DNA from: Pavona decussata
Taxonomy: Eukaryota
NCBI GenBank assembly: GCA_977016875.1
Contig: CDRNST010000101.1
Location: forward strand, 248,001 to 312,000
Direction: 5' to 3'
Length of the DNA: 64,000 nt
Shown here: piece by piece, positions 1-64,000 of the stretch
How positions within the stretch are numbered: position 1 is the stretch's first letter
How the letters are laid out: every line of letters starts with the position of its first letter
The notes under the pieces: generated by a model
Database searches by the model: none
The model's input: the letters and a program-made list of their open reading frames with translations, nothing else
Told to the model about the DNA's origin: nothing
Program-made: the position numbers and the translations under genes

Positions 1-811
1 GCAGCCAGAGGCGAGTCAATCCCTTGGCAGATCGTTCAAACATGGTGTTAAAGTGTTGGTCAATAAACGATGCAAAATATTTTGCATCCATTTTTTCTTA
101 TCTCTCGCAAATTATTACTCCTCCACCGTGAGTTATTGCTACCATCATCTTGGCAACTTTACCTCCTGTTCCGACTTTACTTCCCTTAGCCAAACACCCT
201 TGGTTTAAACCTTCGGATTTTTTTTGCCATACTCTCCCTTTGGGTGCTCGGGCTTGGTCCATGGGGTTGGTCTTGTAAATAAACGAGACCCCATCTAAGT
301 AAAACGCGATAGTGTCCGTCCAGACACTCTGAGGGTAATTTGATTGCATCCGTCTAGCAAATTCTACTCTTCTCTCTTTGTCGCTTTGACTCATTAGTCC
401 CTTTTTACGAGCCTGCAGGAAGAGGTACCCCTTTCTATTTAACAAACGCCGAACCGTTCGATCAGTGACATGACGAATTCCTGTCCGCTCCATCAGGCGC
501 CGCGAAGAAAATGAACCTTCTTGCTCTCTTAACTCTTCAATGGTTCTAAGAATCAACGCTTCGTGTTCAGGAGTGACCTTTTTCTTTCTGCCGCTCAAAT
601 GTCTCCTGCTCTCATGTACTTCCTGGTATTTTGAGCTCGTTACGCGGTGAACACTTGCTGTCGAGACCTGAAAGTGTTCGGCGATCTCATTTAATGTGAG
701 ATTTGTAGTCATCTTTAGGACTCTGACTGAAGCCTTTGTTTCGTCCGATATTCTTTTTCTCGAGGGCATGTTGTCTGAGGATTTTTCAGTGCTTTTTGGA
801 AAGTTGTGCAA
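1..811 (-). pseudogene. Tc1/mariner-like transposase with a premature stop; runs off the window edge
   Basis: ORF 98..811 has N-terminal HTH-like segments and WTDTIAFYLDGVSF (first catalytic D). The frame continues past the TAA as EKMDAKYFASFIDQHFNTMFERSAKGLTRLWL toward the second D. Confidence 0.8.
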
Positions 812-999
812 ACAATTGCGTATTTTATTTACTCTCTGTTACCAAAATATCGCACTTGTGATACCTAAACACAGATACCGCCTTCAGGTTGTGACGCGTG
901 TGACTGCGTCAGACACAGTTGATATAGCCTGATAAATGTGTTGACAAATAATCTACTAATTAGTCACTCCCTTTGTTTTGTCATGTTTAAGGCCGGCGG

Positions 1000-1151
1000 A
1001 CAATCTTGGACAGATCAAATGAAAAATTAAGACCAGCCCTCCCCCCCATTTCAATGATGGAAAAATGGCGCATTTTGCTTTGCGCGCGAATTCATCATTG
1101 AATTTGGGGGGAGGGGGGTTTAATTTTTCATTTTAATCTGTCCAAGATTGT
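1000..1151. mobile_element. Palindromic MITE
   Basis: ACAATCTTGGACAGATCAAATGAAAAATTAA...CCCCCCCATTTCAATGATG pairs with CATCATTGAATTTGGGGGG...TTAATTTTTCATTTTAATCTGTCCAAGATTGT. It sits where the adjacent MULE-like frame breaks off. Confidence 0.8.
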
Positions 1152-1152
1152 A

Positions 1153-2670
1153 GGTTAAAAGTGGGGTCTATCTGAAGTACTGCAAACATCATCTCAGTGC
1201 AAAATTTTTCCATCTCTGTAAGCTGAACAGAAGCAAGGACAATGGATAAGCTCTCTCTCCCAAAACTGACATCTTGGATGAATTGATTGCCCTCCTCTTT
1301 CATCCAGTACAAAAGGGAAAGATCTTCATCATCTTTCTCTCCACCAAATTGCTGTTGAGAGGAAGTGACTACTCTTCTGGCATATTAGGCTTGCCGGACT
1401 CCTCGTGGCATTTGGGCCAAAGACTCAACCTTTGTAACCCCACCATGTCTTGCCTTGGTCTGTCGGACAGCTTCTCTTGGCCCCAGCATTACACACTTCT
1501 CTTTCAGGGTGGCCATAGTTGAAGGCTGTGTGCGAGTAAATCCTCGTGCTCCGTCTTTGCAAGAGTTACCATGGGGCTGAAGATCAAAGTCACCTTCTTC
1601 GCGCTCAAAACAATATTGAACAAGAGCAATGTTGTTCACGATATCCCCCCTTCTATCACAAGCATATATAATCCGACGGTGGAAGTGGTTACCATCTTCA
1701 AATGTCTTAGTGTGGTAGACTCGATTGAGTGTATTGACAAGCAAAATCTGTAGCATGGATTTGTTGAAATCAGTGTTAGTGGAAAAGCTATGACATCATA
1801 AAGTTTTTGTGACGCCACAGTTTCTTCAATGGCACGAATTTCAACAAATCCATGCTACAGATTTTGCATCTACCTGTTGGCTTTTGTTGCATTAGAGAAG
1901 GATGTAAGCTGTGTGAGGTTATAAGAATTTGTATTCTGGTCAAGTGACTTACCAAATATGGTCATGACTACGGAAAGTGATGGTAATCTGTCATAGAAGA
2001 AACATAGCCAAAAACTAGACCCAGGATACTAATGGATTCCAAGATATGATGGTTAGAAGTCACCCATAGCAACCATTTTGTAGTTAAGGGTCTTTCCCCT
2101 TAATGCCTTTTAGTACAAGAACCTTTGTCATATGACTTGGTCATGTGTAAATGTTACTGTTAAATTTATTACTTAGTGAAGTTATAAATGGTGACAAAGT
2201 TTTTACAGTAATCGGGCAGTTTTTTGACATGAAAAGGACTACAAGTTTGTAATGTATTGTATCAACAAGCCTGTGTTACTAATTAAAAATAAGCTTGCAA
2301 GATGGAATAAGTATGAGAAAAAAATCCATATAGGGGGGCTTTCCATGTGCTCTTAAATCCTCCAAGCTGATTCGTCTTAAGTCAATCAAGAAGGAAAACT
2401 CCTTTTTCACTTTTAATGGCTGCCTGGTACAAACCATCCTAGGTTCTGGGTTAAATAGTAGGGACACGATGCTATTGGTAGAAACGGACTTTCCAAGAAG
2501 AGAACATTGGTTTTTGCAAGTCATCATCCAGCCATCTGAGTTCCGCTGTTTCGTCCTTTAAATTTCTTATTACTGGAGAATCTTCAATCACAACAGTTGC
2601 AGGCTTCACTGGTTTTGCCCCTTTCACAGGACTGTCTGTGATTTGGATGACTTCAATGCTTCTCTGCAGG
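1153..2670 (-). pseudogene. Degenerate MULE/MuDR-like transposase, N-terminal part
   Basis: 2279..2527 reads VCTRQPLKVKKEFSFLIDL. 1385..1756 reads VQYCF...PHGNS...FTRTQPST. In-frame read-through of the stop gives ...MEKFCTEMMFAVLQIDPTFNL, with the D of DPTFNL resembling the first MULE catalytic D. Confidence 0.6.
1741..1867. repeat. Perfect 30-bp inverted repeat with 67-bp spacer
   Basis: GCAAAATCTGTAGCATGGATTTGTTGAAAT (1741-1770) is the exact reverse complement of 1838-1867. Confidence 0.9.
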
Positions 2671-2820
2671 TAGGAAAAATTCAGTACACTTAATTGAAAA
2701 GTAAAAACATGGGTAATGCAGTAATTAATATTAATACATTACTTGCTGAGAGACAAAACAGGCTAGAGCAATTGTGGAAGTATGCTGAGGCTAAACATCA
2801 ATCATATGGCCAAGTATCAG

Positions 2821-3965
2821 TTAACCCATTGTCCCCTCGAGGCGTAACGCGTGACATTATGCTAATTTCCTAGAAATTTTGGAGTACAGACTGCGTGATC
2901 CAAATGCTTGAAATAAACCATATGCGCAGTAGCACTATAGACGGGATCAGGTTTCAAAGCAAAGCTCATCCCAAAGAGGAGGAATTTTGCTGCCGGAAAG
3001 TGTAAACAATTTATCATTTGATGCATGGACATATAGGACAAGGAGAAAAGCACAAATGAAATTAATTTTTTTTGTGTTTTACGCGCCGCGAGCTCCAAAT
3101 ATGAATAATTAGCGGCCGCATAAAACTGTTAAGACAGGTCATGTCAAGAACCGAAAATGGGTAAAATCACTGTTGTATACATCAAATATGAATTTTAACT
3201 GTATTTATTGAAGTTTTCTTGCAGATTCAAGGTCATTTAAATGTAGGCAAGGATAAGAGAAAGAGAGAATGACTCGAGCCGCACGAGAACTCTTCGCGAA
3301 AAGCAAAGCACAAACGCATCGCATCGCAAACAAAAACTCACGCAGCGCAAGGAACGACAAAACAAACAAGTAGAGATTCCAAACAAGTTTTATTTACAAG
3401 ATAAAGAATTCGGCAGCCAAAATCTGACAAACGACGCTAAATAAAAACTTAAATCGTGCCAAATAAAGGCCAAAATTGTGTGACCGGTCCAAACCAAAAT
3501 GAGATTCAAAATACTATATTCTACGCATCATTGAAAAACAATTTGCGGCCTGATTGCAAACTAGTGAAACGTGTCACTATTAGTGGCCAAAGGTTATTTA
3601 ACCAAGAAAAGATCTCAAATATTGATTAGGCCAAAATGCAATGAAATCGTGATCGTATATACTTTTGAAACTTACCGATAGTTCATATATGACAGCGTCG
3701 CAGATAGGGACTCGGGTTATAAAGAATGCAATTTCAAGCCGCGTGGTATTCATGAACGCAAGTTTTGCAAAGCGCTACACTACATGGTAAACACTGAAAA
3801 GTGGTCTGTACTGAACGTCCCCCACTTGTTTTTCTACCCACCCTCTTACAATGCACACAAACTCTCCTCCTACCTTCAATTTTAACACTAAAATGCTTCC
3901 CAATATTTTCTAGGGCGACCGACAAATTATCAATCTTGCGGCGCTTTGAAAAGGCGATCGAAATT
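2821..3965 (-). mobile_element. piggyBac 3' end fragment
   Basis: TTAA|CCC terminus at 2821. ORF 3734..3925 encodes the piggyBac C-terminal Cys-rich domain (H..RRRVCVHC...TTFQCLPCSVALCKTC..EYH). Confidence 0.75.
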
Positions 3966-4080
3966 TTCAGTACTGTGCACCGTGCACATGGTCCATAAAA
4001 TACTCATCGATACCAATGACATTTCTTAGCAGACATTGTAAATGTTTCTTTTGCAACCACCATCCTTCCAAAACAAAACA

Positions 4081-5250
4081 TTACTCAACCAAACCGGAGA
4101 TGACTTGTAGCTCAACAAGAAAAAATAAAATAACCCGCAACCTGAAGCTAGCATAAAAGTAGTCTTCCAGACGATTTAGCTTTAATAAAATGTTGTAGGT
4201 GGCAAGTGGAAGTGGAATGCAAGTTTCCAGAAGGTTAAGTAAAGTGCCGTATTGAAGATCCTTGCACTTATGAAAGACTGTTTTAAGTACATTTTTCGCC
4301 AAGGTCTACCCTCTATAGGTTATCTCAAGGAGAAACCGTGTGCCCTAAGGTTTGGGCTTGTCTGCGAGATTCTTGCCAAGAAAAACCGACTTGTATACAG
4401 ACCACTCAGAGGACAAAAAGTTGCTGACAATGTCTTCATCACTGTTGTAGACGACATGTAGAGCACCCATACAAGGGATAACAGAAGTGATGGGATCTGG
4501 TGTGTCTCCCTGCTTAACTAAATTACATGCCCTTTACACAATGTGACGGGGGAAGAATTGTGAGGGTCAATCCCCAGACATTAAAACCACAAACCTTGGA
4601 AGATACTCCTTTAGATGGCTTTGAGAGACCAACCCTAAGGCAGTTTTGTGGTTATTCCTGCACTTTAAAAGTAAATTTACAAAGTCAAAAAGGTGCACAT
4701 CACTTAATGATCACATCCTTCTGACAGCTGTAGAAGCATGATAATCGTGGGATTCCAAGCAATGCCTTTCCAGTACTGGATCAAAAATTAAAACAGATAA
4801 TTCTGGACCGGTTGAAACAAAATGGTTGTGAAAAAAAAAACAAAACATGACAGTTTGTTAATGTCAATGCCTACAGGGTTGTGAATTTTCCTGGGTTCTA
4901 GAGCAAGAATGGCCTTGACTTCTTTGGTGACCTTGATGATGATGGTGTAGAAATTTTACAGACACTGAAGTCCTTTCGTGTAAACTTTTGTCTAGTCATC
5001 AATCAGTAAGGTCACTAAATGCTCATTTTCTATGGTACTTTTCACTATGTCACCCAATAGAATTTTTAAAATAAAACGAAGAAATTTCTTTTTTGACCCC
5101 TCCAGAGCAGATGAAAGTACCAAGCGATCTTTGTCATATGACAAAATTTCAGGAACAGCGCATTGTCTTTCTGCAAAACATCACATTTCAAAGATAAACA
5201 AAAGCATAATTGGTACAATGAGGCACCAGTGCATTTCTTTTTGAGTTCAG
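4081..5250 (-). pseudogene. Remnant of an unclassified transposase-like family, copy A
   Basis: Fragments LVTLLIDD, VIPCMGALHV and NLADKPKP*GTRFLLEITY...CKDLQYGTLLNLLETCIPL, with stops and frameshifts. Homologous to 11249-12180. Confidence 0.5.
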
Positions 5251-6248
5251 ATCTTTTGTTGATGTGTCGGGAGGTTGAAATAAAAGCAAAAATGAAATCA
5301 AATAGATTATTTTAACCAACACTGGAGCAGAACTGGTAGAAAGCATCAGGGCCGCCCATGGAGATTCTGCCATTCTGGACAGCATTCTGAAAATCTGCAC
5401 CTGAAATGTAGCAAACAGATAATACAATCTGTTACAACAAAGTTTTATCAAAGCCTTTGAAGTCAAAATGGTGACTTGTTGTCGCAGCCTCCTTAAAATT
5501 CTGAAAGTGTCGGCTATTGTTAAAGAGAAAGTGAACCTGAAAATTTGGACCGATTGTTTTGAGTGCAAAACACATCTTCAATCCATAAAGCATGTCTCAC
5601 CTAAGCATTTATATTGAAAGGAAACCTTCCCATGATACCTTCACCTTGTACATAAGTGTGTTAAATTGTTACTGGAGTCTACCAAAGACATTTGTCATCG
5701 TTTGTTTGTGTTTGTCTTACATGTGTTTATATTTATGCCTGCATTACATGTGTTAACCTGGCCTCAAGCAGCGTCAGGTACCTGTTTGACTGAAACAACT
5801 GGTACCTAATAAGGCCACAACACATTGTATTTTTTTTAGCCCTAAAAGAGTAGACGTGTCCCAATTGTTTAAGATTTTACTCATTTACTCATCAACTGTT
5901 CGACTGTATTTTCCAGTGCAAAAGTTGACCCTACTTTTTGAGGCTAAAAGTTGGGATTTTACTTATTTGTGGTGTATAGACTAAGTTCAAATTCCTGACA
6001 GTTTTTTTGTAAAAGAGTTCAGTGGAGAAAAATATTGCATACATCGAGAGACCCACTTGGGGGAGAATTATCTTACAAATATCCAAAATTCAAAGCCATA
6101 CCTTTAACAAAGAGGTATATTAAGAAACTGTAACTTTTAGAAGATGTTTGGGAGCTCTTTATGCCAAGAAAAATGTTAAAACAATTAAAAAACACGAAGG
6201 AGCGAAGTTGAGAAAATGACCCGCTATCTTGTATGACTTAGTAACCTG

Positions 6249-6489
6249 GCCCCAGTTGTTCAAAGGGCGGATAATTTTATCCACTGGATAGGTCACGATG
6301 CGGTAGATAAAATGCGTGCAAGAAATTTGCTATAGCCGTATAATTTGTGTATAAGGTAGAAGCGTCTGTCTAATTTAAGTATGGGAGTGTGTGAAAAACT
6401 TGCGAAAAGCTTTTGTTGGAGTACATTTTATCCACTGGACAGCAACGTATCCACTGGATAAAGTTATCCGCTCCTTGAACAACTGGGGC
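6249..6489. mobile_element. PIF/Harbinger-type MITE
   Basis: TIRs GCCCCAGTTGTTCAA / TTGAACAACTGGGGC with internal TATCCACTGGATA motifs. CTG 3-bp TSD at 6246-6248 and 6490-6492. Confidence 0.85.
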
Positions 6490-6873
6490 CTGGTAATAAA
6501 AACCTGACGAGCACTGGTAACTAAAATAAATGCACGTGCTTTTGACGTAAATGAAATCCCTTCCCTCTCTACCCAAAACACTCCTCATTCAAAGAAGCCA
6601 ATCGTTTAATATATTATAAAACTATCTCTTTTACAGTAATGTTGGTGAGCAGTTCAACTATTTACATGAAAAAGACAAAGAAATGTCAAATGTTCAAATG
6701 TCAAATACAGCTAAGTCTTCTTACACTGCTCAACTATTTACTGGCGAACTTTAGTAAATTTAAGACTTATAAGATGGAATTTCAATGTCTAAAAGCCCTC
6801 AAATTCTTCCTCCTGGTCACTCTCTCCAAACAAGTCGCACCACTGTTCCTCTGTTAGTTTGTCATCGTAAATG

Positions 6874-7210
6874 TCACACGTCCTCCATTTCTTCATCTTC
6901 ACTGCCTTCAGCTGCAACAAGTTCCTCTTTCTCGTTATCCCACAAGATGTCATCTTTGGTTCCGTCTATCGCATTCGAAATAAGGCACTTCTTAAGTGAG
7001 CAAGAAACCATCTCTTGGGATAGCTCTTCCCATGATTCATCGACCCAGGAGGAGACAGAACTTAGTGAAGGTGCCTTGATGTTACCGCCAGCTGTGAAAC
7101 TCTTCTGACCCTCAATCATCCACATGGTACACGTTTCATGAAGGCGATCTTTAAATGGCTTTTTCAGGCTGACATCAAGCGGCTGTAACACACTGGTAAG
7201 TGCACCAGGT
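6874..7210 (-). pseudogene. pogo/Tigger-type DDE transposase C-terminal fragment
   Basis: LQPLDVSLKKPFKDRL...W...TAGGNIKAPS...WVDESW...SLKKCLISNAIDGTKDD is a typical DDE_1 tail. Confidence 0.85.
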
Positions 7211-9469
7211 TCACAGGCGAGACTTCAATACAAACACTGTTATTTCAAGACGCATTTGCCTACCCATCAAAATGGCTTCAAAAACCATGATAAGGTCTAT
7301 TAGCAGAGTGTCACTACAGTATTAAAGGAGGTCCTAATTTAGTTTTCATGGTTTGTTCTTCCTTTTTAATGTAAGTTTTATTAGCATCACTATATTAACA
7401 AAGAAAGGAGATAATAAAAAGATAGAAACAGAGAAGTAAAGCAGCGACTCGAAGGATCAGTTTAACTTATTTTGGCTTAGTGGCATTGAAATAGGCCAGG
7501 AAACCAGAGAATTATTCAGTTTTTGGGTATCTTTTGTTTGGATTCATTGTCATGTGAAATATCTTGCTACCATTCATGTAGGGCAAATTTGTTGAACATT
7601 GCTGTCTCAGAGTTTATTTACAGGACATTAAATCTAGCACCTGGGCAGAGGAAAGGGAAAAATTCTTTGGAATAAACGAATTTTCTTTGATTGTTATTAT
7701 TGTTTTATTAGTTCTTGTCATAAAGTATTGGTTTTACAGCAGGACCAAAACGGCGGATATTATTTTCCAGCTTCAACTTTAGCAGAAGTGAAATAGGTTT
7801 TTTTCTGACAAACCTATTTTTGTTTGAAATTACAGTGTACCTTATTAAAATATAAATGTTATCATATTCATCAAGCTAAGCAAACTGGATTTTATTTTGT
7901 AAACTTTTTCGCGCAGAAATATATTTTTGCACTTTTTCTGAATACAATCATACTTTTTTTTCTCGACAACCCTTGGAAACTTTACACAATAATATTGTTG
8001 TTAGTAGGAGCTGTACTTAGTGCTCATATCTACTAGATCCTATTAACATCATGAAAGCCATACAGAGAGCAATAGATATCCTGAGAATTGAATTTTATTT
8101 AAGCTTTTTGATGAAATTGGCAATCTTTGTAAAAGCTTAGCACGCAGCCTGTCCACATTTTTAAGAACTCCCTTGTCAACATGTGTACCACCATCAACGA
8201 TTTTAAACGTAATGATGAGATGTTAGTCGTGTTATTTGTGTAGTTACTGAAAGGGGAAAAAATTTGGGTGAGGTGGCAGGGGGGAGCATAACATAAGTCA
8301 TGAATATCAGTAAATTGTGAAACTGTTTCACTTTACATTTTCTAATAGTAAGAAAGTAGTATAATCATAATACTCATGTAACAGAAGTGTCAGAAGGGGG
8401 CTGCAAGTTTTTTGTTATAACTTTGGGATAACAAATGTGCACAAACATTAGTTTTTATGTGATCATTCTGTGGAAATTGACAAGTGGTTGCTTATAATTT
8501 GGATTAGCCATTAAAAGAGGGTTTGTCAAAAATACAAAAATACATTGAGATTTCTGACAACTTTTGCAGAAGATACAAATTATTGTGTCACTCACAAAAT
8601 TAATGGAAAGTTTCACTGATAATTGTCACAAAAGTAGGTATTCTGTTGTTAAAAAATGGTCATCAAAATAGCATTGTCTTAACGAGAACCACGCAAGAGA
8701 AGCTGATATTAATTAAGCATGATTCAAAGCCAATTCCACAAAAATATTTGAACACGGTTCATCCTAATGAGACATTGACAAAACATTGCTAATGAACGTG
8801 TGCTAAATTTTTGGCCTTCACTTGAAGCAGTGGTATAAAGAAGGCCACAAGTCTCATAGATGAACCAAAATAAAAGTTGTGGTTGATTGAATGTATATTC
8901 CAGAACAACCAGAATAGCTGTTAGATTTCCCCTCTTCACTGGAACACGATAATTTAAGAGTGATTTTGTACTGCAGTAACTCCAAAACCTCTTATGAGGG
9001 ATTTCTTGTCATCATTGTTTGTATTGCTATTATGGAATAGGGTCAATCAAATACAACTTAAAACTGGTCACATCTACATACATGTAATGGGTATATTAAT
9101 TGCTTGGGTCATAACTGACCTATGGTGAATTTAATAAATGTTTGTAGATTTTTTTAATGGGGTCTTTAATTCCTTCAGGAATCCTTGCCTCAACAATCCG
9201 TCTGCTGTATTACCCTTTGTTTAGGAATAAAAGTACAAAAATTGCTTGTACTCATTTTTTTTTTTGTAGTTTGAACTTAAATACACTTGTTCAGTTTATA
9301 GGCAATTTATATAGTTTTTTATATAAAAAGAAAAAAAAAACAGAGGGTAAAACACAAGATTAAATGTCAAGGCGATGCTTCCTGGAAGAATTGAAGGCCA
9401 AATCCAATCCACAAGGACAAACTATTTTTTGAAAGGCCATACATGTATAATCTTTTTAAGCAAGCACAG

Positions 9470-9590
9470 GGGCCGTACTACGAGAATATCGGTTTGAGGT
9501 CTTGATAGGACTGAGTGTAGCGACGTCTGTACAAAAAAGACTGAGGGCCAATATTCTCCCAGTATGGCCCTAGCGCTTGGTAGATAATAG
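9470..9590. mobile_element. Short palindromic non-autonomous element
   Basis: GGGCCGTACTACGAGAATATCGG pairs imperfectly with CCAATATTCTCCCAGTATGGCCC. Confidence 0.55.
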
Positions 9591-11248
9591 ATTCATTACA
9601 CAACTGCAAAGAACTTTCAATGTGTTATATACAGTATAACATTTCATTACAAAAATGGTTGAGATGTGAAGAACACTAAATTATTCAGTACTGATTGAGG
9701 GCCTACCATGTGTTTCTGCAGGAAAAAGGATTTTTTTACTACTTAACTACATTACATAGTTTTGGGGAAAATTTGCATTAAGTAATCTACCCATGCTATT
9801 TTTTATCACTGAATGATTCAACAGCTTTCTCTTGCCTGATTGAAGGCCAGCAGCAGAAACAACGTCTGACAAAAACTACATGTAGAGTGTAGCCCATGCA
9901 GCTGATTTTTACCCAGTGGTGAAGATCATTATCCACCATCTTGATTTCAAAAATGAAGGCGGGACACAACGCAAGATCATTGAGGACAATACCTGGGTAA
10001 AAAGAGCAATGTGATTGTTTAATTTTATTAAATGGCCCTTTCACTGCCTTAGTCATGTAATAAATATACTGTAATTATTATTTAACTGCTTTGCTTGACA
10101 CGCAAAACTAATAATCATGACTAAGATGTATCATTTACACTTATTAAAATGATGGATGTAACAAAAATTTGAAAAGTAGCTTGGATTAAATTACATTCAC
10201 AGAAAGAATAATCACTTGTAATTAAGGATGTAAACAGCATGTGAGAGTGCTGGCGGGTCATCACATCTAGTCAAACGAATGCCATGGCTTTTCACATGGA
10301 GGCCAACATTAAAATTCCACCCCAATGCAGGAACAACTTGCTAACTAAATTGCACAGGTGTGGTGTCCTCCATCCCAGTATGTGACAATTCGAAGATGAT
10401 ACCTTGATTTGTTTTCGTGTTAAGTGGATACTAAGGTAGATTTGAGTTGGCCAGGCTAATTTTCCTGTAAGCCACCGTTGATTTGAGAACATTTGATGAA
10501 GAGGTAACAGGGTTCGGGTTCCCTCATAGGGCAGATTTAAAAACGATTTCAGAAAATCAGTTGGAAAAACAAAGTAAGTGAAATGTGATCAGCAAATTGT
10601 TAATGGGACAAGAATTGATAATCTCGATGTTTTTGCCCTCATATGAAAACTTTCCTCCCCAGGGTTGTACAGGAACTGTAGGCTGTGACACGGAGTCTTT
10701 TCCCTTTTTTTCTGTTTTGTGTTCATTTGCAATGAAATTTTTCTCTTAACCCGTTTGGCGTTCTGTTGGTTTCTCACCACAACATTTTTCTAAGAATTCT
10801 ACGATGGCCTCTTTAGCTCTAAAATTCCACCAACAACAAGACATGGGAGCACGACTTCCTTTCTTTTCGGGTATCTGATGGCCCTGTTTGGATTCTGGAG
10901 CTGGCTGTGGATGAACGCTTGGACCGACAGCACTGGGGGTGTATTTTGGCCACGATCTTATTTCAGCATTTAATCAGTGGGACCTCTCCTTGACATCCTT
11001 TTCATTTACGTTTGGTAGCCCAGCTTTGTTTTCTTATCACTTGTATCTTACGTATTCTCCGAAGGATTGGTTGCGGCCCTCCCTTCTGTTTGTAATTGTG
11101 AGAAGATGGTCTGTTTTGCTTTGCACATATTTTCAGGAACACAACAGGGAATGCCCTCTTGACATGTTGGGCATGTTCAGTTTGAACACATGTTACGTGG
11201 AATCAATGGCCACATCCTTGAAATACTCACCAATTGGGATCTTGCTCT

Positions 11249-12180
11249 TCACAATTGGGGAAGTCGCATTCCTACAAGGATCAGGCTCGGACTCTTCATT
11301 TTGAGATAAGTGAAATCCGCATGGAAGTATCTTACCAGGGACAACTTTTTTTCTGAACAAAAAAAGGCGGCATCCACTCCTGCCTCTCTCCAACTGTAGG
11401 TTAACTTGTATAGCTGCTCTTCACTTAATTGATATTTTTTTCGAAGATAGTTTTTTGAACTTTTGCAGCCTTCAGTTTGGATCACTTAAGTTGGTTTTGA
11501 GAAAGTAAAGTTCTTTGGAGGCAGAAACGTTTGCTAAAATTATCCTGGCGTTGTTTTGAAGCAAAGATGGACTGGCAAGTTTTGGTTATTTGCTCAGGTG
11601 TGCTGTGAGGGGACGTATGATTGCGAATTAAAGAATGAAAGTAATGCACTGGATACTCAGTAAAGGCCAGAAGAGAGGTAGCGTGGAGTGGATGCCCCAT
11701 TTTTCCCAGTTGAGAGAATTCAAGAGGAATACAAAAGGTGACTTGAAGTAGTGGTGATGTCAGAGCAGAAATGTACAACGCAATGTTTTTGGAACGAAAA
11801 ATCACTCCGTAATTTCTTAGCACTAATGGAAGATAGTTATCAAGAAAATTAATCAGAGTTAAAAATTGAAGGTCCTTGCAATTTTCACTAAAGGCAGTCA
11901 AGACACTCCATCTGTTGTAAGTCAGGAGCACTCAACGACTTCTTTTTCAAAAAATGATTTTTATCCATCCATGCAACAAATTAACATTAGTGCAGTCACA
12001 ACCAATTAATAATTAACTTTCGTGGGAAAAAAAAGCTGATCCTCAGTTCCAGCAAGCTTCACTCTCTAGGATTCTTAGCCAGCAAGGACATTTGCACGAG
12101 ACTTAACTCCCAGCCAGGAGAGTTTTCAAATACTTACCTTTTTACAGCAAATCGGATTCAAAAAAAGATGTTTTGTCAGC
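11249..12180 (-). pseudogene. Remnant of an unclassified transposase-like family, copy B
   Basis: Fragments LAKNPRE*SLLEL, CKDLQFLTLINFLDNYLPLVL.NYGVIFRS and FTEYPVHYFHSLIR. Aligns by eye to the 4081-4400 fragment. Confidence 0.5.
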
Positions 12181-13313
12181 CAGCAACTGTGAGGAAATGT
12201 CATGGTTCCCATCAAAACGGAAAATTGAGTCTAAATATGTAGTTTAAATAAGTGGAATGTAGGCTTTGTAATTAAAGAATTTACAATACTGACTTTATTT
12301 CTCTCTTTTCCGACCTTAAAAAAGCTAATCTCAAGGCAAAGACTGTCATGGCACGCTCAGTTGTATAAATAAATTGGCAGTTGCCGCTACATCAACTTTG
12401 TTATAATGAAAATTCCTTACTTGTCATCAAATCCTGACAGTGAACATCCTTCCTCCTTGTTGAAGCACAAGGCTGCAAGGCTTGTGATGCATCTGAAAAC
12501 TCCATCTCCTCTGGTTCTCCTTTAGGTGGTCTTGGTTAATGTCTGTGTTTATATAATACGAGCAAGCAAGTATCCACCAAAACTCAAGCTTGGGTATTAT
12601 ATTTTCAGGTATCTTTTGGACATGGCCAATCCATTCCAGATTCTGCTTGAAGGTATCAATCTCTAAGAATTTTACAAAAACGATTTCGGTAGCAACTGTC
12701 AATTACATGGAAATCGTGTCTTCTAGTGGACAAAGGCCTTAAATCGATTATTTACAACAATGTTGCAATACAACCTTGTAACCAAAGTGTACTTTCTTAT
12801 TTTGTCTTTTTTCAAACAACTTGTAACTCCAATGAGGCAGCAATCTAAATGAAATAAGAGTATATAGTACTGTACCCGACCTCCAGGGACAGTCTGGCTT
12901 CATTCTAATATTAAAAAACCATTTCATTATCTACTGAGGTCCTACTAAAACTAAAAAAAAAAATTCCTTTTTCCTCTCAAATGCAATAGCTCGAAATATC
13001 TACTCTTTTAAACGTTGCTGAATTTAATTAAGCCTTGAATTGAACAGTAAAATCGGTTTACTTCCTCAAAATCAGCACAATGGTTTGGCCATGGGACTTC
13101 AGTGAACGAACACGACTGCGTTTTGTGGGGGACTCCCCAGGGATTGGTTACCCCAGCTCGCCTTTTTTCCCTTACAAATCACAGCGGCACACATGACCAT
13201 CAAGGCACCACAGCGTTTCTGATTTGGCAAATTCTTTCCTCTGAATCACATGTTTTTCTTATTTTTTGTTTTTGGGAAGCACAGTTAATATAACGAAGAA
13301 TGTCCTGAACTGG

Positions 13314-13793
13314 TTAGCTCTTCAGTAATTCAATCATGAGCTGTGCTCTCAGCTTTGGAGATTCCTTATAAGTTGATGTGAATTTTTCCTGGATGCCATG
13401 GCTTAAGTTGCGAACACAGTAAATGACACCCACTCCGCAACTGCCTGAGCCATTTGGTTGATCCGGGATAGGCACTGTGAACCTTGATACTTTGCTCCAG
13501 GTCCTTGGCAGAAAGTGTTGCAGAGTTGTTATCCCGTACAAGTTTGCTAATGTCTTGCCATTGCAGTGAATGGGAATAAATATGGTCTCAACTGTACTCA
13601 GTTCGACATTAACATTTAAATTGTAAACTGCACTTGTTAGAAACTGTGTCGAGACATCGCTTGGAAGCATGGCAAAGATTGATCTGCCAAAAAATTCATT
13701 AGCAGCATCACAGTACTTTCGTATCAGCACGTTTATGATTTCATTGGTCAAGTAGCATTCGCAGCACAAAGCAGACACATCCTGTGATGTTAT
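13314..13793 (-). pseudogene. Ulp1/SENP (peptidase C48) domain, displaced C-terminus of the P-like gene at 16761-21500
   Basis: YLTNEIIN, TIFIPIH and IPDQPNGSGSCGVGV (Q..C catalytic motif). Joins in frame to 16761 (GQSKGYTI|TSQDVSAL). Confidence 0.75.
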
Positions 13794-13805
13794 ATATACA
13801 TACAT

Positions 13806-15070
13806 ATATATCTGAGCTGATTTTCAAAAAGGTGGCTACAGAAATTGAGCACATTTTGAGAGTTTCTAAGCTGAAGGAATATGCTAGTCATTAACAATAC
13901 TCCAGTTACGGTTCATCACAAGAAAGTAAGGCCAGGAAATACTATGCAAGAGAAAAGAGGGGCTTTTCTTTGGAATTAGACGTGACATTGACACCTGAGT
14001 GAAATGAGACATGACCTGTGATCCGACTAAACAAGTGTGACACTTTGTAATTATTAATGGCGCCAACACATCTTAAATCTCAACCAAAACCCGGTCTTTA
14101 AGGGCTCAAGACTAGCCTTCCACAAAAGAATCCGCTTTATTGGGGCAAGACAGCGTTTTAAATTGATTTTCCGTCTTAATTATAAATTCAGGACGTAATG
14201 AGAATCACGCCGAACGAACACCTGGAAATTATTTATGACATTGAGTCCGGAAATCCGACCAAAATTGCACTTCTCGACTAATCGATGACTAGCCTAACAA
14301 CGCTACAGTTATAACGGCGAAAAATAATAGAATAGCTTTTCAAACTCATGCTTCTTGAAGAGAAAATCCTTGCCCATTCTTGCTAGTGTTTTCCATATCA
14401 GCTTAAGTCCCGGATGTTGAAATCAACACCTGAAAAGGGAAGGGTTAGCGCCCTTTTCCACCACAAAAATATACTAAGTCTTTGGCTGGGTAAACAATTC
14501 GCGAAAATTTCATGTTGCCCGAAAAAAACTCATCTCTAAGAGCTACTTTTTAAGGCCAAAGACTGTCACCTCCTCAAGCAAAGCCCACAATATACAAGCC
14601 TTTTAAAATAGTCCAAGCCCGAGTAACTGAAAATTACCCGTTAAGCTTAAAAGAGGACTACTGGTAGCAAGCATATTAGACGAGGCAGGAACTGCACTCG
14701 TAAGACTTCTTCCCTCACTAGACTTAATGATGTCCTCAGGAAAACTTTGCTTCAGGACGCCAAACGAAAGGCTAGGTCTAATGACTTAGTTCTGATCTCA
14801 GAGCGCGCGCCGAATTCAAAGCCAAATCGTTGCACGGTTAGAAGACGTTTGAGAGAGAGTGGGGCTAGGTTAGCAAATCAGGGAGGGAGGGGGGGGGAGG
14901 TTAGGAGAAAAATATTTTGGTTTTATAAATATTTGCTAATGACCATTGTAATCTGTTAAGTTACTGATGTGCAATTCAATAGGAAACGTTAAAAAAATAT
15001 ATATCTTAAGAAAAGGTAACAAAAACGTCAATTTCTGTAGCCACCTTCTGGAAAATCAGCTCAGATATAT
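13806..15070. mobile_element. 1.26-kb non-autonomous element with ~43-bp TIRs, in a TA-rich tract
   Basis: ATATATCTGAGCTGATTTTCAAAAAGGTGGCTACAGAAATTGA at 13806 and its near-perfect reverse complement ending at 15070. No coding capacity recognised. Confidence 0.8.
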
Positions 15071-15559
15071 CCAGCTGGATTTTCAAAAACATACCTGCAC
15101 TTAACCTACGCAGAGACAGAAAGTTCAGCCTTACTGAGTCTCCCAACACTACCCTCCCCACCTCTCTGCTTTTCACACAAACTTGCAAGTCACTCACCTG
15201 CATTTAGGCCACACTCCAGGCTTTGTGTCAGCTTGATGCAATTGATTGTCAACAGCCTGTGGCCCTATGGGGGAGGTCAAAGGGCATTAGAAGTCACCCT
15301 GGTTTAGGACAAACAGCAACTTGGGCCAAGCCGAAGGCTACAATACCCTCCCCTCTCCACCCCGGAGCTTTTGACACACAACCGAGAGCAGTAACAACCC
15401 CCAGCAGTAAGCCCTCACCCTGGGCTAGCTCACAGACTGGTCCTTGACGGCAAGCCCCCTCAAGTTTAGAGAACCACACAGGCGTGGAGCTGGGGGATGC
15501 CCAGCTTTACGCTCGGATCTAGCAGGCACGTTCTTACATATTCGCACAGATATGTATAT

Positions 15560-16760
15560 ATATTTTAACAGCCTCATTGACCATTACACATATTACATAC
15601 AGCAAAATAAACAGACAGAAAGAAATGAAAAAAAATGTGCAAAGTGATTTAAAGTGATAAGGTCAAAAGGGCAGGCGCGAACTTGACAAGAGGACCCAAG
15701 CAAGGCACCTACCATGACACAAATAATCATTAAAACATGATCAACCAAAAGACGCTAAGAAACTAGGGATGGCAGTGGCAGGATCGTACAATTGACCAGG
15801 TACAGGGATATAATATATCAAAGTGATTCTGCAAAAGGTGAAACATGTGCTCAGTAACAAAGTTGCGGAAGGAAGCAGTAGCTAAAAAACTGGTAGGGGG
15901 GAGAGTTAACAGATATAGTTCCAGAGCTTAACAATACGATTAAAGTAAGAGGCCTGAAAAGTGCTAGTTTTACATACAGGAGTTTTAAGGTTATAAGGAT
16001 TACTTAGTCTAGTTCGGCCGTGAGAAACAGGAAAAACAACATCATAAACATTAAGATCAGTAAAACCTTTTGGACATTTGTGAAAATAACAAGATCTTTG
16101 AGTTCGCGGTCAAATGTCAGAGGAAGAAGTTTCAAAGTTAAAAGTCTGTCTCTGTATGACATCACGCCTACATGTTGTTTGAGGATCCACCTTGTGGCCC
16201 TCCTTTGAACCCTTTCAATTTGAGTTTTCTAATGCAATCTTGTCCAGGGACCAGACTTGGGTTGTGTAGGATAACTGAGACTTCACAAGTGCAAGATAAA
16301 GTGAGCGTCTAGCAGAGACATTATTTAAGGGTGGGCTCGTGCATTTTAAAAGTTCAAGTAACTTGTTGGCCTTAGCAGTAATGCCATGGATATGTGTGTT
16401 CCAGGTGAGGGAGTTGGTGATGTTAACTCCGGCGTCTTTCTCCGTGGACACATGCTCGAGCTCTACATTATCAAGCTTGTAAATGAAGTCTAGCGGGCTC
16501 TTTTTTCGAGTGACAGTTAGCGCCATGCATTTCAAAACATTGAACTGGATATTGTTGTGCCAAGTCCACGTGTGCATATTGGTCAGGGTTCTCTGCATGG
16601 ACATGCAATCATCGATGGTAGTGATGATGCGATATACTTTGGTATCGTCAGCATAAAGGGCTACATCTGGGAGGTCGTTAATAAATATTATGAACAGCAG
16701 TGGCTTCAAAAGACTGCCTTGGAGGACCCCAGAAGTGACAGGGGGCCCATTGCAAACCCA
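15560..16760 (-). mobile_element. 5'-truncated L2/CR1-type LINE (RT C-terminal half and 3' UTR)
   Basis: VTSGVLQGS..PLLFIIFINDLP..LYADDTK...EKDAGV...LTWNTHI...LYLALVKSQLSY. TA/ATGT-type tail near 15555. Confidence 0.9.
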
Positions 16761-19700
16761 TTATCGTGTAACCTTTGCTCTGCCCGAGATACTGACGCTA
16801 CACATTCCAATTGTCTAGAAACGCTTCAGTCAATTAAGTTTTCTGTTGTTGAGGACACCCTTTGAATGCCAGCTTTAGCCACTTTTCTTCTTGGCGGACT
16901 TCCCGTGCCACTGTTCGTAATATGTCGTACCTGCTCAAAATTCTGACACTATCGAACATGAAACAGCCATATGATGGATACTCGACAACTAAATGCCGGC
17001 TGTTTCCTTCTTCCTTTCTTTTAGTCTTAAGGAGAGCATCCATGGATTCAGTTATCACAGATAGGGTAGGAACTCGGTCTACTGTTAACAGATCCTGTGT
17101 AATCACATCCACTTGATCACTCTCCAAAGAAAACTGGGTTCTTTGGTCAACAATGGGGAATCTAGCATCGGCCAATAATTTGCGTGGTGTTGCAAATTTA
17201 ACATCTCTGCGGCAAAGGTCCCTAATTAGAGAGGTCTTAACATCTTGCTCATTAAGGGTGCCAGCAACATCAAAGTCACCGTCATTGCTGGACAAAGTGA
17301 CAACTCCTTCCGTTTGTTTTGTGTCGATACCAGCCTTGGTTGTTTGCTGCAGAAGCTCTATCTAGGTTAATGAAGGAAGACTCGATCGAAAAGGTTTTCC
17401 CTTTCCCACTGACTTGGAACCTTTTTCTGAAAAACGGCGAGATACCAGTGTTTTCTTTTTTTGGTTTGACTGCGCCTTTTCTCCAGTCCTTCGTGTTTCC
17501 TTTCCTCTTTCATCTTTTTTACCCTGAGAACCTTGGTGTTCTTGTCTCGCTTTCTTTGGTGATTTGGTTGCTTTTCTTCTTTTAGGTTCTGAAAAGGCGA
17601 AATCTTTGTCATCTGTTTTGTGTTTTCTCTCTCCTCCAAAGCGAGATGTTGTTTGAAAGGACACTGTTCAGTTAAACAACGAAGCAGGCAGCCACATATC
17701 GTCGTCTGGTCCATAGCCTTTAAATCGAACTTTAAATTCGTACGTCATGTCATTACGTAGTGGTCGTTCTAAGACCTCTTCAACTTCATAGTACCCTTCA
17801 TCGAGTTCATCTCCAAAGGACATGTGTGCCCTTTTTTGTGGACTAATAGCAGCTTTTTTCTTCCCAGTTGGAACATGTCCTAATTCCTGCAACCGCCTCT
17901 TGAATTCTTCATGTAAGACATAATGGCCGGGACAGTCTGGTACTGGAAGTAATTCAACAGGACCCAAAACTCCTGAAGGAGACCTCCAAAAGGTCAAAAT
18001 TATTTCTTCTCCTACTTGATATTGCTCGTTGATGTCACAGTCATAGCATGCACACCTTAATCTCACCGGCGGGTTTTCCTTTAGCTTGAAGCTCAAGACT
18101 TTGGTTCCATCCTTGGTTGATTAAATTCTCTCTACACGTGAGACCATGTAGGTTTTAACTCCTTCCGTGATTCTCTTTAGAGCAACGTAGTCAAAAACAA
18201 ATATGTCATGATTGGGGTTAAGAAGTTCTTTTCCAGGTAACTACTTGGACGCCCAATGTCTTTTCTGGCGGCATCTTGTAATATAATCCCTCGGTAACAA
18301 ATGTCGCATTGCCTGTCTTATGTGAATATAGTTGAGCCTCCACCTCCACCTCCTCCACCTTCGAGATCATCCACTTTTCCCTTTTCGGTAGTGCTGCTTG
18401 CTCTTCATCTTGGTTAGAATCTTCAAGGCCAAGGTGGTTGTTGCTAATCTCTTCATTGTCAGGAAGGCATTCACACTCCTTTTCGTCGTCTTCCTCTCTC
18501 AAGTCCTTTTCAGTGATATCTACAAGAGATCCGGATGTGACATCTACATGAAGTTTGTTGTAATTTGGTGGGAGTTGCCCATCAACAATTTACAAGCCAG
18601 AGGGCTGTTCAAATTTGTTTGGGACGTTCCAACAGCCGTTTTCTTGAAGAAAAGTTAAACAAGAGTGAGGCATGTATTTTTCAAACAGTCCTTGCCCATC
18701 CTGTACCCCTTTACGGTGAGCCTCTCTCTGCTGTTCTCTGAAAGAGGTATATGTCATGCATTTCTTAGGTTGTGCACCTTCGAATAATATTTCTCTGGAC
18801 AGGTAAGCAAATGCCCGTTGCTTCCTCTTTGGAGACGACTTGACATCAACACCAGCAGCTGCAATTCTTCTTTTTGCACTCAAATTAAACTGACCTTTTT
18901 TACTTTTATCTAGCATGTCTCCAAACGTCGGCTGTGAGTCAAGGGACTGTAATTCGGTGGTTTTACCTTGCAACTCAATGATTACTCTTTCAGTAATTTT
19001 CGTTTCCCAGTTATGGGGTGACGCCCAGGCCGCAGCTTAATCTGGAAAGTGGAGGAACATGGCGAGTTGGTGCAAAGTCACAGCGGCAAACAAGACTTCG
19101 GCTGTCAAATAGCATCTGCATGTGTTGAAAGGTCCCCTATTTGCTGGTGTCTTCTTTGGCTCCAGGCCACGAGTGGAGTGAAGCTCAAGGACTTTTCTTC
19201 AGAAATGTAAGATGGTAATACCACATGATACAGACTTTTGCACTTCGAAAGGTGAGCCAAAATCAGGCTTTCTGTGAAGGGTTCAATCAAGTAAAAGACA
19301 GCATGGACATAAAGGCTTGTACCCTGAGAACCAGGAATATAGGCGTGAAGGAGGTCAGCAATTCGTTTGGTGAATAACTTTTCACATGCTTCTGAATTCT
19401 GGTCGCAAAAATAGAAAAGAATAAGATCTGTTGCTTTGAGGCAAGAATCTAGTCCTTGTTCTTGGCATCTTTCAAATGCTGAATGGACACTATCCTGGTA
19501 GTCAGACTTTCTTGTTTCCAAAAGGCAAGTTCCCTCGTTCCATACTTGGCATTCTTTAAGAAAAGCCTTTGTTCATGATCATAATCAAGGTAACAAATCG
19601 CTTGGAGAAACCAGTAATATGGAGCTAGAAATTTTTCATCTTCTACACCAAGACCAAGACGATGAATGCCATTCTCAATATCTTCTGTGCGAGGTGTCAT

Positions 19701-21500
19701 CATATGTACAGAAGCCGATAGTGAGAAACCAGCTGAGTCGGTCAAATAACCCAATGGATGAATCGGATTCTCTCCAACCACCCCATTCTCATCGTAATAA
19801 CAGTCTCCACAATTGTTGCCAGTAATCAAGAAGATGCTTTCCCGAGTATCCCCTGTCAATTGTTGGCCACAGGCAATAAATGATGGAAGACTTTTCCATG
19901 GATGTGATGCAGTTTAGATTATGTATCGACACCGACTTTGCGAGGGAATCTTTTTCAACAACTTTGTCAATGTAACGTTTAAGTGCTGTGAAGTCATCTT
20001 TATCGCCTTTCTCTTCATCTTTTCTAGGAAGCATGACTTCCTCTGAATGCCAATTTGCCAATTCTTTAAAATGTTTTTCTGTAGATCTTGGACAATTTTC
20101 TGCTTTCTCGAATGCGTCTTCAAACTCGCCTTTTTGAGCATACCGTTTGTTAAATCCACAAAGGCCTAGACGATTCTTGGTACCTTGGAGACTTCCTTTT
20201 TGTCGATGTCAAGGTGTATTCTTCAATTCTCTGTCTTGTTTAGCACTATTAGAACAGGTAAATGGGTGCACACCGTGTGATTTGACTTCCTGTAAACAAG
20301 GCAGATCTAGGCTTTTAATACCACTGATCAACGTCATTTCAATCCCATGAACTTCAATGTTTTTGTTCAGTGGGATGTACACTGACTTGGGTTTTTTGCT
20401 GGCTTCTTCAACAAGCAGTTTATGGTCTGCAGGATGTCGCATCTTCCATCCCTCATACCCACAGCACTGTTTATGATGGGTAGAGAATTTATAGCATCTG
20501 ATGATGTTTCATGTAGCCTTTTCCTGAAGAGCGACTTAGAAGTGGTTCGCCTTATTTGGTTGTCCTTTTCAAAATGTGTTACGACCTCTGGATCCCAGTA
20601 GTAAAGGCATCAGACTTTGTGGGAGCAGTTCTCTTCTTTTGTGGGACCAGAGGTTGAAGTCAGTTGAAAGGCATCTTTGGTGCGAAGAAATTGGTTATAG
20701 TTGACTTCTGATTCGCCAGCTTACTATTATTGACCTTTTTCACTTTTCCTATGGCATCAGATTTGAAAAAAACGATGGCTTTTCGATGAGCTTTGGAAAT
20801 GAAGTGTTCACAGGCCTGCACCACGCCACTTTTTCAACCAATGAGAAGCGAAACCAATACTCTTTACGATTTCCACGCAAAGATTTGCTTTGGTTTTCTT
20901 ACGACACAATTGAAAACCGCTTTATTTTCCGTAAATGATTTTTGATTAGCAATCAAGAAAAAATATTCCAGCTTATAACTTCTTCCCATATGCTGCAGTT
21001 CAATTTTAAACTGAGTTGGACATATTATGGGTTATCAAATACCACATGAAATCAACCTTCCTCAAGCAGTCATCAGGCGTTGTTTTAGAAAGCAACCAAC
21101 AAAGTACTAAACAACCCTGTTTTCTAACATCTAAACAACTCTGTTTAGTAAAATATGAGATTGCAGTTTGTGCATGTTATTAATTTCTTGGCTGTTTGGC
21201 TTTTTCCATTTTTGTATGTCAAGTTTCTTGCAGGTACCTGTACACATCCCATCACTTCATTTTTTCTTCAAAGGATATTAGATAGGAACGAATGTATTTC
21301 AACAGGAGTGCCAATTTTGTTCAGATGATCGATTTACGAACAAACATTACTTTTAGCTTTTCTCACCCTACTTAGCTATCTTCATCCAGCCATGTTTAAA
21401 CCACTTGGTTGGCGACCTTCATCAAGAACCGGTTCCGCTCAGCTGTAAATCTCCTCGCTGCCTCCAACCTGCAAAGAGGCAACTTTCAACCCTCCCCTTC
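16761..21500 (-). pseudogene. Degenerate P-element/THAP9-like transposase gene with chromodomain, continuing into Ulp1 at 13314-13793
   Basis: GYLTDSAGFS, YLDYDHEQRLFLKN (DxxH), EKLFTKRIADLL..GTSLYV, ITILHF*RK..CYLTAE and SPHN.ETKITERVI (E). Chromodomain YYEVEEVLE...YEFKVRFKGYGPDDDMWLP at 17668-17800. Upstream boundary approximate. Confidence 0.6.
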
Positions 21501-21509
21501 TTGTTAGAT

Positions 21510-22368
21510 AAACACATATTTCACACACATCCAAGCATGTGCAGAGTTTTGCAAGATCTTAAAGACGTTACAAACACAGCCTCTCAATTGCAGAGTTTTG
21601 TCAGATTCTTACACGTGAACACATCCACAGAGGGCAAGAAGTGTGGAGTTTTGCATACATACATACATACATACATACATATCCTTTATTTACACACGAT
21701 GGGGTTTAAAGCTCAGAGCTTTTAGGGTCGTGTGAAAGTAACTGATTACGGTATAAAACAAGACCAACCAAGTGCAAGATCTTAAGAGGTTACAAACACA
21801 TCCACACAAGTGCAGAGTTTTGCAGATCTTAAAGATGTCACAACACATCCACACAAGTGTAGAGTTTTGCAAGATCTCAAGACGTCACAAACACATCTAG
21901 ACAAATGTACAGTTTTGCAAGATCTTAAAGATGTCAAAAACACATCCACACAAGTGCGGAGTTTTGCAAGATCTTAAAGACGTCACAAACACATCCGCAG
22001 AAATGCAGAGTTAAGCAAGATCTTAAAGACATCACAAACACATCCACATAAGGCAAGAAGTGTAGAGTTTTGCAAGATCTTAAGACGTCACAAACACATC
22101 CACACAAGTGCGGAGTTTTGCAAGATCTTGAAGACGTCATAAACACATCCACAGAAGGAAAGAAGTGAAGAGTTTTGCAAGATCTTAAGACGTCACAAAC
22201 ACATCCACACAAGTGCAGGGTTTGCAAGATCTTACAGACGTCACAAACACATCCACAGAAGACGAGAAGTGTAGAGTTTTGCAAGATCTTAAGACGTCAC
22301 AACACATCCACAGAGGGCAAGAAGTCCAGAGTTTTACAAGATCTTAAGATGTCACAAACACATCCACG
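21510..22368. repeat. Minisatellite, about 14 units of ~48-57 bp
   Basis: Core GAGTTTTGCAAGATCTTAAGACGTCACAAACACATCCAC followed by a short (ACAAGTGCA) or long (AGAGGGCAAGAAGTGTA) linker. Confidence 0.95.
21655..21770 (-). mobile_element. Short retroposon 3' end with (ATGT)n tail inserted in the minisatellite
   Basis: (TACA)n followed by TTTATT (AATAAA on minus). It interrupts a unit between TTTTGCA and AGATCTT, and TGCA appears on both sides. Confidence 0.55.
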
Positions 22369-24296
22369 CAATGTTAATAGTGTAAATGTATGGCATATCT
22401 CACTTGGCAAATGATCCTTTAAAGCTGGCTTGGACTTGAAACCTTCTGCTCTGCTCTGCAAGAAGACCACAAGCGATGACCACAGAAATAAAATCTTCTT
22501 GGTGCAGAGTTGTTTCAAAGGGTTTTTTAAATTAATTTCTGAAAAAATTATGGCAAAATTTAAAACCATATTGTTGTATAAAAAAAATACAAGAATCAGG
22601 GTTTTCTTGAATGCACATACATGATGCCTAAAGTATAAGGAAAAATGACAATTCGTTGTCTGGTCTTTACCCCAAGAAATCAGAAGTTTTGGTCCCCCCC
22701 CCCCCCTTATACAGCATATTTTTTGGCTTCACTCCCCTTTTAAAACTATTTTTATTTTGCATGGACCCCGCTGAAAAACACAGAGCCCCCCCCCCCCCCC
22801 CCCTCACCTGGGTTATGTTCCAAATTCGCGACACATATTACTCGTGAAATACAATTAACAAATTTTTGGTGAATGATACAGTTTGGGGATCAGTAATACT
22901 CCTATTAATAAGGTTATAGCGAACATTATTTTCCTGAATCACAAGACTTTGAACAAAGGACACTAGAGCATGGCTGCCGCGGCAGTCGCATGTAGAAACA
23001 AAGCAAATCAGCGATCAGTATTGTTAACTTAGCTTCAGGTTTGGTGGTATGACGTTTTTACCTTAGAGCATAAAAATTCAATATTAAAGTGTGAATACCG
23101 GTTCTATAACATTTTAACAAATTATTGTTCCTCCTCAAGCTGCCACAATGGTTGTGTTTTAAGGCAATTTATTAGCTGAACATTTTTTCTCGCTGTTTGT
23201 TTACAGACCGACATTTACTAATTACACTAATTTAATTGACTGGCATGTGTTTTCATTCGGCAACTTAACCCAGAATTGAAGTTGCTACATTAAATGTTGA
23301 CATTTACAACAGCATGTCTTTCATGTTGATCCTCGATATATTGATGAAAAGAACAAGGGGGAGTTTCTTTCAAATGATGCGCTCAATGTCTCAACAGATG
23401 AGAAGGATGTTAATCCAACGTAGAACAACATTCATTGCCATAAGCACTAGAAGGCGTAGGCATATCCAGGACCACAGTTTTTATTTTGAGATATTGTTGA
23501 AGTCATCTGCCATTTTCTGTTTTGCAAGGTGAACCATGAAGCAAATGGAAACTCGAAGCTAGGGTCTAGTAAATGATATTGATAAATTACTTGACTGGCA
23601 ACTGCAACGAGATGTGATGTGATTGCCTGCAGTATTTATCAGGACAAGTGACACCGTCTCGCAAAGTAGTAAAACTTCGTGTGATTTCCGGTTTTAAAGA
23701 TGAAGTACTCCCTTGTTTTTTCTCTTGAAAACAGCCAAACTAAGAACTAAATGTTTCCACGGTATACATGTATCCGGACTTTTCCGGCTATGTCAAACTA
23801 AAATTGTCCTAGTGAAAACACAACCACTATGGATCAAATTTAAAGCACTGTGACTGTTACTAAAACAATATATCGGCATAAAAGTTTCATGCAAGGTTTT
23901 TTCACTGGTGCGTAGAAAATAGCAAAAGAGGGGTTTTGTGGTACCCTTAGTATTTGGATGACATCACATGAAACGATCAGTATCTTTCACTGAAGCGCCT
24001 GTCAAGCAGCCTAAGAAAAAGCGTGCATGGTCATGGTCTATTAAATCCTGTTTCGTTTTCATTGCTGTTCTTTTCCGGCAGCTCACACAGCAGGGAATGA
24101 CAGGGGGCTATGAGAGGAAAACTGCTTTTTAGGCGCTCAGAAGATTTCTTTCCCCACTCCCTTCATATTATTACCATAGACATGACAAAAGTGCTGTTTG
24201 GGGAGTAAAACAATTTATTTTTTCGGAACTTTCATCCAAAAACAAACTAAAATACTGTCCTCTGGGATATCGACACATTTTTCCTGAGTTCAGTGT

Positions 24297-24825
24297 CTAT
24301 TTTTGGACCACTTTCAAGTCGTACAATTTAAATGCGTCTTGGATTAGCTGAAACTTCGTGGAAGTTACACAGATGGAGATGGCCACTTTGTGTGACCTGG
24401 CAGGTCTCCCAGAGTCTCTGTGACTCCATCTCGCATCTTCAAGGACCAAGCTTAAGAGAAACGAAAAAATAAAAAATATAAAATTGAATTTTACACTACA
24501 AGTGATATCGCATTAAAAAAACAATCAAACTCACATGGCCAAATGATACTAACCTAGTCGGCTCCTTGACAATATTTGTGTCCAAGTACTGGGCAAGTAG
24601 TCGAGCTATGTCTCTGTTCAAGACAGCTCTTATGCGTGTCTGGTCTTTGACCTCAATACATGAAGCATCTCGTGGGTTTTGGGGGTTGCGACATAATCTG
24701 TAACTGTTTCCGGAGATAAGGTCCATGACAGGCTTATAAAAACACATGCCAACAGCTCGTACACATTCTCCTGGTAAGGCGTCAGCTCTCTTGGTGATTT
24801 TCACTTGTAAACCTTGCTCAGTCAT
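24297..24825 (-). CDS. Small two-exon HIRAN-domain protein (141 aa), join(24825..24554, 24450..24297)
   Basis: VRAVGMCFY...YRLCRNPQNPRDASCIEV...RAVLNRDIARLLAQYLD resembles HIRAN. A GTTAGT donor and TTCTCTTAAG acceptor define a 103-nt intron. The spliced frame is open to TAG. Confidence 0.6.
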
Positions 24826-25726
24826 ATTCGTGTCTTACGTCGCATGAGAGCAATAGACTGTAACTTGTCGTAGAATTGGCAGCACGTGAACGTCAAAAAG
24901 GCTGTAACTTTTTGTGGGATAATTGGCAGTACGTGAATGTCATTGACCAGGCCAATCAAATTTTCTTGCAATGCTTTGGGGTCCTTTGAGTTATGCAAGG
25001 CGTGCGATATCTGGCCTATGTTGTACTACGCCCTGCTTTTTATTGCTCATAGCTGTAAGCAGTAACGTTTCGGTTGAAGGCTTTAAACAAATTAAAACAA
25101 CTATATCTTAGCTAGATAAAACGTTCATTTATATTCTCTATAGAGTTATAGTTGCGGGAAAGGAATGCAAAATAAAGAAATAAAAAAGTTTGCTGTTGAA
25201 TATCACCGCCCCCTTTGCGTTTCCTTTCTCAAACCACAATTTGGTATCGCTCAATAAATGTTTTCTTTCCAAGTGCGCTTCTCTTGAATGTTGAAAACAT
25301 TCTTTTCCAGTTTTATGTGAGGGAAAGAACATAACTTCCAAGCTTAACAAAAGCAATGAATTGAGAGTACTGCTAACCGGAAACAAGGATTAATCGTGGA
25401 CGTGTTTTCTGTGTTTTCATGTGCCGGTTGTCTCACTTAACATTCCTGAAGGTGAATTGCGAAAGCTGACATTTGAGGCGTGTTTTTGGTTAATAGCGGT
25501 GGGTGGTAACGTTTCAGTTGAAGGCTTCAAACAAATTAACCACAAAAACGTATTTTTTAAAACAAGTCAATGAACTGCAAACTGTGACAAGCCAATTAAA
25601 ATGTGTCAACCCTTAGAGTTGAGCAGTAACAATTTTCGCAGCAACCATCTCATACATGGACTCATATTTTGCTTCTTTTGTTTATCCCTTGCGTCTTGCA
25701 ATTTCTCACACAGAAATCTTTGCTGT

Positions 25727-26140
25727 TGTTGAATGTTTTCGTCTCCTACCATGCCAGACTAAGCAATTTTGCACGGTCTTTGTGTCCCTAAATTTGAACA
25801 TAAGCACGTATAAGATAAACATTGCACATTCATTTCCATTACCGTAGCCTGCAAGGGGGTTAAAAGCTGCACTTCATTGGTTAGCGGCATGGCTATGTTG
25901 ACAACCGCTTTAATGAGTTGTGAAAACTGTGAACTGTTGAATGTTTTTGTCTCCTACGTGCCAGATTAAGCAATTTTGCACGGTCTTTGTGTCCCTAAAT
26001 TTGAACGTAAGGAGGTATAAGATAAACGTTGCACATTCATTTGCATTACTGTAGCCCGCAAGGGAGTTCAAAGCTGCGTTTCATTGGTTAGCGGCATGGC
26101 CATTTTGACAACCGCTTTAATGAGGTGCGAAAACTGTGAA
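25727..26140. repeat. Two-copy tandem duplication, ~209-bp unit
   Basis: TGTTGAATGTTTT..GTCTCCTAC..GCCAGA.TAAGCAATTTTGCACGGTCTTTGTGTCCCTAAATTTGAAC...GAAAACTGTGAA occurs twice head to tail. Confidence 0.9.
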
Positions 26141-27941
26141 TTTCTTTCGAGGCCGAAAACCCAAGGTATATTTTTGCGTAAATTACCTCTATTCAAATGA
26201 AATAAAAGGGTTTGTAGATTTATCGGATTTTAAAATTGGACAAAATCTTTGTCACATATTAGAGCATCAAATTGTGTGAGGCTTTTGCGAAAATCACAAT
26301 ATTTTTTTTCATGACGTCTGATTGCGGAACAGCAGCCAGGAAAATTCCTTTTGCCCAACTTTTAAAGGGATTTCCTGAGCAACCAATAGAAATATCGAAA
26401 AAGCCTCACACACTTGTTAGCCCATTATGTCCTGAGTGATATAGTCCAGTCAGTTTGGACAACCACAGTAATACCAAGGCTGGTTATTGAGCTTAGGAAA
26501 CTCGGTCATTTTTGCATATAAAGGCTTCCGCGTGCCAATCAAAGCAAAAAATAGCAAAATATCTTGTTATTTTCGGATTCTACAGTTTATTAGCTTTACA
26601 ATGATAGAGAATTAGCGCACAAAAAAGTGCTCTCCGGAAGGCACCCCTGAAGGAATGTAAGTCCGCCAGGCCAAATGAACAGAGGAACCCAGAAACATTT
26701 GCCAGACCACAACAGGTACCCTAATCCAAACTTTGGGCATTTTTAAGCCGCCCTTCGTTTGTACTATTATGAAAGTTAACCCTGCATTATGTGAATTGAA
26801 CTTGCTTCAGTTATTTCATATTTAGGGAAAGAGTGTCCCGAGAAAGTGTTTTTTTGAGCTAAGGTCATCATATCCGGTCATCGGTGGGCAAATATATTTT
26901 CGCGCCTGACCTGCCCTACAAGAAAATGAGGCACGCAATAAAAATTCTGCTTTTGTTGCTTTGCATCGCAATACAGTTTCGGGTTTTGCATCTCCCCAGT
27001 TTGTTTCCAAACTGCAAAAATACACACGCCAAAGTGTTGCATCGTTTTTAACCCTAGTTACATTTTCCTTGCATTCAAGCCAAACTCATCTGACTCATGC
27101 TAACAAAAAGGAACATTTGTGCACTATTAAACTAATTATAACCTGATTAGGAAACAAAGAAAGTGGCTCACAGAATTCCACTCTTAACACTTCAAGACGC
27201 CAATTGCTTGGCAAATCATCAGGGGTGACACAGCAGCAAAACATCTACGCATGCACGAATTTTGGGCATTTCCGGTCGAGATCACGCTTTCCAGTTCCAG
27301 GTTATGTTTCGATCTGTTGGAGTCTTAAAACTTTCCTGCTGTGGATCAGTAACCACATGTTAAAAATGAAGTGGACCAATGATTAAGAAAACGTAAGCTC
27401 GCCATAATTTCTTACAATGGTTGATTCTGAAGTCGAGTGGTACTGATTATCTTTTCCAAACCGTTCAAAAATGTGATTCTATGCATGTTTGCCCGCCATT
27501 TCAGCCCAAGTTATGAATATTGGGTCAATATTTTGTCGGTTGGTGAATTGTGTTTAAACACCTAGCTCTACTATCGCAATTTGTCCGTTTGCCATCATAT
27601 CAGATGTTCTTGGAAAGACTGCTGTTACAAATTCTCAATTATGTATTTTTTTATTAATTAGACCCAAGGAAGACACAAGGTCTATCTGTTTCAAATGTTA
27701 TTATAAGCAACGACACAAAGCCTTTCACTCAGTCATCTTGTCTGGTAAATGCATGACTTCAAACTTTGAAAATTATGGTCACCAAAACATATAACCTGAA
27801 GCTAAAGTTTAAACATGCATGCAAGTATGGCTGAAAAAAGTTCTGGTTGCAAAATAAGTTAGTGAAAAGCGCCCGCTTCTGTTCGCGACGTCAAGTTTTG
27901 ACCCAGAGCAGGCTACTTGACGTTTCATTTAAAATGATTTG

Positions 27942-28510
27942 NNNNNNNNNNNNNNNNNNNNNNNNNNNNNNNNNNNNNNNNNNNNNNNNNNNNNNNNNNN
28001 NNNNNNNNNNNNNNNNNNNNNNNNNNNNNNNNNNNNNNNNNNNNNNNNNNNNNNNNNNNNNNNNNNNNNNNNNNNNNNNNNNNNNNNNNNNNNNNNNNNN
28101 NNNNNNNNNNNNNNNNNNNNNNNNNNNNNNNNNNNNNNNNNNNNNNNNNNNNNNNNNNNNNNNNNNNNNNNNNNNNNNNNNNNNNNNNNNNNNNNNNNNN
28201 NNNNNNNNNNNNNNNNNNNNNNNNNNNNNNNNNNNNNNNNNNNNNNNNNNNNNNNNNNNNNNNNNNNNNNNNNNNNNNNNNNNNNNNNNNNNNNNNNNNN
28301 NNNNNNNNNNNNNNNNNNNNNNNNNNNNNNNNNNNNNNNNNNNNNNNNNNNNNNNNNNNNNNNNNNNNNNNNNNNNNNNNNNNNNNNNNNNNNNNNNNNN
28401 NNNNNNNNNNNNNNNNNNNNNNNNNNNNNNNNNNNNNNNNNNNNNNNNNNNNNNNNNNNNNNNNNNNNNNNNNNNNNNNNNNNNNNNNNNNNNNNNNNNN
28501 NNNNNNNNNN
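27942..28510. other. Assembly gap (N run)
   Basis: Run of n. Confidence 1.
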
Positions 28511-29928
28511 ATGCCACTGGAATGCTTGAATAATGGTCAATGCTTTTACTTTACCGAAATGATCGAAAAAATCCTAGCATAATTTGTGCAAAAACCGAAT
28601 TTGCCCAAGGTAAAAAAAGATAACTAAGAAAAGACCGGATTGATACTGAAGCCTAAACTTCTGGCAGAATTTATCAAATCTCTGGATGCCCCATGTTGCT
28701 GAATAAATAATCCTTCTTCCTTATGCATTAAATGTGTCTACTGTCACCTGAAATAATAATAATAAATATTATTTGTAGCACCCTTTTTACGTACACTGTA
28801 AGTAAAATCTAAGAAAATAATTAAATTTGTTCTTGTTTATTTCATTTCGGGGTTTCATAGGATAGTAGTATATTCTGTACGTGGAAACCTCATGGTGAAA
28901 GAAGAATCAAATGTGTAATCTTATTATAGGTAGATTCTAGATTTGTCTGCTGTTATGGTTGATAAACATGATTATTCCAACTTGGGAGTGTTCCTCATAT
29001 GCAAGGCAAGGGAAATAAATATACCTGAGACAAGTCATGTCAGCTTAAAAGAAACTTAATATAACATGTGATTTATTGTGTAAATCAAGATTACCAGAAA
29101 TATGCTGTGATATGCAATAAAACAGCTGTTCTCTTTTCTTGTAATACACGATGCTCATCACTCATTTTTGGATCATCTCGCAAAATAATATTTTGATTAT
29201 GATCTAAGAATCCAATTATAGTGTAGAATAAGATTAAAAAGACCAGGTGCATTTTTCTCTACAAACGTTTCCATCTCTGAGGGTGTGTACAGTGCAAGTG
29301 CGAGATTGCCTTCATGGTGTTGGTGCAATGCTCTCTGGAATCTCTCTACCAGGTAATCAAATGAATTTTTGGAAAAAAATGAGATAGGGATGCAGAACTT
29401 TTTATCTTTATAAGTAGAAACTAATGGTCACTACATACTCCATCAAGAAGTTTAAATAAACTCTCACAACTAGTACCATACGAAATATGTGGAGGATAAT
29501 AATATTATCCAGATATTTAAATTGTGATCAGAATATGCATATTTATACTGGGGCTTAATTCCATTCCCTCTGGGGTTGGGGGTGCTTTTGTATAAGTTAC
29601 AAAGGTGATTGTTGTCTCTTCTAGCAGATGAAAAAATATTACAATATATTACTTATTTTTATAGTGAAATATACATGTTGATGATCAGAGTAATCCTTCA
29701 GAAGGATGTTTAGTAGAACTGCTGTTACTGAAATATCTCTATTATGTTATTGAGATTCTTTTTTTTTTTTGCTCAAGTAGTTGTGTAGTTAAACTGACCT
29801 GATGAGTCTTTGAAAACTGTTTCAATCCTGTTCTACACACGTCTTTCTACTAAGACATCTCCATGACAATTGACTTTCACAACTCTGAAAGAAGTTTGTA
29901 TTGTCCTCAAGGTGTCCTGATTTGGAAC

Positions 29929-30063
29929 NNNNNNNNNNNNNNNNNNNNNNNNNNNNNNNNNNNNNNNNNNNNNNNNNNNNNNNNNNNNNNNNNNNNNNNN
30001 NNNNNNNNNNNNNNNNNNNNNNNNNNNNNNNNNNNNNNNNNNNNNNNNNNNNNNNNNNNNNNN
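29929..30063. other. Assembly gap (N run)
   Basis: Run of n. Confidence 1.
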
Positions 30064-30339
30064 NATAATTGGGGAAAATGCCTTTACTTTTAACAAATAT
30101 ACAAAAACTATTTTTATTAAGGTTTACTATTGGGTTGCAAACTTAGCAACGTTAATAATGATGAAGTAAAAGGCAAACTTAAAAATTATGGAACAAATAA
30201 TATAAAGAGCAAGGCAGGGTATGTTTGATGAAGAGAGACCGTGTTGTTTAAAATATTGGAAAGGAAAAATATATTTCTCTGACTGTGAAATTAGCCTTGC
30301 TCTTTATATTATTTGTTCTACAATTTATTGCTCCTTTAC

Positions 30340-30800
30340 TACAGGATCTGGTACTTTTTTTATCACGACGGTCCTTGCAAGCACATCTACTGCTGTTCAC
30401 TTAAAAATTATGCACCACCCAGAACCGAAATTGGGCCTCTTTCGGCTTATATTCTGCATGCATGGTAAACTTTTCTTCTTGGTCGACATTCTCAGCACAT
30501 TTGTTGCAGCACCTTGTTCCCGGACGATAAGGAACATTACCTGCCTTTCCAAAAGCGTCCAGCACGGCATAAAGTCAAGAAGGTATCCCGTTTTTGTGGA
30601 GAGCGTACGAGTAGTTTTTCTGAGTAACCGAATACCGGTTGTTTCCCTCCTAATTTCGTCCCAGTAAACCCGGCAAACTATTGAACCAACTGGAAGTTCA
30701 GCGGCCCTGGCTAACTGAGGTGTCAAGAAGAAATGTCGGCCTCTGCATTTTCGTTTACTTAACCTTTTCCCCACACTTCTCATCTTGCGAGGAACAACAT
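30340..30800 (-). pseudogene. Cys-rich N-terminal fragment, probably from a DNA-transposon gene
   Basis: Frameshifted pieces LPVGSIVCRV and YRPGTRCCNKC resemble zinc-binding N-termini of transposases. Confidence 0.3.
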
Positions 30801-31266
30801 TTAAACAACAGCACAACAACAACCACGGACTGAAAAACTATTCTTCTGTAGCGCGAGCGGGTCGCATCTTCGAACATTGTTTTCACCCTTGGTGCAAAGG
30901 TTTGAAAACAGCAAAATAAATTAACTCACCAGGAAAACAATTTTTATACTTAAGTTTGTTTCGTAACTCTTGAGTTTGGTTTTTAAACTTCGTGCGACGG
31001 GAGTTTTTTGTTGACGCAATAGGTTTTAATAGCTAACCGGAAATACGACACTGACTGGAAGTTCAGTGGTTCGTACATGTGCAGTGCGTTTTACCGCTGT
31101 GTCATCAGAGGCACGCAAGGGAGCGGTGGAATATCTTTCAGAAGAAGTCTAAAATCAGAGGAAACCACAGCTTATAAGTTCAGATAATAAAATACCATTT
31201 TCTTAAAGTTTGTGCCAAATTACCATTATTGTAAAAAAATCTGAACACAATGAACTGCTCTTGTCC

Positions 31267-31702
31267 TGTTCCGGGGTCGAGTCCTTGTGTTGTCGAAGTA
31301 TCGGCCCTGGTTAGGTAGTGTCCAACCACACACTTTGGTACGATTTCACTGTTTATTTAAACTTGATTATTCGTCTTGAAAGCATGCGGTGAGAACTGAA
31401 ATTGCAGTACTATGTGTTACGACTAAATTAAATGGAAAACTATGACTAAACGAAAAGAATATTGAATGTGAAAGTTAAGGCCAAACTTACGTTATACTTC
31501 CTGGCTCCGTAGAAACGAAAACTATAAAAATATCTCCAAAAAAGTGTCTCCAGTAGTGAGCTAAATATCTCCGAAATCTCCCGAGCTTGTACTAAAATTC
31601 CTCGCGCTCTAATTACATGTTTGGCTAAGAAACTGAATCACTAACTAGAAAAGATTAACTTGTCACAAGACGACAATAAATTGAAAGTAACGCAATGCTA
31701 AG
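31267..31702 (-). repeat. 3' LTR of the BEL element, partially deleted
   Basis: Matches 39114-39549 with about 10 differences in ~435 bp. Lacks the 39550-39886 part. Confidence 0.9.
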
Positions 31703-34700
31703 GATTAAAAATCCTTGCTCCAATCAATGTTCTAATCAAAGTTCCAAATCAATGTCAATATAAGGTAAGTTCTAGGCTCTCCGATCAAGTCTCCTCCTGT
31801 TTTAGTAGAAGAACAGAACTGCATATGGGACGGTCATAGGTCTTCATGCTTCCTCCTTTCCATGACGCCACTTTGGCTCTCCGTACTTTTCCGTCCGCAC
31901 TCCGTGTGGCCTCCACGATCTTCCCCAGTCGTTTCGATGGGCGTCTTCGTCCTTTACGAGTACCACGTCTCCTACAGAGAGGTTGCGCTCCCGGCTCTCC
32001 CATTTCGGCCTGTTCTGTAAATTCTGCAGGTATTCTTTTCTCCATCGGACCCAAAATTGGTCGGCCAGGTATTGGGCCTTTCTCCACCAATTTCGGGCGT
32101 AGAGGTCCTGTTGCACGAAGTGACCAGGGGCGGGGGCCAGGGGGCAAGTCTTCATAGTAAGCACCATAGCAGGAGTTACGGGTTGTGGCTCGTCGACGTC
32201 CGAAGGTATTACTGCAATGGGGCGGCTGTTAACGATTCCACTAACTTCTGCCATGAGGGTCACCAGTAGTTCGTGGGTAGGCTGAGCGTGTCCGATCCCC
32301 AACAGCATCGCATCCAATACGCGTCGGACCGCACCAATTTGGCGTTCCCACACGCCCCCGAAGTGTGACGCGTGCGGTGGATTGAATATCCATTCACAAC
32401 CTTGTTCTGCGGTAAACTTGTGGATCTGTGTTTGGTCCATCTCCGAGAGCGCGTCGTCCAACTGTGATTTTCCTCCCACAAAGCTAGTACCCTGGTCGCA
32501 CCTGAGTTTCGCCACCGGGCCGCGGATGGTAAGGAATCGGCGAAGTGCGCAGATGAATGAATTGGCATCCAACATCTCGATCTGGATGGCGCGGCTACTC
32601 AGACAGGTAAAGATGAGTCCCCAGCGCTTGGAGTTCACTGTGCCACCTCTGAGTCTTCTTGTGGTGATCTCCCAAGGACCTAAGACGTCGAACCCGACAT
32701 TCGTGAAGGGAGGGCTTGTCTCCATTCGGTCTGATGGCAGATTAGCCATTTGTTGCATTTAAGTTGCTCCTCTCAACTTCTTGCAGGTCACGCGGGCTTC
32801 AATAAGACTTGCTATGATTCGATGTCCTCGAATGACCCAGAGTCCAGCTTCACGGACGGCCCCACGTGTCATTTGTCTGCCTTGGTGATAGACGTTTTCG
32901 TGGAAGTGGCAGATCATCAGCTGCGATACGTGGTGTCTATGTATCTCCACTGACTTGGTTCCGTAGCGTTACGAATCGTTTGGACGCGGTTTGCGACATA
33001 CACATAGAATCTTCTGCTTTCGTTTTGAATGTAGCCAAGCACGACCTTCGAGTCGGAGTAGTAAATCTCTTCGTTGGTTTCGACATCGAGCTCTTTGCGT
33101 ACCATTCTCACAGCCTGGGTAGCTAGTACTGCACTGCACAACTCTAATCTTGGGATGCTTGTTGAGTGGGTCGGTGCGATCTTGGATCGTCCGAACAGAA
33201 GCGAAACGCTTATGTCTCCTTCGGTGTTGATTTCAGGCAGGTATACGGCAGTTCCAATGGCTTCCTTGCTTGCATCGGCGAATGCATGGATCTCCCTTGG
33301 TTTAATGGATCCGAATCCAATGGGGTGATAGCACCGCGGAATGGACACATTCTCGAGGTGGGGGAGTGCGCGTCTCCAACGGTCCCAGCGGTGGCTCATG
33401 TTCTCCGGGAGTGGATCGTACCAGCCGAGAGCGCTTTTGTCTTTCGTCTTCTTTCCCATGATGACGAGCTCTTGCAGAATCAGGTTTCCCTCCAAAATGA
33501 CAGGTGACGCTAACCCCAATGGATCATAAACAGAGTTCACGATAGACAGCACTCCTCTCCGAGTAAAGGGCTTCTCTGGTAGCGAGACACGGAAGATGAA
33601 GCAATCCTTCTCGATGTCCCAGTGGACGCCAAGGGAACGTTGGATCGGCAATACACTACAGCGCAGATACAGGTCACTAATACTCTTGGCACCATCTTCA
33701 GCTGGAAACGCTTCCATGACAGTGACTTCGTTCGAAACAACTTTGTCTAGCCTGATGTTTGCGGTAGCCAGCATTGCTTGTGCGTTTCTGAGTAAATTGA
33801 CAGATCCGTTTGTGGTAAGACAAGCCATCATCAACGTAGAAGTTTCTGTGCACGAATTGGCTTGTTTCTTTCCCGAACTTCTCCTCGCCGTCGTCTGCCA
33901 TGTGCGTTAGTCCAAAGGTAGCTATGGCGGGACTGGGGGCGTTGCCGAAAAGGTGTACGGTCATTCTGTACTCCACAATCTCCTTCGAGAGATCGTTGTC
34001 TTCAAACCAGAGAAATCGAAGGAAGTTCTGGTGTTCTACGTTCACATGAAAGGTGTGAAACATCTTTTCGATGTCACACATCACGACAATGTTCTCCTTG
34101 CCGTAACGAATCTGAACTCCGACCAGGCTGTTCATCAGATCTGAACGCGGAAGAAGTTCTTTGTTGATAGAGACCCCTTGAAACTCCGCTGACGAGTCGA
34201 ATACAACGCGTATTTGGTCTGGCTTTTTTGGATGATAGACGCCGAAATGCGGTAGGTACCACATGCGGCCGTCGTTAGATCCTCCTTGTTTCCTTTGGTC
34301 TGGCGCGGCAAGTCTGTTGCATGCGCTTGTCTCTGGCAGGCTAGTTTGTACTTCATCTAACTCCTCTGGCCGAACGTGAACTGCGTGTCCGCGCTCAATA
34401 ATCTTACCCATAAAGGTGAAGTATTCTTCCTTCATCTTCGGTTTCTTCTTAAAGGTGTTCAGAAGGCCTCTAAGACGGTTAACTGCCAAGGAACGGTTGT
34501 TAGGCATCACAGTGTTTGGGGAATGAAAGGGAAGTGGCATTTCCCAGTTTCCGCGCTTGTTTTTGTGGATTCCCATCTCCATAATCTCCAGGAAGCGCTT
34601 GTCTTCTTGTGACATGCTCACCATGTTGTTGTCCGGCGTACTCTGGAAGAGCTCAGCTCCAATTTCTCCTTTCTCCGAATATCTCTCCTTATTGAAGTGG

Positions 34701-36712
34701 TTTGGGCAGGGTGTGACTTCATGTTGCACGGGAGCACGATGAGCTTGACTGCTCCAGGGTGAGTCCAGATGTTTGTCTGAATACTTAAGGACTGTGCGAT
34801 GTGCGGAGATGTGAACAGGACCGCCGACTCGATCTAAGCACATTTGACCAGATACTGTCCAGCCTAAGTCAAGTTGCTGTGGCCACGGGGCTCCTTTAGG
34901 GCCATTCTTGCTCTCTGATCTTCAATAACTCAGGCGCATCTCTGCCGATGATGATTTCAATCTTTGCTTCGGGATCATAAGCCGGGATCTCCTCTGCAAT
35001 CTCTTTAAGATGGGGAAACTGTCTAGCCATCTCTGCTGTCACGATCTCTCGCTTGTCTTGAGGGATGTCAGCACACTCGACAAGTTGGGGTAGCTTGAAA
35101 GTTCTGCCAGCCATAGAACGTATCACAATACTGGACATTCGCCGCCCTGACTTTTCTTCTCTCTGCCCACTGCACGTTGACAGGGAGTACTTCAGGTCCG
35201 GTCCAGTCGCACCTAACTTGTTCGCTAGGTTTGGGCTAATCAATGAAGCGTTGCTCTGGTCGTCCAGAATTGCGTAAATACGACAGGATTCTTTTGCTCC
35301 ATTTTCTTTGAGAACATCTACAAGTACGATCTTGCTGCACGAAACTCCTCCACTGCTTGGATTGTTACAGACCGAGGTGCAGGCTGTCTGGAGCTCCTCC
35401 CCGTTTTCCCTTCTTGCGGGTTCGGGCTTCTCTTTGTGGAGTATTGTGGGAAGACGGTGATCCCCACACTTAGCGCATTTGATGACAGCAGAACATTCGC
35501 CAGATCTGTGCCCTTGTGACAGACAGGGGAAGCATAGTCCTACTCTTAGAATACACTCGTTTTTCGCTTCGAGGGGTTCATTTTCAAAGGCTATGCATTC
35601 GGCTAGAAAGTGTCCTTTTCGCTGATGGAAGTGACAATACGGGATGTTTCTGTTTTCGGGGCTGGCTGTGTTTGTTTTGAGTACTCTCCTTGGCTCCATG
35701 TCTTCTCCTGGTGAGTAAGCGGGGCGTGGCCTGTGCTCACGAGTCTTCTGCTTATGACTGCTCGATTGTGTGCCTGCCAAAACGTTCGGGTGATTCCTCA
35801 GTCGGGCTTGTTCTTTGACCATAGCGGCAAAGTCTTTGAATCCGGGATACGCGTTGTGATGCTTGTCCCCGTAATTCACTACACGCTTCTCCCATTTCGA
35901 GCGGAGAGAATTGGGTAAGTTCTCCATGATAGGGCCAATTGCGGTGAGGTAGTTCAGGCACCCGAGACCTGGCAGGAAGTCGAGCTGACTATCTACGTCG
36001 GCACATGTCCGCGAATGCTTGAAGCTTGTCGCCGTCTCCTTCTCCAAATCGGGCTGCTTTCCGTAATCGCTCTAGGAGAACGTTAGTGATGGCGGCGGTG
36101 TTCCCAAAGCGTCTCTCCAACTCTGTCCACACGTCTCGTAATGCGTCGACTGGATCCCTGTATTGTCTCTGTCGATAGTTGTTTACGACTTTCTGAGCAT
36201 CTCCTTTTGTGTAGCTTCTCAGATAGTTATACTCCTGCTCTAGGGACACGTCTGCATCCTTTATCATAGCTCGGAAAGTGCTTTTCCAGGGATGGAAGAG
36301 CGTTACATCTCCCGCGAATATCTCCGGATGGCACTTCGGAAGATTCTGCCGGGCTAAACTTGCTGCCAGCTTTTGATTGACTGTCGCAAGTTCCTCCATA
36401 GGGGTAGGTGTGAAGGGGTTTGTTGTACAAGGGCCATAGAAGGGTGTGTTACTCACGTGACCATTTCTTGAGGAGAAGTTGTCGTAGCTGATGTCCTCTG
36501 TGTCGGTTAGATTTGTTCCTCCATCTGTATGTGGTTGTTTGCGGTTAACATAGCCATGTGGCATTCGAATTTGGCTCTAGTGCTTTGACGTTTTCACTCT
36601 TCCTCTGCCTCCATTTCCAACCTCGCGTTCTTTCTCCGCAAGTGAACAATCAAATTCCGCTTCTTGCCTCGCTGCTGCAGCTTCAGCTAAGGCTTTTCTC
36701 CGCGCGACGCTT

Positions 36713-38798
36713 TTTTTTTTATTTTTTATTTTTTTATTGAATAAATTTATTGACATAGACCACTTTAAATACAACAGTACTTGCGGACTTACAATACACA
36801 ATCCTACAATATAACGCCACCAACTTAATAACTAATGGAAAACTCATAGACGTACAGCTTTACTATACAACAATAGCTACAATACAACACTTCTAACTTA
36901 GATATTAATCGAAAAATGGAAAAAAAAAACTTATTGACTACAATTTTAACATTCATGATGTAATATAATATACAGTATCCGGTAGTCAGCAAATTATGTC
37001 TAACTAACTCTAGCTACCATAAATAAAGTTCCATTTATCATAGAATTCTTTGAGCGTGTTATTCTTGATACTAATGTATTTTTCTTTTTGTAATTTGATA
37101 TTTACTTTTGCTAGAAAGTTGGTTTTGTTGGGAAGAACTCCATTCCTTCTGCAATCCCACAGGAACAATTTGCCGATGATTATCAAATAATTTAGCAGGG
37201 GGCATTTTGAGGAGATGACTCCAAGAAGAACATCTTGTGAATTGAGACTTATTTGTTGATTTGTTACCTGGAGAAAAAATAATTCAAAGGCTTCCCAAAA
37301 CTGAGCTTCTATCTCTTTTTTAGAATGTGTCTCTTGCAAAAAGACAAGGGTAGACTTTTTCCTTCGACACCATAAAAACATTGTTCTTCTTTTTTGGAAG
37401 TTATTTATGCCCCTCACATTCAATGAAATCAATTTGAATATATCAGCGATCATTTAAGTAAGTTTTATGGAAATCCAGATAGTTGTGAGATTGGAGAAGG
37501 AATTTAACGAATAAAATTGATTGGAGTTGATAAATAAGTTCTAAGCTGACATATGTAAAGAGACTACCGGTAAATAAAAAATCAGACAAAAAACAAAGCC
37601 TACTGTCAGGAAATGAGAAACGTTTGATGGAATATAAACAATAATGTATCATATATACATAAACAAAAAAAGGAACGAGAATAAATAAAACACATTTAGT
37701 TAATTTACCTACAATTTGATAAGCCATTACACTTAACAATAAACTAGTGGCAGGGAAAGAGCAGACGCCTTATACTAACAATGTATGTTTGTAATGATTA
37801 TAAATTATCTAAGTCTACCTCAGAGAAGATTCTAATAGGTCTGCCATCGGGGGAAGTTTTAACAAACATCTTACCATCCATTGTCCAAACACTAAGCAAC
37901 ATACCATCTCTTCTGCGCCTGTTGGCTTCTTCTAATAATCGTCGTCTATAAGTTGTCAGGTTCTCATTGATAAAAATACCGCGTTGTGTTGTGGTTGGAT
38001 ATCCAGGGAAGAGATCTTTGATTTTAACGTTCTTCAACTGTGTACGCTTCTTGTAAAGGCTTGACTTGGTTTTGTGGCTAACAAATTTCGCGATAAGACC
38101 TTTTCCTCGTCTTAATTTGTGGCAAATCTCGATGTCCTCCGGCTCCGCCGTAATGTTAAGAGCTTCGGCTACTTTAATTACAACGTCCTCCGTACTAGAA
38201 TAGGCGTCTTCCGGAATTCCTTGTATTTCAATGGAGTTTTTACGTGTGTATTGTTTGAGGTTGTCGAAGTTATCCCATAGTTGCACAATATCTTCCGTTT
38301 GATTACGAAGTTTTTCTTTCGTTGCTTTTAGCTGTTCGTTAGTTGAATCCAGGGACGCTTTTAACGCCTTAACGTCTTTTGTAACGATTCCTTGAGCTCT
38401 TTCAGTTCGCGGTTGTTGAAATTCATACAGTCCTTTAATTCTTCCAGTTCCCTTCTCAATGCTTTGTTGTCACTCAGAAGTGATGAAACAGAGCAGTTGA
38501 TTGATCGATTGATTGCTAATAGTAAGCTTTTGATTTCTAACAGACTAGGCTCCTCCTCGCTGTCGGCCAGTGATTCGGAGGCCATGTTTACTTTCTTCAA
38601 AGCTCGAGGCAAAGTTTCTTCTTCAATGGAACCTCTCTCGCCACGCTTGTTTTTCTGAGCGCGCATTTAGTTAAAAGGACATTTGTAACTAAGATGTTAA
38701 TTTGTATTTACTGAGAGTTATTGGGCGTCGCTGCCATACTTCAACTACGCGGACGGCAAAGAGACGCGTTCACGCGGCATGACGTCCCTGCGCGAGTC
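36713..38798 (-). mobile_element. Internally deleted L1/Tx1-clade LINE with 15-bp TSD
   Basis: TSD CTCCGCGCGACGCTT at 36698-36712 and 38799-38813; poly(A) tail. ORF1 in two frames (38361..38666 coiled coil; 37798..38286 QYTRKNSIEIQGIPE...FINENLT). ORF2 37010..37453 is an endonuclease start (SLNVRGI..FLQETH) fused to the ORF2 C-terminus. Confidence 0.92.
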
Positions 38799-39113
38799 CT
38801 CCGCGCGACGCTTGATGAAGACGAAATGCGAGACGATCGCAAAGAAGTCGCCCGCGAGCGAGAACGTCACTCCGATATTTGCGAGACCGAATCCAATCTC
38901 TCGCCCAGAAGCGGCTCCATAAGGTTGCTTGGTTCGTTCCCATGAGGTGGCGGTTAAAAATGTTTTGCCATTTCGCCATTATTACGAAGTAAGTTACGAT
39001 CCAAGTTTTGGGGGGCGGTGCGCCATGCGGTGTTACGTAACAATTGTGTTTATCCTTCGAATCTCCAAAGTCTCCAAATCTCCAGCGTTTTATAGTAGAA
39101 CTTCTCACTGTCG

Positions 39114-39886
39114 CGTTCCGGGGTCGAGTCCTTGTGTTGTCGAAGTATCAACCCTGGTTAGGTAGTGTCCAACCACACACTTTGGTACGATTTCATTGTT
39201 TATTTAAACTTGATTATTCGTCTTGAAAGCATGCGGTGAGAACTGAAATTACAGTACTATGTGTAACGACTAAATTAAATGGAAAACTAGGACTAAACGA
39301 AAAGAATATTGAACGTGAAAGTTAAGGCCAAACTTACGTTATACTTCCTGGCTCCGTAGAAACGAAAACTATAAAAATATCTCCAAAAAAGTGTCTCCAG
39401 TAGTGAGCTAAATATCTCCGAAATCTCCCGAGCTTGTACAAAATTCCTCGCGCTCTAATTACATGTTTGGCTAAGAAACTGAATCACTAACTAGAAAAGA
39501 TTAACTTGTCACAAGACAACAATAAATTGAAAGTAACGCAATGCTAAGTAAGGTCCATCACAGCTCTATTTCTAATAAATATCCTTTCCATGTAGGCCAA
39601 AAATGATATAGCGAAAAACAAAACAACGACAATCCGAGAATTTTGCTTGAATGTCCTGGTCTGTCGCTCTGTCCATGTATGTTAAGCACACACTCATGCC
39701 CTGTTCGCGATACGATGAGAATACTTGTGCATGGTATTTCTAAATTTAAATACTTATGAACTAAGTATAAGCTTACTAGCTGTACTAGTAAACCATCTAA
39801 AGTAGACTTCGCGCATATGCATCTCTCAAAGACGATACTATTCCTGATACTATTGGAATGACATACAACAGCACACAAGACTGACA
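39114..39886 (-). repeat. 5' LTR of the BEL element (~773 bp)
   Basis: Starts TGTCAG on the minus strand at 39886 and ends ...CCGGAAC(G), followed by CGACAGTGAGAAG leading into gag. Confidence 0.8.
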
Positions 39887-40674
39887 TACCCCAGTAAACG
39901 GTCTTTAGCTGCGTACAGGTAGCGTCACATGAAACGATTCTGGCGATTGCTAAAACAAAAATGTTAACATCTAAATAAATAAATCAAGGATTTTCTAAAT
40001 GTGTTAAATAGCAAAGAAGATCTGGTTGTCCAACCTCTAAGCACACAAAGAAGATAATGCACAATTACATAGAATTAACTGTTATCTAACTTGGTCAGAA
40101 CAATAACGGCATACTCAGAATAGTAGAGCAGAAACTACACATTTACGCGAGAAGAGAAAGCACAGGAAACTGACCTTGTTGAAATAAAATCAATTGAGTT
40201 ATCAAGAAACTATATTTCCCCACTCTCTAGAACGATGTAGCCAAAAGTGTTTGCTGTGATTTGACCGCACGGGCAATAGCAGTGTTTTTGACCGCTCGAC
40301 TGTCACACAGGGGTCAATAAATGTTGTGTAATATGATGCAGCGCATGCCTAGATAGACGAATTTTAAGTGACCATAAAGGTCCCACACTGAGTCTATTCT
40401 TCGCTCTTCCCGGGTCTAATTTTTTAGGACCCGGCTGGTAATCAAGTCTACCGGGGAAAACCTCACATCACAATTTACCAGCTAGATTCATCCTGAAAAT
40501 GAACATTTTCCAGCTAGGATGAGCTTTTGAGTTTAATCTAGTAAGCAAGCAATTGTTTTGATGCAGGCCTCCCAGCAAGTTCCATGCCAGTGCATAAGAA
40601 TCCCAGCCAGTGCACTAAGCCCTGCGGAGCGGATAGTTTGTATATCTGCTCCATTGAGCACTCCTGGTGTGTGA

Positions 40675-40863
40675 GCTCATGAAAAGTGGCTTGTTCCACG
40701 AATGTTTGAATCTCCTGTAAAGCGGAATTAAGCACTTCACATTGTGGACATTGTTTTTTGTGAATGTGCTTGCACTTCTGACTAAAGGAGCTGTCATGTG
40801 GGTTGCTCAGTGCATATGCCATACAGTGGTCTTCAATAGGCGATTTATTAGCAACATGGACCT
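40675..40863 (-). pseudogene. Sola-type (possibly Sola3) transposase exon fragment
   Basis: After an AG acceptor: VHVANKSPIEDHCMAYALSNPHDSSFSQKCKHIHKKQCPQC. Confidence 0.5.
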
Positions 40864-41439
40864 GTAAAATATTTTTAATATTATTTAGAGAAACACTTTT
40901 TTGAAGTATAATGGAAAACTACGAAGATACGAAAAGCGAAAGCTACGAAAAGCATTTTTAAGAAAACAAATTCCTACAATTTGTAAAAGTTGAAACTAGA
41001 GAAAAATATATTAATAGAATATATGAAACATCTCCAATTTAGAAAGAGAGAGACGCTTTCCTAATTTCTCCGCACCCCCCCCCCCCACACACACACATAC
41101 ACCCAACTCACCTATCAACATTGAAAACGCCAGACAAGCGTGTCTATCAAAAAAGCTTCCATGTATATTTTTTTATCATATCCAGAAAATCTCAGTGTTG
41201 CTAGGAATGCGAAAAAGAGTACATTTACTGGATGGTGATTGTTTTAAAGTGAATAGTCATTTTAACGATAGGCAAGAAAAAGGAGGTGACCTTACCGTAG
41301 GAGATGGCCAGCATAATAGGCGATTTAGAGGTGCATTTTTAATGTGAACGCTGATCGCAGGAATAAAGAAAATTGATCGCCGAAAGCTTTGTGGGTTAGA
41401 ACCTTACTACACAGTCGACTCTCAATAGCTATGAAGAGG

Positions 41440-41800
41440 AAGCTGAAATCTGTGCCAGCTTGCCAAAAGCAAGAATCCAGCAGCATGCTTCTGATAAACC
41501 TGACGAAAGGGATCCCAACCCTTTGAGGAAATTAGCCATTCTAGATGCTCTCAGGATTGTCAAGGAAAGTGAATCTTCTTGTCAATTGTTCGAGGACATG
41601 TCAAATTATGGCAAAACTCTTTTATTAGCCGAACAAAATAGTGAGAATATAGATCGTGAAATTTTGCTTACCTTGTGGCCAAGAAACTGGAACTCAGTGC
41701 AGAATCTATTAAGAGAAGAGGGATACGAAGATGCTAAATGAGTCTTTATTTGCATCTGTTGAAATGAAAAGGAACAAACAAGAAATGGAAACTGTGCCTG
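41440..41800 (+). pseudogene. EnSpm/CACTA-like transposase N-terminal fragment
   Basis: LWPRNWNSVQNLLREEGYEDAK*VFICIC resembles the W(P)xxW...GY..K.Y.IC motif. Confidence 0.45.
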
Positions 41801-41828
41801 TGGTATTTCTTTCTCAACAATAAGGGTG

Positions 41829-42083
41829 TCAATAATTTCTTGCTTGTGATTGGCAAGGGAAAAATTCCTTTTCTTGCATGTCACCATAAAAACTGAAGCC
41901 CCCAGGATAAAACAGTGTTTTGGCCATCTCTATGATCTCACCTGCTGTGGCATCTAGGGCTAAATGTGTGTCCCTTGTCCCTCCTTCCTTTGTTTGTCTC
42001 ACAGCAACAAATCTTTTTTTTTGGTTTGTCATCAAAATGCAGCCAGCCAATTGTATCTTCTTTGGTGCCTTCTTTTCTGATGC
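41829..42083 (-). pseudogene. Fragment of a repetitive family resembling N-termini of G2E3/HECT-like repeat-borne ORFs
   Basis: KKIQLAG...RFVAVRQTKEGGTRD...IIEMAKTLFYPGGFSFYG. Truncated at the hAT TIR. Confidence 0.35.
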
Positions 42084-43324
42084 CAGGGCTCGAAATTAAC
42101 TTTTTTGCTCAGGAGCCAGCTGGCGACTAAGGGGGAAAATTTGGTCGCCAGATCATAAATTTTGGTCGCCAACTTATTTAATATATAGCTTACATAAAAA
42201 CATGATTTTAAATGTTACTTTGCATGGAAGGAAAGAAACGAAAAGCACACGAAAGACCTCTACAACTGCTCTTGTTTTCGGCTTTTATGTCTCTGGTTCG
42301 GCCGGTGATCGTGTTCTTTAGTCGGTAATTTGAAATGGGACGAAACACAGAACGTTCTTAGTCCGTGGTTTTGATAGCAAGAGAAACGTGGGTCCTTCAT
42401 CCTTGTTTTTTGCGTGGCAAACAAGTTACCTTCCGCTGCTGATAAACGCAATACTTCAGCATGCTCGACTTAGGCCCCTACACACCCGCATTGCTCGTAC
42501 CAGTCTCCGACCGGGTTGAAATAAAAAGAGCTACTAGCACGGTTTCAGTGGCCTACAAATTTAGAGGGACTTAGTTTCTTAAAGCAGGATTGCCTCAATT
42601 TTCGACCCCGTCAATCAATGGAAGGCTATGAGTCCCTGTTAGTCGAGTTTATTGTTGAGTGGATGATAATCCTTTATTAGTTAATTCTCGCTTGCTCAGC
42701 TTTTTTTAGGCGTCATTTCCGCCGCTCCCTCACACCCAGTCTTGCTTTTATTTCCTGAACAGTGGCTGGTAGTTGAACCCAACCATTTTTATAAAGGTCC
42801 TGTATAAACTGTACTTCAACTGAAGTGTAGATTTGAGCCCTTTCTCGTTTCATTTCACTCGAGAAGTTTTAGGAAATTAAGACCCAAAATGTCGGAGAAA
42901 TGGAAAGCGCCCCTCAGTCGTGTACGCCAAGTCGGCTGCAGAGTATTAAACACTATTTAAGTCCTTTTCTAGTGATTTTTTTTCTCCATTTATTAATTAC
43001 CTCATTGAGCACAGTTTTGCAGGTGTCCGCCTTCTAACTGAGGACAGATAACAAGTTTCCCAACCTACTGTACGTTAAGGGTACAAGTTTCTTTTTGAAG
43101 GTTCCATACAAATTTCAAACTTATTACATAACTGTAAATTTTATATGGGCAATGAATCTTACAGCCTTAAAAAGATATTTGTGTTTTTCTATCACCGTGC
43201 ACGACAACCATTTTTCTGCGTGTCGGGAGGCTTATAAAATACACATAGCAACTATCCTTTTGCTGGAAGCTAAAGCCCAATTCAACAAAACTTACTTTTA
43301 ACAGTAACGGCAATACAATACATA

Positions 43325-43594
43325 TAAAGTAGTTTTCAATTGAATGCAGGAACACCAAAGAAATCACTCTCGTCGTCTTTGACGAATTATAACAGATGCA
43401 TACAAAGTGATGAACCAATCAGAACTGAAAGAAAGTACATGCAATCGTCGTCAACCTAGCGCCGATAAACGCAGCTAGCAAGTAAAGATTTGTTTTGGTT
43501 TACCTCTGATTTGATGAAAAAGTGGCGCAAACTCTCCTTCTTGCCAATCACAGAGTGAAGTAAAACAAAAGGCATTCTGTTGAAAACCGCTCTA
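43325..43594. mobile_element. Degenerate MITE nested in the hAT 3' region
   Basis: TAAAGTAGTTTTCAA pairs with TTGAAAACCGCTCTA. Internal AACCAATCAG / CTGATT motifs. Confidence 0.6.
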
Positions 43595-46379
43595 ATTCAG
43601 AATCTCATTTTCTTTACATAAATATCCTTGACTTCAGTCAAATAAACTGTTCAACAGAGCAAATACCCGACATTCTTTTCAACTGTCAATGTTTAAGAGG
43701 ATGGAAATTAAATATCAGTATCTGTGAAACTGTGGTCGCCGCCGTCTTTCCCCTGCATCCTGGTCCCTGGGAAGCCACTTATCAACAGCAGGTGTTGCAT
43801 TAAATTCAGTAACTGGCGGACCCTCAGCTGTGATTCTGATAAGATCCTGCAGTGTAGATGAACCAAGGCCAACGCGGAGACTCTTCTTTATTGTTCTGTG
43901 CTGAAACAGCACGCTCGCACTGGGCAGCTGAAATGGGCAGTACGAGCATGATTTCCATGAGATGAAGGACATTTTGGAAATCGTCCTTGTATGGAGCCTT
44001 GGTCAGCATGATTCCCCACAGGCTTGCATAATCCTTGTCACGGAAATTGGTATTGACAAGAACCTTAAGTGAAAACCACTCTTCGGAAATCACATCGGTT
44101 TCGCAGCCAGCCTTCTGTAGCAGTGGAGCAAACCAGTTGGTCAGACGATCGATCGCATCGTTTCCAAAATCTACGAGATCTTCCGTGCTTGTGGGCCAAG
44201 AATCGATATTGAAGATAAGCACATCTTTGACAACTTGGGTGGTGTTGCGTGCCAAAGGCTGGGCATTGGATGTTGAAGTAAGCATGGAGCCAAACCTCTC
44301 AAAAATACCAGTTAAAGACAGATCAATTGCCACTGCCATTGAAGACTGCAAGTTGTCAGGGCGGGCGCCTCGTCTTTTCGGTGTACCATCAAGTGATCCT
44401 TTTAAAGTAATGCCTTGAAACTGCATCTCACAGTCAACCTCAGAATCCTCGAGGATATTCGTAAAATGCTTCAAATGACCATTTGGTGCAGGAGGGCTTT
44501 TCAATACTTGAAGATTGGTCACTGTTTCATGCAGAAGTGAAACCGCCACCGGGAGAATCAAGTCGTTTCTCTGCATCTTCAGACTCAGTTTGGAAATGAT
44601 TCCAAACATATCAGCAAGAAAATGGCAAAATGCCGCGAAAGGAATACTTCTCATCTTATCGCTGATAAATTTCGCTCGCCCCTTGATGTCAGTGTTCTTT
44701 GAAATAGCGCTGAGGTGGTCCATGTGACACAACACGGCAGCATACTGACCAGAACCATCGCCAACTGGTTTGATCAATACGTTTAGGGCGCGGCTGATAT
44801 GGGGGAGCCACCTGGTTCCACTGACCTGAGTAGGTTTCAAAACATTAACTCCAAGCTCACTTGCAACTGCTTGCAACTCTCTCATGCTTTTGGGGCTGTA
44901 ATGATAGGTTTTCCATATAAGTTGGAGAACATCATACACAACTTCCACTTGGTGGCAACTTTTTTGCATCTCAATAAGTACCAGTTCAAGTCGATGAGGA
45001 AGGCAGTGGAAGTCGACAAGGTGTGGTGAGTGTTGGCGTAACAATGCTGAGACTCTGCCTTTCTGTCCAAGATTTACAGATGCCCCATCTGCGCCCATGC
45101 CCACAAGTTTATCCTTCCACCGGAGAATGCCACTTTTCTGAAATTCTGTTGACAGTCTCCAAAATACCTTAAATAATAACAAATAGCAATATATTATTTA
45201 GTAAAAAGATTACCCAATGAAGTAATATACAAATAGTGAGGCTGTAGCAAAAAAGCAAAACACTTGTAACTACTGTAGCAACATTCATTCCACATTGTAT
45301 CGCTGAACCCGTTATTATATGAAATATTCATGACACTTAATTTTGCAAATTTGGAGATCATTTCAAAGTCATGAAGTTGTAGTGTCGTTAGAATGTCACG
45401 TGATCAAGTATTGAATGTAAAAACAGAAAAGATTACATTTATGTACCAGAATTTAGAGGGCCAAGTTTTTTAATTTTGCGCGATTAATACAGTTTAATTC
45501 ATTTACTCAGAAAATCACCTTGAGCATGGGCATGGGCCACAGCCTTGTGCCCCACCAATCGATTTATAGGCTGGCCATCCTTGACATATCGGCAGTGAAC
45601 ACCGTCAATCATGATACTTACGTAGATCTTTTGATTGAGTTCACTCGCCAGTTGCTCAGTCATCACTTCACTTATAACGGAAACAAAGTTATTACAGCTT
45701 TTATCGTTTGCATACGTCAGGTTAATGTTGAGGCCGTTTTTCTTTTGGAGCGCGAGAATTGCCTGATATTTGCTGAACGGCAGTTCTTTGGCAATTAGAT
45801 AAGCGGTGTTGAATTTTGCCTCAATCTCTTTCCTTGTTTTCTCTTCCACAGCCTTTCCCCCTCTTTGCAGTCCCTGCAGAATCGGCGAATTTATGACGGG
45901 CTGTTGCTTAGCAAGACAAGCATCACGGGCCCGAAGGTGACCGCCACCAACACTATGTTTCTGTAAACTTTCTTTCTTGAATGTGCGGCATCCTGAAATA
46001 AATTCTGTTTTGCCCGCCAAGTGGGGAAAAGCACAACACGTTTTGCAAGTCATTTTGTTTTCATTCTCGTGGTAAACTACCCAGCTGAACTGTTCCTGCC
46101 ACTGAGGTAGAAACTTTCGGTTAGTCGAGGGCTTTTTTTGGGCGACTTCTTTTCGGTTGTCAACACCCACTTTCTCTTCACTTTTCTTTACTTTCTTCTC
46201 TGGAAGAACAGCTGGATGATCGCCTTTTCTTTTAGCACCCAGTTTGACTGTAGGTGGCTTTAAAAATGTGAAGAGAGAGCTCTGCTTTGGGCCAGTGCTT
46301 TTTGTAGCAGGCATCTTAATGCTATCTTCATGACGCGCATCAGGAACAGAGATAACTGGAACGATGTGGTTTGGCGTGT

Positions 46380-47060
46380 ACCAAGAATTGGTTGATTGTC
46401 TAGGTCACCGTCCCTTGACCACAAAAAGTAGACAGGTTCGTCAAACGCATCATTAGAGTGAGATATTCGGGGCTTTATGAAGTTCATCATTAATGGGCGG
46501 TACCTGAAGTTGACTTGAGGGTACAAAGAATAAACCGGCCGCCCAATGACTGATGCTATGGCCATTATATGAATCAGCGATCCCCACTTTTTATCCTCGC
46601 ATGTATCCACTGCTTCGGCCTTTACTGCATCAATTTTAGTTCCACCATCTGTAATAGCTTTGTCACCACTCGCAGTCAAAGCAACCGGAAATAGCACAGA
46701 TTCGGGAATGTTCATGAGCTCAGCCGTCTGTTTAAATGCTTCATGCGTCGCGTAATACTCAGCATTAAAATAAAGTTCACTGGCAACAAGAAGACGTAAA
46801 GCGGTACTTCGTGATTCATCTCCACTTAGACACAGTGAAGTGGAGTTGCATAAACAATTCCCATTTCCTCTTGCATGAACTGCTATGCGATGTCCAGGTT
46901 CATCGATATCTGGAATCAAGCTAGATCCGAGGACATCCCTTGGTAATTCGGCATTCATGACTGTCGACGGATTCAAATTTACTATTAACCCTCTGGCTGA
47001 ATCTTCATCACCTGCCCATAAAAACTTACGTAAATCTCGTAACTGATTTGCATCTGCCGC
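46380..47060 (-). pseudogene. Vertnin-like OTU cysteine-protease domain at the hAT transposase N-terminus
   Basis: RGNGNCLCNS...LRLLVASEL...WGSLIHI.AIASVIGRPVYSLYP...FLWS. After a frameshift near 46390, WYTPNHIVPV runs directly into MPATKST (45499..46314). Confidence 0.75.
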
Positions 47061-47639
47061 CATTATTTTCCTGGCAAATGAAAGCACATGGTGTCGAAGT
47101 GCGCCCGCGATCCTATTTTTAGAAGAAGCCGCTGAAACAATATGGTGCCTAGTAAATGTTTCGCATTGACTTCCGATCGAATTATCGGAGTACACTTTGT
47201 GTCATTAATTAACAGAGTGTGAAACCGATTTTCTTGTAGTTTTCCGACATTTTAGTGCGAATGGAAAGGTGAATCGTCTTCTAGCTACCAATTCCAAATG
47301 AATTCCTTCGTTAAAGATTTAAATACAGAAGCTTTCGCTACTGTTTATCTTGGGTTATCGGACAAAACAAGAGTCGCCAGCTGACAACCAGTTCTGAAAA
47401 TCTAGTTGCCAGCACTCAATTTTTGGTCGCATTGGCGACCAGAGAGTCGCAATTTCGAGCCCTGTCATCCTCACCTTTCTTTCTCTTTTTGGACAGGTGT
47501 GAATTACTGGAAGCTTCAAGTTTCCATTATATATAACATTACATAACTTTAATGTCAATATAGCCTTTGACACGAACGAAATTGATAATGATGCTTTAAT
47601 GAGCCAATGACAGTCAACTTTATAATGCAAGATACCTTA

Positions 47640-47742
47640 GACGGGTTACAAGTCGACTTATAAGTCGTCTTTTAAGTTACCTTAGACAAGTCATAAGTCG
47701 ACTTATAAGTCGCTTTGTCATCTTGGACAAGTTATAAGTCGT
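47640..47742. repeat. Short tandem array of AAGTCGACTTATAAGTCG
   Basis: Three degenerate units containing the palindrome CGACTTATAAGTCG. Confidence 0.75.
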
Positions 47743-47939
47743 TCTCTTCCATCTCTAAATTATTTTGATGTCCAGTTGGGGGCTCTATAGGTTTGCTCTC
47801 TAAGCAAGGCCATAATTTATCCTCCTCGGTAGTCTTCCTCACACAAGTTTCTGGTTTTTGCCTCCATTAGCCATCACTGCAAAATATCACCTTTGCATCC
47901 ATTTTGCTGCTGGACTTTATTTTTGTATATACATACAGT

Positions 47940-48214
47940 CGAAGAAAGTGAGACTAGGACTGATCACCGACCAGAATACGTGAGGCAGAGCGAAACAAAC
48001 AATCACCATCTCCAGTCGCCTTGCAAGCAAGAAATCCGTTAGTTTCATCTTCCAAAATAATGTCCTCCGGAATAAGTGTTTGGGCAACCTCAACCTTGTC
48101 GATCATTTCTGGATTTTCAATTGACGCTTTTTGTTTTATCCAACGGGAAACTTGATCGCATTTTTTGGAAAGATTTAAAGTAGCTTTGTTTTTCCTTGCT
48201 GAAACCTTGGTCAA
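47940..48214 (-). pseudogene. Second vertnin-like OTU fragment
   Basis: LACKATGDGDCLFRSASRILVGDQS*LTFLR. Confidence 0.65.
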
Positions 48215-49509
48215 GATGTTTCTTCAGAGATATTTAATCAGTTCGTGGGTTGCACTGTAACTGCAAAAAATCCATTTTTGCCGTGGAACTCGAACTGAAA
48301 CTCAACCCAGTAATACGATCAAGAAAACAATTGACTGATACGCGACCACCGAAACAATTTTCTCTTATGCTTTCTGTTTTCCCACGCAAATGGAACAAAC
48401 AGCTGTAATCACATATGCCGGGAAAATACGGAGTCAGGCATTTAGATCATGCAGATTTGTTACAAATATCAGCGTGCAAAGAAAGTCGTGTCCGATAGCC
48501 CAGGGCTAGTGAATCCTGACCATCACTTGCCCGACGGGCAAGTGAAGTTTTTTTGGGAATTTAAATTACAAAATTATTGTGAACCAAAAGTCGTTTTTCA
48601 GGCTGATCTCACATAGGGAAATCTTTTTAAAAAGGTATCGCATTACATGTACATTTCATGCCCAACATAATGCGTGAAAATTTTCCTTTGTAGTCTAGTC
48701 CACTCAATTCAAGTAAAAATAATTTGAAATATGATTAACCCTTCCTAAATAAGAATTATTTCAGAGAAAGCCAATTCTCTGTATTATGCTTCATCATTGA
48801 ATCAACGTTCCTAAAAGGTTTTGATCCTGTACTCCGGTAAGAAAGTTATCCAGTTCCGTTCATGGTTTTTGCATTGACACGTGCGTTTCAATAAATTTTA
48901 CAAATTGCAAAAAAAAAATGTTTTTCCTTTGAAACCTTTATAGCTCGTTATGAAAGCTGACAAGATCTAAACAGGTTCATTTCACCACAACATCTGCATA
49001 ATTTTGTTTTACGATGGCACTGATGCGTGACATGGCACTTTCCGCTTTCGCTTTCCAAGCTTTGCGCTTGCCAACTTGTTGTGGCTACAAACACAATACC
49101 GTGGGCATATGCTCCAACATGGGCACTTTCAAGACCGTCGGCAGTTCCGTTCGGCAAGAAAACACTGATAGAAAGTACTGAGGTTGGACATTTCAACTCC
49201 TACAACTCCACCAGGATTAGGTTCATGAGAAATGTAGAGGATGTTGTTGTTGAGGCACATCGATACTGCTTTATTGCAACCATCTGGGTACTTGGAGAAA
49301 GAGACATTGCCTATTACAGTTCAATCAGCCACCTCCAGTAACACCATGTACATACACTTGTCTGTATCACTGGCACAGGAAAGTGTATAACGGCTTACTT
49401 AGGCAATGCAATTTGGCATAATATCTGTGGATAACCGTTTTTTTCTGGGTCATTCTTTTTGTTCACTCTCTCAACGTTGTTCAGCTGTGTGGGAAGTCTG
49501 GATCAACGT

Positions 49510-49820
49510 ATCGCTACTCCACTACGCTACTGCGTCGAAATTATTTAACAGTCTATCAGAAACTATTAGAAACTGTAAGGATTACAGAACCTTTTTAAGA
49601 GTCTCAAGGAATTTTTTAAGAAACAGAGTACAAAGCGATTAGTTAGTTTTACTGTCATTGGTTTCCGTTAATCCTGTTTCTACTGTATAATTTGTAAGTT
49701 ACTTAATTTAATTTAATTTATTTTGTAATTGTAATTAATGTAATTTAACGGGGAAGAGCCATCAAGTGGAAATGTTAATAAACCATTATTACTAATATTA
49801 TTATTGTTATTATTATTATA
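49510..49820 (+). mobile_element. L2/CR1-type LINE 3' end
   Basis: ASKLFNSLSETIRNCKDYRTF C-terminal motif, AATAAA and an (ATT)n tail. Confidence 0.7.
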
Positions 49821-49841
49821 GTCAAGATTCCTCTTCTTTAA

Positions 49842-52800
49842 AGGGAAAGTGTCACAACTACTGCGCATGCACTGGTTTGCCATATGCAAATGAGGTAAAT
49901 ACTGTGAGGTGCAGAGGTGGATTTCATCGCAATGGTAAACAGTGTTACAGTAAGGTCCAGTAAGCAGGTTTATATCAAATTTAGAGAGCAGATAAAGGGA
50001 AATTGTAGTTCAACAGAATTATTCGCCTTTTCTTTTGATATTGCCACCAATCTCGTCGCCTTTCAGGATAACACTTTACTTTTAATCTCACCAGGGAAGT
50101 AAAGAAAATTTCTGCCAATGAAAGAGCACCCAGCAGGAAGAGGGCCAGTTGTCGATGTAAAACAGCTGGGCAATTTTGCGGAGAGTTTTGTTCATGCAGT
50201 TGGCGAAAACCATGCAAGAACCAAAAGGAGACCGAAGACCGCAAGGTCAGTTTTCCTTGTCTGTCACATAACCAAGTCGGGAAACAGTTAACTAACATTA
50301 ATTAATACTTTGGACCTGTATATTAAGACTGCAGTTGAAGTGCCTCCACCAGGCTGGAATGTCATCAAAGATCCGCCAAACCCAGAAAGTCTGCACAAGG
50401 AAGAGGAGAGGGATGCAGGGAATTAGCGAGTGAAAGCATGGTTTCACACAAATGCAGCTGTAATTATTTTCTCAATTGTGGTGTTATAGTTATTGGTCTA
50501 GATTCATAATTCTACTACCGACTCTCTTTAGGCAAATTGAACAGGGTGCAATGCTTGCATCTGTAAAATATGGAGAAGGTAGTACCAGGACGTAGTACCA
50601 CATTTAAATAATATATAGTGAATTTCAATTTATAGTCTTTATCCCAAACCATCAGTTCTTATCAGTTTGAGGAACAAACATCACAATATTCGTTATTCTT
50701 CAAAAGGGTTTTCAAGAAATGACTATTTTATGTCACTTTATGCAGGGAAATTAGAGTGGTTTGCTCTTTCATTTATGTTTATTTTAGAAACAGATTATTA
50801 CATCACTGCTTTAAGATTCAAAATTTCTCTTCTTTTGTTTAAACATTATTCATTCATTCACTACAGTCACTCGTGAAACATTTTCATATAGGTGCATGGC
50901 CATGTATATCCTCTCTCTATGTAGTCAATTATGGTATGAAAATAATAAACCAGTGACTTGTTTCCTTGAAACTGTCAGGAGTTTGTTCACACCCTGGATG
51001 AGGCCACATCCAAAAAGCTTGCCATAAGGGCATTGCAGCGGGGAGTTAGCTGCATGGATTATATTAACGTGCTGTTCATCATGGAAGACCCAGACGAGGA
51101 GGGAAGCCCATCTACCTCTGGAACCACGGAAGAAAATTCAGTGCCTCCCGCACTTAGTACACTTTCTGGAGAAGGCTCACACCAAAGATTATTGGCTGCT
51201 GCTAGTGCTAGTCTTGGTGCTTCAATTCAACCACCACCTTCATCAACCCTTGTGCGTTCTACAAATAAACAGGTGCCAGAGTGGTGCAAGTGTGGACACT
51301 GTAGGGAAATGCCCCAAGAAAATGCAAACCTTTGCTGCAAATCTAGAAACTGTGTTTCCCTTAGCAGAAGGTTTACAAAGTTCTCCCTTGATAAGGGTTT
51401 CCTTCAACTCAGTATCAAGAGTACTTGTAACATGAGGAATGATTGACAAGACAACAGCAGCAGAGCTTTCCGCAAGGCAGCATACCGCCACCACATCCTA
51501 GAAGAGTATGGTTACCTAGGCAAGCACAAGCGTAGAGTGTGTCCATCATGTTGTGTGTGGAAGATTAGAGAACATATTCCATCATCTACCAGGGCCTACA
51601 TGGGTTTCAGATCTCATTAACTTTGGCATTCAACAGATTTATTTGAAACACTTGCATGAGCAAATCATTGTGCTATAATTTGAAAATTAGTAGTTTTTCT
51701 TTATTGTAACATGAATATTTGTTTACGGAGGTCCTACACGTGATCTACCACAGTTCACTTGACATGTGTACAATAAAGACCCTACGCATGCATGGTAGAC
51801 CCCTATAGCCCTGTTTTATTTCAGAAAATGTGATATTCCTTAGAGATGTTTCCTTCTGTCAATCCTACAATTTATTATTCATGTCTACAAAATATTCATG
51901 TTGAAAGCAGTAATATCACATAGTTTGACATGGGAAAACAAGATGTACAAGCTAAAAAGGTCTATTGGAATCTTCTAGTATTCATGTAAATTATAGTCCA
52001 ACCAGCCTTATAAAAAGGAATAAGAAATAAACTAACTGAACTCAACAACAAGACTATTTGGGCTAATTTACAGGAATACAGAGAAAACCAATCGCACTTG
52101 TGTTGCAACTATGACATCAATTCCCGATGCATATTTTTCAACTTATAGGTGTCGAGCATGACCTTAAAAAGTTATGAAAGTGGAGGATAAATATAGTCAC
52201 TCATTTAATTTGTTTGAAAATCTGCTTTTGTGTTGCTGAAAAAGCTCTCTTGAGGTCGGTGGTTTAACTGCAGTAATGGTGGGGGCAATTCTTCTTGTGT
52301 CGTCAGATTCCATTGTCAGTACTCGTTGGGCATTGTTCTTATCTTCCATGTGAAGACGGAATACCTTGTCTATAAACACACATATGTAGCCATAGTCCTT
52401 GACTTGTTAAAGAACTTTTACATTCCAAGTCTTAGTTCGCTGAGACCTAATTAATATAAGCTTCATAGTTTCCTTTAGGTCTCCTCGCCATTGTTACATC
52501 TATTTTTCTCTATTTTTTTTTTGTTTACATTAATAATGTATTGTGGTGTGGCAAAATAAATATAAATAAAATTAATGAATTGTATTTTTGGGAGACAGCT
52601 ACCTCCCCACAGGCATCTGTAGACTCTGGAATGTCCACATGGTAATTCCAGTCTATAGCAGCCAGTTGTTTTCTGGTTTTATAGATCTTCTTACTAAAAC
52701 ACAAATATGAAAAACAATATAAAGAGGGAAAACAATACATCCCTATGTATAATGAGGATGTAGATTTCCAGAAAACAGTAATAAGAAGCAGTTGGGTAGT

Positions 52801-53620
52801 TATTTCTCATGATCCCATTATAGTTATATGCAATATACTCACAATATTGGCTCATTGACAAGTATCTGTATGACTTTCAGTGTCGTTGAGCAGAAACGTA
52901 TAAAGTAGATACACATTAAATTGATGGTTACTTGCAAGTCCTCTGGTCTCAAGCACACATGACAGAACATGTCAGAAAAGTCTCCTGAGAGTGTATCATA
53001 CTTCTCTCAAGGAAGTCATTGAGGCGGATCCTGTCATGCTTTGAAGCAGAATCGAACACAACTCATGGTATAGTGTTCAGGCGAGATGACTGGGTGTTGT
53101 GGCAAAAACCAACATTCTTCATCCATCAGACGTTCTGCTCCGACAGTTTACATGCAAACCCCTTTCCTACGTATGCATCAATTCCTTTTCTAAACCTTCA
53201 GCTAACTTCAGCTCTCACTGTAGGCGACACTCAACAGACTCTAAACGTTTCAGGGCAACTGTATCATAGTTGACAGGCAACAGCAGTTGGTCGGCCTTCC
53301 CCAGGAGTCCCAGACACCACTCGGCAGCATGTTGCGTGTCCATTGCTCTCTTCTCACTGTGTGTGTATGACGGAGCTGTCTCCACTCAAACATCAAATGA
53401 GTCTGTCCAAGAACTTGCGCAGTTGCTGGCTGACATCCTCCTCAGTCTCCAACACTTGCACATACAGGATGCGCTTTCCTGGACCACTGGTGGTTGCTGA
53501 GGCTGGAATGGCAACCAACCTAGTGGCATTAACTTGGCATACTGCTCTGTGTGCTCCCCACGTCTGACTTCCACCAGTGCCATAAAATTTACAATGTCTA
53601 GACCCAGTAAAACATCCACT
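49842..53620 (-). mobile_element. Degenerate Kolobok element: transposase on minus, accessory gene on plus
   Basis: TTAA|AGGG terminus at 49838-49845. Transposase C-terminal remnants YKTRKQLAAIDWNYH...KDYGYI and RRIAPTITAVKPPTSRELFQQHKSRF (52197-52690). Right boundary approximate. Confidence 0.6.
50110..51620 (+). pseudogene. CXC + P2X7-ballast/nanor-like (KolX-type) accessory gene
   Basis: Exon SCRCKTAGQFCGEFCSCSWRKPCKN ending at a GT donor near 50245. Later PEWCKCGHCREMP...LCC and, past a stop, AFRKAAYR...GYLGKHKRRVCPSCCVWKIR..PS....YMGF. Confidence 0.75.
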
Positions 53621-53699
53621 GTTTAATCACCAAATGCAAATGCGCATAGCATTGCTTGACTTCTGGCCAGTTAATAGCCTCCACAGGCTCGCATATGTT

Positions 53700-55394
53700 C
53701 TTGAGTGTTGACTTAAAGTATTTTGTGAAAAACTAAAAACATGAGGCTGCATGAGGCTGGCATAAATTGCATTTTTCATTTTTGACAGGTTGCCAACATC
53801 GCTCCTGATGGCTCTGCCATAATAATTTTGGAGCCTGTCAATCATCCTGTCTGTCAGCTTTCCTTTTCCACCCGTACCTTTTTTCTCTTTCTTAAGTTTC
53901 CTTAAAGCTGTCCCCACACGCTTTTGGACATGTCCAAGACATTCTTTCTTTACAACTTTAAGTCCATTGTCCATGTAAGTGTTCTCTACTCCATTGAAGC
54001 CCTTACTATCCCCATCCCCATAATATTCAGTGTATTGCAATTTATGCCTTTCTTCGCTCCTGTCAAAAATTCGCTTCACCCCCTCTGTTTCCATTGCTGG
54101 AGCTGAGCCTTTAAAATTTGCTTTGCATCTTGCTGCGTGGTTTAGTTGCCACTCCTGCTCTGCTTGCAAGTCATTGCTGGGCTAATGCCTTTGACAGGTC
54201 TGACAGACTTTGTTCAGTACTTCGACATCAAGGCATTTGCCGGTATCAATGGACAGTACTGCAACACAGCCATTCAGTGATGAATGTCCCCTTTTTTGCC
54301 AAGTTCCATCACAAGAAACCCCAGTTTGAAAATCCATTCAGATCTTGACCATTCAAATTGTGGGTTTCTTTTTTGACATCATTCATGGTCTTATTTGCCA
54401 CAGATTTGGATGCTTTGAGCAATGCTTTGTTGTGTTTACTGTATGCCTTTGGTTTTGGTGGAGGAGGCATGTTCTTAATTTCACAAAATCTCTTGGCTGA
54501 TGCTTCCCCTTGCCCAATTGTTCTCATTCTATAATCAAGTATTCTGTTAACCTCATAGAATCTAGAAATCTTTTTTTGACAAGTAAAATCAATGATCCCA
54601 CCCACAACTCAGACATAATAAACTAAGACAGGATGCACTGCCATGCCTTCGAAAGGATATCTCAGAGAACTGAATGTTTTGCTCACCACATTCTTGACAA
54701 CAAATAAGGCTGAACACGTTAGCCAAAATTTCCATATCTATCAAGCGATACCCAGTCAGGTTGCTGCTGCCAGTTTGTTCTTTTTTGTCTCCCTTAGCCT
54801 CAAGTTTGGGTCCGATTTTCCGTTCTGAGGCGGACTGATTGCCTACGGTAGTTGCTTTTATGCTGATCGCCACATCTTCGATTTTCTGTGATTTTGTAGT
54901 TCTCTGAGTATGCTGATTCCCCTGGAACTTGCGTTTACGAGATCTATGGCCAGTTCTAGCCATCAAATCTAAAATTTTTGTTGAAACTACAAAAGAAACC
55001 TAAATTTAACTTGAAAGAAAGTGAAGACAGCACGTTTCTCGATCGAAAGCAAAATTGTCAAATTATTTTTTGCCAAAGCAATAATACGGCCAGCGGTTAT
55101 AGCCACAAGACCTTAAATACGTCATATAACTATCACAGAGTATGTTGCCTTAGGAAAGAGTCCCAGTTCCTTTAAAATTTTGGAACAAAGAGTGTAAACA
55201 ACCGTTGCTAAGGGCGTTTCTAAGGCAAAATAATTGGACAGACGAATAGTTTTGACAAATTATGTCTTCGTATGACATTTTTCCCCAAAAACACCACGGA
55301 ATAATGTAAGAAATGGTTAAAGTGTCCACTTATAGCATTTTTAAAAAATCGGCCAAGTGTACAAAAAATGCGATTTTTAGGGTATAAGACCACC
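53700..55394 (-). mobile_element. Second Kolobok (Mutator-like transposase domain), 5' portion
   Basis: TTAA|GGTGGTCTTATACCC terminus at 55398. GYRLIDMEIL..C..C and YEVNR, then C.ANFKGSAPAMETEG...YYGDGDSK...KECLGHVQKRVG...LQNYYGRAIR. Confidence 0.85.
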
Positions 55395-57339
55395 TTAAAT
55401 GTCCCCACAGATTCTTCGCAGTTCCTACACATATCAAGAACAAAGCAATATGCTCGCAACTTTGTGGCTCTTCTTAATTAGGCTATTGTTCCTGTCTGTT
55501 GAATTTGCTTCTTGGTCTTCCTGCAAAGTTCTCGCCTTTTCTCAATCAAGCTGAAACGAACATCATTCTTCATGGCTGCCAAAGTGAATGCCCAAAGGAA
55601 TAAAGAGACCCTTTGTGCAATAAAATCCAGCAGAGTTGCTTATTTCTCGATGGCACGCTTGAATTGCATGAAATTGTGATGTGAACACCCATAAGCAGCT
55701 AAATAGTTTTTTACGTCCCATCAATGGTTTCCTTTATTTTTGAACGAAAATTCCATGCAAAGGAAAACCAGTACATGCGGCTCAGTTAGTGCCTACACTG
55801 TAATACAACTATTCAGGAAACTTTGTTACTCTTTGAGTTTTGCTTACTTGCTTGTATTTTTAATCTCTAAGCAACAGTTCTTCTTTTTCCTCTACACTAG
55901 TCTGGGAAAAACTTTTTGTGTCTTGGTAGTCTATTACCTTGTGAAGGGGTGTTACTAAACAGAGTAACGAAGTAACGAGAAACGAGTAACGGGAAAAAAT
56001 GACAGGGTTAAAAAAAATTTAAAGGTAGAGAAAATTAAAAATAAATCAAATTACAGATTCTTTTAATTTAGGACACAACAAAAATAGAAATGTGACAGGG
56101 AAGCATTTTTTAATATGTCCTGTGACCAAAACAGGTCTTGCAAAACGGGAGTGCAAAGATTTTTCACATTGTTTTGAATGCCAAGACAGATGCCTGAGAG
56201 GAAAGGAGGCTGTTCCCCACTCATGGGTTATGGAAGTACAATTCTGTTCATTTTCTGGCCCTGTGCGACTTCTGTTGAACGTTTTCCCTGTTACTTGATC
56301 ATCGCCTGACACAAACTGATAATCGGTAAGGCTTGGGGGAAGGTAAATCTCTTAGCTAATATTTTGATGTAGGAAGTATGCATTACAATGAAGAGTATAT
56401 GTAGTGGAAAAATGTTTTTGATGATAACTTAAAGCAGTTAGCTTCCCAGCACATCGATATTCTAAAAACTATTCAGACATTCTTGGAAATTTCAATGTGA
56501 TTTAATTCCTTGTCATTTAGTTTTCATACATTTGTCTGTGAAGCCTATATTAAATGAAATAAATTCAGCGCACAGAGGTTAACAGAATGATTTATAGAAT
56601 TCAAATGAAAAGTCGACTAGTATTCATGTTTTTGAATATAGTTAGACCACTTTTCCCAGATTTTATAGATAAAATAGTTTACTTTAAGCTTTAGCCTTGA
56701 ATATAAGCTTAAGCCTAAGCTCATTATGCAAAGATTGAATTTTACAGCACAAGATCAAGACATGTTTTTGTCTTGCACAGACTAGTCGATTTTCAGTGAA
56801 ACTAAGCTTCCGTTATTTTGACACAAAGGCACTTTAATTTCCTTCCCTTCACTATTGCTGTCTAACATGATGATTTGGGTGATATCGGAAACATCTGGAA
56901 GATTTAAAAAGACAATGAGCCGTAATGCAGGTCAACAGGGATGTAAAATGGCCAGAAAATCATCAAAGTATTGTCTCGACATTCCTTAAGAAGCAGTCAA
57001 AAGGTTACTTCTTTCTCTGTTGTCGTCATTAGTGTAGCTATCCCTGTAGTCAAAACCAAGCTGTGCAAAAAATGGTAGAAAACCTTTGCACTTAGACTGT
57101 ACCTTCTGCTACAGAAGCCATGATCCCATGTGCTGAGAAAAGTGACTACTCTTTTGATCATTTGCCATTATGGGACAAAAATACCTTGTACAATCAAGAA
57201 ATTAAACAAAGCACCCTAAAACGGTACTTGTATGATTCTTATTTCTGTTATGGGTAACTTAATGAAAAGAATCTGTAAATTTGATTTATTTTTAAATTTC
57301 TCCATTTTTAATATTTTTAACCCTTTAATTTTTTTCCCA

Positions 57340-58130
57340 TTATTCGATATTTCGTTTCTCGTCGGTCATAACACCTTACATGTAGTAGCAAAGAAAAGTG
57401 AATTCTTATTTTGAGCTCCGCAGTTGTCCGCATGAAGTTGCACTTCTGTCCCATGCAGTCCATGGCACTGGAAGAAGTAGTGTACATACGAAATCAAACC
57501 ATTGGCACGTATTCCAGTTATCACATCTTTGTCAATGAGAAAATTCACCTGTCTAGGTATAGCTTTGCAGCAAACATCAAATATGGCGCATTCCTGTGGG
57601 GTAAATAGGCCCTGGCTGATTTGGATTTGCAGGATAATGTTGGTGGTAAATACGTTCATTCGATGCCAGACAACAGTTCTTATAAATATCCCTTTCTCCT
57701 GTGGCGAGACTTTTTGAACTTTGGGTAGATTTCCAGTTTTCTGAATTAAATATCTGTTTCTCTGGCAAGTCTAGCATAAGTCTGTGGCAGGTCGAATAAT
57801 TACAACAAAAGGGCGAAGTTGATTCCAAAGATCACAGAACTTCTAGTATCTGACAGAGTGTTGGCCCTGGCTTGTACTGATTTCTGTATGCATTTTTTAA
57901 AGGCCATGTTTAGTTAAAACTGATGGCAGCAATTTAACACCAACTCTTTTAAGTCCAGGTACACGTCCAGGGAGAAGGAGCGCTTGCTGTTCAGCGATGT
58001 TCATAATAAAGTTAACTACTTGTTCTACAGTTTCAGCAGAAAATGCACTACTCGGAAGTCACTGCTTGCTTCCATGCAGACGCAAAGTCAGTCCGTTCTT
58101 CCTAAGTGTTTAACAAGGTTACAGAATCTG
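57340..58130 (-). pseudogene. Sola-type transposase remnant
   Basis: LHG..., AEQQALLLPGRVPG.K...KLLPS, NPNQPGPIY, IPRQVNFLID...ANGLISYVH...LHADNCGAQNKN. Confidence 0.75.
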
Positions 58131-58952
58131 TTTTTTTAGTCAGTTCACAACTGTATCACAGAACATCTTAGTTTCAACGCAGTTTGCCTATAAAGGTGGA
58201 GTTTACGACTGGCTACTGGTCGTTTGAAAACGAAAACAAACCAGCGATATCGCCAAACTAGGGATTCCGAAGGAAGGTGAGATAATTTCTTATTGTTACT
58301 CTTTCGCGCGCTTTGGCGCGTAATAATCGCTTTGCCCCTAGCAAATTCTAGGTTTTGTAGTGGTGTGTATAAACTGCTGACGTTTCGATGTGAGGCATTT
58401 CTAATTATGCTTTCACTAATGTTTCATTAACAGATACTTACAAAGCATTGGCTACAGAGAGTTTTGTAGATTGGTATATGGATTTATGGGAAACAAACGA
58501 ATCCCGCTACCCTCGTGTGCTCTCGCTGCCATACGGAAAGAATTTCCAGTCACGGGGGGCAAATCTTATACCGGGTTTGCCCAGGACGAAGAACAGTAGC
58601 GTAAAAATTTTAATATTTGTTACTATGTTTTTATTATACACAAGTTTTACAAGGTTGATAATAAATACACCAATATTTATATATTTTAACAGAATAGGGG
58701 GTGGAGATTTGCTTTGGGGTGGGGGTTGTCAGTAAAAAAAAAGCATTTGAAGCCAATTTGCTTTGAAACCACTGGAGTTTGTGATAACTTGATTTGACAT
58801 CACAAAGATTAAAGATTGCAAAAATTTGTAAATTTTAAGAATGCTCGCTCAATGTACAACTGCATTGTTCTCGTTCTCAGATAATAGTGGGAGGGAAGTG
58901 TAAATGTCTTTGTGGGGCTTATTTTCTCCTCTCTTGTGCCACTAATAATATT

Positions 58953-59130
58953 GTAGCCTAGGACCAGGCTCCATAGTGGGGCATAGGGCTGGCAAAAGAG
59001 TTAAGGGGGAAAAACACTGAGGAGACGAGGGGGTGTTGGAAAGGGGACATTCCCTCTTCAAGACCCCTCTAGGCTTCTTTTTTTCCCCTCTACAGTCTTA
59101 TGCTCTATGCCCTACCAAAGAGCCTGGTTA
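58953..59130. mobile_element. MITE
   Basis: TAGCCTAGGACCAGGCTC pairs with GAGCCTGGT. Confidence 0.5.
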
Positions 59131-59569
59131 ACCCCATTGGGATGCCTGTTACTAATATATATATTTAGCCAAGCCTAAAGGCGGAGCTTCACAATTCCTT
59201 TTTAATAGCATTTATATACATGCTACTCTGCTTATTGTATGAACGTAATAACGTTACAAATTCTTCATCCTGCCTTGAGTTGTACATATCAAGCAAACTT
59301 TTTACGCGTCAGTGGAAAATGTTTTGAACCATAAGCTGTTCTTGTTGATCGTGCAAGATCACATTGCTGAATTCCGATGACATTCGAGAGCATAAAACAC
59401 TTGTGGATGAAAAAATTACGTTCTCTCTCTAATATTTCTCCTGTGGAAATTATTAATAAAGTGTAAAGTTTGAAATGTGCACAATAAAGAAAATTTGGCT
59501 ACCACTTAATGTTTCCACGCGTGCAATTTGGCCACTCGGATAAAAATAAAATATTTGTTTCAAAAGTTA

Positions 59570-60162
59570 TTACTTTGTAAATATTCCTCATACAGAAATA
59601 TTTATAGTCTCATAATAAACGTTACAAGAAAAGAAATAAAGAAAAATGTTTGGTTATGGTTCGAAATATTTGAACGTTTACTTTAAAATTAGGGCGTACT
59701 GTTCCTAAAGACATAATTCTAGTCTCTAACTAAAATGTAAGAAAATAATAGAGGAAAAATAATGTTTGGTTGTGGCCCGAAATATTTCAGTGAGCGCTTA
59801 AAATTAAAGCGCGTTTGCAAAACTTATACGCTGCGAATTGCGAATGAATTACACAAGTCCAACACAAAATGTTCAAAACAATTCATAACCCTGTGAATAT
59901 TTCTCTTCCAGAAATAATTGTAGTCTCGTAGTGAACGTTAACAAAAGGAGAATACAGGAAAAATAATGTTTGGCTGTGGCCTGAAATATTTCATTGAGGG
60001 CTTTAATTAAAAATTAGAGCGTGTTTACAAAACTTATGTGCTGCGAATTGCGAATGAATTACGCAAGTCCAACACAAATTGTTCAAAACAATTCATAACT
60101 TTGTGAATATTTCTCATACAGAAATAATTCTAGTCTCTTAGTAAACGTTAACAAAAGGAGAA
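59570..60162. repeat. Degenerate tandem repeat, unit up to ~190 bp, 3-4 copies
   Basis: Recurrent AGAAATAATT.TAGTCTC...AACGTTAACAAAAGGAGAAT...AATGTTTGG.TGTGGCC.GAAATATTTCA. Confidence 0.8.
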
Positions 60163-60899
60163 TGTGCAGTTCCAGAAAATATCCATACCCCCCACGGATG
60201 TTTTTTTTATTTTAACCCCCTACCCCCTCGGAATGTCCGTTCCAGAGGGTTTATGATCAACCCCCCACCCCTCCGGAATTTCCCCATTTTTAAAACCCTC
60301 TTTCCTGAACCCCTCGGAAGTTCAAAATCCATTTAGACTAAGAAAATTGACGACTCACACTATTACGGCCAATTTTTGTAAATTATTGAAGCAATGTCGA
60401 CTACTCTAGTTTAACTATTTACAACACTTTGCTATATTACTTGTTTATCCTTTTCCAAAAATTATATAAAAAAAAAATTGGAAAAAATCTAAAATGGTCG
60501 ATCTTTTACGTCAATAAAACACGGCTTAATTCTTTGTTGTTGCGTAGTTTACGTTTATAACCTTCTTGAGCGCTTAAGAAATTATAATCTCTATCACGTT
60601 ACAACTTTTCTTTTTCACCTAAAAACGACGGCCTTAAATTCCATTTTCGTTATGATTACCTCTGCAGAAAAACGTTTGCTATTACCGCAAAGAAACTGCT
60701 ATGAATATAAGTTGCACATTGAATATACGATGCTGGATTTTAATTTATCAAGTAGAATTTGAAGAACTTTGAAAACCCAGTCGAAAACTGGCTGCATGCA
60801 CAAGAGTTGAAACTCGCCTTCAATTTGTAAACAGTTTCACAAGGTTCTCCTTTAAAAAATTCAAAATTAATTAGCCGTGGAGTTAGTCTCGGCACTTAA

Positions 60900-62724
60900 A
60901 GGGATACTCTAGCCCCCAAAACAACTTTCCAAATTCAAAAAGCTTATGACCCAAATAAAAGATATTTACCAAATTTGGAGTTCGATCTCCGCTATTTTGC
61001 CTAGAAAAACGAAAAGTTTCTCGCCATGGGATTCGAAGGAGCGCTTGGGCCGAAAACTGGAAATGACGTAGAAAGAAGAACTCGCCAAACCTTTTCCGGT
61101 TAGATTCCTCTGGATTTCTTTAGCAAGATTCGGTAAATGGCTTGATTTTAAAATTCCAAAATAAAATGTATAGTTCGTGTTTTGAGGAAAATGCAATAAT
61201 ACCGTATCGATTTATGGTTGCTTTATGCTCAATTCTAGTAACAACGGTAAAGGTCTTAATAATTCGCATTTCTTTCGGGTTTTGTACGGGTGGTTCGGAC
61301 ACACGTGATTCGATTTGTTTACTAACCCCACGACTTCTGCTCACTTTTCTGAAGGCTGTTCTCAACCACAAATTATCACAGCTGTGTCTGTGGAAAGATA
61401 AAAAGCTCACAAAACGCCATTTCAATCTTGTTTTAAAGAAGGACTATCAGAAAATAAGAGCATAGGCCCGGTGGAGGACAGCACGTCCAATGAAGCCGCT
61501 CGCGCGAGACAGATTGCAAAACAAGCTACTCCACCAGAACTAGCTAGGGTTCACTGTATGTTTGAAAAATAATAAGAAATTGTTATTGCAGTGCAGCCTG
61601 AAGAAAACTAGCATTAGCCGATAATGATACTTAAGCTTACCTTTTGAACACGCGCAGTTATTTCATTAACCTTGTTCAGTTCAGGTACGCGACTCAGTCA
61701 TATATATTCGCTGTATCCACGGCGCGACAGGGCAAAATGACCAACAAAGGTGAACACCGGTTTCTAAATCAGCATAATATCAAAGGTAAAGGCCTTATTT
61801 TGCTTTAAAATGGAAAACAACGAAAAATTGCCAGTATCATTACTTAGCGGAACAAATCTCTGTAAAGTGAGCTCGGATGCGGTATTAATAGAACGCAATA
61901 TGCAATATGGAAGGAAAGGTATAAACTCGTTTAATGTCCCAAAAGGCCCAGCACAACACAATGACTTCCGAATTTATTTATGGGCTTAGACTTTGTCATA
62001 GTATTGCTGTTTGTACAGGTACCGCTCCTGTAAAGTGTGAATCGTTATAATGAAAGCTGCCCACATCTCCAAGCTTTCGCTGAACTTTGTACGCTGCGTC
62101 TCTAACGGGCGAATTCCCGGGGTAAAATTTACGTGGATTTTTTTAAAAAATGTAACTAAACTGGATTTCAAATAACAACACCGTACCATAAAAAGGAAAC
62201 TTTAATGCTACTCAAAACGTATTCAATCGCCAATGAAATCTCATTGCTGATGTGAAATACACCGAATTTGCGATAGAATGCATAACTGGTCGCTTACCAA
62301 TCCGCTCTTAAACACCTCTTCGCACTCGTTTTGTAGAGTCCGTAACCGAGTTCACTTCGCTGTTACACGGCTAAACACATACGACAGAGCGCCTTCATAG
62401 CTCTGCTAACATAGCTCCGTCGGCAATTTCGATTGTACTATTTTGTTCAGAAGAAAAACAAGCAAAAGAACTGCGCTAATCCCCAGAATCCATATTCTCT
62501 TCAGTGTTGTAAACAAGAGCGGTTCTTCATTCTACGTCATCGATCACGTGCTTCACTAAAGACGATTTTTACTTCCGGTCTTCAAAAAGGGGAAAATTTC
62601 GCCTTTCTCCGGCAATTTTCGGCCTTTTATTTGTTTCTTTTGAACTTTTTGTGCCGTTTACCCTTTATTATAGTCCAAATGCTACCTTTTAAGCGAAAGT
62701 TGTTTTGGGGTCTAGAGTATCCCT
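60900..62724. mobile_element. Non-autonomous Kolobok (1.8 kb)
   Basis: 30-bp TIR AGGGATACTCTAG(C/A)CCCCAAAACAACTTTC with one mismatch. TTAA TSD at 60896-60899 and 62725-62728. Confidence 0.9.
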
Positions 62725-63409
62725 TTAATACTTATCTCTGTACTGAGTTCGTGAATGAAATGAATTCGAGAAAGAAAAGAAATTTGTGCTTTCAACATTT
62801 TATGTCAGGTTTTTATCAAATAAACTTCGCTGTTACACGTCCAACAGAATTCAATCTTGAGCAAAATTTGCATCCATCGGGAAAGTTTGGGTTTAGTGCC
62901 ACGGAATCAAATTTCAACTGCAATGTTCGTCAATATTAACTGGATGGAAATATCTCAGCAGAATCTTTTCCATTTTTTCCAGAAATCTTTTTTGTGAAAG
63001 ACTGGGGCCGCGGTAAAATAATTTTCCGTGGGAAATAAATTCATCAACCGGGACAGGGCTGACAGCACGCCCATTGTACATTTCATCGGGTCAGAAATAG
63101 ATCTCAACCGCAAACTAGCCTGTGGAACTACGAAAAGACCATGCTCATCAAAATAGTTGCTCTGTTCAGAAACCTTTTTAAATCCTCATTTGGTGCTACA
63201 ATACGAGTAAAGAGAGCTTTTACTTATTTCAAACTCGAACTTCAAATGATTGTGAAGTCACAGCCATGCATGGCATGATACAAGGCTGATTGATCGCGCC
63301 GCGAAGTCGAAGTTGAAAGAAAAATACCTGTCTCACACTACTTTCGCTTATCAGAAGGATTAACCAGACAACACTTCTACTATAAAATTGACTTTTTCCA
63401 GAATGATTC

Positions 63410-64000
63410 TGTCATAAGACTCGAGTCGAAAAGCGACGAGTGAGCGGGTTATTCCAAAGTTCAATGTATGAAGTTCTAATGAGCATACGTGTCACGCGTC
63501 ACGCATAACATCCTAACGTGACATCTCCTCTTCTAAGACAGTTCGAAAATAAACGAGGTTCTAACAATTAAACAAGGTTCAAACAGTCCAAAGGTTTTGG
63601 GCGTGTGACTACAAAATCACCCAAAGGTTCTTTTAGTTTAAACTTGTAGTCAGTTTGACGGTGTCACTATACAGTTTCAATAAGACGCTGTGGTGGTCTT
63701 CGGACCCGTAGACTTCTTCTGATGGGTTGATTCGTTTGCGGGATATCAGGCTGTGATTCCATCTCTGGCGTTTCGATACCAGCATCAGTGTTTGGCTGCA
63801 TACAAGGATTTGACTCATCACTGGCTACTGTTTCCCATGCTGGGCTTGGGGCTGGCGATGCCTCTTCCTTGGTCGGCTGAAGATGGAAACGGTTTCGACG
63901 CATCTGCTTTCCATCTGGGGTCACCACAATGTACGAACGAGGAGTCTGGTGTTGTTGGACGACCACCGCAGGTGTCCAATCCCGTCCCCACTTCATTCGC
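63410..64000 (-). mobile_element. Gypsy/Ty3 LTR retrotransposon 3' end
   Basis: Pol tail WTPAVV...PRSYIV.TPDG..RRNRFHL...RRSLRVRRPPQRL. Polypurine tract AGAAGAGGAGA, then LTR TGTCA...TGACA (63523-63410) containing AATAAA. Confidence 0.85.

Follow-up and report, generated by a model that had tools for sequence, protein, structure and literature searches.

The closest described counterparts of the locus considered here are flamenco and the flamenco-like (flam-like) piRNA clusters of Drosophila, which extend over more than 100 kb of nested, truncated transposable elements (TEs) lying mostly on one strand (PMC10643416; FlaHMM, PMC11400887). In flam-like loci only Gypsy-family LTR elements account for the bias, and the loci are enriched in Gypsy/ERV sequences; in Drosophila, genuine unistrand clusters have been identified by scanning genomes for strand bias (van Lopik et al. 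2023, PMC10643416). Loci of this type measure hundreds of kb, are TE-dense and lie away from centromeres and telomeres; Pol II transcribes them from one end into a long precursor antisense to the TEs, and abundant 24–31-nt, 1U piRNAs arise from a single strand (PMC10643416). In anthozoans, as far as the portions of the literature drawn on here extend, a one-strand architecture is normal: 402 of the 457 piRNA clusters of the sea anemone Nematostella are unistranded (PMC5731801), and reef corals have 47–107 piRNA clusters per species, enriched in LTR and DNA transposons and with a TE density lower than expected (PMC13343488). These cnidarian clusters were defined by small-RNA mapping, and the co-orientation of TEs inside them is not described in the relevant portions of the two reports (PMC5731801, PMC13343488).

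The stretch of DNA that was analyzed, hereafter the window, is 64 kb of the anthozoan Pavona decussata (contig C101, positions 248,001–312,000; positions in nucleotides refer to the window and those in kb to the contig, unless another contig is named). A sequence-only reading had counted ~21 transposon fragments on the minus strand and 2 on the plus strand, with a naive binomial p of ~7e-5. Symmetric ORF and Pfam scans bear out the existence and the direction of this one-way orientation but not the tally: about half of the transposon calls were left without verification by the Pfam scan, and once the remains are collapsed to independent insertions there are ~10 elements on the minus strand vs 1–2 on the plus strand, so that the two-sided binomial probability becomes 0.012–0.039. 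Pfam support was absent for both Sola pieces, both pieces of unknown family, the MULE, the Zn-finger piece, the G2E3-like piece, the retroposon tail, the second Kolobok and the plus-strand EnSpm-like piece; among these, the own-genome search covered only the ORF taken as one Sola piece.

The Pfam scan took in all stop-free frames of at least 75 aa on both strands of the whole window. Matches were found in 16 minus-strand frames, and a single plus-strand frame gave a credible match (P2RX7_C). Among the frames of 75–109 aa, Pfam matches were found in none of the 54 on the plus strand, whereas on the minus strand six family matches are spread over no more than six of the 51, two or more of which were identified. 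Counted from stop to stop, the window has 34 ORFs of at least 120 aa on the minus strand and 9 on the plus strand; the corresponding counts are 17 and 4 for a minimum of 150 aa, and 9 and 0 for 200 aa. Several of the plus ORFs mirror, in antisense, the GC-rich coding regions of BEL and hAT. The youngest inserts of the window (Tc1, P-like, BEL, hAT-OTU and Gypsy) lie on the minus strand in all five cases. The bias appears on each side of the assembly gaps (Table 1), with 6:0 on the left, including a weak RT-like piece, and 4:1 on the right; no repeat linking the two sides of the gaps was found.

Table 1. Features of the 64-kb window (window coordinates unless stated otherwise)
Position	Strand	Feature	Evidence
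1–1151, ORF 101–838	-	Tc1-like DNA transposon, right part	HTH_32, HTH_Tnp_Tc3_2
3737–4003	-	piggyBac-type C-terminal zinc-finger fragment	zf-Tnp_2 E=2.4e-5
3978–14603		10.6-kb composite segment, duplicated	96–97% on C382 2436791–2447410, opposite strand (own-genome DNA search)
6877–7224	-	pogo-type DDE_1 transposase fragment	DDE_1 E=1.4e-5
11923–20827	-	Large P-like composite element	Chromodomain ORF 17671–18120, Chromo E=4.9e-5
21773–22371		49-bp tandem repeat array	TRF
24499–24834	-	HIRAN-domain fragment, captured or pseudogene piece	HIRAN E=1.2e-5
27942–30064		Two assembly gaps and 1.4-kb island without orientable feature	N runs 27942–28510, 29929–30064
30206–30664	+	153-aa ORF of repeated family, possible plus exception	No Pfam match
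31252–39548	-	BEL/Pao LTR retrotransposon	LTRs 31252–31702 / 39098–39548, 96.9% alike
42084–47464	-	hAT element	ORFs 43827–45197, 45502–46404, 46263–47201; Atlas matches to hAT dimerisation families at 0.95
50970–51443	+	P2RX7_C-domain ORF, sole Pfam-supported plus coding piece	E=6.6e-9
53630–54999	-	Mutator-like transposase remnant (earlier called Kolobok)	Mutator E=3.3e-31, 9.8e-8
62415–62936	+	174-aa ORF, two abutting short repeats	No Pfam match
63670–64000, on to contig 315.4 kb	-	Gypsy LTR retrotransposon start	RT_RNaseH, Integrase_H2C2, rve, RVT_1

Several elements in the left part of the window have relatives elsewhere in the genome. The Tc1-like element has at least 40 scored copies at 97%, many of them in 2.57-kb tandem arrays. 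Two pieces interrupt the P-like composite, a 1.25-kb TIR element (~13791–15070) that is 95% identical to other copies and a piece with a weak RT-like ORF (16218–16760, minus; RVT_1 E=0.006); copies of the composite on contigs C352 and C289, at 88–93% identity, are without 13794–16760. The name P-like goes back to the sequence-only reading and received no confirmation from Pfam or from a PDB sequence search; PDB sequence searches with five minus-strand ORFs (P-like, RT-like and Baculo_FP-like) gave no matches. The minus-strand ORFs at 21937–22728 were set aside as artefacts, the second only partly so, because they overlap the 49-bp tandem array.

In the right part, the BEL element carries DUF5641, Peptidase_A17 and DUF1759 domains at 31847–36576 (minus; Pfam). 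What had been called a separate L1 is a Baculo_FP-like ORF (37801–38469, minus) that sits between the two BEL LTRs and is therefore not independent. An ORF at 39561–39983 (minus) is of ambiguous coding status by own-genome protein search. The hAT element contributes zf-C17orf113 (E=1e-8, in 45502–46404) and a weak OTU match (E=0.0046, in 46263–47201), and the two Mutator matches (53630–54181 and 54312–54608) are consecutive segments of one profile and thus one element, with a related copy on the same strand at 164.1–165.1 kb. The repeated family of the possible plus exception at 30206–30664 has more than 100 genomic relatives at 35–92% identity, four of them with intact 150-aa frames, and its coding status is ambiguous. 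The plus-strand ORF at 62415–62936 was rejected as a gene: its halves (residues 1–110 and 104–174) match different repeat families, and the open frames of the copies run to ~100–150 aa.

The window belongs to a TE graveyard of ~165 kb (roughly 156–324 kb) and is its most strongly biased section; in the flanks the same orientation is weaker. Flank ORF blocks number 17 minus vs 7 plus at a minimum of 130 aa and 10 vs 2 at 180 aa, and by Pfam-supported elements the flanks are minus-leaning at only ~8:4. Over 156–324 kb as a whole, 27 ORF blocks lie on the minus strand vs 10 on the plus strand, homology-supported independent elements number 17–18 vs 5 (p ~0.01–0.02), and the minus strand holds roughly 75–80% of the orientable TE remnants. 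With ~9,400 such windows in the genome, a bias at this level of significance is not rare, which, like the modest ~8:4 of the flanks, counts against a piRNA source. The next 88 kb (324–412 kb) are equally TE-rich, with ORF blocks balanced at 10:10 and each strand bearing long intact ORFs. The bias is due to DNA transposons (~11–12 minus vs 2 plus), the carriers being Tc1, piggyBac, pogo, P-like, hAT, Mutator-like, Crypton and DUF7869 elements; the minus-strand retroelements of 156–324 kb are BEL, Gypsy and another LTR element. The two Gypsy elements lie on opposite strands, plus at 221–226 kb and minus at 311.7–315.4 kb. Internal duplication is scarce by self-comparison, so the insertions are largely independent; in 264 kb compared with itself by blastn and tblastx there are few internal relatives, and independent pairs of non-coding repeats are ~7 in the same vs 6 in opposite orientation. 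The order and orientation of 31698–55314 are identical at 100.000% in two other public assemblies, which are evidently of the same genotype and do not represent independent individuals.

Set beside the described systems, the locus resembles flamenco and the flam-like clusters in its size (over 100 kb), in its truncated TEs, nested in one another and lying mostly on one strand, and in its normally mixed neighborhood, no host gene being detected here, and the same strand-bias reasoning applies. The term flamenco-like, used in the sequence-only reading, does not hold in its strict sense, since the Gypsy enrichment and Gypsy-driven bias that define such loci (PMC10643416) are absent. In contrast to flamenco, DNA transposons carry the bias, the two Gypsy elements are opposed, the bias is moderate, not extreme (~75–90%), and the genome is not that of an insect. 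A one-strand source would be in keeping with what is normal for anthozoan clusters in the published portions cited above, although those clusters were identified from their small RNAs and this locus from DNA. As in introns, where TEs are preferentially antisense to the transcription unit, there would be a preferred orientation relative to a transcript, but here no gene or flanking exon was detected for the 165 kb in a Pfam scan of ORFs of at least 110 aa, which would miss short exons, and the poly(A) hexamer is not depleted on the putative sense strand. Heterochromatic graveyards and dual-strand clusters such as Drosophila 42AB share the dense mosaic of old and young TEs and the paucity or lack of genes, but they show no marked strand bias; 324–412 kb behaves in this way and the window does not. 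Overall, the structural precondition of a uni-strand source, a gene-poor array of diverse truncated TEs mostly on one strand, holds in a weaker form.

Footprints of transcription were sought both in expression data and in base composition. Thirteen RNA-like runs contained 0.00–0.02 of the words of 47501–57500, a negative but weak result from runs of unstated tissue and library type. Among RNA contigs from four runs of four studies, 23 of the 30 bins of 47501–53500 were empty; these are contig data in which strand is unreadable. The contigs that do match are short, 90–95%-alike pieces running on into unlike sequence, and by this comparison they appear to come only from other repeat copies. The plus strand is richer in AATAAA than in TTTATT (186 vs 149 in 156–324 kb; 80 vs 54 in the window). 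No asymmetry was found in poly-A vs poly-T runs or in TG/CA (ratio 0.997), GC and AT skews gave no footprint of transcription and no compositional skew switch, no promoter-like CpG island was found outside the BEL element, and searches for tRNA/SINE heads and with Rfam found nothing. The AATAAA excess on the plus strand, the even TG/CA ratio and the lack of a promoter-like CpG island outside BEL speak against a piRNA source, as does the failure to see a transcript in these RNA data.

The reading we favor, tentatively and as one real possibility among several, is that the region is a candidate uni-strand piRNA source locus. A transcript of the plus strand would run antisense to the TEs, as these lie mostly on the minus strand. 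In such a scheme transcription would start from a promoter at ~156 kb or farther left and give a long precursor of plus-strand sequence; TE copies inserted against its direction would be a source of antisense piRNAs and would be retained, and the unit would stop near 324 kb, at the change to a balanced orientation; the region would thus be, or have been, a uni-strand source of small RNAs. The points in favor are the ~10:1–2 element count, the flanks that lean alike, the balanced neighbor at 324–412 kb, the scarcity of internal duplication, the minus orientation of the five youngest inserts, and the unistrand clusters of Drosophila and Nematostella. The transcript, its direction and piRNA production are all inferred. 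Because the Tc1 element, the nested 1.25-kb element and the P-like element have relatives elsewhere at 88–97% identity, these families could be targets; the 96.9% of the BEL element is an LTR-to-LTR value within the element.

Almost as likely is that the arrangement arose by chance, as a neutral TE graveyard near a contig end in which sampling noise, the selection of the window and repeated counting of single elements produced an apparent bias. Verified independent elements amount to only 10:1–2 in the window and 17–18:5 over 165 kb (p ~0.01–0.04), and several calls collapse (the L1 into BEL, two Mutator matches into one, some ORFs into a tandem repeat). Merging neighboring ORFs removes most of the significance; merging ORF blocks across wide gaps was dropped as a test because same-strand merging pushes the counts toward equality. 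The near-even orientation of the non-coding repeat pairs and the lack of a transcript in RNA-like runs (47501–57500) and RNA contigs (47501–53500) are likewise what chance would predict. Regression to 50:50 would, however, be expected in the unselected flanks, which lean to the minus strand (most clearly among ORFs of at least 180 aa), and the bias stops abruptly at a neighbor just as rich in TEs.

That abrupt end near 324 kb, together with TEs antisense to a putative plus transcript, is equally the geometry of a long plus-strand transcription unit unrelated to piRNAs (for example a very large intron or a long non-coding RNA), from which sense TEs would be purged because they bring polyadenylation and splice signals. 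We regard this as improbable: no host-gene Pfam domain was found in ORFs of at least 110 aa over 148–324 kb (short exons would be missed), AATAAA is enriched on the plus strand and not depleted, RNA contigs on 47501–53500 show no pre-mRNA-like coverage, and the bias is carried by DNA transposons. Ordinary intronic antisense TE bias is, moreover, probably weaker than that seen here. Still less probable is some unknown cause on the side of insertion or chromatin, such as targeting by replication direction or contig-end structure. In another assembly the locus lies in the last ~130–300 kb of a 2.9-Mb contig, which would fit a special chromosomal neighborhood, but there is no compositional skew switch, and to our knowledge no mechanism co-orients more than ten unrelated superfamilies of both cut-and-paste and retroelements.

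The locus is best described as a co-oriented TE graveyard that is a candidate for a silencing role. It is rather unlikely that it is one of dozens genome-wide, in a non-bilaterian (anthozoan) genome furnished with flamenco-style antisense TE traps of more than 100 kb made mainly of DNA transposons and not of retroviruses; in that case the antisense-trap architecture of uni-strand piRNA clusters would be of much greater age and generality than its Gypsy-specific form in insects suggests. Should a genome-wide null absorb the bias, the lesson would be that by-eye counts in single 64-kb windows overstate significance and that element-level collapsing and an empirical background are needed. If, on the other hand, small RNAs confirm the piRNA source, co-oriented TE traps would be predictable from sequence alone outside insects. 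Such traps would then act on cut-and-paste transposons as well as on retroelements, and the encoding of piRNA immunity in an early-branching animal would become directly accessible.

The coding capacity of the window lies largely on the minus strand: stop-to-stop ORFs of at least 120 aa number 34 minus versus 9 plus, those of at least 150 aa 17 versus 4, and those of at least 200 aa 9 versus 0. Chance would give about 3 per strand at 110 aa or more, and several of those on the plus strand are antisense shadows of GC-rich coding sequence in BEL and hAT. A Pfam search of every frame of at least 75 aa on both strands returned the matches tabulated below; among frames of 75–109 aa, none of 54 on the plus strand had a Pfam match, and six family matches fell in at most 6 (at least two identified) of 51 on the minus strand. 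A 49-bp tandem array at 21773–22371 (about 12 copies) is stop-free on the minus strand and creates spurious ORFs of 120–143 aa; the minus ORFs at 21937–22728 overlap it and were discounted as artefacts, the second only in part, and a 174-aa plus ORF at 62415, two short repeats fused, was rejected as a single gene.

Pfam matches in the window
Feature	Position	Strand	Remark
Tc1 HTH domains	101–838	minus	
piggyBac zinc finger	3737–4003	minus	
pogo DDE_1	6877–7224	minus	
RT	16218–16760	minus	weak match
Chromodomain	17671–18120	minus	
HIRAN	24499–24834	minus	
BEL/Pao domains	31847–36576	minus	
Baculo_FP-like ORF	37801–38469	minus	
zf-C17orf113 and weak OTU	45502–47201	minus	adjoin hAT transposase confirmed by protein atlas
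Mutator-like	53630–54608	minus	
Gypsy pol		minus	extends past window edge
P2RX7_C ORF	50970–51443	plus	sole credible plus-strand match

Not all of these are independent. The two Mutator matches are consecutive segments of one profile, and the Baculo_FP-like ORF, which the sequence-only reading had counted as a separate L1, sits within the BEL LTR pair (31252–31702 and 39098–39548, 96.9% alike). Other copies of the so-called P-like element lack the RT-like piece at 16.2 kb, which is therefore a separate insertion. About 10 minus versus 1–2 plus independent elements have tool support (p = 0.012–0.039), so that the direction of the 21:2 bias first reported is upheld by ORFs and Pfam but its size is not: roughly half of the 21 minus calls, and the EnSpm-like plus call, found no support (Pfam over all; own-genome protein search for one candidate Sola ORF). 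PDB sequence searches covered other ORFs (P-like, RT-like and Baculo_FP-like) and returned no hits.

The window (G000:C101:248001-312000) belongs to a contig of 431,955 bp in a 602-Mb assembly; GC of 39% and CpG o/e of 0.69 would fit an anthozoan genome. The bias claim rests on scaffolded orientation. No repeat joining the two sides of either window gap was found in the sequence, but the minus bias is present on each side separately (left 6:0, weak RT-like piece included; right 4:1), and the claim is thus independent of continuity across the gaps. Order and orientation of 31698–55314 recur base for base in two other public assemblies (ENA ERZ25073805 ctg132524 and ERZ25073751 ctg102088); identity to the locus is 100.000%, indicating the same genotype, so the match validates the assembly and not the biology. 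The 2.9-Mb contig from these assemblies ends about 265 kb away from the locus, so the biased domain is near an assembly-breaking region.

Beyond the window, 100 kb per side were analysed (148–248 kb and 312–412 kb of the contig). The minus excess spans about 156 to about 324 kb, with 27 minus to 10 plus ORF blocks of at least 130 aa and 16 to 2 of at least 180 aa, one plus-strand Gypsy at 221–226 kb being the clear exception; 324–412 kb is equally TE-rich, with intact ORFs of 860–1,260 aa, and its strands are balanced (10:10 and 6:6). Flank Pfam matches on the minus strand comprise Mutator-like (4 ORFs), two RTs, Crypton (DUF3504 and tyrosine recombinase), DUF7869, THAP and SWIM/MULE, and on the plus strand one Gypsy, a Merlin/IS1595 transposase and a Harbinger DDE. 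Across 165 kb, homology-supported elements number about 17–18 minus versus 5 plus (p ~0.01–0.02), and since self-comparison revealed little internal duplication except LTR pairs and satellites, the insertions are largely independent.

Several elements merit separate mention. Just right of the biased domain, 340–392 kb carries apparently intact TEs on both strands (ORFs of 918, 817, 975, 1,250 and 859 aa), including BEL- and Gypsy-related ones (tblastx), a much younger, unbiased population. The Crypton-like ORF (DUF3504 and Phage_integrase; 201.8–203.2 kb, L006:3843-5172 in a stretch of the flank, minus) adjoins a QRICH1-like domain ORF. At least four further contigs (C305, C58, C78, C347) carry 97% copies of the Tc1-like element (window 1–1151) in head-to-tail arrays of 6–10 or more units with a period of 2.57 kb; for a DNA transposon, such tandem amplification is unusual. 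Segmental duplication moved part of the TE array to another contig: window 3978–14603, 10.6 kb composed of several TE fragments, has a 96–97% duplicate in opposite orientation at G000:C382:2436791-2447410. Nested in the P-like element is a 1.25-kb element (13791–15070) whose terminal inverted repeats are 43 bp long; contigs C118 and C221 carry 95% copies of it.

Could such co-orientation be chance? An imbalance at the verified level is not rare among the roughly 9,400 such windows of the genome, and chance keeps about a third of our belief. The strongest case against it is out-of-sample: the flanks, which the sequence-only reading had not used, share the minus lean without regression to 50:50 (17:7 ORF blocks of at least 130 aa, one-sided p ~0.03, and 10:2 of at least 180 aa, though just ~8:4 by Pfam-supported elements), and the bias halts at a boundary, 324 kb. 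Co-orientation is more likely than not a real regional property. Transcription through a domain is the established cause of domain-wide TE co-orientation; some unknown orienting cause seems quite improbable.

A uni-strand piRNA precursor would retain antisense insertions because they supply silencing piRNAs, and the region is a tentative candidate for such a source, a reading about as probable as chance. Alternatively, sense insertions could be purged from an ordinary long transcription unit; another plus-strand unit of this kind is rather unlikely, and for a plus-strand intron the plus strand's richness in AATAAA over its complement (186 vs 149 in 156–324 kb; 80 vs 54 in the window) speaks against selection to avoid premature polyadenylation. 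TG/CA asymmetry left no footprint (ratio 0.997), and no CpG-island-like promoter was found outside the BEL element. Thirteen RNA-like runs from the same species (contigs; tissue not stated) contained 0.00–0.02 of sampled words of 47501–57500. With the contigs of four runs, each from a different study, 23 of 30 bins of 47501–53500 stayed empty, and the matches were only 50–160-nt pieces, 90–95% alike, at 48.5–49.1, 49.5–49.7 and 52.44–52.5 kb; these contigs run on into unlike sequence and are therefore transcripts of other repeat copies. All runs are contigs, in which strand, transcript starts and small RNAs are not visible, and this transcription evidence is negative but weak. In each of the four RNA-like runs, contigs of great abundance (word depth as high as ~680) match the short repeats at 48500–49100, 49530–49700 and 52440–52560 at 90–95% identity; these repeats belong to highly expressed families, with transcripts coming from other copies.

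Size, Gypsy enrichment and an exclusively Gypsy-driven strand bias define flam-like clusters (PMC10643416). The locus spans about 165 kb with a moderate strand bias, but its two Gypsy elements lie in opposite orientations and the signal comes from DNA transposons, so the flamenco-like label first given to it does not apply in the strict sense; it could nevertheless work as a uni-strand cluster. Uni-strand clusters predominate in Nematostella, a sea anemone (402 of 457; PMC5731801), and are catalogued in corals (PMC13343488), and a cluster here, if confirmed, would thus join an already known type.
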